Shown: positions 1 to 64,000 of the stretch, one piece after another
How the letters are laid out: the number at the start of each line of letters is the position of its first letter
How positions within the stretch are numbered: position 1 is the first letter of the stretch
From: an uncultured bacterium
Lineage (GTDB): Bacteria > Patescibacteriota > JAHJAL01
Direction: 5' to 3'
Assembly (NCBI GenBank): GCA_938004065.1
Contig: CALKWM010000013.1
Location: forward strand, 75,914 to 139,913
DNA length: 64,000 bases
Notes under the pieces: model-generated
The model's database searches: none
Told to the model about the DNA's origin: nothing
What the model saw: the letters and a program-made list of their open reading frames with translations, nothing else
Position numbers and translations under genes: made by a program

Positions 1-4
1 GAGC

Positions 5-541
5 GTGTTGCTTGAAAAAATCAATAGCTCAAAACCAAAAATCAAAGTTGAAAAAGGATGGAAGGGTTTGTATAACAATGCTAAAAAAGGATTATTGCGT
101 TTGTTTGGTAGAGGAGAAAAACCGGTGGAGAAAAAAGTAAATCCGTTGGAAAAAGAATTAGCAGAAAAAGAAAATAGTATAAAATTGATGAGAGATTCTG
201 CGCTGGAATCGAAAAACAAACTCGTGCAATTGGAAAAGAAATCGGATGTAAAGAACAAGATTTTATCGGATGTGATAGATAAACAGGTGGAGAAAATATA
301 TAGTGATGTGTTTTCCGCTATTGAAAAATCTGACAAGTATAAAGAAACTAACTACATACCTGAATCCGATCGTGCCAGATTGATGGCGGTTGCTAAAGAA
401 GAAGTAAAAGACACTTTGGAAAGGTGGGAAAAAACTATTTTTGACGAGAAAGTAAAAAAGATGATTCAAGAAAAAATAACCAAATTCAATGAAGAGATAA
501 AAGAGAGAACAAAGATGGCTAAGGATTTAGGGAGTAGATGA
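5..541 (+). CDS. Hypothetical Lys/Glu-rich coiled-coil protein, 5'-truncated at the window edge
   Basis: ORF runs off the window start. Charged, heptad-like composition. No recognisable catalytic motif. Confidence 0.35.
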   Translation: MLLEKINSSKPKIKVEKGWKGLYNNAKKGLLRLFGRGEKPVEKKVNPLEKELAEKENSIKLMRDSALESKNKLVQLEKKSDVKNKILSDVIDKQVEKIYSDVFSAIEKSDKYKETNYIPESDRARLMAVAKEEVKDTLERWEKTIFDEKVKKMIQEKITKFNEEIKERTKMAKDLGSR

Positions 542-595
542 ACGAAAATTCTGTTGTAAGAGCGAAATCATTTTTTACATATAATATCGAGAAAC

Positions 596-1009
596 ATGAA
601 AACAAAAATACAAGATAATATGCAGATTTTGGTATCACAGTTGCGGGAGGATTTGAGCGAGATTGATTGTATGATGGATGACTATTTTGAAGCCGAGGCC
701 AATGAATGCGGGATGAAATGGTTTAGTTTCAATGAGGAAAAAAACCGGGGGAAGGATGAACTGGTGCGAATTAGCGTCTGGAGTTTGGATGCGAATTGTT
801 ATGATGTAGAAGAAATGCTGGCTAGCAAATATGTTTGGCTGGGAGATTTGGTAACCAGGATTGATGAGAAAGGTAATTTGAGATATGTAAATTGCGAAAA
901 TGCCAAAGGGCTGATCGCAGAAGATCTGGTGGAATTGTTTCGAGGGTTTTGCGGAGGCAAAGTGGCTTGTGTGATGCCAAATTGTGTGGAAGTAAAAATA
1001 AATTTATAA
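596..1009 (+). CDS. Hypothetical protein
   Basis: 137-aa ORF with a normal start context. No recognisable motif. Confidence 0.35.
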   Translation: MKTKIQDNMQILVSQLREDLSEIDCMMDDYFEAEANECGMKWFSFNEEKNRGKDELVRISVWSLDANCYDVEEMLASKYVWLGDLVTRIDEKGNLRYVNCENAKGLIAEDLVELFRGFCGGKVACVMPNCVEVKINL

Positions 1010-1042
1010 ATCAATATTTTTGATAATAATTAATACATAAAA

Positions 1043-2959
1043 ATGAGTAAGAATAATTTAGAAAAGCCATCTTTGATAAGTTCCAAATCAATTGTCGACT
1101 GGAAAAAAACAATTCAAGCGACCGCTGTTTTGACCGCATTGTCCAGTATTTTGGGTGCCAAATTTGAAAGTGGAAAGAGTGAGGTAAGTACTCATCCTAC
1201 CGATATACAGTTAGGTGAATTAAGTAAAGTTCATGAAGTTGAGCAAGTTGGTCAGTCGATGTATCCAGAAAATCAGTCTGATAAAATTTTGTCAGAAATC
1301 GGTGTAAAAATTGATTTTGGTCAGGAAAAAGTTCCTGATCGATGGAATGAAACTGCTTCTCGAGTACAGACAAGCAATTTAATTACATTTGAAAGTTGTG
1401 GTTTAAAGGAAAATAATCCTGTCCGTCAAGAAGTGCAAAAATTGATTGATTTAGGTAAAAATTTGGATGGTAGAGAACGTAGTAATTATTTATTGGAGGT
1501 CAAGCAAGAATTTGAAAAAAAATTTATTGACAGCACATCTGATTCAGAGAAAGAAACAATAATGGCCGGATATTTATTGTTTAGAAATGAATTTAATTCA
1601 CTTTTGAAAGCGGGGGAAAAAATTGATGCTTTGTCTGCTGCCAAAAAAGCAGAGATGGTTTCACAAAATATTGATTTGGATGAGTATCTTGATCGTCAAT
1701 ATGAAAGTGATTATAAATTGTATGTCGATGCTACCAAACCGTTAGTAATAAAGGATTCAAACAATAAAGATATAATTGAACTTGAACCGGATACAAATAT
1801 TCATCAGTTGATAGGTAATACAGATATTATTGAACATATAAATAGTTATGGAGGGGTGGAAATTACAAATTTGACAGATTTGAAAGATATTGATCCGGTA
1901 GTATATCAAACTATTACGGAACATAATTTGGATAAACAAACCGAGATTGAAACTCAAAAAATTGCTGAAGAGATAAACAAAATTTTGGTTGAAAATAATT
2001 CCAATGAACTTGATGAAACTGATTTGGAAAATCTTCAATTTCAAGTGCATAAGACATTACAAAAAAGTATTGAATCAGGGAATGTGGAAGAGGTGAAAAT
2101 TCCTTTAAATACAGTTACAGTCACTAATCCGGCTGTAAAAAATGAGATAAATACTTCCAAGTATTCTATTAGATTTCCGCAGTTTGAAGTTGGAAAATAT
2201 GATGTCAATATAGTGGCTGATTTGTTGCATAATTATCAACTGTTCGGGAAGGATATTTATTTGCCTTCAATATCTATGGAAGCGGAAAATAAACTGTCAG
2301 ATGCAGTTTATAAAGATGGGTTTTTGAATGTTAGATTATCGGCAAATCAAAATATTATGGTTGGAAATATTTCAGAAGATATGTTGTGTCAGGGAAATTT
2401 GGTGTATGTCGTATCGCCAGCTGTCGGATCAGAATCCGATATTGCAATGCCTGTAAATAAACCGAGCGAGAAATTTAACCTAAGTGTAATGATACCATTA
2501 ATACCATTGATAATATTGAGACTGAGAAATAAAAAAAATAAATTAGGACAAGAAAGAGACATTAAATACAAAGAATCAGTAAAAAAGAAACCTATTCTGT
2601 CTAAAAAACAAATTTCGCCAGTATTTGAACCAATGAAGGATAAGAAATCAATTCAAATAGAAAAATCAATTATTCCGGAAAATAATTTGTTGGGAAATGA
2701 TGATTCTGTTCTTTCAATAAAAACTGATGGTAACGAAATACCAATACTTTCTCCCACACCTCCAGATTTTAGAGATAAGAGGTATTGGCCAAGAGATGTG
2801 ACAAAATCTTTGCTAAAGAGATCTAAAAAAATTCCACCCAAGAAGACTCTGGGTCAAAAATTAAAAAAACTAAGTGGGTCGGGTAAGGAAGTTGGTTCAC
2901 ATGCAGTGGGTGAATCAGGAGGATATCGATATAAAAGAAAAAAGAGAAGAGTGGCGTAA
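1043..2959 (+). CDS. Large hypothetical protein (638 aa) with a hydrophobic segment near its C-terminus
   Basis: Long ORF. Segment VMIPLIPLIILRLRNKK looks like a membrane anchor followed by a basic tail. No enzyme motifs seen. Confidence 0.45.
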   Translation: MSKNNLEKPSLISSKSIVDWKKTIQATAVLTALSSILGAKFESGKSEVSTHPTDIQLGELSKVHEVEQVGQSMYPENQSDKILSEIGVKIDFGQEKVPDRWNETASRVQTSNLITFESCGLKENNPVRQEVQKLIDLGKNLDGRERSNYLLEVKQEFEKKFIDSTSDSEKETIMAGYLLFRNEFNSLLKAGEKIDALSAAKKAEMVSQNIDLDEYLDRQYESDYKLYVDATKPLVIKDSNNKDIIELEPDTNIHQLIGNTDIIEHINSYGGVEITNLTDLKDIDPVVYQTITEHNLDKQTEIETQKIAEEINKILVENNSNELDETDLENLQFQVHKTLQKSIESGNVEEVKIPLNTVTVTNPAVKNEINTSKYSIRFPQFEVGKYDVNIVADLLHNYQLFGKDIYLPSISMEAENKLSDAVYKDGFLNVRLSANQNIMVGNISEDMLCQGNLVYVVSPAVGSESDIAMPVNKPSEKFNLSVMIPLIPLIILRLRNKKNKLGQERDIKYKESVKKKPILSKKQISPVFEPMKDKKSIQIEKSIIPENNLLGNDDSVLSIKTDGNEIPILSPTPPDFRDKRYWPRDVTKSLLKRSKKIPPKKTLGQKLKKLSGSGKEVGSHAVGESGGYRYKRKKRRVA

Positions 2960-2975
2960 ATTAAATTAAAAAACT

Positions 2976-3269
2976 ATGGAACAATTTATAAATATTTTGA
3001 CTATTGCTTACGGAGTGGGGGGAGTGGTAACTTTGTTTGGTTATATCCCGACGGTTCGTGATTTGTATGTTGGAAAACCAAGTGCCAATTCGACCACTTA
3101 TTTGATTTGGTTTATCACTACTTTTATCGCGACTTTGTATGGTTGGTTTGTATTGAAGGATTGGGTGTATTTATTGGTGGTTGGTTTACAGTTGGTGATG
3201 TGCTTGGTGATTTTGATTTTGAGGATGAGGTTGGCTTTTGTGAAAGGAAATTTTTCGAATGAGAAATAA
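2976..3269 (+). CDS. Small integral membrane protein
   Basis: 97 aa with two or three hydrophobic helices (GVGGVVTLFGYIP..., LLVVGLQLVMCLVILIL). Confidence 0.4.
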   Translation: MEQFINILTIAYGVGGVVTLFGYIPTVRDLYVGKPSANSTTYLIWFITTFIATLYGWFVLKDWVYLLVVGLQLVMCLVILILRMRLAFVKGNFSNEK

Positions 3270-3281
3270 AAATATTAATTA

Positions 3282-3426
3282 ATGAGTAGTGCTAAAAAAA
3301 AGAAATATGGTATGGATCCCCGATCCGCCCGAGGCGGACAAGTTATCGTCCGCCCCCACCCAAGGCGGGCAGGCAAGGCGGATCGATTCGAGGATGACAG
3401 ATAAGAAATTTAACCAGCACTACTTA
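3282..3426. repeat. Repeat family A copy 1: structured GC-hairpin element just after a stop codon
   Basis: Conserved ends are aatgagtagtgctaa on the left and cagcactactta on the right, which are inverted. The conserved core is ggtatggatccccgatcc...cgattcgaggatgacagataag. GC hairpins ccgcccgaggcggac and cgcccccacccaaggcgggc sit inside the core. Further copies lie at 55639-55796 and 63902-64000. Confidence 0.6.
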
Positions 3427-3463
3427 TAAATTAAAATAGTAAATTTATCATTAAAATAAAAAA

Positions 3464-6265
3464 ATGAACAAATTAAACGAAGGGAAAGAAAGTGTTGAAC
3501 AAAAAGAAGAGTTAATTCAAAAAATTAACTTTAATGAAGCTGGTTTTGAGGATTTAAAAAAGGTAAAAAATTTGGAAGTTGGGATAGAAAAACAAAATCT
3601 AGCATTAATTTTGGCAGAAATGAATGAGCGTTTAGGACTGGTTGGTGAAGAGAAAATGAAGTCAAGGGAAGGAGGTTATCATTTGACGATTATTGATCCT
3701 TCGGAAAGTGGTTTTTTGGATATTATGACTGCAAAACAATTTGAAAAATTGAAGCAAATTAGTAACAATATTGCTGATGGCAAAGGAGTAGAAGTGAAAG
3801 GAATCGGAATGATTGATGGAGAAAGTAGTAGTGAGGTGAGGGAAAGTGATAAAAACAAGAAAGTTTGTTTTGTGGTAATTGAATCAGATGAGTTAAATGA
3901 TTTTAGAGAGAGTTTACCGGAAAGGATTGATTCCAAAGGGAAAAAGGTCAAGTTAACAAAGAAGGATTTGCACATTACACTCGGATTTGTAGGTGGAGAT
4001 ATTCATAATTCAAATATGAAAAATGAGGAAACAAAAAAGTATATCCCGATCAGAAAATCAAAAGATGAAAGATTTGATGATGTAGCCAAGATGATAAAAC
4101 TGGAATTTGGAGGGATCGATGGCGATAAGAAAGAGGAGAAAAAATCGGAAACGCCAGTGAAGGTTGAAAAGAAAGTCATGGCGATTAGCGGTCAGGAGAT
4201 GGGATTGATTATGAAAAATTTTCATGAGTTGGGTATAGATAATAGTAAAAGAGGTGAGTTCACTGCTATTTTGAAAAGTGAAGGAATGGCAGGATTGGGT
4301 AAGGCCGGATATGGTAGACAAATTGGTATTATTAAGAAATTGTTGATGGGAAAATGGAATAATATGATAGAAAAAATGGAGAAAAAGATTGATTCAAAGA
4401 AAATAGCAGAGAAATTAAGGAATGCAAGTGAAAAAGTTGTACTGATACCCAAAAAGGGTAATGTTGATGAAAAATATATAATCAAAAGTTTGCCTGATGG
4501 TAAGGGCAAAAAAATTGTGGCGGTAGATTTCAATGTATTTGAAATTGAAAAAAAAGGTGTACCGGTCAAAGTTGGTTTGTCAAATGAAATGGTTGGTTAC
4601 AAAGAAAATTATCAAGGCAGAGAAATTATCAATATCGATCATCATATTCCGATAGATGAGATGAAAAGAATAGTATCAAGCACTAATTTGGCATGCGAAT
4701 ATGTTAAAAATAATGGTATTATTCAGGATGAAGAATATGATGTAGTTGCTCATCATGCTGATGTTGATAGTTTTTTGGCAACTCTTGTGTTGCGGGGAGC
4801 AATACCTCCAGATCAAGGTATTGAAGATACCGCAATAGCGGCTGACCACACTGGTAGAGACAATGCTTTGGCCGATTTTCTCCAGGCCAGCCAGGAAGAA
4901 AAAAAGATAAAAGACGCTAATGGAGAAACGAGTTATCAAAATACTTTTAAATATCTATCCGAAAATTTAGCGAAATTATTGGAAAAGGTAAATATTGATG
5001 ATTTGTCAAAGATGAAAAGTAGAGAATTATTGCAATTATTGAATGATAATGATGAATTGAAAATTGATCCAAAAATGATATTGAATTTGGAAAGCAGGAT
5101 AAAGAAAAGGCAGAAAGTGAAGGAATTGGTGGAAAGATTGGGTCAAAAAGAAGGGTTTAAAGAAGTCAGAGAGGGTAGTGGAGTGTATTATGTTGATGTG
5201 AATCAGGAAATTGACGGGGAGTTGGCTCCGGCGGTTTTTGCTGATAACGGGATAAATGCAAATGTGATTGTGATTTCATATCCAAATAAAGATTTCCCAG
5301 GGAGATTGGCAACCAAAGTGAGGTTGGGGGAATGGGGTATGATCAATAAATTGGATTTGCAAAAAATTGATTTGAATTATTTTGTTCGTGGAATTGATAA
5401 GGAAGGTAATAAACTTGATACTCCTGGTTATGGTGGCAGATGGAATGCCGGATCGGATAAAAGAAATGGCGGAACGTATTTAAATGGATGTGAATATGCT
5501 AGAAATATTGATAATCTAATCAGGGCACAGGAAGATATTGGTTTGTTTTTAAAGAGTTTGTCTGAAGATGAAGACATAAATCAGGATGATAGAAAGAGTA
5601 TTGTTGAGGCGTTTAATTTGATGATAGAATTGCATATCTCTCAGAAAGATCGTCCGGATAAAAAACCTTATATTGTGCATCCGTTGGAAGTGGCAAAAGT
5701 GGTTTGGCAGGATTTTGGGGTTAAAGATAAAGATGTAATTGTAGCTGCTTTGTTGCATGATAGTATTGAAGATCAAGCGGAAAAATTGAGTGAAAAAAAT
5801 GGTGAGCCGGAAAGCGTTGATAAAATACGAAGCGGTTTGAATTATATTGGAAAAAAATTTGGTATGGATGTGGCAAGGTTAGTGGAAGAGTTGTCAAATC
5901 CGGATAGATCAGAAGAGGATATTGAAAAAGAATTATTTGATTTGGGATTTGATGTAAATAATGAAAACTTCGAAAAGGAAAAAAATAAGCTGAAGAATAA
6001 ATATTACTTGGAACATGTAAAAGAAATAATTGAAAAAGATCCCAAATTGTTGATGATCAAATTGGCTGATTTTAGTTTGAACGCTTTGGCATTGGATAAT
6101 GTCCAAGATCCAGTTAGAAAAGCAAAATTATTGGCCAAATATCAGCCGGCAGGAAAGTTGTTTTTGGAAAAAATAAATAGTCCAGATGGGGCTACTGAAA
6201 ATTTAATCGATAAATTTAATTTGGATAAATTGAATTGGTTGCGAAATAAATTGGAATATTTGTAA
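3464..6265 (+). CDS. Large protein (933 aa) with a C-terminal RelA/SpoT-type HD hydrolase domain
   Basis: Segment HPLEVAKVVWQDFGVKDKDVIVAALLHDSIEDQ...FGMDVARLVEEL matches the HD (p)ppGpp-hydrolase motif (HxxxVA...AALLHDxxED). No synthetase motifs are visible. The N-terminal roughly 700 aa are uncharacterised. Confidence 0.55.
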   Translation: MNKLNEGKESVEQKEELIQKINFNEAGFEDLKKVKNLEVGIEKQNLALILAEMNERLGLVGEEKMKSREGGYHLTIIDPSESGFLDIMTAKQFEKLKQISNNIADGKGVEVKGIGMIDGESSSEVRESDKNKKVCFVVIESDELNDFRESLPERIDSKGKKVKLTKKDLHITLGFVGGDIHNSNMKNEETKKYIPIRKSKDERFDDVAKMIKLEFGGIDGDKKEEKKSETPVKVEKKVMAISGQEMGLIMKNFHELGIDNSKRGEFTAILKSEGMAGLGKAGYGRQIGIIKKLLMGKWNNMIEKMEKKIDSKKIAEKLRNASEKVVLIPKKGNVDEKYIIKSLPDGKGKKIVAVDFNVFEIEKKGVPVKVGLSNEMVGYKENYQGREIINIDHHIPIDEMKRIVSSTNLACEYVKNNGIIQDEEYDVVAHHADVDSFLATLVLRGAIPPDQGIEDTAIAADHTGRDNALADFLQASQEEKKIKDANGETSYQNTFKYLSENLAKLLEKVNIDDLSKMKSRELLQLLNDNDELKIDPKMILNLESRIKKRQKVKELVERLGQKEGFKEVREGSGVYYVDVNQEIDGELAPAVFADNGINANVIVISYPNKDFPGRLATKVRLGEWGMINKLDLQKIDLNYFVRGIDKEGNKLDTPGYGGRWNAGSDKRNGGTYLNGCEYARNIDNLIRAQEDIGLFLKSLSEDEDINQDDRKSIVEAFNLMIELHISQKDRPDKKPYIVHPLEVAKVVWQDFGVKDKDVIVAALLHDSIEDQAEKLSEKNGEPESVDKIRSGLNYIGKKFGMDVARLVEELSNPDRSEEDIEKELFDLGFDVNNENFEKEKNKLKNKYYLEHVKEIIEKDPKLLMIKLADFSLNALALDNVQDPVRKAKLLAKYQPAGKLFLEKINSPDGATENLIDKFNLDKLNWLRNKLEYL

Positions 6266-6473
6266 ATTATTTTAATTTATCTGATTAAGATTTTGCCAAA
6301 GCAGGGCAAGAAAATGAAAGACAATTACGGAGAATAGATATAGAAATGGAGAAAAAAAGAAGCTAAGAAAGAATAAAGTTATTTGACTTTTAATCCTAAT
6401 TTAAGTTTAAGTTTGATAGAATAGATATAGTAAATAATATATTATTTACTATATTTTTTAAAGAAAAAAAATT

Positions 6474-8342
6474 ATGTTTAAAAAAATAATTAATTTATGT
6501 TTTGTAGCGATGTTGGCAGTAAATGGATTGGTAGTGGACAATGTGTTGGCTGCTGATTATCAATCAAAATGGCTAGGACAAAGTAGTTATTTGACGTTGT
6601 CTGAGGGACAGGTGGAAACGGTGTGGGTGGAGTTTCAAAATACCGGTAGTGCCAATTGGTATCGTGATGGAGATAACGCTTTGCACCTGGGAACAGCCAA
6701 GGATTTGGATCGAAAGAGTATGTTTTATAAAGAATCGGATTGGCTTTCAATGAATCGAGTCAAAATGAAACAAGAAGTGGTAAAGCCGGGCGAGACAGCC
6801 AGATTTGAGTGGCAAATAGAGGCGCCATATCAATCGGGAGTGTATCATGAATATTTTCGGCCAGTGGCGGAAAATATCACTTGGCTCAATGATCAAAGTG
6901 TGTATTGGGAATGGCGAGTTATTGGCGGAGTCGGATTTGAAGAAATGTGTGCTTCCAAAGATAGCGTAACTCAAACCAATGTTTGTACCATGCCGGAACC
7001 ATGGATGTATGAATCGAGTTGGGCGGGGCAGAGTAGTTATCTGACTATGAATACAGGTGAAGTGAAAGATTTGTGGGTGGAATTTGAAAACAATGGTTTG
7101 GCCAGTTGGGTCCAGTCGGGTGATTTTGCAGTACGGTTGGGGACGGCGAATCCGATTGATCGGGCCAGTAAGTTTTATCACAGTTCTTGGCTTTCCAATA
7201 ATCGAGTGATGATGACGCAGTCGGTGGTGAAAGCGGGTGAAAAAGCGAAATTTAGTTTCAAAGTGCAGGCGCCCACTGTTCCAGGTACGTATTATGAATA
7301 TTTTCGGCCGGTGGTGGAAAATATTTCTTGGTTAAAGGATGAGGGTGTTTTTTGGAAAATTGAAGTTTTGTCGGAGGAATCAAATAAACCGGTTGATCCT
7401 CCAGTAATTAATCCGGATGACAATAACAATTATGATGGCAAAACGGGAGTACCGATAGCCAGCGGAGCGGCAAAGGTTTCTAGTGAGGGTGCTTTTGAGG
7501 TGTACAATGCTTATACCAATAAATTGATCAGTACAGTTGGTGCCGGGACACAAGTGGCGTTGAAATACGAGGACGGGAAATACAAAATATGGGTGGGAAA
7601 TTTGTACTATGAATCGCCCGATTATGTACAATTGCGAGCAAAAAATGGCGCGATATTGCGGGTGGATTCGTACAATGACATAAAATCCTGGAATTCCAGT
7701 TTGAATGACAATTTGTTTCGCGATACGATTGAAATTCGATATTCGGATATGACCAATCAAACTTGGATTATCAATGAATTGTCGATGGAGGATTATGTGG
7801 CGGGAATTGCTGAATCGGGCAATACGTCACCGGCCGAGTATCTCAAAGCAATGGCAATTGCCGGCAGGACGTATGTGACATATCATAAAAATCGCGGTGG
7901 TCGACATCCGGAAAATTTTATCGATTTATACAATAGTGTCAATGGCAATGGTGATGATCAAGTATATCGTGGTTATGGTTTTGAGATAAGAAATCCAAAT
8001 GTGGTGGATGCGGCCAAAAAAACAGTGGGGATGGTGGTAAAATATGATGGTAAAGTAGTAGTAACACCGTATTTTTCCCAGAGTGATGGTCGAACCAGAT
8101 CGTCTTTTGAGGTATGGGGCAGTACCAGTTATCCATGGTGTCAATCAGTTGATGATCCGTACAACAAAGGTAAAGAACTACGGGGACATGGAGTCGGATT
8201 GAGCGCCAGTGGGGCTTTGGCGTATGCTTCGGAAGAAGGAAAAAATTATGACTGGATATTGAAATACTATTATACCGGTATAGAAATTGGAACGATAAAT
8301 TCGGCTAGTGAAAGAGTGAGAGTGGGGATATATAAATTATAA
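6474..8342 (+). CDS. Secreted SpoIID/LytB-domain protein with two tandem roughly 140-aa N-terminal repeat domains
   Basis: Signal peptide MFKKIINLCFVAMLAVNGLVVDNVLAADY. Internal duplication of QSSYLT...EYFRPV...W blocks. The C-terminal region YVAGIAESGNTSPAEYLKAMAIAGRTYV...YFSQSDGRTRS...RGHGVGLSASGA matches the SpoIID/LytB signature. Confidence 0.7.
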   Translation: MFKKIINLCFVAMLAVNGLVVDNVLAADYQSKWLGQSSYLTLSEGQVETVWVEFQNTGSANWYRDGDNALHLGTAKDLDRKSMFYKESDWLSMNRVKMKQEVVKPGETARFEWQIEAPYQSGVYHEYFRPVAENITWLNDQSVYWEWRVIGGVGFEEMCASKDSVTQTNVCTMPEPWMYESSWAGQSSYLTMNTGEVKDLWVEFENNGLASWVQSGDFAVRLGTANPIDRASKFYHSSWLSNNRVMMTQSVVKAGEKAKFSFKVQAPTVPGTYYEYFRPVVENISWLKDEGVFWKIEVLSEESNKPVDPPVINPDDNNNYDGKTGVPIASGAAKVSSEGAFEVYNAYTNKLISTVGAGTQVALKYEDGKYKIWVGNLYYESPDYVQLRAKNGAILRVDSYNDIKSWNSSLNDNLFRDTIEIRYSDMTNQTWIINELSMEDYVAGIAESGNTSPAEYLKAMAIAGRTYVTYHKNRGGRHPENFIDLYNSVNGNGDDQVYRGYGFEIRNPNVVDAAKKTVGMVVKYDGKVVVTPYFSQSDGRTRSSFEVWGSTSYPWCQSVDDPYNKGKELRGHGVGLSASGALAYASEEGKNYDWILKYYYTGIEIGTINSASERVRVGIYKL

Positions 8343-8353
8343 AAAAACATTCC

Positions 8354-8416
8354 AAACTTTCCAAACATTTTCTGCGCCCTAGGCGCATCCGCCTTGGGCG
8401 GAAAACTTTCCAAACA
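8354..8416. repeat. GC-palindrome mini-element (family C) flanked by a 14-bp direct repeat
   Basis: The sequence aaactttccaaaca occurs at 8354-8367 and again at 8403-8416. Between the two copies lie twin hairpins gcgccctaggcgc and ccgccttgggcgg, downstream of the SpoIID-like gene. Confidence 0.5.
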
Positions 8417-8502
8417 AAATGAGTAGAAAGTAGAAAATGATAAATGCTAAATTGTAATATTGCTAAATTATTTGATAATTGATCATTGGAAATTAATTTA
8501 AG

Positions 8503-9081
8503 ATGATTCGTTTGTTTGCTAAAAAACCCGGGAGAAGGAATAGGAAGCCAAAACAGGAGAAATCCAAATGGTTTTCAGGTTTTTTGAAATCGATAAAAAA
8601 GACGAACAAAAGAAAACTTCGGAGCACGGTTAGAAAAGGTACGGTAACAAAGTCGATTAACAGTACCGGTTGGTATCGTGCTTTTTTGAAATCACGTTTG
8701 TTCAATGTTGTTTTGATGATGGTGGTGGCGTATATGGTTTATCTAACCGGTAGGGAGGCATTGATCAATTATTATCAGTCAAAACAAGTGGCCAAAATAG
8801 AGACAGAAAATGCTAAAATAAGACAAAAGAATGACGAACTCAAATATTTGCTTGAATATTATAAAACTGATAGTTATGCTGAATTGGAGGCCAGAAAGTA
8901 TCTGAATATGAAAAAGCGAGACGAGCAGGTGGTGGTTGTGCCGGTAGATGTAAGCGAAACTCAATTTGGGGTGGAGGTTGAACAGGGGATGGAAGTGGTA
9001 AAAAAAGCAAATTATTTGAAGTGGTGGGATTTCGTATTTGCCGATATCAGCCAATTGCCAAGTAGTAGGGAGGGGGAATGA
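8503..9081 (+). CDS. FtsB/DivIC-like septum-formation initiator (basic N-terminus, one TM helix, coiled coil)
   Basis: Basic N-terminal tail and a TM segment (VVLMMVVAYMVYL). The coiled coil ends in the DivIC-like motif ...SYAELEARKYLNMKKRDEQVVVV. Confidence 0.5.
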   Translation: MIRLFAKKPGRRNRKPKQEKSKWFSGFLKSIKKTNKRKLRSTVRKGTVTKSINSTGWYRAFLKSRLFNVVLMMVVAYMVYLTGREALINYYQSKQVAKIETENAKIRQKNDELKYLLEYYKTDSYAELEARKYLNMKKRDEQVVVVPVDVSETQFGVEVEQGMEVVKKANYLKWWDFVFADISQLPSSREGE

Positions 9082-9227
9082 TAGAAAGTATCAAGTTACA
9101 AGTAACCCCCTAAAGGGGACAATCTCTTTGGCTAAAAGCCAAATTAGATTAGCAAGGATCAAGTAAGGTGTTGTTAAAGCGACGACATCAGTAAGACAGT
9201 ATTAAAAAAATTTAGTTAGCAATTTTT

Positions 9228-9314
9228 GGAGAGGTCGCATAGTGGTTGATTGCGCACGCTTGGAAAGCGTGTATGCCCGCAAGGGTATCGAGGGTTCGAA
9301 TCCCTCTCTCTCCG
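9228..9314 (+). tRNA. tRNA-Ser (anticodon GGA), type II with a long variable arm
   Basis: Acceptor GGAGAGG pairs with TCTCTCC. Anticodon stem-loop is cacgc-TTGGAAA-gcgtg. Long variable arm. T-arm is gaggg-ttcgaat-ccctc. Discriminator is G. Confidence 0.85.
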
Positions 9315-9472
9315 TTTCGTCGGAATACGTTCTCGCTGTTTCGCGTAAGCCGGCAGGACCGACTTCCGCTACACTTAACTCGAACGATTCCTCCTCTGTC
9401 CCATAAATTTCTATGCTTCGCTAGTAAATTTATGGGAGCCCTAAAATACACGATTCATTCTTCCTCTTTCTT

Positions 9473-9656
9473 AGAGACTGTTTAATAACTCACCGTATTT
9501 TTATGATATTTATACTTGTCGGTCAAAATTCCCTAATTTTTGCTACAAATTACGAAAAATTTAACGTCATATCTTGATATGACTTATAAATTTTTCATAA
9601 TTTTCGCTTAAAAATTATGGAATTTATGCCTCGACATGAGTTATTAAACAGTCTCT
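9473..9656. repeat. Noncoding element bounded by 20-bp perfect inverted repeats (agagactgtttaataactca) with a roughly 144-bp AT-rich spacer
   Basis: Left arm at 9473-9492 and right arm at 9637-9656 are exact reverse complements. The spacer contains an internal perfect palindrome gtcatatcttgatatgac. Confidence 0.5.
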
Positions 9657-9928
9657 TAAAAAATGTGATTACTGTGCATCTTTTTTGGGAACTCTGGAAG
9701 ACTTCGTATAACTTTTTTTGATAAAAATATTTTTGCTCGCGCCATTTTTTATTTGTAGTGTTTTGAATTGGATTTTCAAAAATTCCTCTTTACAAACAAA
9801 TTTGTTGATGTACAATAGGTTTGTAAGTTTTTTTCGTGTTATATATTCGAGCTAACAATTATGTAGGGTAGATATTTAACAGAAGGTCGAGCTTACGGCT
9901 TTATTTTTTTGTTTTAAAAAATCACACA

Positions 9929-10180
9929 ATGGAAACCAAAGTATTCGTCGGATCTTTGCCTTGGGCAATTGATTCAGACAAATTGCGTGAAATCTTCTCC
10001 GAAGCCGGAGAGGTTACTGAAGCTTCTGTAGTAACTGATCGGGAAACCGGTCGTTCCAGAGGTTTCGGATTTGTAGAATTTACAACTCCGGAAGCAGCAC
10101 AAAACGCAATTAAACTTTTCAACGAAAAAGAAATCGAAGGAAGACAAATTTTCGTAAATATTGCTCGTCCAAAAGAGTAA
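9929..10180 (+). CDS. RRM-type RNA-binding protein
   Basis: RNP-2-like KVFVGSL and RNP-1 RGFGFVEF. 83 aa, a single RRM. Confidence 0.8.
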   Translation: METKVFVGSLPWAIDSDKLREIFSEAGEVTEASVVTDRETGRSRGFGFVEFTTPEAAQNAIKLFNEKEIEGRQIFVNIARPKE

Positions 10181-10339
10181 TCATTTAAGTTTGAAATTAG
10201 TAAAGAAAATCTCTCGTTAGTAAATAACGGGGGATTTTCTTAATAGCAAAAATGAATATTGTTTGATAGTTCAAAAATAATTGATAAAAGATATAATAGA
10301 TGTTGTTAATGAAAAAAATAAATATTTGTAAGTATTTGG

Positions 10340-11020
10340 TTGGGAAAAAGTATGATTTATTTTGATCAAGATTTTATCAATTTTTTCAAAGAGTTAGAAA
10401 ATAACAATTCAAAAATTTGGTTTGATAAAAATAGAAAGAGATATTTTGTCGCTGTGAAAGAGCCAATGGAAAGATTTGTGAATGATTTGATTGAGGCATA
10501 TCGTGTATTTGATACAAAAATTGATATTACTTACAAGCAAGCAATATTCAGGATTAATCGAGATGTGAGGTTTAGTAAAGATAAGAAACCGTATAAGGTT
10601 CATGTGGGGGCAGTGATTTGTAGTGGGGGAAAGAAAAATATGATTGATCCGTGCATGTATGTTGAAATCGATTCTCAGGAAGTCAGGTTATTTAGCGGTT
10701 TGTATATGATTGATAAAGATAGGTTGCAGAAATTGAGAGAATTCATTGCAGCAAATTTGAAAAAATTTAAACGATTACTCGAAGATAAAAATTTTAAGAA
10801 GAAATTTGGTAAGATTTTAGGAGAAAAAAACAAAAGATTGCCAAAAGAACTGCAAGCAGCTGCAGAAAAACAGCCATTGATTTATAATAAAAATTATTAT
10901 TATTTTGTATCATATCCAGTAGATTTTATCTTGAAGAATGGATTGATTGAAAAATTGATTGAAGATTATGAAGTGGCGATAAAGATGAATGAATTTATAA
11001 AGCAAGGAATAGGGAGATAA
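10340..11020 (+). CDS. DUF2461/TIGR02453-family protein
   Basis: The N-terminus FFKELENNNSKIWFDKNRKRYFVAVKEPMERFVNDL matches the conserved DUF2461 start. Confidence 0.5.
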   Translation: MGKSMIYFDQDFINFFKELENNNSKIWFDKNRKRYFVAVKEPMERFVNDLIEAYRVFDTKIDITYKQAIFRINRDVRFSKDKKPYKVHVGAVICSGGKKNMIDPCMYVEIDSQEVRLFSGLYMIDKDRLQKLREFIAANLKKFKRLLEDKNFKKKFGKILGEKNKRLPKELQAAAEKQPLIYNKNYYYFVSYPVDFILKNGLIEKLIEDYEVAIKMNEFIKQGIGR

Positions 11021-11023
11021 TGT

Positions 11024-12325
11024 ATGAAGAAGCGAAGATGGCAGGGACAGATGACGGCTGAATTGTTGAAAAATTATTCAAAAAGAGAGCCGATGTGTCG
11101 GCATTTTTTGACGTGTGGCGGATGTAGTTTTCAGGATTTTGAATACAAGGATCAATTAGAAGTGAAAGCGAAAAAAGTGGGAGAGTTGTTTGATGGGTGT
11201 GGAATCTGTCACACTGAAATCCTGCATTGGCGGGATTCTGCTCCTTCTATTTTTGGAGGAGAATTTAAAGAATGGGGGTATCGGACGAGAATGGATTTAG
11301 TGGTAGGTAAAGCGGGAATTGGTTTGCGAAAAAAAAGACGATTTGATGAAATTGAATTTTTACAGGAGTGTTGGTTGATTGATAATAATGTTTTGCAGTT
11401 TTTAAAAGAAGTCTATCAAAAGGGAATTGAAGTAGGATTGATCCCGTATGATTTGGTGACACATGAGGGAGAATGGCGATACTTGAGTGTACGGATCAAT
11501 GAGAAAAATGAGTTGATGTTAATATTTGTAACGAAGAGGGGGGTGGAAAACAAAATCTCAAAACTCAAAACTCAAATCTCAAAATCACAACTCACAACTC
11601 AAAACTTTTCTGTCAAATCAATTTATCATGTGGTGAATGACGGGTTGGGAGATAGTAATTTTGGGGAGATAAAGAAATACTGGGGGGAAGAGTATTTGCA
11701 GTATTCAATATGCAATATTCAATATGCAATAGGACCAAATACGTTTTTTCAAAACAATATTCCTTTGGTAAATAAACTGGTGGATAAAATAGTGGATAAT
11801 GTGGACGAAGACGATAGAGTGTTAGATTTGTATTGTGGAGTGGGGACTTTGTCGTTACCGGTGGCTAAGAAATGCCGGGAAGTTTTGGGAGTGGAGTTGA
11901 TGGAAGAGAGTATTGGGTTGGCGAGGAAGAACGCTGTTAATAACAATATTGATAATGTGGAGTTTGAGGCGAAAAGTGTTGAAGATATATTTGATGGAAA
12001 CTCAAAATTTAAAGCTCAAAACTCAAAACCACAACTAAAAACTCAAAAACCGAATCTCAATGAATACAATGTATTGATGTTGGATCCGCCGAGGAAGGGA
12101 TTGGAGAAGGTGGCGGGAAAGTTGTTGGAATATGATTTTGATAAAATAGTATATATGTCGTGCAATCCGCTGTCGTTAGTGAAAGATTTGCAGGTTTTGG
12201 TGAGAAAATGGCAGATTGAAGAGGTGTCTTTGTGGGATTTGTATCCGCAGACACCGCATGTGGAAGTTTTGGTGTTGCTAAGAAACAAGAAACAAGAAAC
12301 AAGAAACAAGAAGCAAGTATTATGA
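11024..12325 (+). CDS. 23S rRNA (uracil-5)-methyltransferase, RlmD/RumA family, with in-frame low-complexity insertions
   Basis: Fe-S motif CRHFLTCGGCSFQDF. SAM-binding motif VLDLYCGVGTLSLP. DPPRKG motif. Inserts ISKLKTQISKSQLTTQN and NSKFKAQNSKPQLKTQKPN. The gene ends in an (aaacaag)n tandem repeat. Confidence 0.8.
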   Translation: MKKRRWQGQMTAELLKNYSKREPMCRHFLTCGGCSFQDFEYKDQLEVKAKKVGELFDGCGICHTEILHWRDSAPSIFGGEFKEWGYRTRMDLVVGKAGIGLRKKRRFDEIEFLQECWLIDNNVLQFLKEVYQKGIEVGLIPYDLVTHEGEWRYLSVRINEKNELMLIFVTKRGVENKISKLKTQISKSQLTTQNFSVKSIYHVVNDGLGDSNFGEIKKYWGEEYLQYSICNIQYAIGPNTFFQNNIPLVNKLVDKIVDNVDEDDRVLDLYCGVGTLSLPVAKKCREVLGVELMEESIGLARKNAVNNNIDNVEFEAKSVEDIFDGNSKFKAQNSKPQLKTQKPNLNEYNVLMLDPPRKGLEKVAGKLLEYDFDKIVYMSCNPLSLVKDLQVLVRKWQIEEVSLWDLYPQTPHVEVLVLLRNKKQETRNKKQVL

Positions 12326-12416
12326 ATTGTGAATGGTTGATCTCAAATAGTTTATAATTTTAAAAACTAATTTTTAGGAAAGAGGAAAATACTTTTTATA
12401 TTTAATATTTTTATTT

Positions 12417-13202
12417 ATGCGGGGAAATTCGGACAGATTTTATATCAAAGAGGGGTTGGGGTCGGATTTGTTGTGTATCAAAGACAAGGAATTGATCAGG
12501 CAGTGGCGGAAGGTGATGCGTTTGGGTGAGGGAGATGTGGTGCGGTTGTTTGATGGAAGCGGGTATGAATATCAATATTCAATATGCAATACGCAATATG
12601 CAAATAAAGCGCAATTGAAATTGATTGATAAACAATATTTTGAGGAAAAAGAAAATAAAGTTTTTTTGGGGTTTGGGGTTTTGCATGATCAGGCACGTAT
12701 GGAATGGATGTTGGAAAAGTGTACGGAGTTGGGAGTGGATAGGTTTATTCCTTTAGTTTGTGACAATTCGCAGCTTTATATGAGAAACTCAAAGCTCAAA
12801 ATTCAAAGTTCAAAACCACAACTCAAAACCAGTAAGCTTAAAAAACAGGAGAGGTTGGAGAAAAAGATTGTTGAGGCGTGTGAACAGTGTGGGAGAGTGA
12901 GAGTGCCGGGGATAGAAACAATTTGGTCCATAAATGATATTGATGATGTTGTAGGGGCGGACCCAAGTGTCCGCCCGAGGGTGATAGTATTGGATAAATT
13001 AAAAATTAGAAATGAAAAATTAAAAATTGATATATATAAAAATATTTTGTTATTGGTAGGACCGGAGGGAGGATGGAGTGAGAGGGAATTAAAATATTTT
13101 GCAGAAAATAATTTAGAATTTATGTCGGTGGGTGAAAATGTTTTGCGGGCGGAGACGGCAGCGGTGGCGGGAGTGGTAAGACAAGAAATAAGAAATAAGT
13201 AA
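12417..13202 (+). CDS. rsmE: 16S rRNA (uracil1498-N3)-methyltransferase RsmE with in-frame insertions
   Basis: N-terminal PUA-like region and the C-terminal LVGPEGGWSERE motif. Carries in-frame the same two insert families as the preceding gene, plus a GC-palindrome insert. Confidence 0.75.
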   Translation: MRGNSDRFYIKEGLGSDLLCIKDKELIRQWRKVMRLGEGDVVRLFDGSGYEYQYSICNTQYANKAQLKLIDKQYFEEKENKVFLGFGVLHDQARMEWMLEKCTELGVDRFIPLVCDNSQLYMRNSKLKIQSSKPQLKTSKLKKQERLEKKIVEACEQCGRVRVPGIETIWSINDIDDVVGADPSVRPRVIVLDKLKIRNEKLKIDIYKNILLLVGPEGGWSERELKYFAENNLEFMSVGENVLRAETAAVAGVVRQEIRNK

Positions 13203-13286
13203 TAAGAAATAAGTAATAAGCATTAAGTGTAAAGTAATAAGAAAAACCGTAATTAAAACGGTTTATTTCTTGTGAATAGAATTGAT

Positions 13287-13949
13287 TTATGGCATATACC
13301 AATCAACAGGATCAATGTTGGTGATAGTGTCTCCATCATTGACAGTAACAACTATTTTGTCATGAGAAGGGCAGGAGATATCCAAACCGCAGGGAACAAA
13401 TTCGGTATAGTATGCTTTGTAGTCGGGCGTTATAAAATAACTGAAAACATAGTATTTCCCCGGTGCAACATCGAGTTTGTAACCACGGCCGGCGGTGTAT
13501 TTGGGGTTTGAAATCAAGTCTGATGTGCAGTATTGGTTGGTGGTGTTGCCAACTTCCTCGGCGCAAACTGTTAAATCGGGAATCACCTCGGATGGATAAG
13601 ATAGACTACCTTCGATGGAGCCAACTTGGAGAATAGCTTCTTTGTCTTGGACCTCGTCTGTTGGTTTGTTGGTGGTTTTTTCTTTGGTTGTTTTGTCTTC
13701 CAAATCTTTCAGTTGTTTGTCGATTTTATCCAGCTCGGAATTGAGTTTGTCTTCCAATTGGTTGTTTAAATCCGGTTTTGGTACATTTTTAGCGATATTG
13801 AAAGCGCCATATCCGAGACCGATGACAATAATGATGGAGATTAGGATGATGATGCCACAGCATCCCAAAACCCAGTAAATCCAAGAATTGGATGATTTGG
13901 AGGCACTGCTGGGAATTGTTGATTTTTTGTCAGGGTAGGTATTGTTCAT
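13287..13949 (-). CDS. Membrane-anchored hypothetical protein (N-terminal TM helix, coiled coil, C-terminal globular domain)
   Basis: TM segment IYWVLGCCGIIILISIIIVIGLG. The coiled coil is KLNSELDKIDKQLKDLEDK. Confidence 0.5.
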   Translation of the reverse strand: MNNTYPDKKSTIPSSASKSSNSWIYWVLGCCGIIILISIIIVIGLGYGAFNIAKNVPKPDLNNQLEDKLNSELDKIDKQLKDLEDKTTKEKTTNKPTDEVQDKEAILQVGSIEGSLSYPSEVIPDLTVCAEEVGNTTNQYCTSDLISNPKYTAGRGYKLDVAPGKYYVFSYFITPDYKAYYTEFVPCGLDISCPSHDKIVVTVNDGDTITNIDPVDWYMP

Positions 13950-14207
13950 GTGAGAAAAAATTAATTAAATAAAATTATTTTGTCTGCTTGTTATCTATAT
14001 TGTATCATTGATGTGCGGTAAAGGTTTAGTTAAAGTATTGTTTGTTAATATTTTCTTAATTATTATTTAATCAGTATTTTGGTAGAATAAAAAGGTAAAT
14101 AACAAATATGCTAACTGTAGCTGTTAAACGGTTAGAATAATAATTGAAATATTGTGAATTTTGTGGCGAAAAAAGTTTCTGAAATTATTTAAGTCAAACC
14201 TATCAAG

Positions 14208-14243
14208 TATCAAACGTATCAAACGTATCAAACGTATCAAACT
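14208..14243. repeat. Tandem 9-mer array (gtatcaaac)x4 upstream of dnaG, followed by a (tattgaN) array at 14260-14290
   Basis: Read directly from the sequence. Sits immediately upstream of the dnaG start. Confidence 0.6.
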
Positions 14244-14286
14244 TTTTTATCATATTGTTTATTGAATATTGAGTATTGATTATTGA

Positions 14287-16023
14287 TTGCAAATGAGTGA
14301 GATTGAACAAATCAAAGAGCGAGTGGACCTGGTGGAATTGTCCAAGCAGTATATGACGTTACGCAATGCCGGACGTAATTTTCAAGCATTGTGTCCTTTT
14401 CATCAGGAAAAAACTCCATCACTTATGATATCGCCGGATAAACAAATCTGGCATTGTTTCGGTTGCGGAGAGGGGGGAGATATTTTTACATTGGTGCAAA
14501 AAATTGAAGGTGTGGACTTTTATGAATCACTGAAAATCCTGGCGGAAAAAGCGGGGGTGGAATTGAAAAAAAGTCCCGGTTTTCAAAAATTCAAAAATGA
14601 GACTGACAAATATTATGAAATCAACAAATTGGCGGCTGAATTTTATCATCAAGCGTTAAAAAGGAGTAAATCCGGTGAAATTGCTCGTAATTATGTACAA
14701 AAACGTGGTTTGAAAAATGATATAGTCGATAAATTTAAAATCGGTTATGCGCCTGACATGTGGGACGCTTTGGTGGTTTTTTTACAAAAGCGGGGGTATG
14801 GAAATGCGGATATTATCGGATCCGGTTTGGGTTTTACTTCCCGTAAGGGTAATTTAGTGGATAAATTTCGACAGCGGCTTTTATTTCCCATTTGGGATAA
14901 TCGAAATCGGGTGGTGGCGTTTACCGGCCGGGTTTTGGAAGAGAAAGACAATCCGAAGTATTTGAACACTGCTACTACCAAGATATTTGATAAAGGCAAG
15001 GTATTGTATGCGTTAAATTTGGCTCAGGATAAGATCAGGGAAAAAAAGCAAGTGATAATGTGTGAGGGACAAATGGATGTGATTGCTTGTTTTCAAAATG
15101 GTTTTGAACAGGCAGTTTGCAGTTCGGGGACGGCGGTTACCAAACAACAATTGATACTATTGAAAAGATTGACGGACAATATATTGATAGCTTTTGACAA
15201 TGATCCGGCCGGGCAAAAAGCCGCTTATCGATTGACGCAGATGGCTTTGGAAGTGGGGTTGGTGGTACGGGTGATTGATTTGATGAATTACAAGGATCCG
15301 GATGAAATGATGAAGGCGGATGTTGCCAAGTGGCAGGTGGCAGTATCGGGGGCTGTCAGTTTTGTGGAATATTTTTTGAAAGTATTTGATACTGAAGAAA
15401 AGGGTGTAAAGGATAAAAGTCGATTGGCGGATCAGATTATGCCTTTGTTGTATTATGTGGGAGATGAAGTGGAAAAGGGGCATTATTTGTCCAATTTGGC
15501 GGATGTTTTGGGGGTGGATGAGAAATTTGTACTGGAGAAATATAACAAATATAAACCGGACAAGATATCGGTAAAAGAAGACAATAAATATCAATCACAA
15601 TCGTTGTCGATTGAAGAGAGATTGATTGGATTGATGATTGTTTTTTATAAATATCTTAAAGTAAAGATAAATAACTTGCAGGAAAAAGATTTTTCTGGTA
15701 GAGTAGAGGAAATCGTTTCTTTTGTAAAAGGGTTTGATCAGGATGCTTTGACCCTTGAAGATTTTGCACCGATTTTGGATGAAGAGCGGAAACAATGGTT
15801 GATCAAAGTGATGGTTAGGATTGAATCGGATTATGCTCAGTTGGATGAGGATTTGATTGTTGAAGAATTTCAGATGTTGCTCAACAGATACGAAGAAGTC
15901 ATGCGGGTCAGTTTAAAAGAAGAGTTGGAGAAAAAGATTTTACAGGCGGAAAAGAGTGATGACAAGGAGAAAATTAAACAATATATCCGATCCTTGCAGG
16001 ATTTGATTATTAAAGGTAAATAA
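14287..16023 (+). CDS. dnaG: DNA primase DnaG
   Basis: CHC2 zinc finger CPFHQEKTPS...CFGCGEGGD. Toprim region EGQMDVIAC...AFDNDPAGQKAA. Sits upstream of rpoD in the conserved operon. Confidence 0.85.
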   Translation: MQMSEIEQIKERVDLVELSKQYMTLRNAGRNFQALCPFHQEKTPSLMISPDKQIWHCFGCGEGGDIFTLVQKIEGVDFYESLKILAEKAGVELKKSPGFQKFKNETDKYYEINKLAAEFYHQALKRSKSGEIARNYVQKRGLKNDIVDKFKIGYAPDMWDALVVFLQKRGYGNADIIGSGLGFTSRKGNLVDKFRQRLLFPIWDNRNRVVAFTGRVLEEKDNPKYLNTATTKIFDKGKVLYALNLAQDKIREKKQVIMCEGQMDVIACFQNGFEQAVCSSGTAVTKQQLILLKRLTDNILIAFDNDPAGQKAAYRLTQMALEVGLVVRVIDLMNYKDPDEMMKADVAKWQVAVSGAVSFVEYFLKVFDTEEKGVKDKSRLADQIMPLLYYVGDEVEKGHYLSNLADVLGVDEKFVLEKYNKYKPDKISVKEDNKYQSQSLSIEERLIGLMIVFYKYLKVKINNLQEKDFSGRVEEIVSFVKGFDQDALTLEDFAPILDEERKQWLIKVMVRIESDYAQLDEDLIVEEFQMLLNRYEEVMRVSLKEELEKKILQAEKSDDKEKIKQYIRSLQDLIIKGK

Positions 16024-16125
16024 TTTAGACATCAATCATAAACTTAAATTTCCTTGATACGGGAAGTTTGGTTTGTAAAGTTTGATGTCATATATATTTT
16101 TTTAGATATTTTTTAAGGCATTTTT

Positions 16126-17637
16126 ATGACAAAGCCAAAGCCAAAAAAGGTCAGGAGCGGGGGAAAACAAAAATCAAAGGTGAAGGTAAAAAAAGCAAAA
16201 AAAGTGGTAAAAAATGTCAAAAAAAAGAAAGTTGTCAAACAAAAGCCCAAAAGGGCGTTGCTAAATAAGACCAAAGCGAAACTTAAGTCAGTTAAAAAGA
16301 AAGTACAAGCGAAAAAGCCGGTGGTTAAGAAAAAGAAACAGGTAATAAGGAAACCTGTTAAAAAAGTGACGCAAAAAATTTCCAAGAAAATTAAACCGGT
16401 TAAAAAAATTGTTGCCAAGAAAGCAAAAGTAGTTGAAGTGGTTGAAGCACAAGGTCAAGTCAAGAAAAAAAGTTATAAAGTCAAGAAAAAAGTTGGCTTG
16501 AGTCGGGATGAAATATTGGATAAAATTTCCGAGGAAATTTACAAAGATAAAACCGATGTGGTCAAGGAATTGATCATGAAGGGCAAGGACCAAGGTTTTG
16601 TGACTCAGAGGGAGATTATGCAGACGTTACCGGATCTGGAAATGGATATTGAGATGCTGGATGATTTTTATTCTTTGCTTGGTGATTCCGGTATTGAGAT
16701 GGTGGAGAGTGAGGAGAGCTTGAAAGATGTGGTGGCGCCTACGGAAGATGAAGTCAAAGAAAGTCCGCTTAAATACGAAACTTCCGCCAAAGAGGAGGGG
16801 TTACAGGATGTGTCGCGTGATTCAGTTAGATTGTATTTGCGTGAAATCGGTCGCGTACCTCTTTTGTCCGCTTCGGAAGAAGTGGAGTTGGCAAAAAAAA
16901 TGGAAAAGGGCGACCAGTTGTCAAAACATAGATTGATTGAAGCGAATTTACGATTGGTAGTGAGTATCGCCAAACGATATGTGGGGCGCGGTTTAAGTTT
17001 GCTGGATTTGATACAGGAAGGAAATACGGGTCTTTTGCGAGCGGTAGAAAAATTTGATTATCGCAAAGGTTATAAATTTTCAACTTATGGTACTTGGTGG
17101 ATTCGTCAGGCGATAACGCGGGCGATTGCTGATCAAGCTAGAACCATCAGAATTCCGGTACATATGGTGGAGACGATAAATAAATTAACGAGAGTTCAGC
17201 GTCAGTTGGTACAAGCGTTGGGTCGTGAACCATTGCCGGAAGAAATTGCGGCGGAGATGGACCTGGAAGTGGAGAAAGTCAGATATATTTTGAAAATTTC
17301 GCAAGAGACGGTGTCTCTCGAGGCACCGGTGGGTGAAGAGGAAGATAGTTATTTGGGAGATTTTCTCGAGGACAAGGTAACTTTGTCACCAAAAGATGCC
17401 GCGACTCGTCAGTTGTTGCGTGACCAGTTGATGGAGGTTTTGGAACTTTTGTCACCTCGTGAAAAGAGGATTTTGGAAATGCGTTTCGGATTGAGTGATG
17501 GTACCAATCGGACGCTGGAAGAGGTGGGAAAAGAATTTGGCGTAACTCGTGAACGAATCCGTCAAATTGAAGCGAAAGCGTTGATGCGACTGAGGCGCAA
17601 TCGAGATAGTAGGAGGTTGATGGATTATTTGCGGTAA
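16126..17637 (+). CDS. rpoD: RNA polymerase sigma-70 factor RpoD with a roughly 100-aa Lys-rich N-terminal extension
   Basis: Region 2 [37 protein letters not shown]. Regions 3 and 4 are present. The N-terminus is a KPKPKKV...KKAKVVEV lysine-rich tail. Confidence 0.9.
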
Positions 17638-17782
17638 GTCTCACATTTAAAATTATTAAACTGAAGTTATTTTTTGGAAATAATTTGAAAGTTGATTAAA
17701 TTCAAGTAAAATAGTATTTGTTAGATGGTTATAGTAAGTGAAATTTTTGCCCGTCTGCAATAAAGTTGCTTGGTGGGCGTGG

Positions 17783-17854
17783 TCCGGGGTAGCTCAGCGG
17801 TAGAGCAATTGACTGTTAATCAATGGGTCGTGGGTTCGAGCCCCACCCCCGGAG
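17783..17854 (+). tRNA. tRNA-Asn (anticodon GTT)
   Basis: Acceptor TCCGGGG pairs with CCCCGGA. D-arm is gctc-agcggta-gagc. Anticodon stem-loop is attga-CTGTTAA-tcaat. T-arm is gtggg-ttcgagc-cccac. Discriminator is G. Confidence 0.85.
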
Positions 17855-19435
17855 TATTATGGGATTTCGAGCGTATGCATTGAACAACTGTTCTTTGTTT
17901 ACGCTCTTTTTCATAGGTTCTAACATTCTTTTTATTCTATCAACTTCTTTTTTAGCTGGTATGAGAAAAGAGTAAAAGGAAAGAAGCTCTAAAAAGAGCT
18001 TCTGGTCCTTAAGGATAAAATTCGAGCCAAGAGAAATAAAGATTTCTTTTTTGGTTTCAATATCACCTTCATTAAATCTGATATAAGCATATTCGGCTAT
18101 TCCCAAATGTTTTTCGGCAGTTTCTAACCAGCTATTAAGTCTTTTATCAGAATTTTCGATAACTTCATTGATTCTACTTTTTTCTTTTAGGAGATCTGAT
18201 TTTTTGGTGATATATTCTTCTTCATTTAACTCGTTATTCAGGCGTAGCTCTAACAATCGGTCTAATTTTTTAGTACAATCAGTGTAGGCTTTATGCTGTG
18301 AGGCGATGATCAGGTTACGATCATTCGCTTCTTTTTTATTGTGCTTTTTGAGTTCTCCATAGAGATATTCGTGAAAGTCGGGTGGAATTGTAAATGAAGA
18401 TATAATTTCGTTGATCTGCTTTTCCAATTCTTTTACTTCTATACCTTTTTGATAGCATTTTTGCTTTCTGTGTTTTGTGCAGTGGTAGTAAGTATATTGG
18501 TGAATATTACCGTTTTTTTGTTTCTTGATTTTGGTTTCGGCGGTGATAGAGGCTCCACATTCTCCACACTTGATCAAACCAACATAAGCAAAGACTCTAT
18601 TTTTGGGTCTTGGTTTGCCTTCTCTACCTAAAATGAGTTGGATGCGATCATATTCTTCAATAGAGATAATTGCTTCATGCTTGCCTTTAAACCATTCGCC
18701 ACTATTTTTTGGATATTCAAATTCTCCATAATAAAAAGAACTGGTGAATATTCGGTAAATAGTGCTTCGGGAAAATTCCTTTCCTTGGCGGTTTGTTAAT
18801 TTCCATTTACTAAGGGCTATATGTCTAATTTGTGGGGGAGTGTATTTTCCGGTTAGCATAAGATCAAACATTCTACGGACCAACTCGAAACGGTCCGGAT
18901 CTTTGATAATTTCTTTTTCACCTTTCCGTTTAAAGGGATTGTGCATATAGCCAAGTGGGGCGTAGGTTGGAAGCCAACCACGTTTTGCTTTGGTCCGAAG
19001 ACCTCTTCTGGTATCAGTACTTAGGTCCATGATAAATTGATTGGCTACGCCCAATTCTACAGCCATAACGATAACATTATCAGTGGGATAGTAGCTTTGA
19101 CTATGAGTTTGAATATGTTTGATTATTCCTTGTTGAATCAACCAACTAATTTGACCACCGTCAATGGGGTTACGAGCTAATCGATTTAATTTCCAACATA
19201 ATATGCCCTGAGCTTCACCTTTGTTTATTCTTTGAATCATTTCGTTAAATATTTCTCTTCCTGGTGCTTTGGCTGATTTTGATTCAGAAAGAATTTCTAC
19301 AATGCGTATGTTTTTTTGTTCAGCAATTTTGGTTAATTCCTGAATCTGTGAATCAATTGAAGCCATTTGTCGATCTTCGTTTTCGGTTGATTTGCGAGCA
19401 TAAAGGAAATATTTTAGTCTTTGATCGTTTTTCAT
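17816..19435 (-). CDS. Large serine recombinase (integrase type); its 3' end overlaps the tRNA-Asn 3' end
   Basis: N-terminal resolvase catalytic domain YARKSTENEDRQMASIDSQ. Recombinase domain and a Cys-rich zinc ribbon (CGECGAS...YYHCTKH). 539 aa. Confidence 0.8.
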   Translation of the reverse strand: MKNDQRLKYFLYARKSTENEDRQMASIDSQIQELTKIAEQKNIRIVEILSESKSAKAPGREIFNEMIQRINKGEAQGILCWKLNRLARNPIDGGQISWLIQQGIIKHIQTHSQSYYPTDNVIVMAVELGVANQFIMDLSTDTRRGLRTKAKRGWLPTYAPLGYMHNPFKRKGEKEIIKDPDRFELVRRMFDLMLTGKYTPPQIRHIALSKWKLTNRQGKEFSRSTIYRIFTSSFYYGEFEYPKNSGEWFKGKHEAIISIEEYDRIQLILGREGKPRPKNRVFAYVGLIKCGECGASITAETKIKKQKNGNIHQYTYYHCTKHRKQKCYQKGIEVKELEKQINEIISSFTIPPDFHEYLYGELKKHNKKEANDRNLIIASQHKAYTDCTKKLDRLLELRLNNELNEEEYITKKSDLLKEKSRINEVIENSDKRLNSWLETAEKHLGIAEYAYIRFNEGDIETKKEIFISLGSNFILKDQKLFLELLSFYSFLIPAKKEVDRIKRMLEPMKKSVNKEQLFNAYARNPIILRGWGSNPRPID

Positions 19436-19611
19436 AGTAATAGAGATTAATGGATAAACTAATAGGACGGTTCTGGTTGACCCAACTTACCACTAATGGT
19501 TTGTCGGCAGAACCGCCCTGTTTAGGCGACAAAAATTCATTAGTGTAAAAAATTGTTGGGTCAACACTTATATTATAAAATATTTTAAGGTGCATAAAAA
19601 TCATTTTTTTG

Positions 19612-19947
19612 TCATGGAGGGTTTGTTTCGATCATGCCTTTATATCTTGATTTGTAGTATTTGATTTTAAGGCATTTAATACATCCGATTTTTTTGTTTA
19701 TAGTGTCGATGTAGATTATTCGGATTCTGCGATGGCAATTTGGGCAGGAAAACCAGTATCGTTGGCCATTAAACCTTGTTTTTGATATGGATAATTTAAT
19801 CGTTAAATCTTGAATAGAAACTTTTGATCGTATAAATTCTGATTTGGCAATCTGGTGGTAGTTTTTGATGATATTATCGATGTCAATTTTTTGATAATTC
19901 AAGTTTGTTAGATTTTTTCCTAAATCGTATGGCTTTATTGAATTCAT
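19612..19947 (-). CDS. Small zinc-ribbon protein (CxxC...CxxC), hypothetical
   Basis: FSCPNCHRR...GCIKCLK. Extremely AT-rich gene. Confidence 0.4.
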   Translation of the reverse strand: MNSIKPYDLGKNLTNLNYQKIDIDNIIKNYHQIAKSEFIRSKVSIQDLTIKLSISKTRFNGQRYWFSCPNCHRRIRIIYIDTINKKIGCIKCLKIKYYKSRYKGMIETNPP

Positions 19948-19952
19948 GTTTT

Positions 19953-20549
19953 TTAATTATTGTTAATAAATTCTTGTTTTTCTGATACAAAAGCATTTTT
20001 ACTTTGAATCTTGATATCAATAGATGGTGATTTGATTTGTTGGAGTAGAGATAGGGATGAATTAAATTGTCTATTGGCTCGATCAATTTCTTTACTAATT
20101 AGATAGCAGTATTGAATGCTTAATTTATTTACTGATTCTGAGCTAGAGCATTGACTGAGGATCCTTGAATATTGAATAATTTTTGTGTATGAGAGAGCAA
20201 TATTATTAGCCATGGCTTTTTCAATTGAGGTTGTGCATTGGTATTCTTTTATTATGTCTCGTGCGAATTGTATTGCCATTGGTCGGTATTCTTTTTTATG
20301 ACAAAAAGCTACAGTGTAACCTGTGTCTAAACCGAAGATATTAGAGAAATCATGAAATAATTCATCAATCTGTTTTTTCTTACTTTTTTTGCCAAGGTAA
20401 TGTTTTTTAAGAAGGATACCAATTTGATCTAATAAAACATCTGGATCGTGGTTTGTTTTGATTTTGTCTTTGACGAAATTTTTTATGTCTTCTGTGGTTT
20501 CCAATTGTTCAATTTGTTTTCTTTCAATTGGCTTAAGATTGTTTCGCAT
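19953..20549 (-). CDS. Hypothetical protein of the AT-rich element
   Basis: 198-aa ORF. Tightly packed with neighbours on the same strand. Confidence 0.4.
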   Translation of the reverse strand: MRNNLKPIERKQIEQLETTEDIKNFVKDKIKTNHDPDVLLDQIGILLKKHYLGKKSKKKQIDELFHDFSNIFGLDTGYTVAFCHKKEYRPMAIQFARDIIKEYQCTTSIEKAMANNIALSYTKIIQYSRILSQCSSSESVNKLSIQYCYLISKEIDRANRQFNSSLSLLQQIKSPSIDIKIQSKNAFVSEKQEFINNN

Positions 20550-20599
20550 AGTATTTAATTAATTATTAATAAATAAATAGATTTACCCCACACCCAATC

Positions 20600-21808
20600 T
20601 CACAAGTTAAGATTTGGGAATATTAATATTTTTTGTTGATTGTCTGGACCGTAATCTTGGACGATCAATCCCGCATTTTCCAACATAGGTAAAATTTCTT
20701 GTCTTAGTTTGTATTCAGGTAGAGGGTATTGGTAGGTTTGAAAGAATCTTTTCAAAATCTCTGGTCTACTTATTCCAATTCTTATATCTGGATAGTTTGA
20801 TATTTTTTCTTTATACAGAGGGAGAATAATTTCATTGAAAATACTATAAAGGTAGGGAGAGATATTTAATTCTTGGCTGACCGATATTTTGGACCATAGA
20901 TCATGGGCATAATTAATATCTTCTTCGTTGGCATATATGTTATTACCAACTTTTTTTCTAAACCAGAGATTAAGCAGGCTATAACATTTGACTAATGAAA
21001 TGAATCTTCCAATATCTCTTTGGTCGCGTGGTCTTAGTTTCTTTTTGGAGTCGAAAAATAATTTTTCTATTAAGTCGGGTTGTTCGATAATAATATTTTC
21101 TATTTTGGCTGATTTGATAGCCTCGATCCGATCAATAAGTGTTTGTCTTTCAGGATTATTTTGAATATTATTTTCATAAACTTCTTTGTTTGCTTCTTTG
21201 GTAATTTTAGTTTGTATTGACTCTTTTAATTTGTCTTGATTGGTGTCAGGTGAGAGCATGAGAAATCTTGTACTTTCCTGTTCGTCAATCTTGATACTTG
21301 CGCTACAGAAAATAACTGATGGGTAACCAATAATTATTGCTGTTTTAGTGCGGTGACCTCCTTTTTCTTTACGATCAGTTATCTTATTTATTAGTTCTTT
21401 TTTGTCATGAGAAAGTAATGGCCGGAATTTTTCGAGTAGATAATGATCTGGTTGGTCTAAAAAGATAATTATTTTTCTCGATAGGTTGATAATAGTTGTG
21501 TTGGTTTTTTGGTTGTATTCTCCTTGTTCATGAAAGAATGATGTTGGAGAACATGATCCAAGTATTAGTAAATCTTCTTTAGGGAAATAATTTGAGATTT
21601 CTAAGGGGATGTAACTTTTACCCGCTGATGAGGGGGCATTGAAACTAATATTGAATTGAGAATCATTTGTATATGCCGATAAACAACATAAAAATGTTGC
21701 TAGTTTATTGTGATTGTCTTTTTTGACCGTTAGGTCTAGAATTTTGATTATTTCCTCAGGAGTAATTGGATTGAAATTTTTATTAATAGAAATATTATTT
21801 TCTTTCAT
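20600..21808 (-). CDS. P-loop NTPase, possibly a primase/helicase-like replication protein of a mobile element
   Basis: Walker A motif NAPSSAGKSY and a Walker B-like IIFLDQPD. Sits adjacent to the recombinase. Confidence 0.45.
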   Translation of the reverse strand: MKENNISINKNFNPITPEEIIKILDLTVKKDNHNKLATFLCCLSAYTNDSQFNISFNAPSSAGKSYIPLEISNYFPKEDLLILGSCSPTSFFHEQGEYNQKTNTTIINLSRKIIIFLDQPDHYLLEKFRPLLSHDKKELINKITDRKEKGGHRTKTAIIIGYPSVIFCSASIKIDEQESTRFLMLSPDTNQDKLKESIQTKITKEANKEVYENNIQNNPERQTLIDRIEAIKSAKIENIIIEQPDLIEKLFFDSKKKLRPRDQRDIGRFISLVKCYSLLNLWFRKKVGNNIYANEEDINYAHDLWSKISVSQELNISPYLYSIFNEIILPLYKEKISNYPDIRIGISRPEILKRFFQTYQYPLPEYKLRQEILPMLENAGLIVQDYGPDNQQKILIFPNLNL

Positions 21809-21998
21809 GGTGATTTTGATTAATATATTTGGATAATTTTTTTTCTTCTGATGGAGTTAGGGGCTTGGAATAAACTACATAATACAAATTGAGAAATTTT
21901 TGATATTGGTCATAGGCCTCCTTATCACTTAAATCTTGATTAAAGTGTTTCTTTACCATTTGTTTAAACTTCTCAATTGTTTCTTTGCTGATAATCAT
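21795..21998 (-). CDS. Small hypothetical protein
   Basis: 67-aa ORF overlapping the upstream gene stop, as expected for an operon. Confidence 0.3.
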   Translation of the reverse strand: MIISKETIEKFKQMVKKHFNQDLSDKEAYDQYQKFLNLYYVVYSKPLTPSEEKKLSKYINQNHHERK

Positions 21999-22235
21999 TT
22001 ATGAGTGGTAAATCCTTGTCTTAAGCAGTTTTTGATTATATGCAAATAGAATTGGATCGACCTTGGCTTGGTGACTGAAATATAATTCGATAAGTCTATC
22101 GAGGTTGTCGTCGCGTATGATATAGAAGACGGTTGTGTTATCTTTGTTTTTTTCGGTGCTAGAAATACAGTATCCAGATGAAATAATGAACGAACAAAGA
22201 TTGAGATCTGATGATTTAAAATAGTTATTTTGCAT
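21999..22235 (-). CDS. Small hypothetical protein
   Basis: 78-aa ORF directly abutting the neighbouring gene. Confidence 0.3.
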   Translation of the reverse strand: MQNNYFKSSDLNLCSFIISSGYCISSTEKNKDNTTVFYIIRDDNLDRLIELYFSHQAKVDPILFAYNQKLLKTRIYHS

Positions 22236-22393
22236 AATTGTTTTATTAATAGTAATTTTTTTCCAGTTGCTATTTTTCAGAATAGAGTAAATATGAGATT
22301 CCCTGTATTGGTCCTCGTGAAAATTTGAATAATAAAAAAATATGGTTAGAAAACCATATTTTAAAAAGTTATTAACACCTATTTGAAGGACTG

Positions 22394-23515
22394 TTACTTC
22401 TTGATTATTTCGTATTTAACATAATTTAGGACATATCCATGACCTTTTTTCTTGTTTATCAAATTATGTCTAACATTTAAATATTTTATAAATCTTTTGT
22501 TTATCTTTTTTATGGCTTTGTTTATGGATGATATTCCAGATTTGTATTGAATTTTAGAATTTAATTCTGTACTGGATATTGGGTTTTTATTAAGTAGTAA
22601 AACAATTTTTTTGCAATTATTTTTTATAGGATATATGAATTTGCGGTTGAAAATTTCCTTATATATGCCGTATTTTTTGCTAATATGAATAGTTGTTTTC
22701 CCATTGTTGTCGTTTTGTTCACATATCAAGTTTTGATATGTGTCGTTATTAATAAGTTGGTCAATTATGTGTAAGTGGAGTCTGTGCACATCGGAATATA
22801 TTTCGTCAATATTGTATGAATCAGAATAGTCTATTTTGCCGGATATTAAACATTTTATTTCATTACTCATCAGTTTGTATTCCACATATTGATTGGTTAA
22901 ATATGTTTTATCAATTAATTTTTCTAATTTTTTAGATTCATAAATTATTAGATAAATATTTATGAGATTATTAAGACTAGCCCATAATTTGGTGATGCTT
23001 TCTGTTTCGTAGTTATTTTTTGTTGTTAAATAGTTTCGAAATGTATCTTCGTATTTAAATTTTTTTTCTTGTTTCTTTCTATTGTGTTTTTGATTAAGAA
23101 AAAATTTATTTACCAATTTTGAATATGGTGATTTGCCAATCTTGAATATAATTTCTTTTATGGTTTCGTAATTATATTTGGTGTTAATTATTGAAGGAGT
23201 GAATTCTCTTGCTGGGGGAAATAGTAATTCAGAATATTCGGTATTTGTTGTAATGAAATTGAGACTATTACTATTGTTTGTAATAATTGTTTGAAGCTTC
23301 TTAATTATTTTATTTGTAGTATTATTTATTTTATTCTGTTTGTTGGTTAAATTGTTGTAAGCATTTCGGCTTTCTTTTATTTTTTTGTTAAGTATTTCTT
23401 TGGTTATTGTGTTGTCATTTATAAATTTTATATAGTCTGCAACATTGATGAAGAATATTTTTGGGTCTTGTGAAATTAAATTAAAATTTTGATTAATTGA
23501 ATCGATTAAATTCAT
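22394..23515 (-). CDS. Hypothetical Asn/Lys/Ile-rich protein (373 aa) of the AT-rich element
   Basis: Long ORF in a segment of roughly 25% GC. No motif recognised. Confidence 0.45.
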   Translation of the reverse strand: MNLIDSINQNFNLISQDPKIFFINVADYIKFINDNTITKEILNKKIKESRNAYNNLTNKQNKINNTTNKIIKKLQTIITNNSNSLNFITTNTEYSELLFPPAREFTPSIINTKYNYETIKEIIFKIGKSPYSKLVNKFFLNQKHNRKKQEKKFKYEDTFRNYLTTKNNYETESITKLWASLNNLINIYLIIYESKKLEKLIDKTYLTNQYVEYKLMSNEIKCLISGKIDYSDSYNIDEIYSDVHRLHLHIIDQLINNDTYQNLICEQNDNNGKTTIHISKKYGIYKEIFNRKFIYPIKNNCKKIVLLLNKNPISSTELNSKIQYKSGISSINKAIKKINKRFIKYLNVRHNLINKKKGHGYVLNYVKYEIIKK

Positions 23516-23922
23516 ATAAATTGTAATAGAAATATAATATTTAAACTGTTTTTATGTTAGTTTAATTGTATTATCTTATCAAATAAAGACTGACTAGATT
23601 TGAATTTTGGTGATAAAAAAGATTATCATTAATGTGGTTAGTCATATTACTGAATAGTTAACCGTATAATTTAGAGCCTAAACCTTATAAAGTAATATTT
23701 TTAAGGCATGGCGAAAAAACCTTATGCATAAAGATGGTTCTTCTGACCAGCTTACTTGCATAAGGTCTATATCCGAAAGGGTATAGGGTGATCTCGAAAG
23801 AGAAAGCCGAGTTGTGTTAGAAGAGCCTTTTTTGTATTTTGAAAGAAAATTTATTTAGGATGGACAAAGTAATTATAAATTTGGTGTAATTCTTTATTTA
23901 AATAAATTATTGGGTAATTATT

Positions 23923-24672
23923 ATGGACAAAGAAAAAGAAGGTGAGCAAATAGTTTCGGTCAAATCGTCTAATTTTGGTTGCCTTACTGTTTTTATTTGG
24001 TTCGTAGGATTTATGTGTTTATTTTGGGGGTTAATAATAATTTCGAATTTTTCGATTGTTAATTTTGTTTCTGGTGTTTTGTTGGTAATCGCAGGTTTAA
24101 TTATGTTTCCACCTGTGAGAAATATGATTGAGAAAAAAACAGGAATAAAATTATCCAATGCTTTGTCTTGTGTGTTAGTTTTTATTCTTTTTGTAATAGG
24201 AATTGTGCTTGGTTCTTCATTTAGACAGATAAACAGTAATTTGGATAATAAGTCAGATAATAAACAAGAAACAATCAAGACAATAAATATGGAGAAGTTG
24301 GTCGGTTTTGATTTGCGGAACAAACAACCTATTGGGGATGAGAATATTTATACATATAATCCAGTAAAGAATAATGATTATTCTATTGCTGTTTTAACGA
24401 GTAAAACAGCTAGCAATATTCATGAAGATAGCTATTTATTGGAAAAAAATAGTAAAGATATTAATGGAATAAATGTTGAAGTTGGGTATAAAGATTTTTC
24501 AGAAAAGGATGGTGTAGTACTTACAAGAAAATATGAAGGTCTTGCTTTTGATTTTGAGTATAATAATCGATTTTACTCTGGGGAAGTTTCTAATTTAAAA
24601 GGTGAATCAGTAAAAGAGAAATTGGATGAAATTTTAGTTAATTTTCTGCAATCAGTCCAGGGTAAATCTTAA
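23923..24672 (+). CDS. Membrane protein with N-terminal TM helices and a C-terminal soluble domain
   Basis: Two or three hydrophobic helices in the first roughly 100 aa. Confidence 0.45.
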   Translation: MDKEKEGEQIVSVKSSNFGCLTVFIWFVGFMCLFWGLIIISNFSIVNFVSGVLLVIAGLIMFPPVRNMIEKKTGIKLSNALSCVLVFILFVIGIVLGSSFRQINSNLDNKSDNKQETIKTINMEKLVGFDLRNKQPIGDENIYTYNPVKNNDYSIAVLTSKTASNIHEDSYLLEKNSKDINGINVEVGYKDFSEKDGVVLTRKYEGLAFDFEYNNRFYSGEVSNLKGESVKEKLDEILVNFLQSVQGKS

Positions 24673-24752
24673 TAGTGATCAATTGTTTTTTATTTCGTGA
24701 ATTAAAAGTTTACAATGTAATTGTGGTTGAGTATTACTATTAATATTTATAT

Positions 24753-25574
24753 ATGACTATTCCAAAGAGAGTTTTTGATCGAATGACTAAAATGTTGGCG
24801 AAATATCAACAGGTTTTGAGAATTGCCAAAGATAGGGATGTGAATGAGTCTGATACGGTAATGATTATCAAGGATATTTTGGCTGATGTTTTGGGCTATG
24901 ATAAATATTTAGAAGTAACTAGTGAGTTTGCCATTAGGGGGACGTTTTGTGATGTGGCGGTCAAAATTGATAGCAAGATTGAGTTTTTATTGGAAGCTAA
25001 GGCAATTGGTTTGGAATTAAAAGAGAATCATTTAAGACAAGCTCTTGATTATGGAGCTAATAATGGCGTACAGTGGGTTGTTTTGTCGAATGGGATCGTC
25101 TGGAACATATACAAGATAAAATTTGAAAAACCGATTGGATATGATTTTGTTTGTTCTTTGAATATGTTGGAGCTTGATCCAAAGAGCGAACAAGATATTG
25201 AGAAGCTTTTCATTTTATGCAAAGAGGGAATAGTAAAGGATGCAAGAGAGGAATATTTTGAAAAAAGGCAAAGCGTAAATCGTTTTGTTTTAGGCGAATT
25301 GCTTTTAAGGGAAAATGTTCTTTTTGAGATTAGAAAGCAATTAAGAAAAATGTCTGAAGGAGTGCCGGTTGATATAGATGATATTCAAAAGGTTTTGAAG
25401 AATGAAGTTATTAAGAGGGATGTGCTTGAAGGAGATGAGGCTAAAAAAGCACGGGACAGGATAAATAAGTTTTATCGTAAACAGGCTAAAAAGAATGAAA
25501 AGAAGATTGAGGTTGTAAATAAAGAGAAATTAGATTCTTCTAATGTTTCAATAGATGAAGCTAATATTGGATAA
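24753..25574 (+). CDS. PD-(D/E)xK restriction-endonuclease-like protein (type I HsdR N-terminal-like domain)
   Basis: ESDTVMIIKDILADVLGYD...CDVAVKIDSKIEFLLEAKAIG...QALDYGANNGVQWVVLSNGIVWNIY matches the HsdR_N-type nuclease-fold pattern (D...E-x-K). Confidence 0.6.
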   Translation: MTIPKRVFDRMTKMLAKYQQVLRIAKDRDVNESDTVMIIKDILADVLGYDKYLEVTSEFAIRGTFCDVAVKIDSKIEFLLEAKAIGLELKENHLRQALDYGANNGVQWVVLSNGIVWNIYKIKFEKPIGYDFVCSLNMLELDPKSEQDIEKLFILCKEGIVKDAREEYFEKRQSVNRFVLGELLLRENVLFEIRKQLRKMSEGVPVDIDDIQKVLKNEVIKRDVLEGDEAKKARDRINKFYRKQAKKNEKKIEVVNKEKLDSSNVSIDEANIG

Positions 25575-25604
25575 CTGAGATGATTTATTTATAAATATAA
25601 ATTT

Positions 25605-26624
25605 ATGTATTACGATAAAAAGCCTTATATCTCTTTGCTAAATGAAATTAAAAATGGTGGTGTTGAGGCAATTAAAGATTTAGTTGCAAGAAAAGAGTCA
25701 GAAGGATATTTTCTTGATTTCAAAAGAACATCTATAGGTGATTATAGTAACAAAAAATCACTTGAGGATAGTGATAGAAATAACTATGCAAGATCGATAT
25801 CTGGTTTTGGAAATTCTGAAGGTGGAATAATTATATGGGGAGTAGGAACTGGGAAAGATGAGGATGTGGCTAAAGATTTATTACCAATAAAATCAGTCAG
25901 TAATTTCGTGTCCATATTAAATTCGCAAGTTAGTAGATTGACGGTCCCTCAGCATCCATCTGTTAATAGTTTTACTATAATTGATAATGAGCAAGGGGAA
26001 GATTGTGGTTATGTTGTTACTGAAGTGCCTAAGTATGAAGGATTGCCAATACAAGTTATTTTTGATTATAAGTATTATATGCGAGCGGGAGAATCATTTG
26101 TTCCTATTACTCATTCAGTATTGGCTGGTATGTTTGGACGTAAGCCCGCTCCAAATGTGGGTATAAATTATATTACTAGGGAAGGGGATCCAAAGTTGGA
26201 GGATGGATTTATAAAATTTTCAGTTGGCATACAATTAGTTAATCTTGGGATGGGAATTGCTAGAGATATTTTTCTAAATAATATGATCTTTACTCCAAAA
26301 GGTAATTCAAAGATTGAAAAAGAATATAGTGATAAGAATTTTGTTGGATATGAAGTATTCGGCGTAGGTGATAATTTAATTTCGGTTAATCATTTAAGGT
26401 TGGCTCCAGAGCAAAGAGTTCAACCCTTAACTTTATTTTTTAGTTTAAAAGAACCTTTTGAAAGTGGAATAAATTGGGATTTGCTGGTGGGTGCTGATTC
26501 ACAAATGCCTCACAAAATGGAAATATTTCACACAAAAGAGAAATTAATTGAGATGTGTAATAAATACATATCTGACTCAAATTATCCGTTTAGAGAAAAT
26601 TTTGTAAGAGGAAAAAATGAATAA
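25605..26624 (+). CDS. AlbA_2 (Schlafen-like putative DNA-binding) domain protein
   Basis: ESEGYFLDFKR...ARSISGFGNSEGGIIIWGVGTGKDEDV matches the AlbA_2 core (EFK ... AfaNteGG.liiGV.D). Confidence 0.55.
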   Translation: MYYDKKPYISLLNEIKNGGVEAIKDLVARKESEGYFLDFKRTSIGDYSNKKSLEDSDRNNYARSISGFGNSEGGIIIWGVGTGKDEDVAKDLLPIKSVSNFVSILNSQVSRLTVPQHPSVNSFTIIDNEQGEDCGYVVTEVPKYEGLPIQVIFDYKYYMRAGESFVPITHSVLAGMFGRKPAPNVGINYITREGDPKLEDGFIKFSVGIQLVNLGMGIARDIFLNNMIFTPKGNSKIEKEYSDKNFVGYEVFGVGDNLISVNHLRLAPEQRVQPLTLFFSLKEPFESGINWDLLVGADSQMPHKMEIFHTKEKLIEMCNKYISDSNYPFRENFVRGKNE

Positions 26625-27111
26625 TTTCGATAAACTATCTAGAAGGGCCGAGGAATTAGATAGAATGTCCCAAAGTGGTATTTCTGATAGATTAACTTTG
26701 GAGGAGGCGAGTAATATTGTTAATATTTGGGGAGTTTTTTTAGAGTATTCTGGGGTGATTGGAATACTTTTTTGTAATAATATTCCTGAGTCTTTATTGC
26801 CATATCCTAAACATATTTTGGTTGGAGCAATTAATAAAATGGCTGAATATTATCATGATCAAGGACTAAGCGATAAGGTGGGTGTTTTAGAGTCTACTTT
26901 GATCGGATTGACTGCATACACGAATGATATAGAGGCAGTAAATGAGAGTCTAAAACAATTTCAAAATGAAAAATGGAGGGAGGCATTTATTCCAGGTCTA
27001 AAAAGATTTCAAAGAAATCAAATGGAGAATGGTTATTTGGTTGATAAAAAACTTTGGAAGTTTGGTAAATCTCGATTAGAAGAGATAAATGAATTTTTAG
27101 AATGGGATTAG
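26617..27111 (+). CDS. Hypothetical protein, translationally coupled to the upstream gene
   Basis: Its start overlaps the upstream stop by 8 nt. 164 aa. Confidence 0.45.
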   Translation: MNNFDKLSRRAEELDRMSQSGISDRLTLEEASNIVNIWGVFLEYSGVIGILFCNNIPESLLPYPKHILVGAINKMAEYYHDQGLSDKVGVLESTLIGLTAYTNDIEAVNESLKQFQNEKWREAFIPGLKRFQRNQMENGYLVDKKLWKFGKSRLEEINEFLEWD

Positions 27112-27114
27112 TAG

Positions 27115-27618
27115 ATGACAATTAGAAAAGTTCGGGATTATTTTTTTAAGCTATATATGAAGATTGCTTCAAAAAAAGAAGAGAGAGGATTAAATGAAAA
27201 TAACAGAAACTTAATTGTTGTCTTTGTTTTTATTGTTTTGTTGTTATTTGGTCCGATTGAATCATATGGATTATTTGTGCGAATTATGTATCTAATTTTA
27301 GTTCCTGTGTTTCTTTGGTTGATTTTAAGGTTTTGGGGCGGTAAGTTGCCCTTAGATAAGCAATTAAACAATTATTTAAATCGAGGGATATATGCTTTAA
27401 TTGCTGGCATGTTGATTGTGAGTGCATATATTTCCTTTATAACGAAAAATCATACCGTATGCGACCAACTCGTGCAAACACGAGATGGACAAGAATGTGT
27501 TGGGGATTATGTATTGGTAAATGGTCCAGATGTAGTTGGTGTCGTTATGCAGATAATATTTGCTGGTATATTATTCTGGCTAGCAGTTTCGAAAAGAAAG
27601 GATGGCGAAGATATTTAG
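27115..27618 (+). CDS. Small multi-TM membrane protein
   Basis: Three or four hydrophobic helices. Starts 4 nt after the previous stop. Confidence 0.45.
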   Translation: MTIRKVRDYFFKLYMKIASKKEERGLNENNRNLIVVFVFIVLLLFGPIESYGLFVRIMYLILVPVFLWLILRFWGGKLPLDKQLNNYLNRGIYALIAGMLIVSAYISFITKNHTVCDQLVQTRDGQECVGDYVLVNGPDVVGVVMQIIFAGILFWLAVSKRKDGEDI

Positions 27619-27669
27619 CGAGCAATAATATAGGATGATTGTTAGTGACTACAAAACAGGTTTGATTTT

Positions 27670-28311
27670 GTGAATTTCATTGTGTTTATCAGTAAAATAA
27701 TTTATATGCCAAAGTCTAGAGGAGAATATTCGGAAGATATTGAAAGTCAATATAGAAGACTTGAGAGAGTATATAATAAGTTAACTCAAGATTTTAACAA
27801 AGAAAGTTTATCAAAAAGTTCTCAAGAGATTCTTGATTCTGTGATTGAATTTATGACCGTTTGTTATCACTTGCGTGAATTGATAAAAAAAGACCGAAAG
27901 GTTAACAATGTTATTAAGAATAAGTTGCCATTATTTACAGATGTAGATAATAACATTGACCCTACTGATTCAAAAATTGGTTTATTAATTTGTCGTGATT
28001 TGTGTAACAAGTCTAAACATGGATCATTAGACAAAAAGTGGAGACCAAATGATGAGCATACAAAGATTAATATAACTGGTGGGTCGCTGTTTTCAGTTTC
28101 AGTAGAAGAATTAAAAGCCGCTAATAAAGAAAAAATGACTATTCATCTTAAGGAAGGTGATAGTATTTATATAGGAAATTTTACGGTTTTTTTTCGAGGA
28201 AAAAATTATAATTTACTTGGTGTGGTGGATTCATGTATGCATTTTTGGAAAAAATTTTTTGAAGAAAATAATCTTCTTATGCCGAGATATACATTGCGAA
28301 ATAACTTGTGA
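27670..28311 (+). CDS. Hypothetical protein
   Basis: 213-aa ORF. Its stop codon lies inside box 1 of repeat family B. Confidence 0.45.
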   Translation: MNFIVFISKIIYMPKSRGEYSEDIESQYRRLERVYNKLTQDFNKESLSKSSQEILDSVIEFMTVCYHLRELIKKDRKVNNVIKNKLPLFTDVDNNIDPTDSKIGLLICRDLCNKSKHGSLDKKWRPNDEHTKINITGGSLFSVSVEELKAANKEKMTIHLKEGDSIYIGNFTVFFRGKNYNLLGVVDSCMHFWKKFFEENNLLMPRYTLRNNL

Positions 28312-28412
28312 GTAAGGGAGGGGGGTAACTAAATTGTAATCAGTTAATTGGTTTTAGTTTTGAGTATTGCGCGGAGTTTTTCTTAAAAACACAGTTTATG
28401 ACTGTGTTTTTA
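28306..28412 (+). repeat. Repeat family B copy 1 (box 1 over the stop codon, box 2, then a terminator hairpin)
   Basis: Box 1 is gtgagtaagggaggggggtaactaaattgtaat. Box 2 is ttgcgcggagtttt. The terminator is aaaaacacagtttatgactgtgttttt. Confidence 0.6.
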
Positions 28413-28485
28413 TTAATTAGAATTTAATACTATTATTGTATAATAACGTTTGGAACTTAGATTGTATATTTTCTGTTAATAAAAT

Positions 28486-29244
28486 ATGGCGATGAAAATG
28501 TTTGAAAAAGCGATAAAAAATTTTATTCCTTATATGATAGCTATTCTTGTAGGGATAGTTTTTTGTTACTTGTTAATTAGTCTTGGTGGTAGTTTGTCGA
28601 GTGTATTTATTGAAATCTCTGTTTTTTTGTTAATATTGTTCATCTGTTATGTGATTTTTTTATTTGTAGATGAAAAAGAGAGTAATTATATTATGACTCT
28701 CGAAGAAGGCAGAGATATTGCAAATAATAATTTAGAAAAGGACCAAATTTTGTCTTTATTGTGTAGTTATGGGTCCCAAAGAGTTGGTCAAGATCAGGTT
28801 GTTTGGAATATGTTTGGTGCTTTTTGGGCTACAAATGCATTGTTATTGGTTAGTGTTTTTTCTGCTGATGAAGTATGGGATAAAAAATATGTTTGGTTAG
28901 TTGTGTCATTAATTGGTTTTATGGTCTCGGTGGCTTGGTTTTTAGTTCAGGATAGAATGTTGAATAGAATTGCTAGATATGAAATTTCAATTAAGTTTAT
29001 AGAAAAAACGTTAGTTTTTCCAAAACCATTGAGAACATATTCAAATTCTCCTCTAAGGTCCTTGATTGATGTAAGGGCTAGAAATGTTATGCGTTTGGTT
29101 GTTTTTTTGATCGGTGTGACTTGGTTGATAAAAGCCTTACTTGTATATGTACCTTCAATATTTATTATTGTAATTAAGTTTTTTGTTTGGATTGTTGCAG
29201 TGTTAGTATGGGTTATTGCATATTTGCTAAGTATTTTGTATTAG
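28486..29244 (+). CDS. Polytopic membrane protein, hypothetical
   Basis: Six or more hydrophobic helices. Confidence 0.5.
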   Translation: MAMKMFEKAIKNFIPYMIAILVGIVFCYLLISLGGSLSSVFIEISVFLLILFICYVIFLFVDEKESNYIMTLEEGRDIANNNLEKDQILSLLCSYGSQRVGQDQVVWNMFGAFWATNALLLVSVFSADEVWDKKYVWLVVSLIGFMVSVAWFLVQDRMLNRIARYEISIKFIEKTLVFPKPLRTYSNSPLRSLIDVRARNVMRLVVFLIGVTWLIKALLVYVPSIFIIVIKFFVWIVAVLVWVIAYLLSILY

Positions 29245-29312
29245 TAAAGTGGTTCTAACATCGTGTATTGCGCGGAGTTTTGTTTTGAAAGCACAGTTTA
29301 TGACTGTGTTTT
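29243..29312 (+). repeat. Repeat family B copy 2 (box 2 plus terminator hairpin, box 1 degenerate)
   Basis: Box 2 is gttctaacatcgtgtattgcgcggagtttt. The hairpin is the same aaagcacagtttatgactgtgttttt as in copy 1. Confidence 0.55.
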
Positions 29313-29381
29313 TGTTGTTTTTGTATTGAATTGAGATATATTAGTGATATGATTAACTTACTAGTTGGTTAATATGATTTT

Positions 29382-29969
29382 ATGAAAAATAATAATGCTA
29401 AATCAGGTATAATACAGAACACAAAAGAGTTAATAATAAAGAAGGCTTCCGAATTGTTTGCTGATAGCGGTTATCTTGGTGTTTCTATGGAGGATATTGC
29501 CAAGCAACTTAGTATTACAAAAGCCGCTTTGTATTATCATTTTACTGGAAAGGAAGAGTTGTATTCTTCGGTATTGGATGATGTATATTTATCGATGAAT
29601 AAGAAGATAGAAGCAATAAATTTAAAACAAGATTCAACGAAAATTCTGGAGGATTATATTAAGGTTTATATTGATTTTACGATGAAGGAAAAGACATTAT
29701 TGAAAATTTTGTTGCCTAGGGTGATGATGGAAAATGAGGAAATTAGAAAGAAAATTCTTAGTATTCGTAATTTATTCTTGGAAAAAGTTAAGTTTCACTT
29801 AAAAGAGATTGGTAGACAGAAATATCAAAAAGATAAAAAAATGTTGGAGGATGATTCCTTGATGATTATGTATTTTGTTGAAGGATTGCTGTTTGACAAT
29901 TTGATGATAAATAATAAGATTAATTCTTCTAAAATATCTAAGATAATCGTGGCGAAAATAGCAGATTAA
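29382..29969 (+). CDS. TetR-family transcriptional regulator
   Basis: HTH GVSMEDIAKQLSITKAALYYHF. Confidence 0.75.
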   Translation: MKNNNAKSGIIQNTKELIIKKASELFADSGYLGVSMEDIAKQLSITKAALYYHFTGKEELYSSVLDDVYLSMNKKIEAINLKQDSTKILEDYIKVYIDFTMKEKTLLKILLPRVMMENEEIRKKILSIRNLFLEKVKFHLKEIGRQKYQKDKKMLEDDSLMIMYFVEGLLFDNLMINNKINSSKISKIIVAKIAD

Positions 29970-30631
29970 TTGAAAATTATGTCTTTGAGATGATTGATTG
30001 TTTGCTTTGAATAGATAATAGAAATATGTCCCAGAACATTAATTTGTATGTTTTGGGTATTTTTTAATTGGCTAGAAATACTTGGAACTATCTCATCATA
30101 TTTTGATCTGAGGTTAATAATTTTTGGTCTGAATTTATTTTGTGATAATTTTTTCAGAAATTTGCTATTAAGAACGAGTTGATCGGCGGGAATAAATTGT
30201 TGTGGAGGTAATATATTGGCTAGAGGACTGCCATGAATAGGCGAAGCTATTGTGATAACTTTTTTTATTGTTTTTGGATATTTTTTTTCGTAGTTTAGGG
30301 CAATTATTCCACCTAGACTATGGCCGATTAGAATGATGTTTTTGAGTTGATGTTTTTTGATATATTGATTCAGTTTGTCGGTTGTTTTTTCTATGTCTTC
30401 GATATACCATCCAAGATTGGGTATATGAATATTGTGGTTTGATTTATTGAGTTTTTTGAGAAAAGGATAGTAGAGTGGGTGTTGGGTAAACCAGCCGTGA
30501 AGAAAGATGATATTTTTACGGTTAATTGGAGAGGAAATAATTGTTTCTGGCAAAAATATTTGAAATAAGCCGGAAGGAATATAGAGAAAAATGAGGATTA
30601 TTTCGCTGACAATATTGATGATGGTAAGCAT
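29966..30631 (-). CDS. Alpha/beta hydrolase (lipase/esterase-like)
   Basis: GxSxG nucleophile elbow GHSLGG. An N-terminal TM anchor is present. Confidence 0.65.
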   Translation of the reverse strand: MLTIINIVSEIILIFLYIPSGLFQIFLPETIISSPINRKNIIFLHGWFTQHPLYYPFLKKLNKSNHNIHIPNLGWYIEDIEKTTDKLNQYIKKHQLKNIILIGHSLGGIIALNYEKKYPKTIKKVITIASPIHGSPLANILPPQQFIPADQLVLNSKFLKKLSQNKFRPKIINLRSKYDEIVPSISSQLKNTQNIQINVLGHISIIYSKQTINHLKDIIFN

Positions 30632-30816
30632 ATTGTAATGATTATAAATAATGAAAAGCTCCCTAAAAAATATTCAGGGAGCGTGAATTTATTTTATTTT
30701 TATAATGAACTCGCTAATCAATGTCGTTGATTTACTGAGTCCAAGAAAATATATGTATATATTAGCGGCAAGATATCCTAGCCAATAAAGAATGTTTATA
30801 ATTGCTTTTATTTTTA

Positions 30817-31359
30817 TCATTGTTTTTTCTCCTTTCTGGGAAGTAGCAGGGGTAATCCCAATAGGGAATAACCGAAAGACATGATAATGATCAAAAATTG
30901 AATCGCTGTATTTTGCTGGAGGCTGAATAATCCAATATAGATTATTATCATGTATGGATGTGCCATATGCAGAAATATGCCGCTATAAATGAATGTGGCT
31001 ATGATTGATAGTTTATGATTTTTACTACCTCCGCAAAAATCATAAACTTTTCTGGTTATCGAGTGTGTTACTGGATTCCAGGTGGCCCAGAAGGCCTGAT
31101 AGGCACTAGGGATATCTCTTTTTTTTAGAAATCTATGAATGAGTTTTGTGTTTAGGAATTTCTTATTGCTATTTTTTTCTATTTCTAGAAAATATTCTGA
31201 TAAAAAATTGTTGTTGGTAAAGGTCTTAATAGAAAAAGAAAAGCAGTAGACATAATACGAAAAAGTTAATAGAATTATTTTCTTTAGTTCAACTAACTTC
31301 TTGTATTGTTCTAGGCATATTATTCTTTGTTTTGTAATTGACAGAAAATATGCTTGCAT
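30817..31359 (-). CDS. Hypothetical membrane protein
   Basis: Several hydrophobic helices. 180 aa. Confidence 0.4.
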   Translation of the reverse strand: MQAYFLSITKQRIICLEQYKKLVELKKIILLTFSYYVYCFSFSIKTFTNNNFLSEYFLEIEKNSNKKFLNTKLIHRFLKKRDIPSAYQAFWATWNPVTHSITRKVYDFCGGSKNHKLSIIATFIYSGIFLHMAHPYMIIIYIGLFSLQQNTAIQFLIIIMSFGYSLLGLPLLLPRKEKKQ

Positions 31360-31480
31360 TATTCATCCTCCTTTAACTGTACCCGACTTGGTACTTGATT
31401 TTTTCCATTTTTCTATTACAATTGTATTATACTAACCGAACGGTAAGTAAGTCAAGTATTATTTTTAAATTGATTGTTGT

Positions 31481-32716
31481 GTGATGAAGGAACTAGTAAA
31501 CAATTTGCGAATTTCTCTATTTTTGGCCTATAGGGGAATTGTGCGTGGTAATATTGGAACTATCTTAATGACGATAATGATGATGGTGTTGGCTTTTTTA
31601 AATTTGGTGTTTTTATCATCTATTTTTACTGGAATATCAAAGGCGATAGATAGTCAAGCTATAAATATGATGTATGGCAATATATTAATAAAGCCAGGCA
31701 AGGATGATTTTTATATTAAGGATGTGGCCAATAAGATAAGGTTGATTTCTGGTTTGCCAGGGGTAGTTGGAGCGTCTAGTCATTATGTGGATAGTTTATA
31801 TATAGAATTTGATCCTGAGCAGGATGGTTTGGATGTAAAGTCGGGAAATTGGATAACGAAAGCAGTTAATATAAATGAAGATCGACTAGTATCGAATGTA
31901 TCCGATTATATTGTGGAAGGAAGGTTTTTGGATGAAAATAGTCGTGATGAGATTGTTTTAGGCAGAGACGTTGCTGGCACTCATGGAACGGATAAATATA
32001 ATTCTTCTTTGAAAGGTGTGAAGGTGGGCGATAAAGTTTATGCCACTTTTTCCAATGGAATTCGGAGGGAGTATAGGGTAGTTGGAATATTTATGTCAAA
32101 GTCTTTGTTTGCGGATAGCATGATATATATTTCCAAAAACGAATATCAATCTGCTTATCGTGTGAACGGTGTGGCTAATGAGATTGCGGTGAAATTGGAT
32201 CAGGATAATTTGGAAGAAAAATATATAAAAATTATTAAGTCATTGGGTATTGATGATGTGGATATTAAATCATGGAGAGAAGTTAATGAGTTGGGAGGGG
32301 GTATCACCAATAGTTTTACGATGATTAAAGGTATGCTGTCAGCGATTGGTATGCTAGTGGCCGCAGTAACGATATTTATTATTATTTTTGTGAGTGTGGT
32401 GAATCGGCGGAAACAGATTGGAATCATGAAAGCGATTGGTATGCAGGAAGAAATAATTATTATTTCATATATTTGGCAGTCTTTGTTTTATGCTTTGTGT
32501 GGAGTGGTATTCGGTTTGATTATTATGTACAAAGCAATAATTCCGATATTTGTTACTTATCCGCTTGATTTTCCTGTCGGATATGTGAGTTTGGTGTTAA
32601 GTAATAATGATTTATGGACGGCTAGTATTGGTCTTATAGCATCAGCTTTTATAGGTGGGTTAATTCCGTCATTAATGGGAGTAAAAGAGTCAATTTTAAA
32701 ATTAATTTGGGGCTAA
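31481..32716 (+). CDS. ABC transporter permease, FtsX/MacB-like
   Basis: N-terminal TM helix, a roughly 230-aa extracytoplasmic domain and three C-terminal TM helices. Overlaps the downstream ATPase gene. Confidence 0.65.
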   Translation: MMKELVNNLRISLFLAYRGIVRGNIGTILMTIMMMVLAFLNLVFLSSIFTGISKAIDSQAINMMYGNILIKPGKDDFYIKDVANKIRLISGLPGVVGASSHYVDSLYIEFDPEQDGLDVKSGNWITKAVNINEDRLVSNVSDYIVEGRFLDENSRDEIVLGRDVAGTHGTDKYNSSLKGVKVGDKVYATFSNGIRREYRVVGIFMSKSLFADSMIYISKNEYQSAYRVNGVANEIAVKLDQDNLEEKYIKIIKSLGIDDVDIKSWREVNELGGGITNSFTMIKGMLSAIGMLVAAVTIFIIIFVSVVNRRKQIGIMKAIGMQEEIIIISYIWQSLFYALCGVVFGLIIMYKAIIPIFVTYPLDFPVGYVSLVLSNNDLWTASIGLIASAFIGGLIPSLMGVKESILKLIWG

Positions 32717-33387
32717 TTATGATTAATGTGATTGATTTACATAAAACATATATGGGGAAAGTGCCAACAACGGTTTTAAGGGGAATAAATATCGAAGTTG
32801 GTAAGGGTGAGTTTGTAGCAATTATGGGAAAGAGTGGTTCTGGAAAGTCGACTTTGTTACACCAACTTGGTTTATTTGATGTGCCGACTAAAGGAGAAAT
32901 TTTTTATGATGGCGAGCTGGTATCTGATTTGTCGGAGCGAGAAAAGAATAATTTTCGTTTGCATAAATTGGGTTATGTGTTTCAGGAATATGCCTTATTG
33001 CCGGAGTTGAACGTAATTGAGTCGGTGTATTTGCCATTAAAAATGCAAAGCATTGATCAAGATGATTATATATTACGGTCCAAGGAAGCTTTGGATAAAG
33101 TTGGTTTGGCGCATAGAATGAATCATATGCCTAACGAATTATCCGGTGGGGAACAACAGAGGGTGGCTATTGCCCGAGCGATTGTAGGTAGACCAAAGAT
33201 TTTGTTTGCTGATGAACCTTGTGCCAATCTTGATTCAGAATCTTCTGAAATGGTGGTTGATTTATTTCGAAAATTGAATAAGGAATTGGGACAAACTATT
33301 GTGATGGTGACGCACGAACCTGATGATACCAAAAAGGTTGATAGGGTGATTAGATTAAAGAATGGTGTAGTAACTAATGAAGAATAA
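32707..33387 (+). CDS. ABC transporter ATP-binding protein (MacB/LolD-type)
   Basis: Walker A GKSGSGKST, signature LSGGEQQRVAIARA, Walker B ILFADEP. Confidence 0.85.
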   Translation: MGLIMINVIDLHKTYMGKVPTTVLRGINIEVGKGEFVAIMGKSGSGKSTLLHQLGLFDVPTKGEIFYDGELVSDLSEREKNNFRLHKLGYVFQEYALLPELNVIESVYLPLKMQSIDQDDYILRSKEALDKVGLAHRMNHMPNELSGGEQQRVAIARAIVGRPKILFADEPCANLDSESSEMVVDLFRKLNKELGQTIVMVTHEPDDTKKVDRVIRLKNGVVTNEE

Positions 33388-33614
33388 TACTTATCATTTT
33401 TAGCCTAAGCTCGTACTTGTATGGCTAAAGTTAGTATCTGTGAGTTATATTAGGTGAGTGTGAAGTAATTGGAATGGGAAAGTAGAATGGGAGTTTCTTG
33501 GAAATGTTTGTATTCTGAAATTTGTCGACAAGTATATAATTAAAAGAAGGGGAATGATAATTTTTTATTAAAAGTTGTTAAGATGTTGAGAAAAAGAAGA
33601 AATAATATAAATAA

Positions 33615-33715
33615 CTAGTGAGTGAGGGTGTGGGGTAACTAGATTGTAATTAGTAAAGAGGTTCTAACATCGTGTATTGCGCGGAGTTTTTGAAACGAGG
33701 TCTCGAACCTGTTTT
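33615..33715 (+). repeat. Repeat family B copy 3, upstream of the first DGR target gene
   Basis: Box 1 ctagtgagtgagggtgtggggtaactagattgtaat, then gttctaacatcgtgtattgcgcggagtttt, then a hairpin. Confidence 0.6.
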
Positions 33716-33838
33716 GGTTTGGTTTTTTTGGGTGATTTTTTTAGTATCGCCTGATATTTTTATGATTTAAAAGATTGACATAATTGGTTATTTTGTGCTA
33801 TAATGTAGTGATTGTCAGGATGGATTAATTAAAAAGAA

Positions 33839-35878
33839 ATGAAAAAATACAATCTAATAAAAGGCAGATATTGGGAGCAGAAATCTTTATCTTCGAAGGA
33901 TGATAAGGGTGTAAAAGAATGGCAAAAACCGTTTCAAGAGGCAACCGAGAAAGCGGCGAGGCGAACCGAGAGAGAACAGGGTGAAAAGATCCCGAGAGGC
34001 AATGTGGAGAAGATGATTGGCAATTATCTGGATCGCTGGGAGCGGATTGAAGAACAGCGTGGTGGATTGCTGCGAAGATTTTTGGAGCGAAAATATATCA
34101 TCAAGCCGGAAAATATCACCGATGACTATATCCGTAATGTGCTGCTGGGCAACTATGCTGAACTCAAAGGATACGACCGGGAAAAACTGGCCAATGCGGA
34201 AGTGAAAGCGCAAATTGGCAAAATGTTTGAGCAGGAAACGGGCAAAAATCCCAGTAATTTTTCCATATCCAAAAAAGAAAAAATTGATGAGCAAGAGCGC
34301 ATTGTAGCCGATCAGAAAGCCAGTCTGAACGGGTGGCTGGACTATCTGGGTGGGGAGGAAGCCAAAGAAAATTATCCCCGAGAGTTCCGTTATTGGGCGA
34401 TGGCGGAGGTGGTGAAACTGGGAGCGCAAAACAAGGACAAACTGGATTATACCAAGCGCGATCAATATACGGCTGCACCTTTCCCGGAATTGAATCAACA
34501 GGCGCTGGCCAAGGTGTTTGACGAGGTGAAGAGGAAACTGGAAAAAGAACCGTCGCAAATCGGGCTAAACGAAGAAAAAAAGAGGGAGGAATATGAAAAA
34601 AGATTAAAGGGAATGAATTTCGGCAAGCTTTATGGCTGGATGATTGATTATATCAATTCATTGAAACTGCCAATGGAGCGGCTGCCGATCACCCAGGGAG
34701 AGTGGAAAAAATTTGCCAAAAATTCTGATCCCAAAGAATTGACCAGGACAATTCAGGGATTCAATACCGGCTGGTGTATCGCCGGTGAAGGGACGGCCGG
34801 CAGTTATCTGAAAAATCAGGATATCTGGATATATTATTCGGCCGATCAGGAAGGTCAAAACTCAATCCCGCGGGCGGCGGTGGTGACGGATGGCTCAAAA
34901 GTTTTGGAGGTGCGCGGTATTATCCAGACCAGGGAAGTGAAACAGCATCTGGATGACTATATCGCGCCGGTGGTGGAAAAGAAGCTAAAGGAACTGCCGG
35001 GCGGGGAAGAATGGAAGGCGGGCATGGAAGACATGAAATATCTGGCGGAAATTCATTTCAAGCATATGCAAAAAAAACCATTCGACAAGAGTGATCTGGA
35101 ATTTGTCTATGAGCTGGATCATCCGATCAGGAGTATGGGTTACGGGAAGGATCCGCGCATCGAAGAGATCAGAGAAACCAGGGATCTCGAAGCCGATATA
35201 TTGACGGTATTTGATTGTCAGTCGAATGAGATTGTTCACAGTCCAGAAGAACTTAATCAAAACACCAAAGCATATGTCGGAAAATGGAATGTTGATGTCT
35301 GGCAGAAAGTCAAAGAATATCCCAACATCAAACATCTCTTCGAATCATTTCCGGATAAGAAAATATTCATGCGAAAACTGACCACTGATCCAAATGTTGA
35401 CTCGCCTCAGTCCGCCAAAGAAGCTCTGGAGAGTAAGAATATATATGTAGCTGATTGGGCAAAAGATATTTTAGCTAAAACCAAATTCAACCCGGAAAAA
35501 CGAGAATATGAACTGGTGCGATTTACGGTGGCCGATCTTGGGTTTCCTGACGGCGCAACCACGGCGGAAATAATTGGTACGAAAAATGATAAGGATGATA
35601 ATGGCCAACCCGCTCCTTTTACTAGAGGCCGAATGACTGAGCTAGGTCTCTATCTTTGTCCGGCCGAGGTCGGGCCACATTTACGGTTGCAAAACTCCAG
35701 TCAAGATTGGATGTTGATTGCCATGGAACCCATTATCGGCTCCGGTGGCGCTCCGAGCGTGTTCCGTCTGCACTACGGCGGCGGCCGGCTGGAGCTGGAT
35801 GCGTACTACGCTGGGCCGGACGAGCACTGGCTTTCTGCCTATCTTTGGGTCTTCTCTGCCCGCAAGTTTGATACTTAG
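33839..35878 (+). CDS. DGR target protein 1 (679 aa) with a C-terminal variable repeat in a putative C-type-lectin-fold domain
   Basis: The C-terminal roughly 40 aa are encoded by the VR that matches the TR except at adenines. Paralogue of the next gene. Confidence 0.75.
   Translation: MKKYNLIKGRYWEQKSLSSKDDKGVKEWQKPFQEATEKAARRTEREQGEKIPRGNVEKMIGNYLDRWERIEEQRGGLLRRFLERKYIIKPENITDDYIRNVLLGNYAELKGYDREKLANAEVKAQIGKMFEQETGKNPSNFSISKKEKIDEQERIVADQKASLNGWLDYLGGEEAKENYPREFRYWAMAEVVKLGAQNKDKLDYTKRDQYTAAPFPELNQQALAKVFDEVKRKLEKEPSQIGLNEEKKREEYEKRLKGMNFGKLYGWMIDYINSLKLPMERLPITQGEWKKFAKNSDPKELTRTIQGFNTGWCIAGEGTAGSYLKNQDIWIYYSADQEGQNSIPRAAVVTDGSKVLEVRGIIQTREVKQHLDDYIAPVVEKKLKELPGGEEWKAGMEDMKYLAEIHFKHMQKKPFDKSDLEFVYELDHPIRSMGYGKDPRIEEIRETRDLEADILTVFDCQSNEIVHSPEELNQNTKAYVGKWNVDVWQKVKEYPNIKHLFESFPDKKIFMRKLTTDPNVDSPQSAKEALESKNIYVADWAKDILAKTKFNPEKREYELVRFTVADLGFPDGATTAEIIGTKNDKDDNGQPAPFTRGRMTELGLYLCPAEVGPHLRLQNSSQDWMLIAMEPIIGSGGAPSVFRLHYGGGRLELDAYYAGPDEHWLSAYLWVFSARKFDT
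35735..35865 (+). repeat. DGR variable repeat VR1
   Basis: 131 bp aligned to the TR at 38441-38571. There are 24 mismatches, all at TR adenine positions. The 3' segment tgggtcttctctgcccgcaa is conserved and looks like an IMH (initiation of mutagenic homing) sequence. Confidence 0.85.
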
Positions 35879-35973
35879 ATTCTTAGACTCTTTGCTTTTC
35901 TTTTGACTCTTTGTAGCTTTGACCCTTTGACCCTTTGATTTTTGAATCGCGCATTAATTAAGAAAGAAAAATT

Positions 35974-38118
35974 ATGGAAAACAAAAAACAAAACCAAATG
36001 GAAGAGAGTAGATTTTTGCTCCACAAAGAGCCGGATCTGTATAAAAGTGAACCGGTGGAAAAAGCCGTAGAAAAATACAAGCGTCTCAAGAGAGCCGGAA
36101 TAGAAGTGGAGCCGATGGATATCGGTACCAAGGCAGGACGAGTAAAAGCATATATTGATCGGCTAGAAAAAATATACAATCCTGTGCCAGTCAAGAAAGA
36201 ATCAAATTTTGATCGTCGGGAGAGAAATATTAAACTGCTAAACAAGGTTTGGGAGAAACTGGGCACAAGAGAGAAAATCCTTCAGGAAAATATTACCATT
36301 GGCTTGAATGATATTCCTCAAAGTTACTACAACAACAAGGCCCGCATCATGATCGAACAGGGATACGGGGGTGATCTGGAAAGTGGCGGAGTGGTCAAAG
36401 AAAAATATACCGACAAGAAAGGCATAGAAAGAATTAACTATATTTTTCCGGAAGAGATGCGGGAGAAAGAGCTGGAGATAATCCGCAACAATCAAACCAG
36501 AAGTCTGGACAAGTGGCTGAACTACCTTAATTCTGTTGATGCCATGTATCCGGCTTGGGGCAAGCACTGGGCTTTTACCTCAATCCTCAAACTGGGCAAA
36601 TTCCAGAAAAAAGCGGAGATTGATGAAGAGGGAAATATCTCTAATGAGAGGGCAAAATTCCAAAAGAGAAAAAAAAGTACAGTTAACTCCTATCCACTGC
36701 TTAACCCCCGAGCGTTGGCGGTGACGATCGGAACAATGACCAATTATCTGGAAGAAAAAGCCAAGCCAAAAGAACAAAGAGAGTCAATTAAGAACGAAAG
36801 CAAAAAATTAAATGATGAAGAATTTCAAAAACTAATATCAGCAGAGAATTTTGGTGATATTTACGCTCAATTTCTGCTGGAAATGCCGGAGTATTCGGTA
36901 GAAGGTCTAAAAGGGACTGAAGGAAAGTGGGTCAAGTACGTGCAGATAGATGAATATGATGGCGATGATGTAGTCGATGAGCTAGTGAAAAGTATTGAAG
37001 GATATCCACTGGAATGGTGTACGGCCGATCCGGACACGGCCAGGAGTCAACTCGAGCAGGGAGATTTCTGGGTGTATTATTCTTTTAACGAAGACGGTGA
37101 GCCGGTAATTCCCCGTCTGGCCATTCGGATGGAAGGTCAAAACAAGATTGCCGAACCACCTCGCGGTATCGCACCCGATCAAAATCTGGATCCGTATATC
37201 GGATCGGTGTTGGAGAAGAAGCTACAAGACTTTGGCAGTGAAGGAGAGCTTTACAAAAAAAGAGTGGCCGATATGGAAAGATTGACGACTATTTGGCAGA
37301 AAGCAAAAGATGAGAAAGAAATAACTAAGGAAGAGCTGATATTTCTCTACGAAATCGAGGAGAATATTCAAGGGTTTGGGTATGAGAAAGATCCCCGCAT
37401 CAAAGAGATCAGAGAGACCAGAAACCCGGAAAAAGACATGCCGGTAGTATTTGATTGCCAGCCGGAAGAAATAGCTTACAGTCCAGAAAAACTAAACCCA
37501 AACACCAAAGCCTATGTTGGTAAGTGGAATGTGGAAATTTGGCAGGAGATTAGAAAGTACCCCGGCATCAAACATCTCTTCGAATCATTTCCGGACAAAA
37601 AAATCTTCATGCAAAAACTTACCACTGAGGCAAATATCAACTCACCCGAATCGGCTAAAGAGGCTCTGAAAGACAAAAATATCTATGTTTCTGATTGGGC
37701 GAAAGACATTCTTTCCGAAACCAAATTCAGCCCGGAAAAACGAGAATATGAACTGGTGCGATTTACGGTGGCCGATCTGGGATTTCCACGTGGCGCAACC
37801 ACGGCGGAAATAATTGGTACGAAAAATGATAAGGATGATAATGGCCAACCCGCTCCTTTTACTAGAGGCCGAATGACTGAGCTAGGTCTCTATCTTTGTC
37901 CGGCCGAGGTCGGGCCACATTTACGGTTGCAAAACTCCAGTCAAGATTGGATGTTGATTGCCATGGAACCCATTATCGGCTCCGGTGGCGCTCCGAGCGT
38001 GTTCCGTCTGCACTACGGCGGCGGCCGGCTGGAGCTGGATGCGTACTACGCTGGGCCGGACGAGCACTGGCTTTCTGCCTATCTTTGGGTCTTCTCTGCC
38101 CGCAAGTTTGATACTTAG
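35974..38118 (+). CDS. DGR target protein 2 (714 aa), paralogue of target 1 with an identical C-terminal VR
   Basis: The last roughly 115 aa are nearly identical to target 1. The final roughly 390 nt, VR included, are 100% identical to those of target 1. Confidence 0.75.
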   Translation: MENKKQNQMEESRFLLHKEPDLYKSEPVEKAVEKYKRLKRAGIEVEPMDIGTKAGRVKAYIDRLEKIYNPVPVKKESNFDRRERNIKLLNKVWEKLGTREKILQENITIGLNDIPQSYYNNKARIMIEQGYGGDLESGGVVKEKYTDKKGIERINYIFPEEMREKELEIIRNNQTRSLDKWLNYLNSVDAMYPAWGKHWAFTSILKLGKFQKKAEIDEEGNISNERAKFQKRKKSTVNSYPLLNPRALAVTIGTMTNYLEEKAKPKEQRESIKNESKKLNDEEFQKLISAENFGDIYAQFLLEMPEYSVEGLKGTEGKWVKYVQIDEYDGDDVVDELVKSIEGYPLEWCTADPDTARSQLEQGDFWVYYSFNEDGEPVIPRLAIRMEGQNKIAEPPRGIAPDQNLDPYIGSVLEKKLQDFGSEGELYKKRVADMERLTTIWQKAKDEKEITKEELIFLYEIEENIQGFGYEKDPRIKEIRETRNPEKDMPVVFDCQPEEIAYSPEKLNPNTKAYVGKWNVEIWQEIRKYPGIKHLFESFPDKKIFMQKLTTEANINSPESAKEALKDKNIYVSDWAKDILSETKFSPEKREYELVRFTVADLGFPRGATTAEIIGTKNDKDDNGQPAPFTRGRMTELGLYLCPAEVGPHLRLQNSSQDWMLIAMEPIIGSGGAPSVFRLHYGGGRLELDAYYAGPDEHWLSAYLWVFSARKFDT
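37975..38105 (+). repeat. DGR variable repeat VR2 (identical to VR1)
   Basis: Sequence identical to 35735-35865. Confidence 0.85.
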
Positions 38119-38440
38119 ATTCTTAGACTCTTTGCTTTTCTTTTGACTCTTTGTAGCTTTGACCCTTTGACCCTTTGATTTTTCTTGGGGTATTCTATTA
38201 TATTAAAATCAGATTGATTGTTTCGGACGGCTACGGCTTTCCGAAAATCATTCCGACCGGTGCAAGTTAAGTATGTTATCGGCCAAGGCTGGTAACAGAG
38301 ATTTGTATTTTGTCATTAAAAAAGAACAAACTTGGTGTGGTGTGCTCCGGGTGATTTTTGATCACAAATAATATTCAGTCCAGTCTTTTTTGAGCCAATC
38401 AACCAGACGGACGGTGGCGAGGATGGCACACCATACGAAA

Positions 38441-38571
38441 ATCGACTCCGATGGCAATCCGAACGTGTTCAATCTGAACTACAACGACGACCAGCTGAAG
38501 CTGAATGCGAACAACGCTGAGCCGGACAAGCACTGGAATTCTGACAATCATTGGGTCTTCTCTGCCCGCAA
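38441..38571 (+). repeat. DGR template repeat (TR)
   Basis: Adenine-rich copy of the VR. Every TR-VR difference maps to a TR adenine. The overlapping ORF 38390-38710 is judged non-coding. Confidence 0.85.
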
Positions 38572-38594
38572 TTATGCTCTTTTCCGTGACTTGA

Positions 38595-38915
38595 TCACAA
38601 ATCGCGGTTTTTTCTGGCTGGGTTATCTAGGTTTTTATGCCAGCCGCCCAGCATCCGACCGGCTTCGATTAATTTCTCGGAAATTGCTGTATATTTGCCA
38701 TTGGGAATGATCCTGGCTTCCCAAGCTATTGAAGTCAGGAATTTAAGGACATCGAGAGTTAGGATGCATTTGGTTAGCTGATCTTTTTTCTGATCTTTGG
38801 CGGAATAGTAGGCGGCATGTGTCAATTCCAACAGATCGAGAAATTTATTTTCAATTCTTTGGCCGATAGTAAAACGGGAGGTTTTGGGAATATGGGGAAC
38901 AAGATCAATCCACAA
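38595..38915 (-). CDS. avd: DGR accessory variability determinant (Avd-like four-helix-bundle protein)
   Basis: 106 aa. Resembles the four-helix-bundle / 23S-rRNA-intervening-sequence protein family (TIGQRIENKFLDLLELTHAAYY...) to which Avd belongs. Sits between the TR and the RT. Confidence 0.7.
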   Translation of the reverse strand: MWIDLVPHIPKTSRFTIGQRIENKFLDLLELTHAAYYSAKDQKKDQLTKCILTLDVLKFLTSIAWEARIIPNGKYTAISEKLIEAGRMLGGWHKNLDNPARKNRDL

Positions 38916-38962
38916 CAGATATCCCTCTTTGATCCGAAAGAGGATCGAAGGAAGTTCTTTAC

Positions 38963-38981
38963 GAGAGAGAGAGAGAGAGAG
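38963..38981. repeat. (GA)9 dinucleotide microsatellite between the avd and RT genes
   Basis: gagagagagagagagagag read directly from the sequence. Confidence 0.8.
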
Positions 38982-39034
38982 TAAGAAGGCGGCCGCGATT
39001 TCATAGTTATGAAGATATTATTTCAATAGATAAT

Positions 39035-39988
39035 TTGTTGGAGGCCTGGCGGGAATTTTTACGGGGTAAAAGAAAAAGAAAAGATGTAGCCGAGTTTTCA
39101 TTGAACCTGGCTGACAATATTATTTTACTGCATCGCGAGTTGTCTAACCAAACTTATTGCCATGGATCATATCAATCATTCAGAATTAATGATCCCAAGC
39201 CCAGGCAAATTCACAAAGCCAGTGTTCGTGACCGACTGGTGCATCATGCGGTTTATCGCGTTCTATACTCTTATTTTGACTGCAAATTTATCTTCGACTC
39301 CTATTCCTGTCGGCAAAAGAAAGGCACACATCGAGCTATTAACCGATTTCGAGAATTTGGGCGAAAAGTCTATCGCAACCATACTAAAACAGTTTGGGTA
39401 TTGAAGTGTGATATTAAAAAATTCTTTGCCAGCATTGATCAAGTGATTTTACTGGATATATTGAGAAAATACATTTCAGATGAAAAAGTTATGTGGCTAT
39501 TGGGACAGATTATTGACAGTTATTTTGAAAAAGGAAAGAATTTAGTTGGCCTGCCACTTGGTAATTTGACCAGCCAGTTGCTGGTTAATATTTATATGAA
39601 TGAGTTTGATCAATTTGTAAAAAGAGAACTGCGAGCAAAGTATTATATCCGTTATGCGGATGATTTTGTGGTTTTATCGAAGGATAGAAAATATCTGGAA
39701 AATTTATTGCCGACGATAGAAAGAATTTTGGAAGAGAGATTGAAGCTATCTTTACATCCGGAAAAATTATTTATTAAAACGCTCGCTTCTGGGATTGATT
39801 TCCTGGGATGGGTGCATTTTCCCCATCATCGAGTGCTGCGCACAACTACCAAAAGAAGGATGATGAAGAAATTACGCAGCAAAGAGCCAGAGGCTGGCAT
39901 GCTCGAATCATATCTGGGACTACTATTACATGGCAATACGTGGAAGTTAATGAAAAAATTGGATTGTATGTTGAGAGCGAATGAATAG
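39035..39988 (+). CDS. DGR reverse transcriptase
   Basis: RT motifs include YIRYADDFVVL (YADD). The DGR-specific motif-4 variant is LPLGNLTSQLLVNIY (LGxxxSQ in place of the group II QGxxxSP). Apparent TTG start. The in-frame upstream peptide SYEDIISIDNLLEAWREF suggests an earlier non-ATG start. Confidence 0.85.
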   Translation: MLEAWREFLRGKRKRKDVAEFSLNLADNIILLHRELSNQTYCHGSYQSFRINDPKPRQIHKASVRDRLVHHAVYRVLYSYFDCKFIFDSYSCRQKKGTHRAINRFREFGRKVYRNHTKTVWVLKCDIKKFFASIDQVILLDILRKYISDEKVMWLLGQIIDSYFEKGKNLVGLPLGNLTSQLLVNIYMNEFDQFVKRELRAKYYIRYADDFVVLSKDRKYLENLLPTIERILEERLKLSLHPEKLFIKTLASGIDFLGWVHFPHHRVLRTTTKRRMMKKLRSKEPEAGMLESYLGLLLHGNTWKLMKKLDCMLRANE

Positions 39989-40119
39989 CTAGTGAGCGAG
40001 GGTGTGGGGTAATAGTTGGCTCTCTATAAAACAAGTTCTAACATCGTGTATTGCATCCGCCCAAGGCGGACAGGCTGGAGTTTAGTTTTTGAAAGCACGC
40101 TTTGTAGGCGTGTTTTTGC
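39989..40119 (+). repeat. Repeat family B copy 4, carrying a nested GC palindrome
   Basis: ctagtgagcgagggtgtggggtaatag...gttctaacatcgtgtattgc, then the inserted atccgcccaaggcggacaggct, then ggagttt, then the terminator gcacgctttgtaggcgtgtttttgc. Confidence 0.6.
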
Positions 40120-40231
40120 TATATGGTATAAAGATTTATGGGAATATCAATGATTATTGCAAGAAATTCTGTTTGCATGTCGTAATAGGTAGTGCATACC
40201 TGTGGGGACTCTTTAGATTATTTCTATTTCA

Positions 40232-41005
40232 ATGCTAAAAGATATCAGAAAATTTAATCGGTTTGAGTTGAAATATGTGATTACACTTGATCAGTTGGAG
40301 CGATTGCGAAATATCGTGACCGATTTTGCTGTGCCCGATCAGCGGGGGAATAAAGAGGGTAAATACGTTATTTCCAGTTTGTATTACGACGGTGATGATT
40401 ATCGGTTTTATTGGGAAAAGGTGGAGGGTTTGAAATTCCGGCGCAAATTGCGTATCAGGCATTATGAGACGGATAAAAAATTGGGACCTAATTCAAAGGT
40501 TTTTGTGGAGATCAAGCAGAGAGTGGATCGAGTTACTCAAAAACGACGAGTGGCGATGAAGTACAAAGAAGCGTTGCAGTTGTGTGACGGGCGGGAGATT
40601 CCGGGTGGTTTTGAGAATGATCCGGTGGTGGAGGAGATATATTCGATGCTGCAAATTTATGACCTCAAGCCCAAAGCCATTACCAGTTATTGGCGACAGG
40701 CGTTTGTCGGGCATGATTATGATATGGGTTTAAGGGTGACGTTTGATACTGATTTACGTTACCGGGTGGATGATCTGGATTTGGCGTCGAAGAAGATTGG
40801 TGATTTTTTGATTTCACCGAAGTTGGCGGTGTTGGAGATAAAGGTGAATGAGCGCGTGCCGTATTGGATAACAGAAGTGGTGGCCAGTCAGAATGTTCGA
40901 CTGGTGAGAATCAGTAAATATTGCCAGGTGATTGAGATGGCGGGGTTGGTTCCTAAAAATCAATATTATATAAATTATTTGAATTCATTAGTTAGGAGTA
41001 ATTAG
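40232..41005 (+). CDS. VTC/CYTH-like (polyphosphate-polymerase-domain) protein
   Basis: The N-terminal FELKYVI (ExK) start of a triphosphate-tunnel fold. This is the family that usually pairs with DUF4956 and CotH genes. Confidence 0.5.
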   Translation: MLKDIRKFNRFELKYVITLDQLERLRNIVTDFAVPDQRGNKEGKYVISSLYYDGDDYRFYWEKVEGLKFRRKLRIRHYETDKKLGPNSKVFVEIKQRVDRVTQKRRVAMKYKEALQLCDGREIPGGFENDPVVEEIYSMLQIYDLKPKAITSYWRQAFVGHDYDMGLRVTFDTDLRYRVDDLDLASKKIGDFLISPKLAVLEIKVNERVPYWITEVVASQNVRLVRISKYCQVIEMAGLVPKNQYYINYLNSLVRSN

Positions 41006-41007
41006 TT

Positions 41008-41700
41008 ATGGACCAGTTAATGGAAATCTTAAATTTTCAGGATTTGACCGGGACTTTTTCGGTGACGGATGTTGTTTTGTCACTGGTGTTAAGTTTTGTA
41101 CTCACATCTTTTATCGGTTGGCTGTATCAGAAGACGCATAAGGGAACATCATATACTCAGAGTTATGTGCATACGCTGGTGCTGATGGGAATGGTAGTGA
41201 GTATTATTATGTTGATCGTGGGATCGAATATTGCCCGGGCGTTTTCGCTGGTGGGAGCGCTGTCGATAATTCGTTTTCGTAATGCGGTTAAAGAAACTCG
41301 GGATGTCGGTTTTATCTTTTTTGCGATGGCGATTGGGATGGCAACAGGAACCAAGTTTTATCTGCTGGCGGTGATTGCGACAGTGATTATCAGTCTGGTG
41401 ATATTGCTAATGAATCGATTTGACTGGTTTTCGCGAAGGATGAGTGGCCAGATATTAAAAATTCAGTTAAATAATGATGAAGATTATGAAACTATTTTTA
41501 ATGATGTGTTTGTAAAATATACAGATGTGGCTGAGTTAATCAGTGCTGATTCGGTGCGGTCAGGATTGTTGACGGAATTGGTGTATAACGCGACGTTGAA
41601 AAAGGGAGTAAAAAAACAGGAATTTGTTTCGGAGATTAGGAAGCTAAATGGAAATTTGAAGGTGACATTATTGACCGGATATAATTCAATGGATTTGTAA
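41008..41700 (+). CDS. DUF4956-like membrane protein
   Basis: Four TM helices followed by a soluble C-terminal domain. Conserved neighbour of VTC and CotH genes. Confidence 0.5.
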   Translation: MDQLMEILNFQDLTGTFSVTDVVLSLVLSFVLTSFIGWLYQKTHKGTSYTQSYVHTLVLMGMVVSIIMLIVGSNIARAFSLVGALSIIRFRNAVKETRDVGFIFFAMAIGMATGTKFYLLAVIATVIISLVILLMNRFDWFSRRMSGQILKIQLNNDEDYETIFNDVFVKYTDVAELISADSVRSGLLTELVYNATLKKGVKKQEFVSEIRKLNGNLKVTLLTGYNSMDL

Positions 41701-41701
41701 T

Positions 41702-43333
41702 ATGAATTTGAACTGGCGACGAAATTATTGGATAGTTCTAGCTCTGCTGAGTGTGGTGGGGCTATTGTTGCTAATGGGTGACTATCGGATAATTTCGTAT
41801 AACTGGCTGGTGGAGAAGGAAGATGAGGAGTTGGTTGGCAATAATTATGATAATACTGTGTACTTATTTGATGACTCGCAGGTGCATGATATTGAGATCG
41901 CGATCAGTGATGAGAATTATGATAAGATGATAGCGACATATCAGGAAACGGGCGAGAAGGATTATTTTCCGGCTGATGTGGTAATAGATGGGGTGACGAT
42001 AGAGAATGTCGGGGTGAGGTTAAAAGGGAATATGACCTTGAGAACTGTATTGGGAGAAGGTGGTGGCGAGGCGGAATTTGGTCCCGGTGGAGGAATGGGT
42101 CAGGATGGTCCGTCCGGTGGTTTTGGTGGTAGAGGAGAAAGGCCCGATTTACCTGATGGCATGGAAATGCCGGAAGGTATGAATTTTCCCGGGGGTGGTG
42201 ATGGAGAAGGTGATATGTCTTTACCGGTGGGAATGGGTATGCAGATGGAAATGACGGAAGAGTTACAGGATCGTTTGCCGATGTTGGTGAGGTTTGATGA
42301 ATATGTGGCCGGGCAAACCTATCAGGGTTTGAGCGAGATAGCACTGCGAATTGCGACGGGAGATGATGCTTTTAGTTTGTTGAATGAGCAGGTGGCTTAT
42401 GGAGCGCATAAGGTGGTTGGACAGATAGTGCCGGAGACTGCTTATGTAGCAGTACAAGTTGATGGTCAGGAGCAGTATGTATATGTGGTATCAGAAGTGA
42501 TAAATGAGGAATATGTTGAAAAACATTTTGGGGGTGATGGAGTTTTGTATAAAGCGGACAATTTTGTAGGATTTGATTATCTGGGAGATGATCCGACTTT
42601 GTATGTCGAAAAATATGAGCAGAAGACTATGATAAATGACTATGATCTGAAATATTTGATTGAGTTTTTGAAGTTTGTGGATCAGTCGAGTGATGAGGAG
42701 TTTGAGTCACAGTTGTCTGGCTGGCTGGATATAGATTTGTTGATGCGGATGTTGGCACTGGATGAGTTACTGACCAACAATGATTCATTCGGTGGAATGG
42801 GCAGTAATTATTATTTGTATTATGATCTTGATGAGGAAAAATTTTATTTTTTGAGTTGGGATATGAATCTGGCAATGGGTAATATGGGGGGTGGTGGACA
42901 AGGAATGCCGGGACAGATGGGATTTGATCGGGGTGAATTTGGTGACTTAGGAGAGGGGATGGGTGAAGAAGGTTTATTGCCGGAAGGATTTGAGTCGCCA
43001 GAAGGTTTTAACGGAGCCGAAGGATTTGGACCGGGTGGAAGGCAAGGATCAAACAAACTGAAAGAAAGATTTATGGCCAATGAAAAATATAAGCAGATGT
43101 ATGACGAAGTTTATGAAAGTCTGAAGAAAATGTTATTTGATGGGGGTTATCTGGAAAAACGAGCTGATTATTTGTCAGGAGTGTTTTTGGATTGGAATGA
43201 ATACACTGGATTAATGAATGAAGAAGATTATATCAATGGACTGGAGACGCTGAAGGATTTTATTGCTAATGGTCCCAAAAATGAGAGTTTTGGAGATGGA
43301 GTTGAGGCGGTAGATGAATTTCCAGCAAACTAG
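41702..43333 (+). CDS. CotH-family (atypical kinase-like) protein with Gly/Met/Glu-rich low-complexity inserts
   Basis: CotH core ...GVRLKGN..., ...NYYLYYDLDEEKFYFLSWDMNLAMG.... Two G/M/E/P-rich inserts. N-terminal TM/signal segment. Confidence 0.65.
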   Translation: MNLNWRRNYWIVLALLSVVGLLLLMGDYRIISYNWLVEKEDEELVGNNYDNTVYLFDDSQVHDIEIAISDENYDKMIATYQETGEKDYFPADVVIDGVTIENVGVRLKGNMTLRTVLGEGGGEAEFGPGGGMGQDGPSGGFGGRGERPDLPDGMEMPEGMNFPGGGDGEGDMSLPVGMGMQMEMTEELQDRLPMLVRFDEYVAGQTYQGLSEIALRIATGDDAFSLLNEQVAYGAHKVVGQIVPETAYVAVQVDGQEQYVYVVSEVINEEYVEKHFGGDGVLYKADNFVGFDYLGDDPTLYVEKYEQKTMINDYDLKYLIEFLKFVDQSSDEEFESQLSGWLDIDLLMRMLALDELLTNNDSFGGMGSNYYLYYDLDEEKFYFLSWDMNLAMGNMGGGGQGMPGQMGFDRGEFGDLGEGMGEEGLLPEGFESPEGFNGAEGFGPGGRQGSNKLKERFMANEKYKQMYDEVYESLKKMLFDGGYLEKRADYLSGVFLDWNEYTGLMNEEDYINGLETLKDFIANGPKNESFGDGVEAVDEFPAN

Positions 43334-43405
43334 TGAGGAGGGGTGTGGGGTAACTAGCATGTAACCACTAAAGCGGTTCGAACTAAAGTGTCCACCGAAT
43401 CGGCG
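43329..43405 (+). repeat. Repeat family B copy 5 (box 1 supplies the TAG stop of the CotH gene)
   Basis: aaactagtgaggaggggtgtggggtaactagcatgtaacc, then gcggttcgaac...ccaccgaatcggcgg. Confidence 0.55.
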
Positions 43406-43539
43406 GATGCATGGATTATTTAGATGAGAGGAACCGAGCTTTACTCTCGTAGTTCGCTACTCTCATTGTTCCCCTTTGTTAAGGAATAAAAAAAGACCAA
43501 ATGAATGGTTATTTATGAAAAATCAATGTATCTAGTTGT

Positions 43540-43758
43540 TTATTTTGATTTGCGTAGGTTGAAAATTAACATTATCCAAATGATTATATTGATCGAGCCA
43601 TAAATATATGTTTGTTGATAGCTTCTAGGACCAGCGCAATCTGCACAAAAACTGCAACTTGGAATGCATAGATTAGAAATTATTTGATATGAGTCAAAAC
43701 ATAAGTAAAGAGTAATTATGGCAAGAGCAAGTAGGATGATGGAAAATATGTATTTCAT
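43540..43758 (-). CDS. Small Cys-rich membrane protein, hypothetical
   Basis: 72 aa with an N-terminal TM helix and a CxxxC...C cluster. Confidence 0.3.
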   Translation of the reverse strand: MKYIFSIILLALAIITLYLCFDSYQIISNLCIPSCSFCADCAGPRSYQQTYIYGSINIIIWIMLIFNLRKSK

Positions 43759-43890
43759 TAATACTAGTTTTGTAATTTATTTCTGTATTTTTATTATATG
43801 ATATTTTTAAGAAAAATATTGTTGTGTACTAAATTAACAAATGTGTTATGATTGATTAAGGAAAGATATTTTATTTGATTTTTGTAAAAA

Positions 43891-44373
43891 GTGAGGGAAG
43901 TTATGAATTTTGAAAGTGTAAATTTTGGACCAAAGACCTATCTGGGTATTCGAAAGATATTAACTTTTGAAGAGATGAAAGATGGGAAAAATTATGAGTA
44001 TGCGTTTGGAAAAGTGATGGGGTATTTAGGGGAAAAAGGCATGGTACCGGTAGGTCCGCCGGTTAGCATTTATTTTTCCTGGGATGAAGTGAACCAGAAA
44101 ACGGAAATGGGGATCGGATTTCCTGTTGAAGGTTTGACAGAGGTTGAGGATGGGGAATTGGTGTTAATGCCGATTGAGGAAAGCAAAGCGGTCAAGGTGT
44201 TGCACGTTGGTGATTATATGAAGTTAAAAGATACGCATGATGCGTTGATGAAATATCTACAGGAGAACAATTTGGAATTTGATAAATATGCGATCGAGGA
44301 ATATTTGACGGATGCCAACAGAGAACCGGACGTGTCAAAATGGATGACAAATGTTTACTATACAGTGAAGTGA
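43891..44373 (+). CDS. GyrI-like/effector-binding-domain protein (tentative)
   Basis: 160 aa. The pattern GPKTYLGIR...FEEM...YEYAFGKVMGYL resembles the small-molecule-binding GyrI-like fold. Confidence 0.4.
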   Translation: MREVMNFESVNFGPKTYLGIRKILTFEEMKDGKNYEYAFGKVMGYLGEKGMVPVGPPVSIYFSWDEVNQKTEMGIGFPVEGLTEVEDGELVLMPIEESKAVKVLHVGDYMKLKDTHDALMKYLQENNLEFDKYAIEEYLTDANREPDVSKWMTNVYYTVK

Positions 44374-44555
44374 TTTTTTTAAATATTTGTTAGAGAGTTA
44401 AAAAAAGTCTTGCCGGATCAAGGTGAGACTTTTTTGAAAAATATTTTGTTTTTTACTAAAAATATGAAGAGTGAATTTTTTATAGTATTAGTTTTTATTT
44501 GTTATAGTTAAATTATAGCAATGGTGATTGTATGGATATAATTTAAATTTAATGA

Positions 44556-45146
44556 ATGAATAGATTTTTTAGCAAGAATCGAATTGAGGCATTGACGGAT
44601 GGGATATTTGCGATTGCTATGACGATTTTGGTACTAAATATCGATGTGTCGAAAATTTCCGAGATGGTGTCGCGAGGTGGTTTGGATAGTGCTTTGTGGG
44701 AGATGTTTCCGATTTTTTACAGTTATTTTTTGGGTTTTTTTCTGCTGGCGATTTTGTGGCTTTCTCAAAACAAACAATATTTGCATGTAAAAAAAGTTGA
44801 TGCAAATTATCTTTGGATAAATTTATTAGGATTGATGTTGATTTCGCTGATACCTTTTTCGACATCATTGATAAGTGAGTATGGCGATGAATTGGTAGCG
44901 GCGATTTTTTTTCATGCAAATTTGATGTTGGCGGGATTGGTTTATGCATGGTCGTGGGTTTATATTTCCGGTAAAAAGGAATTACAAGTTGAAAAAATTA
45001 GTCCCAATCTATATAAAAATGCGTTGTATAGAAATCTTTTGTTGCCAGTGGTGGCTATGATAGCGATCGGTTTGGTTTTTTTATCACCGGATTGGAGCTC
45101 GATTATGTATTTGTTGATACCGGTCGCAAAAAGGTATATAAAATAA
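44556..45146 (+). CDS. TMEM175/DUF1211-family membrane protein (putative K+ channel homologue)
   Basis: The N-terminus RIEALTDGIFAIAMTILVLNI matches the conserved DUF1211 start. Confidence 0.6.
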   Translation: MNRFFSKNRIEALTDGIFAIAMTILVLNIDVSKISEMVSRGGLDSALWEMFPIFYSYFLGFFLLAILWLSQNKQYLHVKKVDANYLWINLLGLMLISLIPFSTSLISEYGDELVAAIFFHANLMLAGLVYAWSWVYISGKKELQVEKISPNLYKNALYRNLLLPVVAMIAIGLVFLSPDWSSIMYLLIPVAKRYIK

Positions 45147-45202
45147 AATTTTTTTAATGAGTGAGATGTTTCGTTATGTTTTGGTAAATTAATGAATAAA
45201 TT

Positions 45203-45883
45203 ATGAAAAATTATATATTTGCCGGAGTAGTGGTATTTGGTGTGGCATTGTTCGTTTGGTGGTTTTTAAGTGATTATAATTCAACTGGTATGCCAGATAG
45301 TGAGCCGATGGATATGTCAGTACCGGCACAAGTTATAGATACCAATAGTGGCACATTGACGCGGTCGGATATGATGGATAAAAAAGATGAGCCAATTGAT
45401 CGTTCGGCTGAAAGGGTGACAAAAAAACCATTTGGTATTTTAGTTACACCGGCAACATCCCCGGTGCAACCGGAAAAATTTAGTGGGTATCATACCGGAG
45501 TGGATTTTGAGGTGTTTGAAGATGAAATCAATGAATTTGTAAATGTTAAGGCCATATGTGACGGAAGAGTATTGGCCAAAGAATGGGTGGGAGGATATGG
45601 CGGGGTGGTAGTAACAAGTTGTTTGTTGGATGGGGAACAGGTGACGGTTTTGTACGGTCATTTGAATTTGGAAAGTGAAGGTGTAAATGTTTGGGATCAA
45701 ATTTCGGCCGGTGATGAAGTGGGGACTTTGGGTAGTGCTTTTAGCGAACAAACAGATGGCGAGCGGAAACATTTGCATTTAGGAATTCATCGTGGTGAGA
45801 TGGTGGTTTATACCGGTTATGTTGACCAGGAATCCAAGTTATCCGATTGGATTGATCCTTGCAGGTTATTGTGTGGTGAATAA
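45203..45883 (+). CDS. M23-family (LytM-like) metallopeptidase
   Basis: N-terminal TM helix. HTGVDF (HxxxD) and HLHLGIH (HxH) motifs. Confidence 0.65.
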   Translation: MKNYIFAGVVVFGVALFVWWFLSDYNSTGMPDSEPMDMSVPAQVIDTNSGTLTRSDMMDKKDEPIDRSAERVTKKPFGILVTPATSPVQPEKFSGYHTGVDFEVFEDEINEFVNVKAICDGRVLAKEWVGGYGGVVVTSCLLDGEQVTVLYGHLNLESEGVNVWDQISAGDEVGTLGSAFSEQTDGERKHLHLGIHRGEMVVYTGYVDQESKLSDWIDPCRLLCGE

Positions 45884-46072
45884 ATTTTGAATGATTTTGT
45901 CAGGATTGCGGTGGTTAAAAAGAAGAAAAAAGTATTTAAAAAACGAAATTTGTAATGATGTTTATATATGAAAAATGATAGGCAAAAATGTTTCATAAAA
46001 AAAAGTATTGCAACATATCCCATAATGTGCTACAATTGGTTTGTAATGGGAAATATCCAATAACTAACAATC

Positions 46073-46351
46073 ATGGGCAGACCAAGAAAATTTCGTCGCA
46101 TTCGTTTTCGAGCCAAATCTAATTATTTCAAGCCACAAGGGATACCAATGTGGATGTTGGAAGAAGTGATAATGGAAAAAGATGAAATGGAGGTTGTGAG
46201 ATTGTGTGATTTAAATGGTGATAACATGATTGAAGCGGCTGACAAAATGGGGCTTTCAAAATCGACAGTTCATCGAATTTTGGCTTCCGCTCATGGCAAG
46301 ATTGCCGAAGCATTGATCAAAGGCAAGGCAATCAATATTGGTCGAGAGTGA
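46073..46351 (+). CDS. DUF134/UPF0251-family predicted DNA-binding protein
   Basis: MGRPRKFRRIRF...YFKPQG...LSKSTVHRIL matches the conserved DUF134 N-terminus and HTH. Confidence 0.6.
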   Translation: MGRPRKFRRIRFRAKSNYFKPQGIPMWMLEEVIMEKDEMEVVRLCDLNGDNMIEAADKMGLSKSTVHRILASAHGKIAEALIKGKAINIGRE

Positions 46352-46395
46352 TATTTCCTAAGAATATTTATTAGTAATTATTAAGAGGTGTTATT

Positions 46396-46620
46396 ATGCC
46401 AAATATGGATGGAACCGGACCAAATGGAGCTGGTCCGATGACTGGACGAGGAATGGGTCCGTGTGGACAAGGCAGAGGTATGGGCAGGGGTCGAAGAATG
46501 GGTCGTGGTAGAGGAAATTGCGGTGTGATGCCATATCAGCCGACCAAGGAAGAGTACAAGAAAATGCTAAAGGAAGAGATCGAAGATTTGCAGAATGAAT
46601 TGAAGGAATTGGATAATTAA
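46396..46620 (+). CDS. DUF5320-family Gly/Arg-rich small protein
   Basis: MPNMDGTGPNGAGPMTGRGMGPCGQGRG... followed by a C-terminal coiled coil. This is the usual partner of DUF134 genes. Confidence 0.55.
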   Translation: MPNMDGTGPNGAGPMTGRGMGPCGQGRGMGRGRRMGRGRGNCGVMPYQPTKEEYKKMLKEEIEDLQNELKELDN

Positions 46621-46676
46621 TACAGAAAAAAATGATCGCTTGGAAAGCTATTCAAGCGATCATTTTCTGGTCATAA

Positions 46677-47771
46677 TTGTTAACGTTTAAAAATATTTGC
46701 TTGAAAAGTGAAAAATACATGAAAGAAAAAATTGCAATATGGGCGATAGTGGTCAATGTTGTTTTGGCGGGTTTGAAATTGGGGGTTGGATGGTGGATCG
46801 GGGCCGGTTCGATCATGGCCGATGGCTGGCATTCTCTGACGGATGTTTTTTCATCGTTTGTCGGTTTTGCCGGAATAGAAATTGCCAAGAAACCAAAGGA
46901 TAAAAAATATCCATATGGATATTTTAAATATGAGGTATTGGCGGGATTGATAATAGTGGTTATTTTGTTGATAACTGGCTTGGGAATTATTTATGAAGGT
47001 TGGAACAATATTTTTGAGGGAAAGCAATTGGAAATAAATTATTGGGGATTGGGGGTGATGTTTTTTTCCGCTTCAATTAACGAAATTATGGCTAGATTGA
47101 AAATTTATTATGGAAAGAGGGAAAATTCGGTGGCTTTGATCTCCGATGGTGTTCATAGTCGCGTGGATGTTTATTCTTCACTGATTATTTTTGTCGGTTT
47201 ATTTTTCGTTTCATATTGGCAGTATTTGGATTCATTGTTAACCATTTTGGTAGGTTTATATGTAATTTATGAGTCATATAAATTGACGAGAGAATCTTTG
47301 GGATCGCTGACCGATGCATCAGCGGGAGAAGAAATGAATAAAAAAGTCGAAGCAATTTTAAAGAAGAATAATATTAATTTTTCCGAGATAATTACTCAGA
47401 TAAAAGGACCGGTGGTGTCGGCTAACATAACGATAAAAATTGAAAAGGGTAAAAGTGTGGCGGAGGGGACAAAAGTATCCGATAATTTAAAAAATGTACT
47501 TTTAAAAGAGATTGAAGAATTGGAATATGTGGCGATACAGATTGAAAATCGGGAAGAAACTTTTAATTATTATCAATCAAATGATATTTTTGAAGATAAG
47601 CGGATTATTGGCTGGGAAGGGCGGTGTTTTATGAGTAGAAAAACAAAGGATAAAAATTTTGGATTATGTGAATGTATCCAATGTGGCAATACTATTAAGC
47701 ATTTACCCGGCGCGCCATGTCAAAACAATGTATGTGAAAAATGTGGCGCGACTATGCGTAGAAAACAATAA
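46677..47771 (+). CDS. Cation diffusion facilitator (CDF) metal transporter with a C-terminal Cys-rich zinc-ribbon extension
   Basis: Six TM helices. CDF-like ADGWHSLTDV motif. C-terminal CECIQCGN...CEKCGAT. Confidence 0.65.
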   Translation: MLTFKNICLKSEKYMKEKIAIWAIVVNVVLAGLKLGVGWWIGAGSIMADGWHSLTDVFSSFVGFAGIEIAKKPKDKKYPYGYFKYEVLAGLIIVVILLITGLGIIYEGWNNIFEGKQLEINYWGLGVMFFSASINEIMARLKIYYGKRENSVALISDGVHSRVDVYSSLIIFVGLFFVSYWQYLDSLLTILVGLYVIYESYKLTRESLGSLTDASAGEEMNKKVEAILKKNNINFSEIITQIKGPVVSANITIKIEKGKSVAEGTKVSDNLKNVLLKEIEELEYVAIQIENREETFNYYQSNDIFEDKRIIGWEGRCFMSRKTKDKNFGLCECIQCGNTIKHLPGAPCQNNVCEKCGATMRRKQ

Positions 47772-47850
47772 TTTTTTTTTAAAATTATTGACACCCCTAG
47801 GGGGTGTATGATAGATTTGAGGAAGTTAGTAATATTTTTTAATAATAGCC

Positions 47851-48093
47851 ATGAAAAATAATGAACAAAGGATAAACAATATTATCGGTCAGATGGAAGG
47901 GATAAAAAATATGTTGAGTACAAAACAAGATTGTGCGGCGGTTATCACTCAACTGAAAGCAGTCAAATCCGCACTGTCATCTTTGACGGCCAAGGTGGTT
48001 GGTGAAAATGTAGAAAGTTGCGTGAAAGGATTGGATAAAAAGGGGCGAGAAAAAATCAGCAATTTGATAAATGAATTAAGCAAGATAGAATAA
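47851..48093 (+). CDS. CsoR/RcnR-family metal-sensing transcriptional repressor
   Basis: 80 aa. IIGQMEGIKNML...DCAAVITQLKAVKSAL...ESCV matches the CsoR-like helix bundle with Cys ligands. Confidence 0.55.
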   Translation: MKNNEQRINNIIGQMEGIKNMLSTKQDCAAVITQLKAVKSALSSLTAKVVGENVESCVKGLDKKGREKISNLINELSKIE

Positions 48094-49263
48094 ATGAATA
48101 ATATTGACGATAAGGATATAATGAAAAAACAATATTCGCCATTGTTGTATTTATCGGCTTTGGGTGCGGGTGGTATTGCAGTTATGTTTTTCGCGGTTAT
48201 TAATTATACCTTTGATCATGGTGAGGGGTTGGCCAATGTTTCTCAAGTTTCTTTGGAAAATTTGGATTGGTGGAAGTATTGGGTTTTTTGTGGTTTTGAA
48301 GTAGGAATGGTTGTTTTTTCTTTGATCCATTTGTTTTTATCTTTGTATTTGTTGCCTGGATTGATAAGATTTGTTAGACATGAAAATTTCAAAGATTTTA
48401 TAAACGATCCGTTGAAAAATGCAGCGATAGTGGCGCCTTTAATTTCAATTGTTATGTCAATTAATGTAATGCTGTCGGTGGTGAGATTTTTTGTACCTTA
48501 TCTTTATGACAATTTACAGCAGTTTATGTTACCCGGGCTGTTGGCGTGGGGGTTGTTATATTTGTTGATAATGTTGGTAGAAATCTTGCTTTTGAAAATT
48601 TCTTTTACCAATGGATTTGATATTGGCAAGATAAATTTTGGCTGGTTGTTGCATCCTTTTGTATTGGGCATGTTGACGGTTACCGGGACGGGTATTGCGG
48701 CGATGGCCAAGGATTACGATATAGCCACAATAGCTATGGTATTGACTATTGTTTCAGGGAGCATGGGTTTGTTTTTGTTGTTGGTGAAAACTATTACTTT
48801 GTTTACGAGTCATTTTGCGGCTACCGGTTTGCCGGAAAAACAATTTTTGCCCAGTTTACTAATAGTAATTCCAAATATAACACTCTATGCTATTAGTTTT
48901 TTTCGGTTGGCACATTATTTTGAGAGACATCATGAGGCGCATATTCATACATTTCAACAAGTAGTAGTATTGACGGCTTGGGCGTTTGAAACTTGGTATT
49001 TGATTTTTGGATTGGTTTTGTTGGTTGATTATTTTAAAAAATATTTCCGAAAGGATTTTACGATTTCACAGTGGGGTTTGGTTTGCCCTTTTGTGGCGTA
49101 TGTAGTATTGGGAGCTTTTGTTTATAAAATGATTTTAGGGTATGATTTTGTTTTTGTTTATCTGTTGATATTTTTGTTGATTACTTTGTGGTTGTTTTTT
49201 AATCTATTGGTTAAACAAACTGCTTGCTGGGGTCAGAAAACAAGTTATTTTAATTGTGAGTGA
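48094..49263 (+). CDS. Polytopic membrane protein (around 10 TM helices), hypothetical transporter
   Basis: Hydrophobicity pattern only. Confidence 0.45.
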   Translation: MNNIDDKDIMKKQYSPLLYLSALGAGGIAVMFFAVINYTFDHGEGLANVSQVSLENLDWWKYWVFCGFEVGMVVFSLIHLFLSLYLLPGLIRFVRHENFKDFINDPLKNAAIVAPLISIVMSINVMLSVVRFFVPYLYDNLQQFMLPGLLAWGLLYLLIMLVEILLLKISFTNGFDIGKINFGWLLHPFVLGMLTVTGTGIAAMAKDYDIATIAMVLTIVSGSMGLFLLLVKTITLFTSHFAATGLPEKQFLPSLLIVIPNITLYAISFFRLAHYFERHHEAHIHTFQQVVVLTAWAFETWYLIFGLVLLVDYFKKYFRKDFTISQWGLVCPFVAYVVLGAFVYKMILGYDFVFVYLLIFLLITLWLFFNLLVKQTACWGQKTSYFNCE

Positions 49264-49287
49264 GTATAATTTAATTGGGAGAAGAAA

Positions 49288-49626
49288 ATGTCAAAAGTAA
49301 TGCATTTAACAAATGAAACTTTTGATCAGGAGGTGTTGCAATCCGATATTCCGGTTTTGGTGGATTTTTGGGCGCCCTGGTGTGTCCCATGTCAGATGAT
49401 GGGTCCGGTATTGGATAAATTGGCGGAAAGTGTTGAAGAAAAAGTAAAAATTGCCAAACTGGATGTCGATAATCCTATGCATCAAGCATTGGCGATGAAG
49501 TATCAAATCAGTAGTATTCCCAGTATAAAGATATTTAAAGGTGGGCAAGTGGTCAGAGAATTGGTGGGAGTGATGAGTGAGGAACAATTAAAAGATGAAT
49601 TACGAAATGTTTATAAATATTTGTGA
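49288..49626 (+). CDS. trxA: Thioredoxin
   Basis: WCVPC active site in a 112-aa thioredoxin fold (FWAPWCVPCQMM). Confidence 0.85.
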   Translation: MSKVMHLTNETFDQEVLQSDIPVLVDFWAPWCVPCQMMGPVLDKLAESVEEKVKIAKLDVDNPMHQALAMKYQISSIPSIKIFKGGQVVRELVGVMSEEQLKDELRNVYKYL

Positions 49627-49645
49627 TAAATAATAGGAGGATAAA

Positions 49646-50371
49646 ATGGAAGATGAAATATTTGAAAAAAAAGAAGAAATAATTTCTATGCCTCGGATCG
49701 GAGATTTGGCGCCGTCGTTTAAAGCGATAACAACACAGGGAGAAATAGATTTTCCAAAACAGTACAAGGGTAGTTGGGTGATATTGTTTAGCCATCCGGC
49801 TGATTTTACACCGGTTTGCACCTCGGAGTTTATGACTTTTGCCAGCATGGAAGAAAAATTTTCCCAGGCCAATTGCAAATTGGTTGGTTTGTCGGTGGAT
49901 GGTTTATATAGTCATATCGCTTGGCTTAGAACAATCAAAGAAAAGATTGAGTATAAAGGAATGAAAGATGTGGAAGTAAAATTTCCGTTGATTGAAGATA
50001 TTACTATGGAAGTAGCTAAAAAATATGGTATGATCCAGCCCGGTGAGAGCAATACCAAGGCAGTGAGAGCCGTGTTCTTTATTGACCCAAAAGGGGTTAT
50101 CAGGACGATAATTTATTATCCTTTGAGTTTGGGACGAAATTTTGATGAGTTATATCGAGTTTTGGTGGCATTGCAAGTGGCGGATAAATATAATGTGGCA
50201 TTGCCGGCTGATTGGCGGTTGGGTGATGACGTAATTGTTCCTCCCGCCGGTTCATGTGGGGTGGCTAAAGATCGGATGGAAGGAAAAGATGAAATGACAT
50301 GTCATGATTGGTTTTTTTGTACCAAAAAGATCGATGCCGGTCAAATTGAGAAAGATATTTTAATGAAGTAG
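49646..50371 (+). CDS. 1-Cys (Prx6-type) peroxiredoxin
   Basis: FTPVCTSE peroxidatic cysteine motif. Roughly 240 aa with a C-terminal extension. Confidence 0.8.
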   Translation: MEDEIFEKKEEIISMPRIGDLAPSFKAITTQGEIDFPKQYKGSWVILFSHPADFTPVCTSEFMTFASMEEKFSQANCKLVGLSVDGLYSHIAWLRTIKEKIEYKGMKDVEVKFPLIEDITMEVAKKYGMIQPGESNTKAVRAVFFIDPKGVIRTIIYYPLSLGRNFDELYRVLVALQVADKYNVALPADWRLGDDVIVPPAGSCGVAKDRMEGKDEMTCHDWFFCTKKIDAGQIEKDILMK

Positions 50372-50642
50372 TTGTTAAATAGATAATTCGTAGATAAAAC
50401 AGAGTCATGATTTGGCTCTGTTTTTGTTTAGTGGATGACTGTCTTTACAGTGGAAGGAGTATGATGTTTATGATCCGAGGGTGAGTTTATGGATGCATTT
50501 TTAGGTACAATTTGCTATACTGAAAAAATTTTTGGTAAAAATATTGTTAAAAAAAAGTTATTGTTCGGTAAATTTATTATGTAACTTGATTTGATATAAT
50601 TGGTTTGGTTAGAAAAGTTATTTTTTAAATTAAGGATTATAT

Positions 50643-51695
50643 ATGAAAAGAGTATTTTTTTTGATTTTTTTGTTTTTTGCTTTGCTGATTTTACCGGCTT
50701 GTAGTATGCCAATAGTATTGGAAAATATTTCGACATTTACTGTGATCGGTGATAAAAATCAGATCGAGTATCGGCCATTTAAGCAAGCAAGTTATCAATA
50801 TCTATCTGATGATAGTCAAACATTTGAAAGTTATACCTGGATAAAAACTCATGAAAGTGAAGCAATTTTGGATTTTGGTGATTTTGGTGTCATGTTTATG
50901 GACAAAAATTCAGTAGCGCAAGCAAGAATCTGTGATCAAGGTGTTTACGTTGTTCAGATAGAGGGTAATGGTTATCACGCTGTCAATCCGGTAGCCGAGG
51001 GGAAATATTATAACGTGTTGACTGGCAATGGTCTGCATGTGGTGAAAGGGACCGGTTTTGGGACAGAAGGTACGGATTCCAGTTGGACGGATGAGGGCGA
51101 AGTGATAATTGTAGATGAAATCACGGAGCGACATGAGGAAATGAGCGAGGAAGATGTACCGGATGGCCCGTTGTGGGTATATGGTGGCCGAACCAGTATT
51201 GTGATTCGAAGGCAAATTCCCAGAGAAGCTGGTGGTGCAACCGGTACCAATGTGGGTGCCGGGCAATCAAGAACGAATGGAACCAGTGAATATTTCGATC
51301 CGAATTTGGCGGGTAGTAGTTGGAGGCAGAGAGCGCGTGATCTTTATCGACGATGGCGGGAGTTGGAAGCGCAACGTTATCAGTTGGGAGACGAGGAATT
51401 TCGCCGTCGGCTGATGGGACTGTTGAATTCATATTTGACAACTATTTCTGATGAAGAACTGTATGCTGATGTAACAAATTGCGATGAATTGAGGAAAAAT
51501 TTGCCAAGTGCTTTGTTTGCAATTGGTCAACTCAATGCGTCCGATGATATGCGGGCGGCGGCAGATAAGGTATTTGAAGAATTTGGTGGTTTGGATGGAA
51601 TGGAGAACTTTTTAAATCATGTGTGTGATGATGATGTTATAGACAGTCGGGAGCGGGAGTTTATCAATCAACTAGATGAGTTTTATGGTTTGTAA
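50643..51695 (+). CDS. Secreted lipoprotein-like hypothetical protein
   Basis: Signal peptide with an LILPAC lipobox. Confidence 0.5.
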   Translation: MKRVFFLIFLFFALLILPACSMPIVLENISTFTVIGDKNQIEYRPFKQASYQYLSDDSQTFESYTWIKTHESEAILDFGDFGVMFMDKNSVAQARICDQGVYVVQIEGNGYHAVNPVAEGKYYNVLTGNGLHVVKGTGFGTEGTDSSWTDEGEVIIVDEITERHEEMSEEDVPDGPLWVYGGRTSIVIRRQIPREAGGATGTNVGAGQSRTNGTSEYFDPNLAGSSWRQRARDLYRRWRELEAQRYQLGDEEFRRRLMGLLNSYLTTISDEELYADVTNCDELRKNLPSALFAIGQLNASDDMRAAADKVFEEFGGLDGMENFLNHVCDDDVIDSREREFINQLDEFYGL

Positions 51696-52135
51696 TTTGA
51701 TATATATTTTTTTAGAGAAATTAGTCAATATTTGTGTTTGTTCTGTTCGTTGCATAGAAATTTTGATCTAAAAAAGTAGAGGTATTTGTTGTTTTTTTAG
51801 TGTATTGTTTGGAAAAGTTGTTGGAAATTAAAATATGCAAAGAAAGAAATAATACTAAAAATATGATTTGTGATATAAATTCCGAGCGAAGAATGAAAAA
51901 TTATGAATAAAAAGATAGATTATTTACTTTTTGTGGTATTGGTTATCGGAGTGTTTTGGTTGATATATAGCTTGAGGGTTAGTTGTCCTGAAGTGATAAA
52001 TTTGATGCCATGTGCGTGTATTGATGATTCTTGTAATAACTGTCCAAGCTCGAATGTTCCCTGGTATTGTTATGGAAGAACGGAAATAGTTCGGTAAAGA
52101 TCATTTGGGATTGGAAAAATATTTTTAAAATAATT

Positions 52136-53221
52136 ATGAAAAAAATTGTAGCGGTTATACTGTTTGGTTTTTTTCTCGGTTTGGTATGGCCACAGCCGGT
52201 TTTGGCAGTAATGAAAATAACGGTGTATGGCGATCAAATGGAGTCAAATAGTCCGGGAGTATATAGTAATCATGATATGGAATTTTAAATTGCCTGATGG
52301 GTTGTCTTTGGGGGTTGGCAAGGAGATGGATATTTCACTGGCGGCGGAGTTTGATATGAGCATGATTACTATTGATGATGTAGATCTGATTGCTGATGGA
52401 GTAAATATGGTGTTGGTAACGGGTGATCCTGCGGTGGCCAATGAAGCGAAATTTATCAAGAATGGAAACAATCTTCGTTTTGAGTTTCATGATAACCTCT
52501 TTGTTCCGGATGATCACTCAATGCGATTGATAGTGGGGACAAATGCTTCGGGTGGAACGAATAAGATCAGGAATCCCTTGGTTTCAGGAGTGTATTTTTT
52601 ATATATACAAACATATCAGGCGGATCATGTTGGTTTAAAAAAGGATAATGGTGAGTTGGCATACAATATTGGCGAGGGTACGGTAGTAACGGCGACAGTT
52701 CCTTCAGTCTTGTCATTTGCGGTCGATGGTGTGGCTATGGGTAATGCTTGTTCCAATTCGGGTGGAAATGCTGACGTGACTACAACTGTGGTTAGTATTC
52801 CTTTTGGGGTGTATCTGGGAGCGGGAAAAAAATTGCTTGTCAATCGTTGATAGTAAATACCAATGCGACGAATGGATATATTGTTACGGTGCAACAGAAT
52901 CAAAATCTTACTAGCGGGAGTTTGGATACAATCAATCCGTTTGTGGGTAGTTATCTGGTGCTGATGGTTTGGAGTGGTCCACCGGGATTGGGAGTAGAGT
53001 CGTATTTTGGTTTTACTACTGATGATGTTGATTATGCAAATTTTCAATCGGATAAGTATGGTTCTTTTGCGAGTGACAATCATCCTTATAATGTGGTGGT
53101 GGAGACCGGACCGGTGGTGGGTGAAATCAATTATATTTCTTATCAGTTGGAAGTAACCAATATGCAGGAATCGGGTATTTATAGCAATGATATTACATAT
53201 ATCGCGACGGCGATTTTTTAG
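52136..53221 (+). pseudogene. Secreted protein gene split over three reading frames (candidate frameshifted gene or sequencing indels)
   Basis: Signal peptide MKKIVAVILFGFFLGLVWPQPVLA. The coding signal continues from frame to frame across 52136-52288, 52227-52850 and 52847-53221. The shifts lie at or near the homopolymer tracts tttt/aaa (around 52275) and a7 (around 52835). Confidence 0.45.
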
Positions 53222-53298
53222 GAACGTGTTTTAAATGTGATTTGAAAAAAAATATCGCCATTGTTAAAATTGATGGCGATTATTCATATTAAAAAAAT

Positions 53299-53814
53299 TT
53301 ATTTTTGTTTTCCGTAGGCGTCATAATGTCCGGACTTTATGTCTTGAACAGTAGTTTTGCCTGCGGAGATCGAAATTTGGTAGTTAGCGATGGGATTCTC
53401 GGTCCCATCGTCGTGTCCCGTTTGGCTCATCCATGCCTCGATCATGCCTTCTCCCGGAGGGATATTATAGATAACATATTCCCCCCTGTCATTGGCGGTG
53501 GCAGTGTACAGATTTTCTGTACTATTACTGCCTTGAAAAAGATACAATTTGAGGTAAGCATTGGGGATGACAGCGAATTGGTCGCTGACCAAGCCCCGGA
53601 TTGAGCCAGTTGTTGGAGTTGGTTGAACGGGATTCGGGGTTGTGGTAGGAGAGTCGGAGCATCCGGCAATAATCATTAGCAAGATTAGAAAGAGAATTAT
53701 TTTTTTGCCTAAATTTTTGGAAAAAGATAACATTTTTTTACCTCCATTTTTAAAATTCACATTCATTAATGAACGCGTAGGTTGATGATAGCATGAAAAC
53801 CGTTTAATATTCAA
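53299..53814 (-). CDS. Secreted lipoprotein, hypothetical
   Basis: Signal peptide LILLMIIAGCSDS (lipobox). Confidence 0.5.
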   Translation of the reverse strand: MNIKRFSCYHQPTRSLMNVNFKNGGKKMLSFSKNLGKKIILFLILLMIIAGCSDSPTTTPNPVQPTPTTGSIRGLVSDQFAVIPNAYLKLYLFQGSNSTENLYTATANDRGEYVIYNIPPGEGMIEAWMSQTGHDDGTENPIANYQISISAGKTTVQDIKSGHYDAYGKQK

Positions 53815-53871
53815 TGATCACTTTTAAGGTATAATAAATATATTAAATAATATTTTAAATCGGAGGTATTT

Positions 53872-54270
53872 ATGAAAGGTTTTAATGCAAATATTGAACA
53901 AGAAACTTTAGCCAATGACAATTTTCGGAAAGTTCTGTATACTGGCAAGCATAGTCAATTGGTTTTGATGAGTTTGCTACCCGGGGAGGAGATAGGGATG
54001 GAGATTCATGCTGGCAACGATCAGTTTTTTCGGTTTGAACAGGGGACTGGCAAAGTGTTGATTGATGGTAATGAGTATGAAGTAAAGGATGGATCGGCGA
54101 TCGTGGTGCCGGCGGGGGCGGAGCACAATGTTATCAATGTATCCGAGAATGAAAAGTTGAAATTATATACAATCTATTCTCCGGCTCATCATCAGGATGG
54201 GGTAATCAGATTGACTAGAGATGAAGCATTGGCGGATGAACCGGAATTTGATGGAAAAACAACGGAATAG
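53872..54270 (+). CDS. Cupin-domain protein
   Basis: EIHAGNDQFF...DGSAIVVPAGAEHNVIN metal-binding cupin motifs. Confidence 0.6.
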   Translation: MKGFNANIEQETLANDNFRKVLYTGKHSQLVLMSLLPGEEIGMEIHAGNDQFFRFEQGTGKVLIDGNEYEVKDGSAIVVPAGAEHNVINVSENEKLKLYTIYSPAHHQDGVIRLTRDEALADEPEFDGKTTE

Positions 54271-54474
54271 AGTTCTAAAAAAATTATGTCGAAAAAGATA
54301 TTGATTGATGAATTGGAAAAACGATAGTGTTTGGATGGCCGGAGACCAAAAATAACAACTGTATGTACAGTTGTTATTTTATCTTTGAAAGGTTTTGTTA
54401 TATTGATATTGAGTGTAAATAATATTTAATGATGTTTTCTGGTGGCGAATTAACTATATGTTATGGAGAAATAA

Positions 54475-55113
54475 ATGAATTGGAAAGGTTTATTGGGTAA
54501 GCTTACTGCTCGAGATGTGTTTTTGCTATCTCTGGTGGTAGTTTTGTATGTATTGGTCTCATTTTTTGCCAAAAGTTACGAGAGTTATTTGATGCAATTG
54601 TTTTTGCTACAAAGTTGGGCAGGAGTGATAGTGTATATTATGTTAATTGCAGTTGGATCGGCAACACCAATGAGTACGGTAATTTTTATGCCGATGGCAG
54701 TAGTGATGTGGGGTAGTTGGTGGTCGGCTGTTTATACGATGATAGGATGGTGGTTGGGAGCGGTGGTTGTTTTTATGTTGACCCGAAAATATGGTCGGCC
54801 GTTGGTGGTGAAATTTGTTGACCCGGAGAGATTGGCAAAGTTTGAAGGGTTATTTCCCAGAGTAAATGTTTTTTGGATGATGGTTTATCTTAGAATAATT
54901 TTTCCGGTAGATATTTTGAGTTTCGGGTTGGGATTGGTTGGAGGCATTAAACTATGGCAATATGTTTTGGCGACATTGTTAGGGATAATTCCGCCAGCTT
55001 TGATATTGGCTTTTTTTGCAAAAATTTCAATTTTTTGGCAGATATTGATGGGTATGATATTGATATTTCTGTTGCTGTGGTTTTTTATGAAAAAAAATAA
55101 TAAAAAAATATAG
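54475..55113 (+). CDS. Polytopic membrane protein, hypothetical
   Basis: Five or six TM helices. Confidence 0.4.
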   Translation: MNWKGLLGKLTARDVFLLSLVVVLYVLVSFFAKSYESYLMQLFLLQSWAGVIVYIMLIAVGSATPMSTVIFMPMAVVMWGSWWSAVYTMIGWWLGAVVVFMLTRKYGRPLVVKFVDPERLAKFEGLFPRVNVFWMMVYLRIIFPVDILSFGLGLVGGIKLWQYVLATLLGIIPPALILAFFAKISIFWQILMGMILIFLLLWFFMKKNNKKI

Positions 55114-55195
55114 TTAATCGGTAATGTTGTAAGTATTGGATGTTTGATATGTTATAACAGTTTTTGCAAGAAAAATCCTAGTCAAATCGTAGTAA

Positions 55196-55639
55196 TTGGT
55201 GAAATACCAATTACTATTTTTATTTATGGACAAAAAACTAAAAAACGTGTGGCCGGTATCGCTATTTTTGGTGTTGATTGTGTTGATAAGCGGTTGTGAT
55301 TATGGTCAAGAGATTGTCGAAAATACAAATCAAAATGATTTAAATATTTTGGACAATGGTAACGATCGGGAAGTGGGGGAGATTGATTACCAGTATATCG
55401 ATGAAAAATCCGGGGAGACTATTGAAGATGATGGAGGTGCGGCCCTTGTATCCGAAGTTAAAAAATTGATTGTGGATGGAAATAAATGTATCGGTTGCGG
55501 TAAATGTGCCAGGACGGCATCGGTAAATTTTAGTATGGAAAACGGGACGGCGATGGTGATTTCGCAGGATGGTCTTGACAGTGTTGTAGTTGATGGTGCG
55601 ATCAAAGGATGTCCTGTGCGAGCAATTCAAATTATTTAA
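55196..55639 (+). CDS. Ferredoxin domain protein with a lipoprotein-type signal peptide
   Basis: N-terminal hydrophobic segment with the lipobox LISGC. C-terminal CIGCGKCARTA...CPVRAI single-cluster Fe-S motif. Confidence 0.55.
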   Translation: MVKYQLLFLFMDKKLKNVWPVSLFLVLIVLISGCDYGQEIVENTNQNDLNILDNGNDREVGEIDYQYIDEKSGETIEDDGGAALVSEVKKLIVDGNKCIGCGKCARTASVNFSMENGTAMVISQDGLDSVVVDGAIKGCPVRAIQII

Positions 55640-55796
55640 TGAGTTGTGCTAATTAGAAAAACAAAATATGGATTGGATCCCCGATCCTGCATCCGAGCAT
55701 TCGCCGGACAGGTTCGCCGGACAAGTTATCGAAGCGCCCGCCGATTCGGCGGACTTTCGACTCGAGGATGACAGATAAAAAAATAAACTAGCACAA
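55639..55796. repeat. Repeat family A copy 2
   Basis: aatgagttgtgctaa...ggatccccgatcc...ccgccgattcggcgg...cgactcgaggatgacagataa...ctagcacaa. Confidence 0.6.
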
Positions 55797-55831
55797 ATAA
55801 TTAATTAAAAATTTTTGAAAATTTTTAAATT

Positions 55832-56326
55832 ATGGATTTACATTTAATTTTTGCTAAACTTGCTTGGTTGTTTTTGATTGCAGTAATGTTGATTCGACCG
55901 GTCAATGATGTTTTTTGTTTTGGATTGTGTCGCAGTGGGATGAGATATAGGAAATATCTGGGTATTGCGGCCGGTATTTTTGCCGTGCTCCATGTGATTT
56001 GGTTTATGGTTGAATATGGTTTGGACGTTGGTTTTTTTATCGGTCCGGTATGGGATTTTACAAATTTGTTCGGCTGGGGGATGTTAGCGTTAATTTTTAT
56101 TTTGCCACCCTTGTTGACTTCCAATGTTTGGTCACAAAAAATTTTCCAAAAAAATTGGAAATTGATTCAAAAATTGTCATATTTGGCATTTGTATTTACC
56201 GGTATTCACATTGCATTTATTGTCGATAGATTGTGGGTGGGATTGGTACCGGTAGTTGTATGGTTGATATTTGTAATTGTGGCTAATGTTAAAAAAGATT
56301 GTCAAAAAAACTATTGTAAAAAATAG
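55832..56326 (+). CDS. Membrane protein with conserved His residues in TM helices (possible haem-binding ferric-reductase-like/MsrQ-like protein)
   Basis: Four or five TM helices. His residues in FAVLHVIWF and FTGIHIAFIV. Confidence 0.35.
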   Translation: MDLHLIFAKLAWLFLIAVMLIRPVNDVFCFGLCRSGMRYRKYLGIAAGIFAVLHVIWFMVEYGLDVGFFIGPVWDFTNLFGWGMLALIFILPPLLTSNVWSQKIFQKNWKLIQKLSYLAFVFTGIHIAFIVDRLWVGLVPVVVWLIFVIVANVKKDCQKNYCKK

Positions 56327-56332
56327 ACTTTT

Positions 56333-56944
56333 TTAAAGCCAATCGGTTAAATTGTCAATAATGTTGTTGGTGTATAAATAATAGACCAATCCAACCAGAG
56401 CGGAATGTTTGATGGCTCTGGTGGTAATGCCATAGAGTAAAAAATCTTTGAAATCGATTTTAAGGACTCCAAAAATTATCGGGAAGTATGGTAATGGAGC
56501 AAAACTGATTAATGGCAAAGCATAACGGTCATATTTTTGCATAAAATCAGTAACTTGTTTGAATTTTTTTTTCGTGATGAAAAGCAAAGCGACTTTTTTA
56601 CCGTATTTATAGCCGATATAAAAGGCGATTAAACTACCGATGGTGCTACCCAGTATGATGACCAGTAAAGCAGTGATCATATTGAGACCGATAAGTTGAC
56701 TGATGATAATCAAAATATCAGTTGAAAGCATTTGTGGGATCCCTTCGAGTAGAGCGGCAAATAATCCGAGGCCAAAGTAGCTGTATTGATATAAATATTC
56801 GGTGAAAATATTTAGCAGATTATCATAATAAATATATGAGAAAACGAATACTGCGATGATGGTCAGGATTGCAAATATTCGAAAAAATTTGTTAGTGGTA
56901 AATTTCATAAATTGTGGTTGTATATTATTTATTACGCTAAACAA
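56333..56944 (-). CDS. DedA/TVP38-family membrane protein (tentative)
   Basis: RYALPLISFAPLPYFP...GITTRAIK resembles the DedA C-terminal motifs. Confidence 0.45.
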   Translation of the reverse strand: MFSVINNIQPQFMKFTTNKFFRIFAILTIIAVFVFSYIYYDNLLNIFTEYLYQYSYFGLGLFAALLEGIPQMLSTDILIIISQLIGLNMITALLVIILGSTIGSLIAFYIGYKYGKKVALLFITKKKFKQVTDFMQKYDRYALPLISFAPLPYFPIIFGVLKIDFKDFLLYGITTRAIKHSALVGLVYYLYTNNIIDNLTDWL

Positions 56945-57095
56945 TATATTTTTATTGCAATAGTTTAAATTTATACTTTTGGGAGAAAAAAGTAAAAAAT
57001 GTAAAAGTTATTAAAGCCGAAATAAACCGGTTTGATTTTATGAATTGAAGATAAGTATATATAATGGTAGTTGTAATACTAACCAATAATAAATT

Positions 57096-58841
57096 TTGAT
57101 GAATAAAGATGTGAGGAAAATCTATATCGGTGTGGCATGGCCGTATGTCAATGGTGATCAACACGTGGGTCATCTGGCCGGGTATTTGTTGCCGGCGGAT
57201 ATCATGGCCCGGTATTTCCGGTTGCGGGGGGATGATGTGCTGATGGTTTCCGGTTCCGATTGTTATGGCACTCCGATCACATTGGAGGCCGATAAACTGG
57301 GAATAAGTTACGAAGAAGTAGTAAATAAATATCATCCCAGTGACATAATGATGTTTAAAAAATTTGATTTGAGTTACAATTTGTACACAAAGACGACAAC
57401 CAAAAATCATTCTCAAGTCGTGCAAGAATTGTTTTTGAGGTTATTGGAAAACGGCTTTATCAATATTAAAACACAATTGCAGTATTACTCGGCGATTGAT
57501 GATAAATTTCTACCAGATAGATATGTAGAGGGTATTTGTCCGTATTGCAGTAGTGTCGAGCAGAGAGGTGATCAGTGTGAAAAATGCGGCAAGATGATTG
57601 AGTCCGGGGCTTTGATCGATCCGGTGAGTAAAATTACCGGCCAAAAAGTGGAATTAAAAGAATCAGATCACTACTATCTGGATTTATCGAGGTTGAATGA
57701 CAAAATAGAAAAATTTGTTGATGATCACCAGGGGATTTGGCGGAAATGGGTTTATGCCGAGGCCAAAGGATGGATCAAGGAAGGTTTGCATGAAAGAGCT
57801 ATCACTCGGGATATTGATTGGGGAGTTAAATTGCCGACAGACAAGATATCGGAAGATATGATGTTGACCAATGTTGAAAACAAAAGGTTTTACGTTTGGT
57901 TTGATGCGGTAACCGGGTATTTGTCAGCGGCCAGAGAGTGGTCAAAGACAGATGAGAGAAATGATGATATAATTTTCAATGTTTTTGATGGTCAGGATCG
58001 TGATTGGCGAAACTGGTGGCAAAACAGTGAAGCGAGACATTTTTATTTTCTTGGTCAGGATAATCTGGTTTTTCATACCTTGATGTGGCCGGCACAGTTG
58101 ATGGGAGCGGATGAAAATTTAAATTTACCGTACAATGTAGTAACCAGTAAATTCATGAATTTGGAAGGCAAGAAATTTAGCAAAAGTCGTAATTGGACTA
58201 TTTCTCCCATGGATTTGGCGGCTGAGTTCGGAGTGGATGCGGTTAGATATTATGTGGCCTCGGTGTTGCCGGAAAACAAAGAGGCGGATTTTACCTGGGA
58301 GTCGTTTATTGACGGGGTAAATAACGAACTGATAGCCAATATTGGCAATTTGGTGAATCGAACATTGGCGTTTTATAACAAACATTGGCGGGGAGAGGAG
58401 ATGGAAGTTGGAGAAATCGATTTGCTTGTAAAAAAGGATATTGATGCGACTTTTTTGATAACTGCCGGACATTTGGAAAAAGCCGAAATTAAAGAAGCGT
58501 TGATGGAAATAATGAAATTGGGATTTTTTGGTAACAAATTTTTTAATGATTCCAAGGTTTGGGAAGTAGTGAAAGATGACAAGGAACAGGCGAAAAAGAT
58601 AATGCAAAATTTGTTGCAGATTTTGGTGGCCTTGTCGGTGCTTTTGATACCTTACATTCCCCAAACCGCTTTTAAATTGCGAGAGTATTTAGGTTTGGAA
58701 GAAGTATTGTTTGAAGTGGGAAACAGTCGATGGCAAATGGCATTGAAAAAGGTAAAGGTGGCAGAAAAAATCGAGCCGTTATTTCAAAAAATCGATCGTG
58801 AAGTAGTGTTGGACGCTAAGAAGGAGAAAATTAAACAATGA
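57096..58841 (+). CDS. metG: Methionyl-tRNA synthetase
   Basis: HVGH (HIGH-type) motif. Zinc knuckles CPYCSS...CEKCG. KFSKS (KMSKS) motif. Confidence 0.9.
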   Translation: MMNKDVRKIYIGVAWPYVNGDQHVGHLAGYLLPADIMARYFRLRGDDVLMVSGSDCYGTPITLEADKLGISYEEVVNKYHPSDIMMFKKFDLSYNLYTKTTTKNHSQVVQELFLRLLENGFINIKTQLQYYSAIDDKFLPDRYVEGICPYCSSVEQRGDQCEKCGKMIESGALIDPVSKITGQKVELKESDHYYLDLSRLNDKIEKFVDDHQGIWRKWVYAEAKGWIKEGLHERAITRDIDWGVKLPTDKISEDMMLTNVENKRFYVWFDAVTGYLSAAREWSKTDERNDDIIFNVFDGQDRDWRNWWQNSEARHFYFLGQDNLVFHTLMWPAQLMGADENLNLPYNVVTSKFMNLEGKKFSKSRNWTISPMDLAAEFGVDAVRYYVASVLPENKEADFTWESFIDGVNNELIANIGNLVNRTLAFYNKHWRGEEMEVGEIDLLVKKDIDATFLITAGHLEKAEIKEALMEIMKLGFFGNKFFNDSKVWEVVKDDKEQAKKIMQNLLQILVALSVLLIPYIPQTAFKLREYLGLEEVLFEVGNSRWQMALKKVKVAEKIEPLFQKIDREVVLDAKKEKIKQ

Positions 58842-59422
58842 AACAAGATATACAAAAAATAAGTAGAGAATTGAGTTTTGAAGAAAATATTCGTGATTAC
58901 AGATTGAATTTCCAATCCACTTGGGGATTGTTTAGTCCCAAAAAGATAGATGAAGGTTCCAGATTGTTGCTGGACAAGGTCAAAGTCAATGTTAGTGATC
59001 GGATTTTGGATTTGGGGTGCGGATTTGGGGCGTTAGGTGTGGTTTTGGCCAAGATCGCTTTGGAAGGTAGGGTGGATATGATTGACAAGGATTTTGTGGC
59101 GGTTAGGTATGCCAATAAAAATATAAAATTAAATCATATTGTCAATGCCGAGGCCTATCTATCCAATTTGTTTGATCAAATAGAAGAAAACAAAAAATTT
59201 GATTTGATTGTCTCCAATCTGCCGGCCAAAGTGAGCAAAGAAATGTTTTGGATCATGTTTGATGATATGAAAAGATATCTGGACAAAGATGGACGGGTGT
59301 ATTTGGTGATTATCAGAGGATTGAAAAAGTTTATCAAACGCAGTTTGAAAGAAAACTTTGGCAATTGTAAGCGAGTAGCGTATAACAAAAATTATATTTT
59401 GTATATGGCGAAAAAAGAGTAG
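58838..59422 (+). CDS. Class I SAM-dependent methyltransferase (RsmC/RlmG-like small rRNA methyltransferase)
   Basis: ILDLGCGFGALG (motif I) and DLIVSNLP (NPPY-like motif IV). Overlaps the metG stop. Confidence 0.7.
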   Translation: MKQDIQKISRELSFEENIRDYRLNFQSTWGLFSPKKIDEGSRLLLDKVKVNVSDRILDLGCGFGALGVVLAKIALEGRVDMIDKDFVAVRYANKNIKLNHIVNAEAYLSNLFDQIEENKKFDLIVSNLPAKVSKEMFWIMFDDMKRYLDKDGRVYLVIIRGLKKFIKRSLKENFGNCKRVAYNKNYILYMAKKE

Positions 59423-59486
59423 AATTTTTATTGGGAAAAAACCCGCCTTTGCATGATGCATAAGGCGGGGTAAAGAAGGGGGTCTG

Positions 59487-59795
59487 CTAGAGCAGTTGTT
59501 TGGATTGTAGGTGTTCGTGCTCGAATTTTAGACAGTAGTACGTGAAAGTGATGAGTGCAAGATCATCAACTACGGGAATGAATTCAGGACAAACCGTATA
59601 GAAAATGGTGAAAAAGAACAGGAGTTTGAGCCAGAGCGGGCAGTGTTTCGATCGGATGGTGAGATAAGAATTTTTGAGATCAGCTGGCACGGGGATAATT
59701 TTCTTTAATTTGGCGATTGCTAACAAGCAATTCACCTCCCTTCGATTATTTATTTTTATTAAATTGTATTTTTGTTTTAGATTGGATTTTATCAC
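59487..59795 (-). CDS. DUF1232 (YkvA-like) small membrane protein
   Basis: CPEFIPVVDDLALI motif. Confidence 0.45.
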   Translation of the reverse strand: MIKSNLKQKYNLIKINNRREVNCLLAIAKLKKIIPVPADLKNSYLTIRSKHCPLWLKLLFFFTIFYTVCPEFIPVVDDLALITFTYYCLKFEHEHLQSKQLL

Positions 59796-59930
59796 AAGAA
59801 AAGATTTTTGTCAAGAGATGTAAAAAAAAGTTTGATAATTAAGATCGTCTGTGTTTAAATAGATATTTTATGAGCTTTTTAAGTTGTTTTATGAGATAAT
59901 TGTATCTGGTAATATTATTAATTTAAAAAA

Positions 59931-60143
59931 ATGAAAGTTAATATTAAAAAAGAAGAGTGTATCGGATGTGGTAGTTGTCAGGCAATGAATGAGAAATTGT
60001 TTATGCTTGATGATGATATGAAATCGGAATATATCGGGGATGAAAATGTTTCGATCGATGAAGTTTTGGATGTGGCGAAGGTTTGCCCGGTGTTAGCGAT
60101 TGAGGTGTTTGATGATGAGGGGAAGAGGGTGTATCCGGAATAG
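59931..60143 (+). CDS. Small single-cluster ferredoxin
   Basis: CIGCGSCQAM...CPVLAI. 70 aa. Confidence 0.7.
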   Translation: MKVNIKKEECIGCGSCQAMNEKLFMLDDDMKSEYIGDENVSIDEVLDVAKVCPVLAIEVFDDEGKRVYPE

Positions 60144-60375
60144 AAAAAACTTTTCAAACTTAAAAAGTAGTTAATTGACTAAGTTGTGAAAAAATTTTTT
60201 AGTTTTTATTTCTCCAGGGAGATCTATCCTGAATAAATAAATGTTTAGTCGGACATATTTTGTAGGTTTGTTGTTGTTTTATTGAATTTTTGTTAATTGA
60301 TCTAATCCTTCCGAAATTAAAAACTAAAAAATTTTAAAAAGTAAAACTGATATTTATTTTTTTTAAAAAACTGAT

Positions 60376-61296
60376 ATGAAAAATTTTATTGTTTTGTTTT
60401 TGATGTTGTTTGTATTTTTAATAAGTGGTTGTAACGTTTTGCCGACGGCGGAGGATGGCAAATTGTCGGTAGTAACGACGATTTTTCCATTGTCGGATAT
60501 TGTTTCCAGATTGGGTGGAGACGCGGTGAGTGTAAAGAGTTTGATACCGTCCGGGACTTCGCCGCATTTATACGAACCCTTGCCATCCGATATCCAAACT
60601 TTGAACAATGCTGACTTGGTGGTAATGGTGGGAGCCGGTTTTGATGATTGGATCAAAGAAATGATGAAAAATTCGGGAATTGACGAGGCCAAGATTATGG
60701 ATTTGAGTGATTTTGTCAGTTTGCAAAATTTCCCCGGGGATAGTGCTCAACCGCAAGAAGGAGAGATAGTAATAGATGCCGATTCAGAAAAGGTTGATCC
60801 ACATTATTGGGTTAGTCCAAAACGGGTGTTGGAATTTTTGGACGACCTAAAAGATAGATTGAAAGAAATTGATTCGGATAATTCCGGAGTATATGAGGGG
60901 AGATTTGATAGTTATAACAATGAAATAACGGCACTAGATCAGGAACTAAATGAGAAAATCAGTGGTTTTGGAAAAAAAGATATTGTATTATTGCATGACG
61001 CATTTGGATATTTGGCCCGGGATTATGGTTTAAATATCGTGGCGACCATCGAGCCCGTGACGGGTGGAGAACCAACCGTTTCGGATATAGAAAATGTGGT
61101 GGCAAAGATAAAGGAATTGGATATAAAAGTAATTTTTGCCGAACCGGAGATGTCCAAGAAAATGGCGGAAACGATTGCCGAAGATGCCCAAGTGGTGGTG
61201 GCTGATTTGGATCCGTTGGGTGGGATAGAAGCTCGTTTGACTTATGTGAGCATAGTTAAATACAATTTATTGCAATTGGCCAAGTATCTCAAATAA
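60376..61296 (+). CDS. Metal (Zn/Mn) ABC transporter substrate-binding lipoprotein, ZnuA/TroA family
   Basis: Lipobox LISGC. LHDAFGYLARDYGL motif. An acidic loop. Confidence 0.75.
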   Translation: MKNFIVLFLMLFVFLISGCNVLPTAEDGKLSVVTTIFPLSDIVSRLGGDAVSVKSLIPSGTSPHLYEPLPSDIQTLNNADLVVMVGAGFDDWIKEMMKNSGIDEAKIMDLSDFVSLQNFPGDSAQPQEGEIVIDADSEKVDPHYWVSPKRVLEFLDDLKDRLKEIDSDNSGVYEGRFDSYNNEITALDQELNEKISGFGKKDIVLLHDAFGYLARDYGLNIVATIEPVTGGEPTVSDIENVVAKIKELDIKVIFAEPEMSKKMAETIAEDAQVVVADLDPLGGIEARLTYVSIVKYNLLQLAKYLK

Positions 61297-61302
61297 TTTT
61301 AT

Positions 61303-62004
61303 ATGTCAAAAGAGGTTTTAAGAGTTGAAAATTTGAGCGTTTGTTTTGAGGAAAACTGTGTAGTGGACAGGGTTAGTTTTTGTGTTGAAAAGGGAGATTA
61401 TCTGATGATTTTGGGTCCAAATGGTGCCGGTAAAAGTGTACTGATGAAATCTTTGATTGGAGTATTGCCAAAACGAGGCATTGTAAAGTTTTTTGGGAAA
61501 GATATTGATCAGGTTAGATGCAAGATTGGATATGTTCCACAATATGTAGCGGTAGATCGCAATATTCCACTGACAGTTTCGGAAGTGGTTTCGTTAGGAT
61601 TTTTTGGATCGGTTAGGCACGATGAGATTGATAAGCTATTGAAAATGGTGGGGATGAATGGTGCGGGTAGCAAGTTGTTCGGGACGTTGTCCGGGGGACA
61701 AACTAAGCGAGTTTTAATCGCTCGAGCGTTGGCAGCAAGACCAAGAGTAGTTCTTTTGGATGAGCCGTTTGCCGGAATAGATGTGGTGGGTGAAAAATCG
61801 GTTGTGCAACTTTTGGATGATTTGAGAAAAAAGATGAATTTAACAGTTGTGATTATTTCTCATGATTTTTCGCTGGTTTATAAGTCAGCTACTAAAGTTT
61901 TATGTATTAATAAACAAAGAATTTGTTTTGGTTCTCCAGCCAAGATTAATCAAAAAACCATTGAGAAAACATTTGGCAAAGATTTAAATTTTCATGTGCA
62001 TTAG
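61303..62004 (+). CDS. Metal ABC transporter ATP-binding protein (ZnuC-like)
   Basis: GPNGAGKS, LSGGQTKRVLIARA, LLDEP. Confidence 0.8.
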   Translation: MSKEVLRVENLSVCFEENCVVDRVSFCVEKGDYLMILGPNGAGKSVLMKSLIGVLPKRGIVKFFGKDIDQVRCKIGYVPQYVAVDRNIPLTVSEVVSLGFFGSVRHDEIDKLLKMVGMNGAGSKLFGTLSGGQTKRVLIARALAARPRVVLLDEPFAGIDVVGEKSVVQLLDDLRKKMNLTVVIISHDFSLVYKSATKVLCINKQRICFGSPAKINQKTIEKTFGKDLNFHVH

Positions 62005-62038
62005 TTTGTCGGTAATATTTTTTTAAATTATTATCTAA

Positions 62039-62839
62039 ATGTTGGAAGTTATTTGGCAATATCCATTTTTGCAGCGAGCTTTGATCGCGGCTTTGATAGT
62101 CGGATTGGTTTGTAGCGTGATGGGAGTGTTTGTGGTATTTAACCGAATGGCATTTTTTGCCGATGCGGTAGCGCATAGTGCTTTGGCGGGAATCGCTATC
62201 GGTTTATTGGCCGGTGTATCGACTTTTTGGTCGGCGATGGTGTTTGGGATAGCGGTAGCGTTGGTTTCGATTTATCTTAAATCAAAGGCAAGGTTAAATA
62301 TCGATACGGTGTTGGGACTATTTCTACCTTTTTCGATGGCATTGGGTATATTGTTGCTGGGTTTTCGAGGCAATTATACTCCCGATCTGGTATCGTATTT
62401 GTTTGGCAGTATTTTATCGGTATCATGGTTGGATATTGTGGTTATGATTGTTTTGACTATTGTTGCTTTTTTCTGGTTAAGATTGAATTACAAGAAAATG
62501 TTGGCGATAGTATTTGATCGAGATTTGGCTTATGCATCCGGTATAAAAGTGGAATACACGGAGTATGTGTTTGTGATATTGATGAGTATGATTGTTGTTG
62601 CCAGTATTCAAGTGGTGGGGATTGTATTGGTAGGAGGGTTGATCGTAATTCCGGCAGCGACGGCACGCAATGTGGTAAAAAGTTTTGGTCAGATGATATG
62701 GATGTCTGGTATTTTTGGTATACTGAGTGGATTGTTGGGATTGATTTTGGCATATTATCTGGATATTGCCAGTGGTAGCGCGATTATAATGATAGCGATG
62801 GGATTGTTTATAATTAGTTTTATTTTTAGAAGCAAATAA
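62039..62839 (+). CDS. Metal ABC transporter permease (ZnuB-like)
   Basis: Eight TM helices. ABC-3 family pattern. Confidence 0.75.
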   Translation: MLEVIWQYPFLQRALIAALIVGLVCSVMGVFVVFNRMAFFADAVAHSALAGIAIGLLAGVSTFWSAMVFGIAVALVSIYLKSKARLNIDTVLGLFLPFSMALGILLLGFRGNYTPDLVSYLFGSILSVSWLDIVVMIVLTIVAFFWLRLNYKKMLAIVFDRDLAYASGIKVEYTEYVFVILMSMIVVASIQVVGIVLVGGLIVIPAATARNVVKSFGQMIWMSGIFGILSGLLGLILAYYLDIASGSAIIMIAMGLFIISFIFRSK

Positions 62840-62853
62840 TTGGGAGGAAAAAT

Positions 62854-63873
62854 ATGAAGATTGTATTTGGTGAGATAAAAAAAAGATGTGATGATTTGGA
62901 TTGGGAGGGCAAATATTTGCGCGAAAATTTGGCTGATCATGAATGTGTGTTTGTTGATAGTGTAGTAAATGATTATAAGGGAGATTTGAGTGAATATGAA
63001 GTTTTGTCAACTTTCATACATACTCAAGTAAATGCTGGTTTATTGGACAGGATGCCAAATTTAAAATTGGTAGCAACCAGATCAACCGGTTTTGATCATA
63101 TCGATTTAACGGAATGTGAAAAGAGGGGAATCAAGGTAACAAATGTACCTTCCTATGGTGAAAATACCGTTGCTGAATATGCGTTTGCTTTGTTATTGAC
63201 TTTGGCGCGACAGATTTATAATGCCTATGATAGAACTATAAAAAGTAATTATAGTTTGGAAGGTTTGATTGGATTTGATTTGCAGGGAAAGGTGATGGGT
63301 GTGGTGGGAGGGGGAAAAATAGGTCAGCATACGATAAAAATTGCCAAAGGTTTTGGGATGAGAGTATTGGTGTTTGATGTAACAAAAAACGATGAATTGG
63401 CTCGGGAGCTTGGTTTTGAATATGTGGAATTGGATCGTTTGTATGAATTAAGTGACGTGATAAGTTTACATGTGCCTTTGATACCACCAACCAAACATAT
63501 GATCAATGCGGAGGCATTTGCCAAAATGAAAGATGGGGTGATATTGCTCAATACTTCCAGGGGAGGAGTGGTGAATACCAAAGCTTTGATACAGGCATTG
63601 GAGTCGGGGAAATTGGGTGGAGCCGGTTTGGATGTTTTGGAGGGAGAAGAATGGTTGGCGGATGAATTGGATTTGGTAGATGAAGAGATGGATATTGAGA
63701 AGATTAGAAATGCTTTGGCCAATCATATAATGATGGATAATCCCAAGGTGATAGTAACTTTTCATAATGCGTTCAATACTGTAGAGGGGATAACGAGGAT
63801 ACTGGCGACGACGGTTGCCAATATCGAAGATTATCAAAAAGGAGAGGTGGTGCGGGAGGTGAAAAAGAAATAA
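62854..63873 (+). CDS. D-isomer-specific 2-hydroxyacid dehydrogenase (D-lactate/phosphoglycerate dehydrogenase-like)
   Basis: NAD-binding VGGGKIGQ. Catalytic-domain pattern. Confidence 0.8.
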   Translation: MKIVFGEIKKRCDDLDWEGKYLRENLADHECVFVDSVVNDYKGDLSEYEVLSTFIHTQVNAGLLDRMPNLKLVATRSTGFDHIDLTECEKRGIKVTNVPSYGENTVAEYAFALLLTLARQIYNAYDRTIKSNYSLEGLIGFDLQGKVMGVVGGGKIGQHTIKIAKGFGMRVLVFDVTKNDELARELGFEYVELDRLYELSDVISLHVPLIPPTKHMINAEAFAKMKDGVILLNTSRGGVVNTKALIQALESGKLGGAGLDVLEGEEWLADELDLVDEEMDIEKIRNALANHIMMDNPKVIVTFHNAFNTVEGITRILATTVANIEDYQKGEVVREVKKK

Positions 63874-63901
63874 TGACCAATTACTGATTTAAAAGTAAAT
63901 T

Positions 63902-64000
63902 AATGAGTAGTGCTAATTAATTTTCTTATCTGTCATCCTCGAATCGAAAGCCATTTTAAGGCGTTTCGATATCGGGGATCTATACCATATTTCTTATTTT
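63902..64000. repeat. Repeat family A copy 3 (core inverted relative to copies 1 and 2; truncated by the window end)
   Basis: aatgagtagtgctaa is followed by the reverse complement of the conserved core (cttatctgtcatcctcgaatcg...atcggggatctataccatatttctt). Confidence 0.55.

Follow-up and report, generated by a model that had tools for sequence, protein, structure and literature searches.

Here, we describe what is very probably an integrative element of about 11.4 kb, plasmid-like rather than viral, whose large serine recombinase (LSR) targets the end of tRNA-Asn and splits its own gene in doing so. It lies in the stretch of DNA analysed here (the window, 64,000 nucleotides), which comes from a Patescibacteria MAG. 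As judged from sequence comparisons, the element spans about positions 17856-29272 and is flanked by the 6-bp core CGGAGT at 17850 (attL) and 29273 (attR). The initial annotation had proposed an integrated element at tRNA-Asn, which the empty sites, the horizontal transfer and the composition support. The range that it gave, 17783-24700, does lie on the element but covers only its left 60%, and the far boundary, held to be unidentifiable, can now be placed at the attR core, 29273-29278.

The tRNA-Asn(GTT) gene (17783-17854, plus strand; ARAGORN; Rfam, 71.9 bits) is intact and wholly host-derived in sequence, the recombination core consisting of its last 5 nt and 1 downstream base. The LSR gene (17816-19435, minus strand; 539 aa as integrated) runs antisense into it. 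Indeed, the last 12 codons and the stop are the antisense of the tRNA-Asn 3′ half: the residues beyond ...NPIILR (GWGSNPRPID, then the stop) are tRNA antisense, and the stop TAA is the complement of the anticodon-loop TTA at 17816-17818. These codons and three LSR Pfam domains (Resolvase, 1.6e-18; Recombinase, 5.6e-11; Zn_ribbon_recom, 3.9e-09) confirm the minus-strand serine recombinase ending within tRNA-Asn that had been called before. The attL core (17850-17855, no strand assigned) has the tRNA (B arm) on its left and the LSR 3′ region (P′ arm) on its right, and was defined by a four-way comparison of attL, attR and the attB sites of two related genomes, L166 and L176. Between the window and L173, a locus carrying a near-identical element, the tRNA T arms differ and the sequence is identical from CCCCCGGAG on, into the element. 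No tRNA 3′-end direct repeat was found in the window at <=3 mismatches in 16-20 nt, which bears out the earlier observation; a long repeat is not expected, since the shared core measures only 6 bp and the crossover falls in the last bases of the tRNA.

Where is the native end of the LSR gene? Translated in the frame of the LSR, the complementary strand of 29236-29277 yields LRAIHDVRTTLLIQNT followed by a stop, and this tail matches, position by position in the alignment, the native C-termini (L.D[DN][IV]RT) of LSR homologues that are not tRNA-adjacent. This antisense of the displaced C-terminus forms the P arm of attR (29236-29319, plus strand), followed by the core CGGAGT (29273-29278) and by a B′ arm that is the tRNA-Asn terminator hairpin (29279-29316). 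Because the antisense of the repeat unit first annotated as 'repeat B' restores the native C-terminus of the family (LRAIHDVRT...), attP lies inside the LSR gene, and repeat B is the attR-type scar of this LSR family. Reconstructed, attP reads ..GTGTATTGCGCGGAGTATTATGGGATT.., and visual inspection of the reconstructed attP and attB revealed no obvious dyad symmetry. Orphan native tails are also found 6.8-11.2 kb upstream of LSR at 9 further loci, each preceded by a terminator and CTCCGC; the search returned 10 forward-strand matches, against 2 in the reverse-strand control. LSR homologues fall into 663 clusters at E<=1e-150. The 90% cluster of the LSR itself holds only two sequences, both integrated, and no excised circle or attP junction of the 11.4-kb element was found.

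Could the repeat units instead be ordinary clade-specific terminator-associated repeats, their likeness to the LSR C-terminus being fortuitous? Every unit ends in a terminator-like hairpin at an operon 3′ end, and an Rfam scan of the units gave no matches. However, the reading frame is continuous with LSR across the core, the reconstructed tail motif matches 9 independent native tails, and different copies encode different but homologous tails (e.g. AIHDVRT, AIHEVRTCLMVTV, DTLVRTALVVTC). Moreover, all attR-like units in the 2.49 Mb of DNA scanned are located downstream of rpoD and tRNA-Asn, in the orientation of the tRNA; the ~96 kb scanned on the upstream side of tRNA-Asn in the same clade contain none. 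We therefore regard a fortuitous likeness as very improbable.

The reading of repeat B as a scar agrees with the empty sites. Both L166 (RpoD 96% identical) and L176 have a tRNA-Asn without recombinase and the order tRNA-Asn, CGGAGT, terminator; in L166 the tRNA is followed directly by the terminator seen at 29279-29316 of the window. Their terminator is homologous to window positions 28372-28411 (90%) and 29273-29313 (85%). Two candidate attR sites are present, at 28372 and 29273. The first is the core (28372-28377) of an internal, decayed attR-like unit (28297-28418, plus strand; antisense LRAILKTKTN and stop), which has a counterpart at about 15090 in L173. We chose 29273 because of the comparison with L173, in which homology to the window stops at 29322, and because its P arm is better preserved. 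The attR core of L173 itself is mutated to TGGATT, which may have rendered at least this copy immobile.

Further empty sites were found in L167, L041 and L044. In L165, whose RpoD equals that of L166, a different LSR tail occupies the tRNA. The relatives with empty sites belong to the same genus as the window host but not to the same species (DnaG 75% identical). The L173 element is near-identical to that of the window (LSR 98.7% aa, 198-aa protein 99.5%, nuclease 98%), whereas the proteins of the two hosts are much less similar (RpoD 83%, DnaG 56%), and at the level of sequence this disparity demonstrates horizontal transfer of the element between the two hosts. The composition is also deviant. 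In the co-directional minus-strand block at 19.6-23.5 kb, rightly singled out as AT-rich in the initial annotation, the per-gene GC is 0.24-0.33, compared to 0.386 +/- 0.037 for 42 flanking genes, and low GC persists on the plus strand up to about 29.3 kb. The 11.4-kb element as a whole has a GC of 0.306, against 0.351-0.376 in 78/78 segments of the same size outside 17.8-43.4 kb, and its plus-strand cargo genes (23923-28311) have a low GC3 (0.21-0.32); in composition, the element deviates from its flanks.

These data contradict the view that LSR and its neighbours form a conserved, domesticated and non-mobile core region beside rpoD and tRNA-Asn, a view that we find barely credible. The order rpoD, tRNA-Asn, LSR does recur in Patescibacteria only distantly related to the host (L028, L169 and no fewer than 9 metagenome loci), but the empty sites, an element identity far above that of the hosts and the deviant composition all speak against it, as does the use of other tRNAs as targets by related LSRs. 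Indeed, of 80 loci, 39 have a tRNA gene on the strand opposite the LSR, overlapping its 3′ end or directly adjoining it (Asn 20, His 8; the others include Gln, Ser, Ala, Asp, Glu, Trp, Arg and Lys), and at least 9 more loci have tRNA-like genes split by group I introns at this end. The LSR element family is widespread in Patescibacteria, and its association with tRNA 3′ ends and with the LOOT RNA is, in the loci compared, family-wide.

The LSR arm of the element is encoded on the minus strand. The tightly LSR-linked 111-aa zinc-ribbon protein (19612-19947; 98% identical in L173), homologues of which lie beside LSR in 18/80 loci, may be an accessory or directionality factor. It is followed by a 198-aa protein co-inherited with LSR (19953-20549), which has homologues in L087, L155 and L142. 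The 402-aa NTPase (20600-21808; Walker A motif APSSAGKS), at the 3′ end of whose gene lies an isolated G-rich box of the repeat unit (TGTGAGATTGGGTGTGGGGTAA, 20576-20609, minus strand), shares 54% identity with the C-terminal half of 722-778-aa proteins from related elements that carry an N-terminal DnaG-type Toprim primase domain; in L136, for instance, it matches residues 316-709 of a 727-aa Toprim-primase fusion (54%). By these alignments it corresponds to the C-terminal, helicase- or initiator-like, half of replication proteins of the primase-NTPase type, and the replication flavour first attributed to this P-loop NTPase is supported. Its identity in L173 is only 60%, which indicates a module swap. 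Next come a 67-aa protein (p67, 21795-21998), which has the widest distribution among the small genes of the module, with homologues about 1.7 kb upstream of LSR in 37/80 loci; a 78-aa DUF5659 protein (21999-22235; Pfam, 1.1e-05) with homologues in 18 loci; and a 373-aa protein (22394-23515; GC 0.239), at a position whose gene varies among relatives and which in L173 holds an unrelated 312-aa gene.

The plus-strand cargo encodes a 249-aa membrane protein, a 273-aa HSDR_N_2 nuclease-like protein matching phrog_17239, a 339-aa AlbA_2 protein and 164-, 167- and 213-aa proteins. The last gene of the element (28486-29244, plus strand) encodes a 252-aa membrane protein with a weak 8xMP match (72% identical in L173). 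Of the cargo initially proposed, the nuclease-like and AlbA_2 genes fall within the element, and the DGR and the later repeat-B units lie beyond 29.3 kb; the suggestion of a defence flavour finds weak support, a PADLOC defence-system scan having given no hits. For replication, related elements encode primase-NTPase fusions or Rep_O or Phage_CRI genes, and their opposite arm bears restriction-modification cargo.

It is very improbable that the element is instead a prophage, defective or cryptic, whose structural genes have been lost. The LSR matches PHROG 'integrase' (1.5e-66), the 273-aa cargo protein matches phrog_17239 at 7e-84, and a phage-like contig that also encodes Rad52, RuvC and a CI-like repressor carries one native-tail LSR homologue. 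Yet capsid, portal, terminase, tail and lysis genes are all absent from the window element, from L173 and from 9 related elements over spans of 6.8-11.2 kb, and the family is nearly absent from IMG/VR, with one distant match only. Furthermore, the compact conserved architecture, the own replication gene and the size of 7-11 kb point to an intact small element rather than to decay. No relaxase, oriT or packaging gene was found in the element.

At the divergent junction between the LSR module and the cargo lies a LOOT RNA (RF03000; 23675-23808, plus strand; 70 bits, gathering score 46.4), transcribed away from the LSR module. It occupies the same position in L028, L173 and 13-14 other LSR loci, with scores of 69-89 bits. 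The Rfam RF03000 entry lists LOOT simply as sRNA, and we found no paper on its function or context in the searchable library; this orphan RNA here gains a fixed genomic context, inside LSR elements.

Beyond attR, three more units follow. Unit 3 (29382-33715, plus strand) comprises TetR, an alpha/beta hydrolase (minus), a 180-aa protein (minus) and an FtsX/ABC transporter, and ends in an attR-like unit at 33608-33715 (core 33682-33687; antisense LRAIHDVRTSLLITI and stop). Unit 4 (33839-40124, plus strand) holds the DGR with two target proteins, the template repeat and the reverse transcriptase; its terminal unit (39982-40124) has a 22-nt hairpin insertion between the P arm and a core-like TGGAGT (40076-40081). 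Unit 5 (40232-43417, plus strand; VTC, DUF4956 and CotH genes) ends in the outermost detectable scar, diverged (43327-43417; antisense ...DTLVRTALVVTC and stop; core-like TGGATT at 43412). Similar arrays without LSR occur in related genomes, L167 having 6 units in 10 kb.

The mobile unit might then be the whole 25.5-kb composite island (17.86-43.4 kb, DGR included), which the LSR would excise by recombining attL with a distal attR-like unit, the internal units being relics. Five attR-like units in direct orientation fit this possibility, as do the P arm and core of the third (33682), virtually identical to those of attR (98% over 42 nt), and the internal unit of the 11.4-kb element, which implies that distal sites get used. 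We nevertheless hold it to be doubtful: the window and L173 have only 17.8-29.3 kb in common, GC and GC3 are at or above host level from 33.8 kb, the fourth site carries the 22-nt insertion and the core of the fifth is mutated. With an 11.4-kb element as the preferred reading, the units at 29.3-43.4 kb may be leftovers or captures from earlier elements, exchanged via alternative attR choice.

The junctions, the empty site and the split gene can be read directly from the sequences compared, and suggest the following scheme. The LSR would recombine an attB made of the last bases of the tRNA gene and the terminator of that tRNA with attP, which lies within the 3′ end of the LSR gene itself. The core corresponds to tRNA-Asn acceptor positions 69-72, the discriminator G73 and one downstream base, with GG or GA as the probable crossover dinucleotide. 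Integration leaves tRNA-Asn intact: the LSR body at attL reads into the tRNA antisense, acquiring a substitute 10-aa tail, and its native last ~14 codons (AIHDVRTTLLIQNT) come to lie antisense at attR, 11.4 kb away. An attL×attR excision would restore the full-length gene, and the LSR may currently be active. Besides LSR, one arm carries two small proteins that are inherited with it and may be directionality factors, together with a replication module (NTPase, p67, DUF5659); the other holds the plus-strand cargo, and LOOT lies at the divergent junction.

The large serine integrases of phages and ICEs (A118/LI Int, TP901-1, phiC31, Bxb1) have the same resolvase, recombinase and zinc-ribbon architecture, and the PDB sequence matches of the LSR include 4kis and 6dnw, from the recombinase and zinc-ribbon region of the A118 integrase, as well as the catalytic domain of TP901-1. 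They likewise show short junction identity and a recombinase gene adjoining the att site. However, the target here is the extreme tRNA 3′ end and terminator, not a protein-coding gene; the elements are 7-11-kb plasmid-like units in Patescibacteria; and, attP being inside the LSR ORF, integration would swap the C-terminal tail of the enzyme. In SCCmec-type islands, CcrAB or CcrC act at the rlmH 3′ end, producing tandem units with short direct repeats, some of them recombinase-less (pseudo-SCC), and alternative site pairs would permit single or composite excision. As here, a large serine recombinase inserts at the 3′ end of a housekeeping gene that is not inactivated. The differences are the tRNA target instead of rlmH, the single recombinase, the CPR host and scars made of a recombinase ORF fragment and a tRNA terminator copy, alternative site use being only putative here.

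In SSV1-type archaeal integrases attP lies inside int, integration at a tRNA gene splits int and excision restores it, so that the att site is likewise within the integrase ORF and the gene is parted at tRNA integration. Those enzymes are tyrosine recombinases of archaeal viruses whose gene is cut into two large parts, whereas here ~14 C-terminal codons are displaced and, the tRNA antisense supplying a substitute tail, the integrated LSR copy may stay functional. Serine recombinases with tRNA targets are described for Mycobacterium AICEs at tRNA-Leu and the filamentous phage phiRSM1 at tRNA-Ser, a combination that this work (PMC3218068) calls 'rare', its passages on them mentioning neither a split recombinase gene nor an attR array; Islander (PMC4383910) knew of no such cases. 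The present element differs in host phylum, has no conjugation module and is not a filamentous phage; the phiRSM1 enzyme is small and resolvase-like. Finally, the arrays of one- and two-gene units in a single orientation, each followed by a conserved ~110-nt repeat resembling a recombination site, beside a fixed site, are integron-like. The IntI tyrosine recombinase, attI, Pc promoter and folded single-strand attC of integrons are all missing here, and the sites resemble instead the double-stranded attR sites of a serine recombinase.

The tRNA-Asn(GTT) gene at 17783-17854 (plus strand) is intact, and the last 12 codons and the stop codon of the recombinase gene (17816..19435, minus strand) are the reverse complement of its 3' half, which bears out the initial annotation, where this gene was described as ending inside the 3' end of the tRNA. 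Its 539-aa product is a large serine recombinase (LSR) with Resolvase, Recombinase and Zn_ribbon_recom domains. Indeed, Pfam places the N-terminal Resolvase catalytic domain, with a YARKS(16)T motif, at residues 10-153 (PF00239, 1.6e-18), and this is followed by the Recombinase domain (PF07508, 5.6e-11) and then by a zinc beta-ribbon (PF13408, 3.9e-09). PDB matches include the A118 integrase (structures 4kis and 6dnw) over residues 230-351 and the catalytic domains of the TP901-1 and conjugative-transposon recombinases; the protein also matches a PHROG integrase family. The same annotation reported no direct repeat of the tRNA 3' end, and this holds throughout the window for displaced tRNA-Asn fragments of 16 nt or more with up to three mismatches. 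The best tRNA-Asn 12-mers in the window, at 46497 and 44950, are both intragenic and at chance level, and only a 5-6-bp core of the tRNA recurs at the far end. The tRNA fragment that is the signature of Islander-type islands is thus absent, and the distal end consists instead of the tRNA terminator and a fragment of the recombinase gene.

How is this distal end defined? We gathered close host relatives through RpoD similarity. In one of them, locus L166 (RpoD 96% and DnaG 75% identical), tRNA-Asn is directly followed by CGGAGT and a terminator hairpin, as in an empty site; this terminator resembles window positions 28372-28411 (90%) and 29273-29313 (85%). The layout recurs in L176, a second empty site. 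Locus L165, from another sample, has the same RpoD as L166, and what follows its tRNA is an antisense tail from another LSR. As L165 is occupied and L166 empty in near-identical hosts, the tRNA-Asn site is polymorphic. Moreover, locus L173 carries the element of the window in a host that is only 83% (RpoD) and 56% (DnaG) identical: the LSR is 98.7%, the 111-aa protein 98%, the 198-aa protein 99.5% and a nuclease-like cargo protein 98% identical between the two elements, and the NTPase has been exchanged (60%). The polymorphic site and discordant history that Islander looks for are therefore both present, with L166 and L176 empty and L165 and L173 occupied.

The T arms of the window and L173 tRNAs differ; identity begins at CCCCCGGAG and runs into the element, and homology ends at window position 29322. 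The core shared by attL (the tRNA/element junction, 17850-17855) and attR (the far junction, 29273-29278) is the 6-bp CGGAGT, with CGGAGC in the related locus L088 and a decayed copy inside the element at 28372. A core of this length would be compatible with the short att sites and 2-bp crossover of serine integrases. The window/L173 junctions place the putative crossover at the very 3' end of the tRNA, and the cores of the window and L088 are both compatible with a predicted GG or GA crossover. A 16-nt tRNA repeat in L088 had pointed to a crossover in the T loop, which is rejected by the same junctions, and had been a candidate for the attR of L088 and its equivalent L028; it was discarded, the attR of L088 being an orphan tail and CGGAGC located 174 nt nearer the element. 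This 16-nt tRNA-Asn 3' fragment, GAATCCCACCCCCGGA, lies with its own terminator at 1141-1330 of L088 (the L028 equivalent, past its end), outside the true attR, and was probably left by an earlier event at this tRNA whose crossover was further inside the gene.

The far boundary, which had been judged not identifiable by eye, is located by the comparison with L166 and L173 at 29273-29278, so that the element spans 17856-29272 (11.4 kb). Its reading as an integrated element is supported by the empty sites in relatives, by the transfer seen with L173 and by its deviant GC, and the element has been recently mobile. Exact-protein look-ups of the LSR and RpoD identified the identical 6 contigs and no empty allele at 100% identity. 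An RpoD search of genome contigs, with 80 loci listed and, owing to the strong conservation of RpoD, mostly from unrelated phyla, gave L028 and a few distant empty sites. As for a free form, the 90% cluster of the LSR holds two sequences only, both integrated.

The AT-rich co-directional block recognized initially is real, and its low GC continues over the plus-strand genes. Per-gene GC is 0.24-0.34 in the element, on both strands to about 29.3 kb, against 0.386 +/- 0.037 in flanking genes, and the GC of 17856-29272 as a whole is 0.306, against 0.351-0.376 for all 11.4-kb windows outside 17.8-43.4 kb. GC skew is strongly positive nearly window-wide (+0.2 to +0.54 per kb), with values of 0.05-0.2 only in the 18-23 kb stretch of minus-strand genes, so the coding strand of this genome has a large excess of G. 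Elsewhere in the window, a 53-nt inverted repeat (55754-55806 and 63898-63950, 87% complementary, arms 8.1 kb apart) brackets MetRS/ZnuA.

The reverse complement of the sequence just left of the attR core, read in the frame of the LSR gene, encodes NPII-LR-AIHDVRTTLLIQNT and then a stop codon. This displaced tail matches, column by column, the C-termini of tRNA-free homologues: LRLLDDIRTYCL, LHGLDDVRTCLQ and WVKDVRTCLLTI, the last followed by its stop. The 120 closest homologue clusters include about 46 with a tRNA-antisense tail (LLRGxDSNxRP) and about 20 with the native L.D[DN][IV]RT tail, and many end at the T arm. One native-tail homologue, in a phage-like contig with Rad52, RuvC, a CI-like repressor and no adjoining tRNA, is read as the free attP state. 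In nine further loci, orphan native tails share the strand of the LSR and lie 6.8-11.2 kb upstream of it, every one of them preceded by a terminator hairpin and CTCCGC; the orphan-tail search gave 10 forward-strand matches versus 2 in the reverse-strand controls. In L103, an unrelated metagenome contig, the orphan native tails LRLLDDVRTCLMLDRI (at 2744) and LRLLNDVRNCCSCW (at 4735), both ending in a stop codon, lie upstream of a single LSR gene, in what looks like a second attR array.

As judged from these alignments, attP, the site of the element, is within the LSR ORF. Integration would swap the native tail of the LSR for ten residues from the tRNA antisense, and excision would restore it, yielding the predicted attP junction GTTCTAACATCGTGTATTGCGCGGAGTATTATGGGATTTCGAG and the predicted restored attB, the empty host site, CCCACCCCCGGAGTTTTGTTTTGAAAGCAC. 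Because attP would lie inside the ORF, the free and integrated forms of the LSR are expected to differ in their C-terminal tail. Such an integration-dependent tail is a possible built-in state switch and a candidate control on directionality.

What kind of element is it? The genes that follow the LSR in the same direction (minus strand) encode a 111-aa zinc-ribbon protein, a 198-aa protein, a 402-aa Walker-A NTPase, the 67-aa p67, a 78-aa DUF5659 protein and a 373-aa protein (GC 0.239). Among the 80 related loci listed, 37 have p67 upstream of the LSR, 18 have DUF5659 and 18 the zinc-ribbon protein. At 54% identity, the NTPase aligns with residues 316-709 of proteins of 722-778 aa in related loci that have a DnaG-type Toprim primase as their N-terminal half; these primase-NTPase fusions support the replication-protein flavour first attributed to it. 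In other relatives its place is taken by Rep_O-like or Phage_CRI-like replication genes. The opposite arm contains type I or type III restriction-modification genes in relatives, and the plus-strand genes of the window have no homologue in the 80 related loci listed, as would be the case for variable cargo. LSRs need a separate recombination directionality factor for excision, and candidates for this role are the 111-aa and 198-aa proteins, shared at 98-99.5% with L173 alongside the LSR; they match no family in Pfam, PHROG or PADLOC, and PADLOC gave no matches on the cargo and small genes. Pfam and PHROG found no virion structural, packaging or lysis genes among all element genes, and the gene content is not that of a prophage. 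Nor is it that of an integrative conjugative or mobilizable element, as no relaxase, oriT, type IV secretion or FtsK-like gene was found in the element ORFs or in the conserved clusters of the 80 related loci.

Between the LSR/replication arm and the divergent cargo arm lies a LOOT RNA (Rfam RF03000, 23675-23808, plus strand; 70.0 bits versus a gathering threshold of 46.4, model positions 1-121), with transcription directed away from the LSR. It is placed likewise in L028 and L173. At least 16 loci exceed the Rfam threshold, and a purpose-built covariance model adds L151/L153; LOOT is located 2.3-6.4 kb upstream of the LSR start, mostly antisense to the LSR; 48 loci have more than 4 kb of upstream sequence, and it occurs in 14 of these. 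In a control set of 1.33 Mb of rpoD-centred loci, matches occurred only in L028 and L054, both LSR-bearing (in L054, the purpose-built model gives a LOOT-like match of 39.7 bits at 16508-16626). Our search found no literature on LOOT function or context. Our guess is that it is an origin-associated or regulatory RNA; with a fixed mobile-element context, roles as origin, primer or regulator become testable hypotheses.

The recombinase belongs to a large family. A metagenome search seeded with the aligned LSRs of the window and L028 gave at least 80 loci at 42-58% identity, and LSR homologues form 663 clusters at E<=1e-150. Among the matches listed, 39 of the 80 loci have a tRNA on the opposite strand that overlaps or abuts the 3' end of the LSR gene; the partner is tRNA-Asn in 20 and tRNA-His in 8, the others being Gln, Ser, Ala, Asp, Glu, Trp, Arg and Lys. 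In at least 9 further loci it is a tRNA-like gene with a group I intron. These introns, at 60-104 bits in Rfam and all on the minus strand, are found in L094 (3119-3381), L121, L099, L144, L117, L095, L137, L142 and L146, and the intron-split genes of L094 and the other eight loci were missed by ARAGORN. Queried with the LSR and the NTPase, IMG/VR gave no match or one distant match (35% identical), and the family is virtually absent from it.

Other recombinases and insertions were seen near rpoD. In L169 (12953-21416), where RpoD is about 80-84% identical, a distant LSR (28%) also overlaps the 3' end of tRNA-Asn and is followed by HTH_17, SNF2, DUF4391, N6_N4 methylase and Res genes, a defence-type cargo by its look. 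Distant LSRs (23-24%) lie just downstream of rpoD in L054 (11954-13345) and L038 (12269-13651), MAGs labelled Gammaproteobacteria and Bdellovibrionales in which no tRNA was detected there. In L176 (11216-11861), tRNA-Asn is split after about 40 nt by an insert of about 565 nt with a 110-aa ORF, probably an intron with a homing-endonuclease-like gene. A 78-aa GIY-YIG ORF lies between rpoD and tRNA-Asn in L165 (11566-11802) and L166 (5854-6090) and is absent from the window.

The split LSR gene and its attR also explain the repeat that recurs downstream (repeat B). The unit, of about 110 nt, consists of a G-rich box, the element-side P arm (antisense LSR tail), the core and the terminator-like B' arm, and the window has five copies in direct orientation. 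The copy at 28.3 kb, which closes the stretch with the main cargo of the element, is a decayed, internal attR-like copy, and the copy at 29.24 kb, following the 252-aa membrane protein p252, is the intact attR and right end of the element. The next copy, at 33.6 kb, ends a unit with TetR, hydrolase and ABC transporter genes, and its P arm and core are near-identical to those at 29.24 kb. The copy at 40.0 kb ends a diversity-generating (DGR) unit and has a 22-nt insertion and a core-like TGGAGT; the copy at 43.3 kb, after VTC, DUF4956 and CotH genes, is diverged, with a core-like TGGATT. The DGR unit (33839-40124), bounded by attR-like repeats, contains two target genes of about 700 aa with common repeats of 136-300 nt, a template repeat near 38441-38576 and the reverse transcriptase (39035-39988); its GC of 0.44-0.49 is above the rest of the window. 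A single G-rich box also occurs at the stop codon of the NTPase gene (20576-20609, minus strand), exactly at the edge of the segment swapped relative to L173 (NTPase 60%, neighbours 92-99.5%).

All matches of an HMM of the repeat unit, run over 2.49 Mb of the window and related loci, lay downstream of rpoD/tRNA-Asn in members of this clade and had the orientation of the tRNA: five copies in the window, six within 10 kb in L167/L168, three in L176, one in L172 and one or two in L173. About 96 kb of clade sequence upstream of tRNA-Asn gave no match. No tRNA-like signal came from a permissive Rfam scan of 28-44 kb, and a reading of the units as degenerate tRNA halves is rejected. The LSR tails encoded by the copies are homologous but differ, which points to independent events rather than to duplication of one DNA segment. 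No LSR was found in the stretch examined of the L167 and L176 arrays and, among the few arrays compared, those of different genomes have no cassettes in common beyond the element itself.

As a model of array growth, we propose alternative attR choice, which would involve canonical LSR reactions only. Pairing of attL with a distal site would capture neighbouring units, and pairing with a proximal site would leave units behind. Operon-sized cassettes with P arm, core and terminator ends (for example DGR, ABC transporter, VTC/CotH, Fic, GlmS and APH genes) could move from genome to genome and accumulate one after another behind the tRNA. The swap of the LSR C-terminus might be one control point of the cycle and the LOOT RNA carried by the element, in a replicative or regulatory role, another. 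The broader proposal, that the tRNA-Asn locus is an LSR-driven gene-accretion platform, a functional analogue of integrons and SCC arrays controlled by tail swap and LOOT, is tentative, and we hold it to be possible but on balance doubtful. The repeat units put the DGR and accessory operons into scar-bounded units, and these suggest a route of accessory-gene exchange in reduced CPR genomes.

Ghinet et al. describe integration into tRNA genes by serine recombinases as rare and cite phiRSM1 at tRNA-Ser and a group of Mycobacterium AICEs at tRNA-Leu (PMC3218068), and the Islander paper states that serine integrases were not known to target tRNA genes (PMC4383910). According to IME reviews, serine-recombinase elements insert within protein-coding genes and have very short flanking repeats (PMC5704250). 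Here, one large LSR family in an uncultivated phylum targets many tRNA species systematically. Since the displaced gene tail marks attR, natural attB/attP pairs can be read from sequence, and the family is a ready catalogue of orthogonal LSR/site pairs for genome engineering.

The closest architectural analogies are SCCmec composite islands and the SSV1-type partition of the integrase gene. An integron is defined by the tyrosine recombinase IntI, attI and attC cassettes; in contrast, the recombinases of the window element are of the serine type only, and its repeat units are not attC sites but consist of an antisense LSR tail and a terminator. The locus does have the layout of an SCC-like composite island, with an LSR at the 3' end of a housekeeping gene and tandem repeat-bounded units, a likeness that is drawn from the five window units and the LSR-free arrays of L167 and L176 and that is one of architecture only.

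Follow-up and report, generated by a model that had tools for sequence, protein, structure and literature searches.

Which process leaves one and the same composite repeat behind a series of genes within a single accessory region? In the 64,000-nt stretch of DNA analysed here (the window), copies of this repeat, family B, follow several genes downstream of a tRNA gene, and the original prediction had likened them to gene-cassette boundaries such as integron attC, or to a MITE targeting gene 3' ends. Sequence comparison with related loci suggested another origin: the copies are probably attR-type right-end junctions of elements that encode both a large serine recombinase (LSR) and a replication protein (Rep) and insert into tRNA genes of Patescibacteria-like bacteria. 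Most likely, the host of the window is a Patescibacteria-type bacterium, and the repeat was left at each insertion of a serine-recombinase element or cargo module at tRNA-Asn.

Composition and distribution of the repeat family

The repeats were found where they had been predicted, and far above chance: the box 1 query GTGAGNGAGGGTGTGGGGTAA gave 5 matches against 0.01 expected (at most 3 mismatches, minus-strand copy included), and the box 2 query GTATTGCGCGGAGTTTT gave 3 against 0.20. Family B has three parts. Box 1 (consensus ATATAGTGAGTnnGGGTGTGGGGTAA) is positioned at or just past gene stops; box 2 comprises GGTTCKAAC and the following 15 nt; the third part, GGAG with a terminator, is a copy of the tRNA-Asn 3' end and its flank. 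In the 81.8 kb of the source contig that were searched, the family occurs solely at 17.9-43.4 kb of the window, in the island downstream of tRNA-Asn, with zero copies in the ∼56 kb of flanking chromosome and none after ∼55 core genes. The claimed restriction to the accessory region was thus confirmed, and within these 81.8 kb there was no generic genome-wide spread of the kind that would speak against a mobile role.

Copy 1 (28303-28412, plus strand) consists of box 1 (28303-28330), the box 2 24-mer (28350-28373), GAG (28374-28376) and a terminator hairpin (28381-28412), and the TGA stop (28309-28311) of the gene at 27670-28311 falls within its box 1. Copy 2 (29240-29314, plus) is without box 1; its linker (ATTAGTAAAG) holds the TAG stop (29242-29244) of an 8xMP-like gene, and box 2 (29251-29274), GAG (29275-29277) and the terminator (29283-29314) follow. 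Copy 3 (33613-33735, plus; box 1 33613-33640, box 2 33660-33683, GAG 33684-33686) has a flank which, read by eye, is similar to the native tRNA-Asn flank of a relative (L012). No real gene stops inside it, the ABC ATPase having ended already at 33387, and the box closes only an 11-codon ATG ORF within a 24-codon open frame; contrary to the original statement, this copy does not end a gene unit. Copy 4 (39988-40118, plus) lies directly 3' of a DGR reverse transcriptase (RT) gene and has box 1 at 39988-40013, a box 2 from 40034 that is broken by a hairpin insertion of ∼21-23 nt, GAG at 40078-40080 and a terminator at 40087-40118. In copy 5 (43328-43408, plus), the TAG stop of the CotH gene (43331-43333) lies within box 1 (43328-43355); GGTTCGAAC is found at 43375-43383, and its spacing is degenerate (31 nt) and leads to GAT in place of GAG, which counts against an attachment site. 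A sixth copy, box 1 only, is inverted relative to the others (20581-20608, minus) and overlaps the TGA stop of the gene for a 402-aa Rep-like protein at 20600-21808, so the assertion that all copies occupy the plus strand was wrong.

Closer reading also altered what had been said about stop codons and hairpins. Box 1 supplies the stops of the 27670 gene and the CotH gene, as proposed, but not that of the RT gene, whose TAG (39986-39988) lies immediately 5' of ctaGTGAG and overlaps the extended repeat only. Stops in all three frames within box 1 are confined to the copies at 28306 and 33615; in those at 39989 and 43329, by direct reading, one frame runs through box 1 and meets a stop farther on or never. 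The supposed inverted repeat ctagt/actag is the self-complementary CTAG on either side, and no significant fold was obtained (z +0.64 to -2.15). The terminator hairpin was borne out for the copies at 28306, 29243 and 39989 (copies 1, 2 and 4), where the 3' part has the strong G+C-rich hairpin and trailing U run of an intrinsic terminator. This applies only to the part that copies or mimics the tRNA flank, leaving box 1 and box 2 unaccounted for; the hairpin is most simply a displaced or mimicked tRNA-Asn terminator, rather than a dedicated mRNA terminator.

Backbone and cargo of the island

The predicted integration target and left junction (attL) is tRNA-Asn(GTT) at 17783-17854 (plus). The mobile segment takes in the last bases of this tRNA, CCCCCGGAG, together with the downstream flank, and identity between the window and the related locus L068 rises to 95-100% from the tRNA 3' end onward. 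The LSR gene (17816-19435, minus) encodes Resolvase, Recombinase and Zn_ribbon_recom domains (PF00239, PF07508, PF13408), and with its final 13 codons it runs into the 3' half of the tRNA gene. LSR homologs are present in L037, L038, L068, L071, L076 and L078; the arrangement of a backbone with LSR overlapping tRNA recurs at tRNA-Asn (L068, L076) and at tRNA-His (L071/72), and homologs of both LSR and Rep adjoin tRNA-Ser in L037. The 402-aa replication-type protein, encoded on the minus strand, is a backbone component of the element family (PF27228, MTBMA_p00010_2nd), with more than 1,600 PF27228 homologs, frequently fused to Toprim. LOOT RNA (RF03000; 23675-23808, plus) separates the backbone operon from the cargo genes and is a constant component of related elements.

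The tRNA-proximal module of the window retains LSR, Rep and LOOT RNA, and four distal modules, each closed by a junction, carry an 8xMP-like gene, the genes from TetR to an ABC transporter, a DGR, and the genes from VTC to CotH. The gene-element-gene order noted originally does mark module boundaries, since downstream of tRNA-Asn each module is delimited by the copies. What lies between copies also varies among related genomes: the window and L068 have in common the 8xMP unit with the elements on either side of it, and they differ in the neighbouring cargo. An integrase, a replication gene, cargo, an adjoining tRNA and tRNA-oriented remnants of att sites, as in tRNA islands grown by accretion, are all found here. 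Two results count against an attachment-site interpretation, namely that no recombinase remnants were found in the four distal modules and that the arrays in L053, L004 and L012 show no LSR in the sequence at hand.

Probable junctions in related loci

The bases downstream of the repeat follow the local tRNA. In L004, ∼95 nt past each element are 90-93% identical to the flank of that locus's own tRNA-Asn, beginning from GAGCC, and in L053 the flank terminator recurs twice more, once behind the first element as a stretch of 21 identical nt and once farther on with 85% identity over 41 nt. Both ends are visible in two elements. The one at tRNA-Ser (L037) shows, ∼13 kb off on the same strand, a degenerate box 1, GGTTCTAAT plus 15 nt and CCG|CCA, and the tRNA-Ser itself ends in CCG, matching the bases after box 2. 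The one at tRNA-Asn (L076) has the order NYN gene stop, box 1, 63 nt, 24-mer and AAGCCAACCT, the last being identical to the 3' end of its own tRNA-Asn. A short direct repeat of target plus target-side flank accordingly occurs at the junctions of the window (CGGAG plus flank), L004, L053, L037 and L076.

Measured from GGTTC, the shared trinucleotide lies 24 nt away in elements belonging to several sequence families (10 of 16 regular-expression hits, and by alignment) and 19 nt away in each tRNA by hand count, which places the 9-mer at half-site positions 16-24 in the element and 11-19 in the tRNA. Between attP and attB of LSRs, the motif for the zinc-ribbon domain is shifted by 5 bp, and the 24- versus 19-nt spacing corresponds to this known shift (PMC3783163). 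Combined with the agreement between the bases after box 2 and the local tRNA end, this shift argues that the family B copies are attR-type junctions.

Orientation is consistent with such an origin. Junction-type copies share the orientation of the tRNA in ∼17 of 17 cases (tally over the window, L012, L004, L030, L068, L037 and L076); the tRNA of L053 is split by an intron, and its strand was taken from the sequence. The elements of L004 are still oriented with the tRNA, although the genes flanking them lie on the opposite strand. When the two half-sites were compared for imperfect dyad symmetry around a central dinucleotide, the right half-sites, in the flank, showed by eye no clear inverted GGTTCGAAC at the expected positions and only weak inverted matches 1-3 nt off, which tends to count against attachment sites.

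A model of stacked element junctions

Under the preferred reading, elements carrying LSR and a plasmid-type Rep would insert into the 3' end of tRNA genes. Box 2, with its T-loop-like GGTTCKAAC plus 15 nt, would be the element-side (P-type) recombinase half-site, and CGGAG the putative crossover region, after which comes the stretch, terminator included, that copies or mimics the sequence downstream of tRNA-Asn. The four recombinase-less modules may be earlier insertions pushed outward, or else cargo-only cassettes that the same recombinase mobilises in trans. The anatomy of the copies, their link to the tRNA, their agreement with the local tRNA end, the 24- versus 19-nt spacing and the varying cargo were observed directly; the role of the LSR as acting enzyme and the exact position of the crossover are what we infer from them, and the small modules may or may not still be mobile. 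A point against the model is that, to our knowledge, canonical LSRs do not recombine attP with attL, so serial stacking would need a flank that still works as a B' arm.

A further possibility, which we put forward tentatively, is an integron-like cassette system run by the LSR and anchored at the tRNA, with the tRNA-Asn 3' end and flank as fixed acceptor. Any small module, made up of flank, gene, box 1 and box 2, would then be a free-standing cassette, and its site of box 2 plus flank would recombine with the tRNA site. Since the right arm is common to both, both substrates would be regenerated and the reaction would be reversible. Box 1 might serve as a cassette-end signal, read by Rep or another element protein.

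Box 1 and alternative explanations

Interpreting the copies as attachment sites leaves box 1 unexplained. This 26-nt box is conserved over many distinct metagenome contexts and uncultivated bacteria, and no description of it was found in the literature searched. It is placed at gene ends: one box follows Rep, and ahead of 4 of 5 right-end copies box 1 coincides with, or lies close to, the stop of the final real gene. Its distance from box 2 (21-90 nt), which exceeds any minimal LSR site, and its occurrence alone, after Rep and in many metagenome contexts, both count against an att role. Perhaps box 1 is a DNA site for Rep (origin- or iteron-like) or for some other element-encoded DNA-binding protein, box 2 and the flank still forming an att junction, although we would not rate this above a speculative option. 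Box 1 or a variant is found where the Rep gene ends in the window, L038, L067, L068, L076, L037 and L009, with a remnant in L071, and clusters of 3-5 co-oriented copies within 600 nt occur in L040, L008, L010, L042 and L061; yet the spacing in these clusters is irregular (64-206 nt), unlike that of classical iterons, and an origin would not be expected to recur where cargo modules end. Also favouring a protein-binding site, box 1 is self-contained, its conservation stopping beyond ∼26 nt, and an abrupt mosaic breakpoint falls at its end: identity between the window and L068 drops from 95-100% to ∼60% at the GGGGTAA end of the copy at 20581-20608. A phage-type or sigma-70 promoter on the opposite strand of box 1 (TTACCCCACACCCnnACTCACTATA) is scarcely credible. 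That strand does end in ACTCACTATA, as found in the T7 promoter, and an opposite-strand gene begins 78-127 nt from box 1 in ∼12 loci, but those genes have their own TATAAT boxes near the ATG. In the window, moreover, transcripts from such promoters would enter gene ends in antisense; CTAGT/CTTGT replaces TATA in the window lineage, and there is no conserved -35 signal.

The copies could alternatively act in RNA, as 3'-UTR or terminator modules. Ribosomes in any frame would then be halted by box 1, and box 2 together with the hairpin would end transcription or protect the mRNA; the likeness among copies would reflect a shared operon 3' end. The position of the window copies after co-oriented genes, the strong hairpin and U-run terminators of three copies, and the stops overlapping box 1 in the window, L022, L038, L049, L067 and L068 all fit this explanation, which we nevertheless consider improbable: the L004 elements are antisense to all flanking genes while co-oriented with the tRNA, box 1 at 5057-5083 of L038 is likewise antisense to its neighbours, hairpin and flank duplicate the sequence that follows the tRNA itself, fold z-scores are weak, and the family is absent after the core genes. 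A structured non-coding RNA was rejected as well. Family B had no Rfam match even at E<=10, RNAalifold predicted no structure, and the covariation check suggested originally gave nothing for the box 2 helix (71.4% of cells paired versus 72.6% in shuffles). Integron attC boundaries or a 3'-end-targeting MITE are very improbable, and membership in either class is largely refuted. The single-orientation gene-element-gene array with ORF stops inside the element, the single-gene units of L053 and L004, and inverted box 1 pairs in some contigs (L016, L037, L009) recall such systems, but the 3' part copies a tRNA end. For attC, the alignments contain no inverted RYYYAAC...GTTRRRY cores and the folds are those without significant hairpins given above; no IntI tyrosine recombinase was detected either, as there was no Phage_integrase match among ∼36 window ORFs scanned (some small ORFs lay outside the scan), in agreement with the earlier statement that no integron integrase is present. 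For a MITE, single copies are asymmetric, without terminal inverted repeats or target-site duplications, the inverted pairs being limited to those few other contigs.

Comparison with known systems

In Patescibacteria (CPR), whose genomes are tiny, few mobile elements have been described. Our analysis outlines a widespread element family with an LSR, a PF27228 Rep and the orphan LOOT RNA that inserts at tRNA genes. Its attachment sites were predicted purely from sequence, and the motif is displaced by 5 bp between the predicted attB and attP half-sites. If the small single-gene modules are moved in trans, this would represent a second, serine-recombinase route to integron-like gene capture, and these LSRs would be a source of enzymes with the universal T-loop region as host-side site.

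As at the LSR hybrid sites attL/attR of A118/LI, phiC31 and Bxb1, an LSR gene adjoins the site, a short junction core is shared, and a ∼9-bp motif lies 5 bp farther out on the element side (16-24 versus 11-19; PMC3783163). The present elements differ from those systems in targeting a tRNA 3' end, in having the universal T-loop sequence as the motif, in stacking several junctions in one array, and in a right arm that looks alike in 'attB' and 'attP'. There is also the extra conserved box 21-90 nt off, and we know of no LSR system that needs such a 26-nt box.

SCCmec islands, in which CcrAB serine recombinases act at the 3' end of rlmH, likewise combine a serine recombinase, direct repeats with the last codons and stop of the target gene, and recombinase-less modules stacked between them; they differ from the present island in their protein-gene target, repeats of ∼15-18 bp and, as far as we know, lack of a box 1-like motif at cargo ends. 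With integron attC, the copies share an arrangement in uniformly oriented, cassette-like arrays, the frequent location of ORF stops within the site, and units without an ORF. Unlike attC, they lack IntI, R''/R' cores and a conserved hairpin, and it is sequence, not structure, that is conserved.

Tycheposons carry a site-specific integrase, replication genes and cargo and integrate into tRNA genes, and their repeated integration pushes older elements outward and leaves partial tRNA repeats across the island (bioRxiv 10.1101/2020.12.28.424599). The island described here shares the integrase, replication gene and cargo, the integration at a tRNA, the proposed outward stacking and the repeats. It differs from tycheposons in its Patescibacteria host and its backbone of PF27228 Rep and LOOT RNA, and from most of them in its LSR integrase, which is a minority type among them. 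Its repeats, too, are a fixed composite of box 1, linker and box 2 rather than plain partial tRNAs, and many of its modules hold a single gene.

Family B in the genomic island

Family B is best read as a stack of attR-type (right-hand attachment) junctions, at tRNA-Asn, of an element family carrying a large serine recombinase (LSR) and a replication-type protein (Rep). The repeat is real: its 26-nt box 1 matched five times against 0.01 expected, and box 2 (GGTTCKAAC plus 15 nt) three times against 0.20. The original prediction placed every copy at a gene stop on the plus strand. Four of the five plus-strand copies do lie at or beside a real gene stop, but the copy at 33615 does not, and a sixth copy (20581–20608), on the minus strand, consists of box 1 only and overlaps the 402-aa gene at its TGA stop. 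Both motifs were confined to 17.9–43.4 kb of the window within the 81.8 kb of the source contig; a genome-wide spread is thus contradicted, and family B is not a genome-wide terminator family.

The window is bacterial chromosome encoding DnaG, RpoD and MetRS. Identical proteins assign it to NCBI contig DAIUKQ010000005.1 (assembly GCA_036848155.1), and its sequences are closest to those of Patescibacteria metagenome-assembled genomes. G+C is low across the window and GC skew is positive and unusually strong (0.3–0.47 throughout 1–64000), with dips at 18–22 kb and 34–40 kb. Short CTCAAAA-type tandem-like repeats (family D3) occupy 11539–12842. The island starts at tRNA-Asn (17783–17854), which is directly adjoined on the opposite strand by the LSR gene (17816–19435), which overlaps the tRNA with its final 13 codons. 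An alternative genetic code with TGA as sense, prompted by the TGA stops, was dropped, as housekeeping ORFs were full length under table 11. Megablast of window 27–47 kb against a phage database gave no match, and a PHROGs scan of ten island genes gave two matches, to unnamed or weakly matching families, so that a clear phage signature was absent.

The 3′ part of the repeat and its tRNA target

In L004, a Peregrinibacteria locus (L numbers denote related loci in other genomes and metagenomes), four elements lie downstream of tRNA-Asn and on its strand, and after each of them the sequence from GAGCC on is 90–93% identical to the tRNA's own flank. The order in L053 is rpoD, tRNA-Asn with a group I intron, flank, radical-SAM-like gene, element and flank, 292-aa gene, element and flank, 215-aa gene and, for the third time, the flank terminator. 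In the window, the sequence flanking the 33615 copy is, as we read it, similar to the flank that natively follows tRNA-Asn in L012, a syntenic relative. Since the 3′ part copies the tRNA end and flank, the terminator hairpin described in the original prediction is most simply the tRNA's own terminator or a mimic of it. The L053 tRNA-Asn (4668–5290, minus strand), which ARAGORN misses, is interrupted in the anticodon loop by the intron (RF00028, 4706–4986), and an ORF in the intron region looks by eye like an HNH-type endonuclease. A tRNA cloverleaf was rejected for the 75-nt element: ARAGORN found none, and the acceptor and D arms are unable to pair. Similarity of the element to the tRNA body is near random, with clear homology at the 3′ end and flank only.

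The junction ends vary with the target. About 13 kb from the tRNA-Ser of L037, on the same strand, a degenerate box 1 is followed by GGTTCTAAT plus 15 nt and then by CCG|CCA; the tRNA-Ser itself ends in CCG. The L076 element lies at the tRNA-Asn of another genome, in the same dnaG-rpoD site. There an NYN gene stop is succeeded by box 1, a further 63 nt, AGTTCTGAT with its 15 nt, and finally AAGCCAACCT, whose ten bases are identical to the 3′ terminus of that tRNA and the start of its flank. What comes after box 2 therefore mirrors the local target (GAG, CCG or AAG), as expected of attR, in which an element arm, the core and the displaced target end succeed one another.

Elements from several sequence families have 24 nt from GGTTC to the common trinucleotide, whereas we counted 19 nt in tRNAs, which puts the 9-mer at half-site positions 16–24 on the element side and 11–19 on the host side. 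Rutherford et al. (PMC3783163) report exactly this offset for serine integrases, in which the zinc-ribbon-domain motif is displaced by 5 bp between attP and attB. An RNA hairpin does not explain the constant 24-nt length: in a covariation check of the hairpin proposed for box 2, pairing did not exceed that of column shuffles, and no structure was predicted by RNAalifold. Rfam searches of the family B element, at the gathering threshold and at E ≤ 10, returned no match. Junction-type copies share the orientation of the tRNA at every locus examined (about 17 of 17 by our tally), and this tie to the tRNA favors a DNA-level site and argues against a 3′-UTR element. The genes flanking the L004 elements are on the opposite strand to them, and wherever both can be seen, the copy behind Rep has the opposite orientation to the junction-type copies.

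The element backbone

The box 1 loci have the island genes of the window in common, in the conserved order 280–450-aa gene, DUF5659, small gene, Rep, box 1, zero to three small genes, LSR and tRNA. The 402-aa protein (20600–21808, minus strand) has more than 1,600 homologs, many fused to Toprim domains, and carries PF27228, a domain named for an archaeal plasmid protein; it is a replication-type protein and was called Rep. Overlap of the LSR gene with tRNA-Asn is shared by the window, L068 and L076; in L071/72 the overlapped gene is tRNA-His, and the tRNA-Ser of L037 is adjoined by LSR and Rep homologs.

At 17816–17860 of the window, the LSR C-terminus (ending in IILRGWGSNPRPID and the stop) is encoded on the reverse strand of the tRNA; upon excision, this tail would be swapped for a different one from the other end of the element. 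Every element examined has a second GGTTC(G/T)AAC box, 45–62 nt downstream of its target tRNA (17915–17926 in the window; flanks in L071, L037, L068, L004 and L030). In LSR-bearing elements this box is part of the sequence that encodes the LSR C-terminus (in the window, MLEP).

LOOT (RF03000), an orphan family of Rfam, belongs constantly to the LSR/Rep backbone and points toward the cargo. It lies between backbone and cargo in the window (23675–23808), L067 (7169–7293), L068 (5321–5444), L071 (8724–8846), L076 (8044–8172) and L078 (6735–6857), and is also found in the box 1 loci L009 (2363–2480) and L059 (1482–1595).

Shared modules and differing cargo

L068 represents the same dnaG-rpoD-tRNA-Asn locus in a relative whose host genes show 70–75% nucleotide identity to the window. 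The LSR module (window 17845–20580; L068 8321–11075), which extends from the 3′ terminus of the tRNA up to box 1, is 95–100% identical; precisely at the GGGGTAA end of box 1, identity falls to about 60%. The neighboring Rep module is only about 60% identical. A near-identical LSR module in hosts with diverged dnaG and rpoD suggests that the module was recently transferred horizontally or exchanged.

The cargo of L068 comprises SNase, DUF4352, a 273-aa gene also present in the window, a 171-aa gene that ends with box 1 and a terminator, the 8xMP unit and a 382-aa gene with element. That of the window comprises six genes closed by copy 1 (28306), the 8xMP unit ending in copy 2 (29243), TetR to ABC transporter, a diversity-generating retroelement (DGR), and VTC to CotH. 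The units between copies thus differ between the window and L068. All assemblies of the same contig share one arrangement. The 273-aa gene (phrog_17239; window 24733–25584, L068 2648–3499) is 94% identical, with homology stopping abruptly within 10–20 nt of the ORF on both sides and box 1 at neither edge, so gene-sized mosaicism also occurs without the repeat.

The DGR (33839–39988) is complete, with target genes at 33839–35878 and 35974–38118, two identical 136-nt variable repeats (35735–35870 and 37975–38110), a template repeat (38441–38576) and a reverse transcriptase (39035–39988). Template and variable repeats differ at template adenines in 25 of 26 mismatches, and the G+C of the region is raised to 0.44–0.46.

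The idea that the copies bound cassettes was partly right, but attC and a MITE are the wrong mechanisms. Two candidate accounts of the four distal modules were considered, namely that they are decayed elements or that they are cassettes moved in trans. The stretch after copy 5 (43329) held no LSR remnants, and neither did the rest of the window. The neat one-gene units of L053 and L004 speak for movement in trans; LSRs recombine only attP with attB, and this rule calls for caution.

Distribution and possible roles of box 1

The family B junctions also carry the widely conserved 26-nt box 1, which the att model leaves unexplained, as it is 21–90 nt away from box 2, stands alone after Rep and is clustered in other loci. 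Exact scans with GTGAGNNNGGGTGTGGGGTAA gave 13 genome, five viral and 46 metagenome loci, against about 17 matches that we estimate by chance in the genome collection, and some high-GC matches are clearly chance. Most matches have extra upstream bases in common, giving the consensus ATATAGTGAGTnnGGGTGTGGGGTAA, and conservation ends beyond about 26 nt. A profile search revealed two to five co-oriented copies in many loci. Literature searches with both strands of the motif returned chance matches only.

Box 1 recurs in two contexts. In the window, L022, L035, L036, L038, L049 (twice), L040 (a methyltransferase), L067 and L068, it is only a few bases from the end of a gene on its own strand, and the cdd-like gene of L012 likewise ends at a box 1 variant. 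Elsewhere an opposite-strand gene starts 78–127 nt upstream; each such gene has a TATAAT box of its own beside the ATG and is thus not driven by the reverse complement of box 1. A T7-like or sigma-70 promoter on the reverse strand was rejected for this reason, and also because the window lineage has no TATA and no −35 is conserved; a forward-strand −10 (TATAGT) was rejected as well, the copies in the window, L067 and L068 reading CTAGT, CTTGT or TTAGT.

Derivation of box 1 as a direct repeat of CCCCACCCCC in tRNA-Asn is weakened because elements at tRNA-Ser carry the same box 1, and an LSR half-site centered at the TATA end is contradicted by the mosaic breakpoint at the GGGGTAA end. Predicted pairing of LOOT RNA with box 1 (−17.2 kcal/mol) showed no special complementarity relative to shuffled box 1 (−16.2 ± 2.9). 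As candidate roles, box 1 may be bound by Rep or an accessory protein, serve as a recombination linker, or signal the end of translation or transcription.

In L009 (5705–5775) and, by our reading, L037 (10627–10700), the reverse complement of box 1 codes for the Rep C-terminus, in frame as ..[IV]YPT..LT.., and a forward copy follows 12–22 nt on, the pair forming a long inverted repeat. A reverse-strand copy also lies within the Rep 3′ end of L078 (11243–11269), and the inverted pair recurs in five IMG/VR contigs (L016, L017, L020, L051 and L057). Behind the DNA methyltransferase stop of L040 (1699–2450) there are five consecutive non-coding units, each opened by a box 1 variant and containing a hairpin, after which the hairpin's 3′ arm is repeated, e.g., CCCGTAATAACGGGAAATTAACGGG; a reverse transcriptase gene lies about 1 kb downstream, and similar unit arrays occur in L008, L010, L042, L061 and L066.

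Follow-up and report, generated by a model that had tools for sequence, protein, structure and literature searches.

The window, a 64-kb stretch of Patescibacteria (CPR) DNA, carries a conserved, folded leader RNA immediately upstream of the template repeat (TR) of a diversity-generating retroelement (DGR). The leader is the surprise of the locus, and the cassette that contains it is ordinary and of the standard CPR type. We conclude that the element is very probably a functional chromosomal DGR of a kind restricted to the Patescibacteria, and it is apparently active. The host belongs to that phylum, and the named relatives of its MetRS are from Candidatus Dojkabacteria or Patescibacteria.

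Components of the cassette

Each component that the earlier note had proposed for a DGR is present (two target open reading frames, TR, two VRs, avd and the reverse transcriptase gene), in the following arrangement.

33775-33804, + strand: putative sigma-70-like promoter ahead of target gene 1 (TTGACA-18-TATAAT, TG preceding the -10)
33839-35878, + strand: target gene 1, an ORF of 679 aa, paralog of target 2, with a variable C-terminal domain
35735-35865, + strand: VR1, the last 43 codons but four of target 1, with 24 mismatches to TR
35867-35946, + strand: 8-nt periodic CTT(T/A)GAnn array, beginning at the target 1 stop codon
35974-38118, + strand: target gene 2, an ORF of 714 aa (AF2 model, pLDDT 90.3)
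37975-38105, + strand: VR2, the same as VR1 in the window assembly
38107-38186, + strand: second copy of the CTT(T/A)GAnn array, after target 2
38441-38571, + strand: TR, 131 nt with 38 adenines, the same in all three assemblies
38595-38915, - strand: avd, 106 aa, opposite in strand to TR and RT and located between them
39035-39988, + strand: DGR RT, 317 aa, with LGNLTSQ and YADD motifs

TR aligns without gaps to VR1 and VR2, and each of the 24 mismatches in 131 nt falls at a TR adenine (A to G at 14 sites, to C at 5 and to T at 5). Because adenine makes up 29% of TR, the chance of finding 24 of 24 mismatches at A is about 1e-13. All 93 non-adenine positions are unchanged in the window VRs, and the 38 adenines are confined to the first (14) and second (24) codon positions, with none at the third, a placement that avoids silent or stop changes. 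Thus, the 131-bp TR and the two 131-bp VRs described at the target 3' ends were borne out, with mismatches that are adenine-only. The A-only register holds for another 3 nt upstream, as far as 38438. TR itself is non-coding and lies 464 nt upstream of the RT gene, and the VR ends 13 nt before the stop codon in both target genes. A 21-nt A-free, GC-rich stretch, TTGGGTCTTCTCTGCCCGC, is common to TR and VR and unchanged, and sequence divergence between the two begins right after CGCAA. No IMH/IMH* difference was evident at the VR 3' end, and a repeat search of the 64-kb window gave no additional VR or TR.

The RT was previously placed with DGR enzymes on account of its YADD and LGNLTSQ motifs. 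Both motifs are present in the 39035-39988 ORF, and sequence comparison favors the placement: the best PDB match was 8ub7, the Bordetella bRT (E 8.8e-39), with the catalytic motif aligned as well as IGSLTSQL to LGNLTSQL, whereas group II and retron RTs in the same search reached about 6e-17, some 22 orders of magnitude weaker. The PHROG profile "Reverse transcriptase" matched at 1e-104. It is scarcely conceivable that the RT represents another prokaryotic class (group II intron, retron or Abi/DRT) and that the TR/VR pattern is coincidental. NCBIfam is without a DGR-RT model, and its best sub-threshold match was a group II intron RT/maturase (149 bits versus a cutoff of 300), but its models of group II intron, retron and Abi/DRT RTs all scored far below their own cutoffs. 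Moreover, bRT is by far the nearest solved relative, Avd adjoins the RT, the repeat mismatches occur only at adenines, and an Rfam search found no intron or retron RNA family.

The minus-strand gene read as avd matched Pfam bAvd (58.8 bits versus a cutoff of 40) and the PHROG "Avd protein of DGR" (6e-19), which uphold that reading. The NCBIfam DivGenRetAVD model gave 69 bits, under its equivalog cutoff of 80, and a PDB sequence search with Avd found no match. The position and orientation of avd are kept in relatives.

Target gene 1 had no match in Pfam, NCBIfam, PHROG or PADLOC, and an exact-sequence look-up of target 2 (P0121) returned no record; nor is a signal peptide apparent in the target protein. 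The putative promoter of target gene 1 was called by consensus match alone (12/12 positions) and lies 35 nt ahead of the start codon. The last ~45 codons specify the variable residues, and the C-terminal ~130 aa of target 2 is, as modeled, a C-type-lectin-like domain that resembles folds of that class. A variable C-terminal domain of this type, modeled here, is the likeness to Mtd, TvpA and the archaeal AvpA (PMC5006420; C-type lectin fold). The target family occurs in at least 464 species-level genomes, about half of the time beside a DGR. In related loci, the CTT(T/A)GAnn array is likewise found after the stop codon of the target, and where the TR module is inverted, the array remains beside the target. 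Exact-pattern scans of genome and metagenome contig collections with the VR 3' flank found no match. Direct repeats of ~75 nt (33607-33680 and 39981-40054) were considered as insertion boundaries of the cassette and rejected because further copies of the same dispersed intergenic sequence lie at ~29.2 kb and ~43.3 kb.

Related modules in which avd is reversed between TR and an RT 59-68% identical to that of the window were found at ~30 of 80 target-anchored genome loci and at 51 of 53 testable RT-anchored metagenome loci, with TRs of 129-154 nt and A-biased mismatches. According to Wu et al. 2018 (PMC5758913), 90% of CPR DGRs have architecture B3, TR-(avd)-RT, and two targets occur in ~13% of catalogued DGRs; Roux et al. 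2021 (PMC8144416) describe DGR clade 2 as CPR restricted, with targets that have no recognizable domain. The window has the B3 order of TR, reverse-strand avd and RT in a CPR host. It shares with B3 and clade 2 the order and orientation of target(s), TR, reversed avd and RT, as well as the CPR host, the domain-less target and the C-terminal VR of ~130 nt; there is no architectural difference, and by the pattern scans above, the organism, cassette and target pair are new as sequences. Novelty was overstated for the cassette, since both its TR-(avd)-RT order and its pair of targets are catalogued (PMC5758913) and CPR-restricted DGRs with domain-less targets are known (PMC8144416).

Two VR haplotypes and the identity of VR1 and VR2

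VR1 and VR2 lie within a 392-bp perfect repeat (35552-35943 = 37792-38183), and because the repeat exceeds short-read length, we do not take their identity at face value. The earlier claim of two identical VRs holds for the window assembly, but the identity may be an artefact of assembly across that repeat. Comparison of three assemblies gave two haplotypes only, one in the window and L002 and the other in L001. Locus L001, from a second assembly of the same population, matches the window at 100% identity across 22,145 nt except for 74 differences, 72 of which fall in the two VR regions, so that 2 ordinary SNPs remain as background in 22 kb. Over the 131 nt, the mismatches of the second haplotype to TR number 27 at adenines and 1 elsewhere; relative to the window haplotype, it is changed at 24 TR-A sites and at 1 non-A site (C to G). 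Natural variation is thus concentrated at TR-adenine sites, as had been predicted for populations, here in a comparison of assemblies rather than reads and with the proviso that the two haplotypes may be two paralogous copies.

We lean slightly toward the reading that identical VRs were produced by assembly, that the paralogs truly differ, and that the two haplotypes are those two copies; by the same slight preference, bubble-popping would have merged the copies into one repeat that the assembler then traversed twice. The 392-bp identical stretch is flanked by diverged sequence and is beyond short-read phasing, and VR1 equals VR2 in every assembly (n = 3) despite the existence of two haplotypes. 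Moreover, an unrelated genome, L042, repeats the pattern, with 371 bp of identity at the 3' end. Upstream of the TR-homologous part, between 35641 and 35726, a further 11 sites separate the two haplotypes, and since 5 of the 11 are synonymous third-position changes and the sites have no template in the window, they look like ordinary paralog divergence. Gene conversion between the tandem paralogs, however, could also yield identical 3' ends, and 8 of the 11 upstream differences are G/A while none is C/T, a strand bias marginally above that of paralog divergence elsewhere (44 AG versus 27 CT). A second or longer TR that might have templated the 11 sites was sought and rejected, as none is present in the window and family TRs measure only 129-154 nt. 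The 11 sites are now read as ordinary paralog or allele divergence.

The leader RNA and its possible architecture

The RNA elements around TR are as follows, with the leader helices placed by RNAalifold and helix mapping and paired strands separated by a slash.

38175-38204, + strand: candidate promoter of the TR-containing RNA (9/12 matches, weak)
38203-38442, + strand: structured leader RNA, ~240 nt, directly 5' of TR
38223-31/38236-45: leader helix P1
38255-84/38287-38314: leader helix P2
38319-29: leader A-rich tract
38330-34: invariant ACUUG of the leader
38335-46/38425-36: leader helix P3
38352-56/38360-64: leader helix P4
38378-92/38399-38412: leader helix P5
38574-38613, + strand: post-TR RNA elements, overlapping the last avd codons on the other strand
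38574-83, + strand: U-rich tract, pairing with the leader A-rich tract
38584-89/38602-07, + strand: GC-rich hairpin after the U-rich tract
38608-13, + strand: terminal U-tract after the hairpin

Compensatory changes were found in 54 of the 58 leader base pairs across 58 distinct sequences. The window leader scored 200 bits against the family covariance model, with 55 of 58 pairs standard. Rfam 15, which includes the RT-1 to RT-19 motifs, gave no match to the leader or the post-TR elements when the window was searched at gathering thresholds, and a search of 38100-39050 with E values of up to 10 returned two chance snoRNA-like matches only. The searchable text of Wu et al. 2018 (PMC5758913) and Roux et al. 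2021 (PMC8144416) has no mention of such an RNA. Judged by Rfam 15 and the searchable literature, the leader is undescribed, but Paul et al. 2017 (Nature Microbiology), the primary CPR-DGR paper, might mention it. The RT-10 motif (Weinberg et al. 2017, PMC5737381; Rfam) is likewise a structured RNA near a DGR RT gene and TR, but it lies between TR and RT in Bordetella-type elements, whereas the window leader is 5' of TR and has no Rfam 15 match. The segment at 38175-38204 is a putative promoter of the TR-containing RNA, and an extended -10 (TGnTATAAT) is kept at that position in relatives.

The hairpin and U-tract downstream of TR are present in 30 of 30 related loci, with stems that differ in sequence. 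RNAalifold on a plain MAFFT alignment gave no pairs for this hairpin because stems of unequal length were misaligned, and the hairpin was resolved by folding each sequence separately. A single-sequence fold of TR plus the downstream region was not significant (z -0.99). Long-range pairing of the A-rich and U-rich tracts was tested with cognate versus non-cognate partners (0/2000 permutations). Pairing of the leader A-rich tract with the terminal U-tract was rejected on register, its partner being the tract before the hairpin. Also rejected was the pairing of ACUUG with an internal TR segment that RNAalifold drew for the full RNA, because the pairing lacks compensatory changes, is disrupted in the window and lies 5' of positions that are mutagenized.

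Another close comparison is the Bordetella BPP-1 DGR, mtd-avd-TR-brt (Handa et al., PMC6182149; bioRxiv 10.1101/2023.10.23.563531). The two systems share a homologous RT (E 9e-39), Avd, adenine-specific transfer from TR to VR, and a VR on a C-terminal domain that is modeled here as C-type-lectin-like. They also share a stem-loop just 3' of TR, at the position of the Bordetella Avd-binding stem-loop, and a duplex of roughly 12 bp with the nucleotides just 5' of TR, comparable to the cPRT Stop duplex. In the window, however, the element is chromosomal rather than phage borne, avd is on the opposite strand between TR and RT, and the 3' hairpin is followed by a U-tract. The VRs are followed by an 8-nt periodic repeat array and by no hairpin or cruciform of the kind that serves target recognition in Bordetella. 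Moreover, the partner strand of the duplex and the stem-loops are 5' of TR, in the ~240-nt leader, and not 3' of it in a 140-nt spacer.

We tentatively suggest that DGRs of this CPR clade use a circularly permuted DGR RNA, in which the Bordetella 3' scaffold is found 5' of TR as the leader, a proposal that we consider possible and well short of probable. The scaffold would consist of a primer-proximal strand, a stop duplex, a small stem-loop, an A-rich single strand and an RT-binding stem-loop. TR would be looped out between two long-range helices: P3 would tie the leader to the bases immediately flanking TR on its 5' side, and the A-rich/U-rich helix would tie it to the tract immediately on the 3' side. 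At the junction, the invariant ACUUG may provide the priming nucleotide, and the RNA would terminate at the hairpin and U-tract, which could also serve as the Avd-binding stem-loop.

Alternatively, the leader might be a separate regulatory RNA, either a 5' UTR or an sRNA, outside the substrate of reverse transcription, which we think unlikely. Its function is read from position and from analogy to the Bordetella RNA alone, and a simple promoter scan gave only the weak match above. The leader, however, is always directly 5' of TR and in TR orientation, and when the module is inverted it follows TR and not the target gene (L063 and L071). The 3' strand of P3 stops about 5-10 nt before TR, and covariation links the leader A-rich tract to the tract immediately 3' of TR. 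Finally, the leader accompanies this RT clade even where the target is from another family (13 loci).

Activity and significance

A functional element would make an RNA with the ~240-nt folded leader, the 131-nt TR and the 3' hairpin, predicted as a single transcript of ~400 nt between about 38210 and about 38613. RT and Avd would copy that RNA with misincorporation opposite template adenines, and the cDNA would replace the homologous VR in either tandem paralog, at the gene's 3' end. In this way, as many as 38 positions, spread over 31 of the 43 VR codons, could be rewritten on the putative C-type-lectin-like domain, with the non-adenine scaffold codons kept. We infer that retrohoming is ongoing, and likewise infer the limits of the transcript, the ligands of the target proteins and the mode of action of the leader. 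As observations that count against activity or the DGR reading, we note the two haplotypes only, the one non-adenine difference, the Avd score below the NCBIfam cutoff and the lack of a Bordetella-like hairpin or cruciform after the VRs.

It is improbable that the element is a fossil, intact in sequence, in which retrohoming has ceased and the VR/TR differences are old. Such a history would fit the recovery of only two haplotypes, the weak leader/post-TR duplex of the window itself (-4.1 kcal/mol) and a TR 3' end without the AAGU found in most relatives. Decayed leader remnants also lie beside RT-less target homologs (L056, L057, L065 and L039). In the window, however, RT, avd, TR and leader are all intact, and the leader retains the score and standard pairing given above. 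Moreover, TR is constant across three assemblies, and the VRs differ at 24 A sites against 2 SNPs in 22 kb.

By itself, the cassette changes little, being one further example of a well-catalogued class. The occurrence of two VR haplotypes in a 22-kb sequence that is otherwise identical nevertheless makes the locus a convenient site at which to measure CPR DGR activity from existing reads. The targets belong to a very widespread, wholly uncharacterized CPR protein family, the most commonly diversified CPR protein, and with a confident structural model in hand, the function of the family could be pursued. To our knowledge, only one DGR has been studied biochemically, and no CPR DGR RNA substrate has been reconstituted. 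The strongly covarying leader offers a concrete, testable definition of that substrate and suggests that the RNA architecture of the one studied DGR is rearranged in the clade to which a large share of natural DGRs belongs.

A diversity-generating retroelement of known type

The window encodes a complete diversity-generating retroelement (DGR), and the earlier note was right both in what it observed and in how it interpreted it. All four open reading frames that it had named are present: two in tandem on the (+) strand, one of 106 aa on the (-) strand, and one of 317 aa on the (+) strand that contains both LGNLTSQ and YADD.

33839-35878 (+), target 1, 679 aa, with variable repeat VR1 at 35735-35865
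35974-38118 (+), target 2, 714 aa, with variable repeat VR2 at 37975-38105
38203-38442 (+), leader RNA, ~240 nt
38441-38571 (+), template repeat (TR)
38574-38613, terminator-like hairpin and U-tract, overlapping the last avd codons
38595-38915 (-), avd (accessory variability determinant)
39035-39988 (+), reverse transcriptase (RT)

The proposed TR and VRs were recovered by a repeat finder and by direct comparison, in which TR aligned to each VR without gaps. TR and VR differ at 24 of 131 nt, all 24 at TR adenines (14 A to G, 5 A to C, and 5 A to T), and every non-adenine position is unchanged. Moreover, the 38 TR adenines occupy codon position 1 (14) or position 2 (24) and never position 3, as is classical for a DGR template. 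The 64-kb window holds no additional TR or VR.

Comparison with PDB sequences bears out a DGR-type RT rather than a group II intron or retron enzyme. Among solved structures, the closest match is that of the Bordetella phage DGR RT (8ub7; E 8.8e-39), which aligns over residues 1-282 with IGSLTSQL opposite LGNLTSQL, whereas group II intron and retron RTs reach ~6e-17 and defence RTs are weaker yet. The RT also matches a PHROGs reverse-transcriptase family (1e-104). The (-) gene is Avd, as had been suggested, for it scores above the Pfam bAvd cutoff and matches the PHROG "Avd protein of DGR"; its score is below the NCBIfam equivalog cutoff. Neither target matched anything in Pfam, NCBIfam, PHROGs, PADLOC, or PDB sequences. 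An AlphaFold2 model of target 2 was confident (pLDDT 90.3; 103-sequence alignment), and Foldseek found no match to it in the PDB. In the family alignment, the least conserved part of the targets is the last ~45 residues, the VR.

The window also carries dnaG, rpoD, metG, and rlmD, and the named relatives of its MetRS (~52-55% identity) belong to Candidatus Dojkabacteria or Patescibacteria. Thus, the host is a bacterium of the candidate phyla radiation (CPR). At least 366 entries of the protein collection match the target family, every one a hypothetical protein from a CPR lineage, and species-representative genomes add 464 relatives. In ~30 of the 80 loci taken from those 464, an RT 59-68% identical lies just downstream, with avd between TR and RT on the opposite strand. 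TRs of relatives are 129-154 nt long with adenine-biased mismatches, and modules in the opposite orientation to the target have TR, avd, and RT flipped as one unit. Among RT-anchored metagenome loci, 53 extended far enough upstream to be assessed, and 51 of these have the same module. Novelty, which the earlier note had left to database comparison, does not extend to the cassette. Wu et al. 2018 (PMC5758913) describe the TR-(avd)-RT layout as architecture B3, and Roux et al. (PMC8144416) describe a DGR clade that is confined to CPR and has targets without recognisable domains. We therefore conclude that the cassette is a new example of a known DGR type.

Variable-repeat haplotypes

The 90% cluster that holds target 2 of the window has three members. 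L001, a related locus on a 148.6-kb contig (ENA ERZ724101), shows 74 differences from the window in 22,145 nt and is otherwise identical; 72 of them lie in the two VR regions, with the same changes in both. L002, another related locus (GCA_036848155.1), has VRs as in the window and differs by two ordinary SNPs only. TR is identical in the window, L001, and L002. Comparison of the L001 haplotype with TR over the 131 nt shows changes at 27 adenine sites and one site that is not adenine; comparison with the window haplotype shows changes at 24 adenine sites. Eleven further differences between the two haplotypes lie upstream of the TR-homologous part (35641-35726 and 37881-37966); five of these are synonymous, eight are G/A and none is C/T, and the window offers no template for them.

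In every assembly VR1 and VR2 are the same, and both sit inside a 392-bp perfect repeat, too long for short reads to phase. Most simply, the two haplotypes may represent the paralogous 3' ends of the two targets, which assemblers merged. Under either reading, merged 3' ends or a varying population, the divergence of the two VRs from one TR is confined to adenines. Of the adenine-specific diversity that the note proposed to look for, the signature is present, with haplotypes that differ at 24 adenine sites, though these may not amount to "population diversity" in the strict sense.

Repeats and elements around the cassette

Arrays of an 8-nt period, CTT(T/A)GAnn, start at each target stop codon (35867-35946 and 38107-38186) and occur at related loci (L063:9917-9980, L071:2150-2215, L053, and L016). 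Inversion of the TR module leaves them beside the target, and they also follow some target homologs without a nearby DGR. Such an array might serve in target-site recognition or in protein binding. Another repeat of ~100 nt, with two cores, CTAGTGAGnGAGGGTGTGGGGTAA and GTTCTAACATCGTGTATTGC, and a terminator-like hairpin, is dispersed after several genes (29180-29330, 33590-33740, 39964-40114, and 43305-43455), and two copies happen to bracket the cassette.

The cassette (34000-39000) has ~45% G+C and a GC skew of 0.08-0.24, and the flanking genome has ~35% G+C, an unusually strong skew of 0.3-0.5, and nearly all genes on the (+) strand, a difference consistent with horizontal acquisition. Upstream, 17783-23810 resembles an integrated element, with a tRNA-Asn gene, then a large serine recombinase (17816-19435, -) and a block of (-) genes with 25-32% G+C and reversed AT skew, ending near a LOOT RNA (23675-23808; Rfam RF03000, 70 bits). 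Directly downstream of the RT, a trio of VTC-domain, DUF4956, and CotH-kinase genes (40232-43333) is conserved in the sister assemblies and has no relation to the DGR. Among relatives, L042:8001-13477 carries a tandem duplication of target, leader, TR, and partial avd, with 3' ends identical over 371 bp. Truncated leader remnants beside target homologs that lack an RT (L056, L057, L065, and L039) indicate decayed DGRs.

A conserved leader RNA 5' of the template repeat

Relatives are unexpectedly conserved across the ~320 nt that separate the target stop codon from TR. RNAalifold on 19 loci predicted 58 base pairs in five helices, with compensatory double changes in 46 of the 58. In the MAFFT alignment used for that prediction, 93.9% of cells paired, against 77.5% in column shuffles (0/500 reached the observed value) and 37-49% with slid partners; the covariation score was 0.62, against 0.30 and 0.11-0.18, respectively. 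A covariance model built from the alignment found the leader in 57 of 99 sources searched (59 matches; 200 bits for the window). Besides the window, 56 related loci carry it (e.g., L017:4846-5084 and L010:1523-1759). Across 58 distinct sequences, 54 of 58 pairs had compensatory changes and 94.8% of cells paired, in an alignment that was fitted to the model and so is biased towards structure. The leader always lies directly 5' of TR in the orientation of TR, and it goes with TR in the inverted modules L063 and L071. It also accompanies the RT clade at 13 loci with targets outside the window's target family.

A GC-rich hairpin and then a U-tract follow TR in 30 of 30 loci examined, with differing stem sequences. 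Putative Avd-binding stem-loops just 3' of TR are reported in many DGRs, including those of CPR (Handa et al., bioRxiv 10.1101/2023.10.23.563531). The tract between TR and this hairpin is complementary to, and covaries with, an A-rich leader tract just 5' of an invariant ACUUG (window 38319-38334). The partners are AAAUAAAGA with UCUUUAUUU in locus L005, AAAUGAAGA with UCUUCAUUU in a subgroup of loci, and ACAGC with GCUGC in locus L029. Stability is greater for cognate pairs (-6.2 kcal/mol) than for non-cognate pairs (-4.6 kcal/mol; 0/2000 permutations). Together, the hairpin and the covarying tracts suggest that TR may be looped out between two long-range helices.

In Bordetella, the scaffold elements of the DGR RNA are supplied by the spacer 3' of TR (bioRxiv 10.1101/2023.10.23.563531; Handa et al., PMC6182149). 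In order, it provides 4 nt that base-pair to the 3' end of TR and bear the priming 2'-OH; a ~12-nt strand whose partners are nucleotides just 5' of TR (the "cPRT Stop" duplex); a small stem-loop; some adenosines; a "thumb ring" that is single-stranded; and an RT-binding stem-loop. The CPR leader keeps this order: ACUUG, the 5' strand of helix P3, the small hairpin P4, an A-rich single strand, and stem-loop P5. TR ends in AAGU, complementary to ACUU, in 14 of 19 loci, and the window TR lacks it. Unlike in Bordetella, however, the CPR elements lie 5' of TR, the partner strand of P3 runs directly into TR, and an additional helix would hold the 3' end of TR in place. Because the Bordetella order recurs in a leader placed 5' of TR, the CPR-type DGR RNA could be circularly permuted relative to that of Bordetella. 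We regard permutation as possible but rather doubtful, as the long-range helix of the window itself is weak.

The leader matched nothing in Rfam 15 at E values up to 10, and no description of it was found in the searchable literature. Ultimately, the leader RNA is the part of the system worth following up.

Follow-up and report, generated by a model that had tools for sequence, protein, structure and literature searches.

Evidence for a Patescibacteria-type chromosomal diversity-generating retroelement (DGR) with a pair of paralogous targets

The window, by which we mean the whole 64,000-nucleotide stretch of DNA that was analysed, very probably contains a chromosomal DGR of the Patescibacteria type, to which we assign a probability of about 93%. 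Its components are ordered as target genes, template repeat (TR), a reversed avd, and a reverse transcriptase (RT) gene. This assignment draws on features computed at the locus: mismatches confined to adenines between the TR and the variable repeats (VRs), the gene set, the fold of the variable domain, an RNA structure shared with related loci, the recurrence of the cassette in other species, and a second version of the VR. Points that weigh against it are an Avd score under the NCBIfam equivalog cut-off, the lack of a GC-rich inverted repeat right behind the VR, and a single non-adenine difference in the second VR version; the two versions may also be those of the two paralogues. The features are listed in Table 1.

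Table 1. Features of the cassette, in window coordinates
Feature	Position	Strand	Remarks
Target gene 1 (679 aa)	33839..35878	+	ORF
VR1, variable repeat	35735..35865	+	last 44 codons of target 1, ahead of KFDT* tail
8-nt unit array (GATTCTTA / TTTGACCC, core CTTWGA)	35866..35945	+	directly after VR1; TRF period 8
Target gene 2 (714 aa), paralogue of target 1	35974..38118	+	ORF
VR2	37975..38105	+	same sequence as VR1 in this assembly
Second CTTWGA array copy	38106..38185	+	after VR2; TRF period 8
Promoter-like site TTGATT-18-TATATT	38175..38204	+	putative, from a consensus scan; ahead of TR RNA
Structured RNA domain, 7 helices	38204..38444	+	directly 5' of TR; ~240 nt
TR, template repeat	38441..38571	+	non-coding here; 38 A in 131 nt
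GC-rich hairpin CCGTGA...TCGCGG and run of six T	38584..38613	+	13 nt after TR
avd accessory gene (106 aa)	38595..38915	-	between TR and RT; Pfam PF22296 bAvd
DGR reverse transcriptase (316-317 aa)	39035..39988	+	RVT_1; LGNLTSQ and YADD motifs

Mismatches Between TR and VR

We aligned the TR, VR1, and VR2 with MAFFT; the alignment of the three segments requires no gaps, and VR1 and VR2 are identical in the window assembly. The TR and the VRs differ at 24 of 131 positions, and at each of the 24 the TR carries an adenine (14 A-to-G, 5 A-to-C, and 5 A-to-T changes). Given 38 adenines among the 131 positions, a hypergeometric calculation puts the chance of every one of the 24 mismatches landing on adenine at 8.7e-17. 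An earlier note on this DNA, based on a manual alignment, had reported 24 substitutions that all lie at TR adenines, which is borne out here without recourse to gaps. Its further statement that no other TR base is mismatched holds for the VRs of the window but not for a sister assembly of the same genome, whose VR version includes a single TR C-to-G change.

The VR begins in frame 0 of both target ORFs, and the variable sites, for which the earlier note had recommended a check of codon positions, are distributed 11, 13, and 0 over positions 1, 2, and 3. Third codon positions of the TR lack adenine throughout this region, and the encoded amino acid is altered in all 20 changed codons. AAC or AAT accounts for 10 of the 24 variable TR codons, consistent with the previous remark that many TR adenines occur in codons of this type. 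The coding capacity of the TR corresponds to about 1e21 protein variants.

The 3'-terminal 21 nt of the TR and VR (TTGGGTCTTCTCTGCCCGCAA), one more than the 20 counted previously, are identical; this segment is almost free of adenine and is followed by divergent flanks. Such an identical segment bordered by divergent sequence is a plausible IMH/IMH*-type boundary. When the 93 non-adenine positions of the TR were scanned against both strands of the window, full matches (93/93) were obtained only at the TR, VR1, and VR2, with the next best site reaching 40/93, and no further VRs were found in the window. The boundaries of the TR and VR are uncertain by a few bases: inclusion of the three bases upstream (AAA in the TR, ATT in the VR) adds two A-to-T mismatches before a G/C mismatch is reached, and a BLAST alignment runs 5 nt further downstream, including one T/G mismatch. 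We rejected a longer upstream extension of the TR: ungapped TR/VR similarity there amounts to only about 15 of 34 positions, which is too weak, and some of the mismatches lie at bases other than adenine.

Overall, adenine-specific mutagenic retrohoming, as proposed earlier, is by a wide margin the best reading of the TR/VR pattern. It is supported by the adenine-only mismatches together with a DGR-type RT, Avd, the placement of the VRs at ORF 3' ends and in a C-type-lectin fold, and the occurrence of the arrangement, with adenine-biased TR/VR pairs, in 25 other species.

Reverse Transcriptase, Avd, and Cassette Layout

The best solved relative of the window RT is 8ub7_A, a 328-residue RT that we take to be the Bordetella phage DGR RT (bRT), with an E value of 8.8e-39 over 282 residues; no RT from a group II intron or retron does better than 1e-17. 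The window RT and 8ub7_A share the (I/L)G(S/N)LTSQ and Y(M/A)DD motifs. The avd product passes the Pfam PF22296 bAvd model (58.8 bits, cut-off 40) and reaches 69 bits against NCBIfam DivGenRetAVD, under the equivalog cut-off of 80. No sequence match to Avd was found among solved structures.

From left to right, the cassette comprises target 1, target 2, a 322-nt non-coding stretch, the TR, avd on the minus strand, and the RT. This is the order of architecture B3, with TR (+), avd (-), and RT (+) in a CPR genome. The TR-(avd)-RT architecture accounts for 90% of CPR DGRs and is almost absent elsewhere (Wu et al. 2018, PMC5758913).

Target Genes, Variable Domain, and Host

The two target proteins are 51% identical overall and ~100% identical across the last ~330 nt of their genes, with identity climbing smoothly toward the 3' end (75%, 94%, and then 100%) and remaining at 100% for 80 nt beyond the stop codon. 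Target 1 has no match in Pfam or NCBIfam. Target 2 has more than 366 homologues, all of them unnamed and all from Patescibacteria. Target 2 was modelled with AF2 (pLDDT 89.4). The VR occupies a fold of the C-type-lectin/FGE type, a divergent form of C-type lectin with which the protein ends. No recognisable N-terminal domain or membrane anchor is present, and the protein family is apparently cytoplasmic. By sequence comparison, the targets belong to a CPR-wide family of ~700-residue proteins that is otherwise uncharacterised and lacks a Pfam domain.

The neighbouring genes are cellular, with an ABC transporter upstream, VTC/DUF4956/CotH genes downstream, and DnaG, RpoD, and MetRS elsewhere. 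The named relatives of the MetRS are Candidatus Dojkabacteria (~52% identity), and this relationship, together with the target homologues, places the host in the Patescibacteria. The genome is AT-rich, with a GC content of ~35%. The cassette is bordered by direct repeats at 33607-33680 and 39981-40054. We considered these as attachment sites of a mobile island and rejected this assignment, because the same motifs follow other genes (29252, 43330, and 20583); the repeats look like a genome-wide post-gene element, for which no Rfam match was found. Separately, GC skew is weaker in the cassette, which hints at a foreign origin.

Structured RNA Around the TR

Sequence directly upstream of the TR shows strong evidence of a conserved secondary structure. 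An RNAalifold consensus from 17 aligned species contains seven helices and 52 base pairs, 41 of which show compensatory changes, and 51 of the 52 pairs form in the window RNA. Across the alignment, 92% of cells are paired compared with 74% in shuffled controls, and none of 500 shuffles reached 92%; sliding the pairing partners by 1-3 columns lowered the value to ~41%. A covariance model of this RNA identifies exactly one copy per DGR locus at 30 loci, 13 of which lie outside the training set. Each copy adjoins a TR, and none was found elsewhere in 1.2 Mb. Two of the hairpins have a common CGG-YWA-SGG-CU loop, and helix 4 (12 bp, 38335-38346 paired with 38425-38436) ends 4 nt ahead of the TR. 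TATAAT/TATACT-like boxes occur in related loci at a place equivalent to that of the promoter-like site.

On the other side of the TR, all 24 related loci that were examined have a GC-rich hairpin of 6-10 bp followed by a U-run, although the stem sequences differ between species. The window hairpin shares sequence with the end of avd, encoded on the opposite strand, that holds its stop codon. Further downstream, antisense to avd, RNAalifold detected no shared structure; sequence conservation in this part is attributable to avd coding. A search of the whole window against Rfam 15, which covers the RT-associated motifs from Weinberg et al. 2017, gave no match at gathering thresholds, and relaxing the limit to E values up to 10 for 38100-39100 returned only chance snoRNA matches.

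Both elements have possible counterparts in the Bordetella element, in which reverse transcription halts at a duplex bordering the TR 5' end and Avd is bound by a stem-loop immediately behind the TR (bioRxiv 10.1101/2023.10.23.563531). Similar stem-loops were described in 207 of 278 DGRs, including those of CPR bacteria, in a survey that covered, for each TR, 40 nt on its upstream side and 100 nt on its downstream side (bioRxiv 10.1101/2023.10.23.563531). By analogy, helix 4 may set the 5' limit of copying, which would coincide with the end of TR/VR homology, and the hairpin after the TR may be an Avd-binding element, a terminator, or both. The rest of the RNA scaffold would have been relocated upstream of the TR, presumably because the reversed avd occupies the downstream side.

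Two VR Versions Across Assemblies

The same genome is represented by at least three assemblies, namely, the window, ENA ERZ724101 (L001), and GCA_036848155.1. These assemblies agree fully in RT, avd, and TR, all of which are intact. Over 22 kb, ERZ724101 matches the window at 100% identity everywhere except in the 3' ends of the two targets and at two SNPs. VR1 and VR2 are also identical to each other in ERZ724101, but they represent a different version from that of the window, and GCA_036848155.1 carries the window's version. The two versions differ from each other at 25 VR sites, 24 of which are TR adenines. Relative to the TR, the ERZ724101 version has 27 mismatches at adenines and one at a non-adenine position (TR C to G, corresponding to window position 35811). 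In all, 33 TR-adenine positions are variable. Upstream of the TR homology, a further 11 differences (35641-35726) separate the versions, and about half of these are synonymous. A SNP specific to target 1 at 35916 is present in two assemblies and lost in the window; other gene-specific bases lie at 35542-35551 and 37782-37791.

The identity of VR1 with VR2 in each assembly is probably attributable to assembly, with each gene having its own VR version and assemblers collapsing a ~200-nt bubble between identical flanks such that one version is displayed twice. VR1 equals VR2 in all three assemblies, yet the version changes between assemblies that are otherwise identical. The 11 upstream differences, roughly half of them synonymous, are beyond the action of a DGR and resemble divergence between paralogues, in keeping with the smooth rise in target-gene identity from 75% through 94% to 100%; the loss of the SNP at 35916 from the window points in the same direction. 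The alternative is genuine gene conversion that keeps both target 3' ends identical, in favor of which the 100% identity reaches 80 nt past the stop codon. Against either explanation, no assembly of mixed version is on record. The two versions may belong to the two paralogues and not represent variation inside a population.

Under either explanation, the versions trace back to a single TR and differ almost exclusively at TR adenines amid identical surroundings, which argues for recent activity. Since the versions differ at 24 TR-adenine sites within flanks that are 100% identical, diversification would be recent relative to other change. This bears on the possibility of a relic, a cassette that once diversified its targets and is now inactive, with the adenine pattern as its fossil. 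The presence of the same VR version in two of three assemblies and the Avd score under the NCBIfam cut-off are compatible with a relic. We nevertheless regard it as quite improbable: RT, avd, and TR show no decay in any of the three assemblies, the RT retains its YADD and LGNLTSQ motifs, nearly every consensus RNA pair (51/52) forms, and the VR versions diverge at TR adenines between unchanged flanks.

Related Loci Across Patescibacteria

We searched for target homologues using one genome per species and examined 80 loci. Relatives of the target occur in 338 species, all of which are Patescibacteria where credibly named. Evidence of a DGR was found beside the target homologue at ~35 of the 80 loci. 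An orthologous RT is present in 22 loci (59-68% identity), and RT orthologues adjoin adenine-biased TR/VR pairs in more than 20 species. At 25 related loci, a TR/VR pair of 130-145 nt lies at the equivalent position, with 84-100% of mismatches on adenines. Avd in the related loci is mostly encoded on the strand opposite the RT, in the same place and orientation as in the window. Other family members have no DGR within 8-10 kb, one example being a target homologue from Magasanikbacteria that is unchanged on 24 contigs. The target family is therefore conserved among CPR bacteria and serves as a DGR target in many of their lineages, though not in every one.

This distribution also bears on ordinary repeat divergence, in which the TR would be a decaying non-coding copy of the gene 3' end made adenine-rich by AT-biased mutation: in its favor are the AT-richness of the genome (GC ~35%) and the 14 differences, out of 24, that pair a G in the VR with an A in the TR. 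Strand-symmetric drift should, however, yield T as often as A, and the absence of T from the TR at all 24 differences (A in 24/24) excludes simple AT drift of a dead copy. Zero differences at third codon positions, recurrence of the pattern beside an RT in 25 species, and the embedding of the TR copy in a conserved structured RNA also speak against this explanation, which has a negligible chance.

Sequence 3' of the VRs

Arrays similar to those following VR1 and VR2 are found after the VRs of related species, with spacings of 8 and 16 nt predominating. CTTWGA is denser after DGR-linked target homologues than after others (mean 2.8 versus 1.4 per 100 nt, p 2e-4), and the motif also occurs at some loci where no DGR was detected. 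No GC-rich inverted repeat was found within ~80 nt after the VR. Such a repeat is needed after the VR by the Bordetella and Legionella elements, and GC-rich inverted repeats are present in only 34% of DGRs (Wu et al., PMC5758913). In most related loci, the TR ends in CGAAAG and the VR in CGCAAG, a fixed difference that, as judged from these alignments, would mark the 3' limit of homing.

Taken together, these features raise the tentative suggestion, which we rate somewhat below even odds, that this Patescibacteria DGR lineage uses a rearranged RNA, with a seven-helix protein-binding scaffold upstream, a 3' stem-loop, and target recognition through CTTWGA arrays. If so, the helix abutting the TR would act like the Bordetella 'cPRT stop' duplex, the terminator-like stem-loop 3' of the TR would stand in for the long downstream spacer, and the 8-nt CTTWGA array after the VR would stand in for a cruciform. 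No description of the upstream RNA or of the CTTWGA arrays was found in Rfam 15 or the literature searched, the coverage of which was incomplete. The structured RNA and the 8-nt arrays are possibly new, and they are the only items at the locus that may be so.

Proposed Mechanism

For a functioning DGR, we propose the following sequence of events, in which the transcript ends, cDNA priming, the roles of individual helices, and the homing step are inferred by analogy with the Bordetella phage element. Transcription would begin near 38205 and end near 38613, where the hairpin and U-run lie, to give an RNA of ~400 nt comprising the structured 5' domain, the 131-nt TR, and the 3' stem-loop. RT and Avd would copy the TR into cDNA with misincorporation opposite template adenines, and the cDNA would then take the place of the matching VR in one or both target genes, at their 3' ends. 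Up to 24 codons on the C-type-lectin fold's surface could be recoded in this way, giving ~1e21 possible proteins, and scaffold codons free of adenine would stay untouched.

Significance

DGRs are enriched in CPR bacteria. The window locus is a typical CPR-type DGR, and the finding is therefore not new in kind. It does tie a large, unannotated CPR-wide protein family with hundreds of members to DGR diversification in roughly two-fifths of the species sampled. Because DGR diversification targets this family, the C-terminal lectin-like domain is marked as a putative ligand-binding surface under diversifying pressure. The 30 loci with the upstream RNA form a clean comparative set with which to study the RNA in a DGR type new to biochemical work, and the well-supported structure upstream of the TR could guide reconstitution. 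The results also call for caution with metagenome assemblies, which can display a pair of identical VRs although those in the genome probably differ from each other.

Comparison with Known Systems

The prototype DGR of Bordetella phage BPP-1 (mtd-avd-TR-brt) likewise has adenine-specific TR-to-VR differences at codon positions 1 and 2 and in AAY codons, and an adenine-poor identical 3' segment followed by divergent flanks. Its RT can be aligned with that of the window (282 residues, taking 8ub7_A to be bRT), and it too has an Avd accessory protein and a variable domain with a C-type-lectin fold. A duplex at the TR 5' end and a stem-loop just 3' of the TR are also common to both (bioRxiv 10.1101/2023.10.23.563531). 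In contrast to BPP-1, the window has its avd in reverse orientation and downstream of the TR, and the conserved RNA is upstream of the TR, whereas that of Bordetella is in a ~140-nt downstream spacer. The window VR is followed by an 8-nt tandem array and no GC-rich inverted repeat, and the window element is cellular with two targets, whereas that of BPP-1 is phage-borne. Treponema denticola TvpA and other DGR variable proteins with a C-type-lectin fold are also among the closest known systems, the fold being common to them and the window targets.

The CPR DGRs of architecture B3 (Wu et al. 2018, PMC5758913) have the same order as the window locus, with avd on the reverse strand between TR and RT. 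Like the window element, CPR DGRs (PMC5758913; DGR clade 2, Roux et al. 2021, PMC8144416) are chromosomal, are found in Patescibacteria, and have a C-terminal VR, and their targets likewise have no recognisable N-terminal domain or membrane anchor. We see no essential difference between the window DGR and these elements; what sets the window locus and its target family apart is that both are unannotated in the sources searched.

Structured RNA and repeats around the cassette

Immediately 5' of the TR stands a seven-helix RNA domain with strong covariation. One copy occurs in each of 30 related loci (for example, L023:4847-5086 and L015:1523-1762), and the domain was seen only beside TRs of this DGR lineage. 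A search of Rfam 15 returned no match for it. Coordinates of this and the other features are collected in the table.

Features located in the window
Feature	Position	Strand	Remarks
Large serine recombinase gene	17816-19435	-	Overlaps end of tRNA-Asn (17783-17854)
LOOT RNA (RF03000)	23675-23808	+	Rfam match, 70 bits vs gathering score of 46.4
Repeated element, ~100 nt	29180-29300, 33607-33725, 39981-40100, 43330-43420		3' of several gene ends
Arrays of 8-nt units, core CTTWGA	35866-35945, 38106-38185		Begin right after VR and stop codon
Seven-helix RNA domain	38204-38444	+	Directly 5' of TR; strong covariation
10-bp inverted repeat	38926-38951		avd-RT intergenic region (38923-38982)
(GA)8 run	38966-38982		avd-RT intergenic region (38923-38982)

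Both VRs are followed by 8-nt arrays, and arrays of the same CTTWGA type also stand just 3' of each VR in related loci, kept in kind between species and enriched at targets linked to a DGR. The region that these arrays occupy just after the VRs contains no cruciform-type inverted repeat.

The ~100-nt element found after genes, for which Rfam gave no match, consists of CTAGTGAG.GAGGGTGTGGGGTAA, a spacer, AAAG.GGTTCTAACATCGTGTATTGC, and a hairpin resembling a terminator. The DGR cassette lies between two copies of the element. The element's core, GGGTGTGGGGTAA, additionally occurs on the minus strand at 20583-20595, and in a different CPR genome (L043) the core motif is present 3' of a homologue of the target.

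Target genes

In some proteins of the target family, a different C-terminal module takes the place of the lectin-like VR domain: a leucine-rich repeat (LRR) module in P0042, P0089, and P0090, and a DUF4256 module in P0076. These replacements suggest that the family combines a conserved N-terminal module with exchangeable binding ends.

The 3' ends of the two window targets (35552-35945 and 37792-38185) are 100% identical inside each of three assemblies, namely, the window, its sister assembly L001 (ENA ERZ724101), and L002. The version common to both ends is not the same in all three assemblies, and 11 of the differing sites lie outside the VR. This pattern is probably due to assemblers having collapsed two paralogous ends. 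At L041:11747-15477, a locus from another species, the target, TR, and a partial avd are duplicated in tandem, and the two copies have identical VRs and identical TRs; the choice between assembly collapse and real duplication therefore arises there too.

Composition of the window

GC skew is unusually strong (0.3-0.5) across the whole window, and nearly all genes lie on the plus strand. Because the DGR cassette (33800-40000) has a higher GC content (0.41-0.47) and a much weaker skew (0.08-0.24) than the rest of the window, its composition hints at a foreign origin. Within 17783-24000, a low-GC block (0.25-0.32) of minus-strand genes with reversed AT skew comes after the serine recombinase gene, and the region is possibly an integrated element.

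The 3' boundary of TR and VR

Within the last 7 nt of the repeats, the TR of most related species ends in CGAAAG whereas the VR ends in CGCAAG (for example, L018, L021, L023, L041, L071, and L072); this A(TR)/C(VR) difference is fixed and synonymous. The window is an exception, as its TR has CGCAA, the same as its VR. In many related loci, a CUUUU tract that immediately precedes the 3' hairpin can base-pair with the GAAAG of the TR. The fixed A/C site in the related loci appears to behave like an IMH*/IMH boundary.
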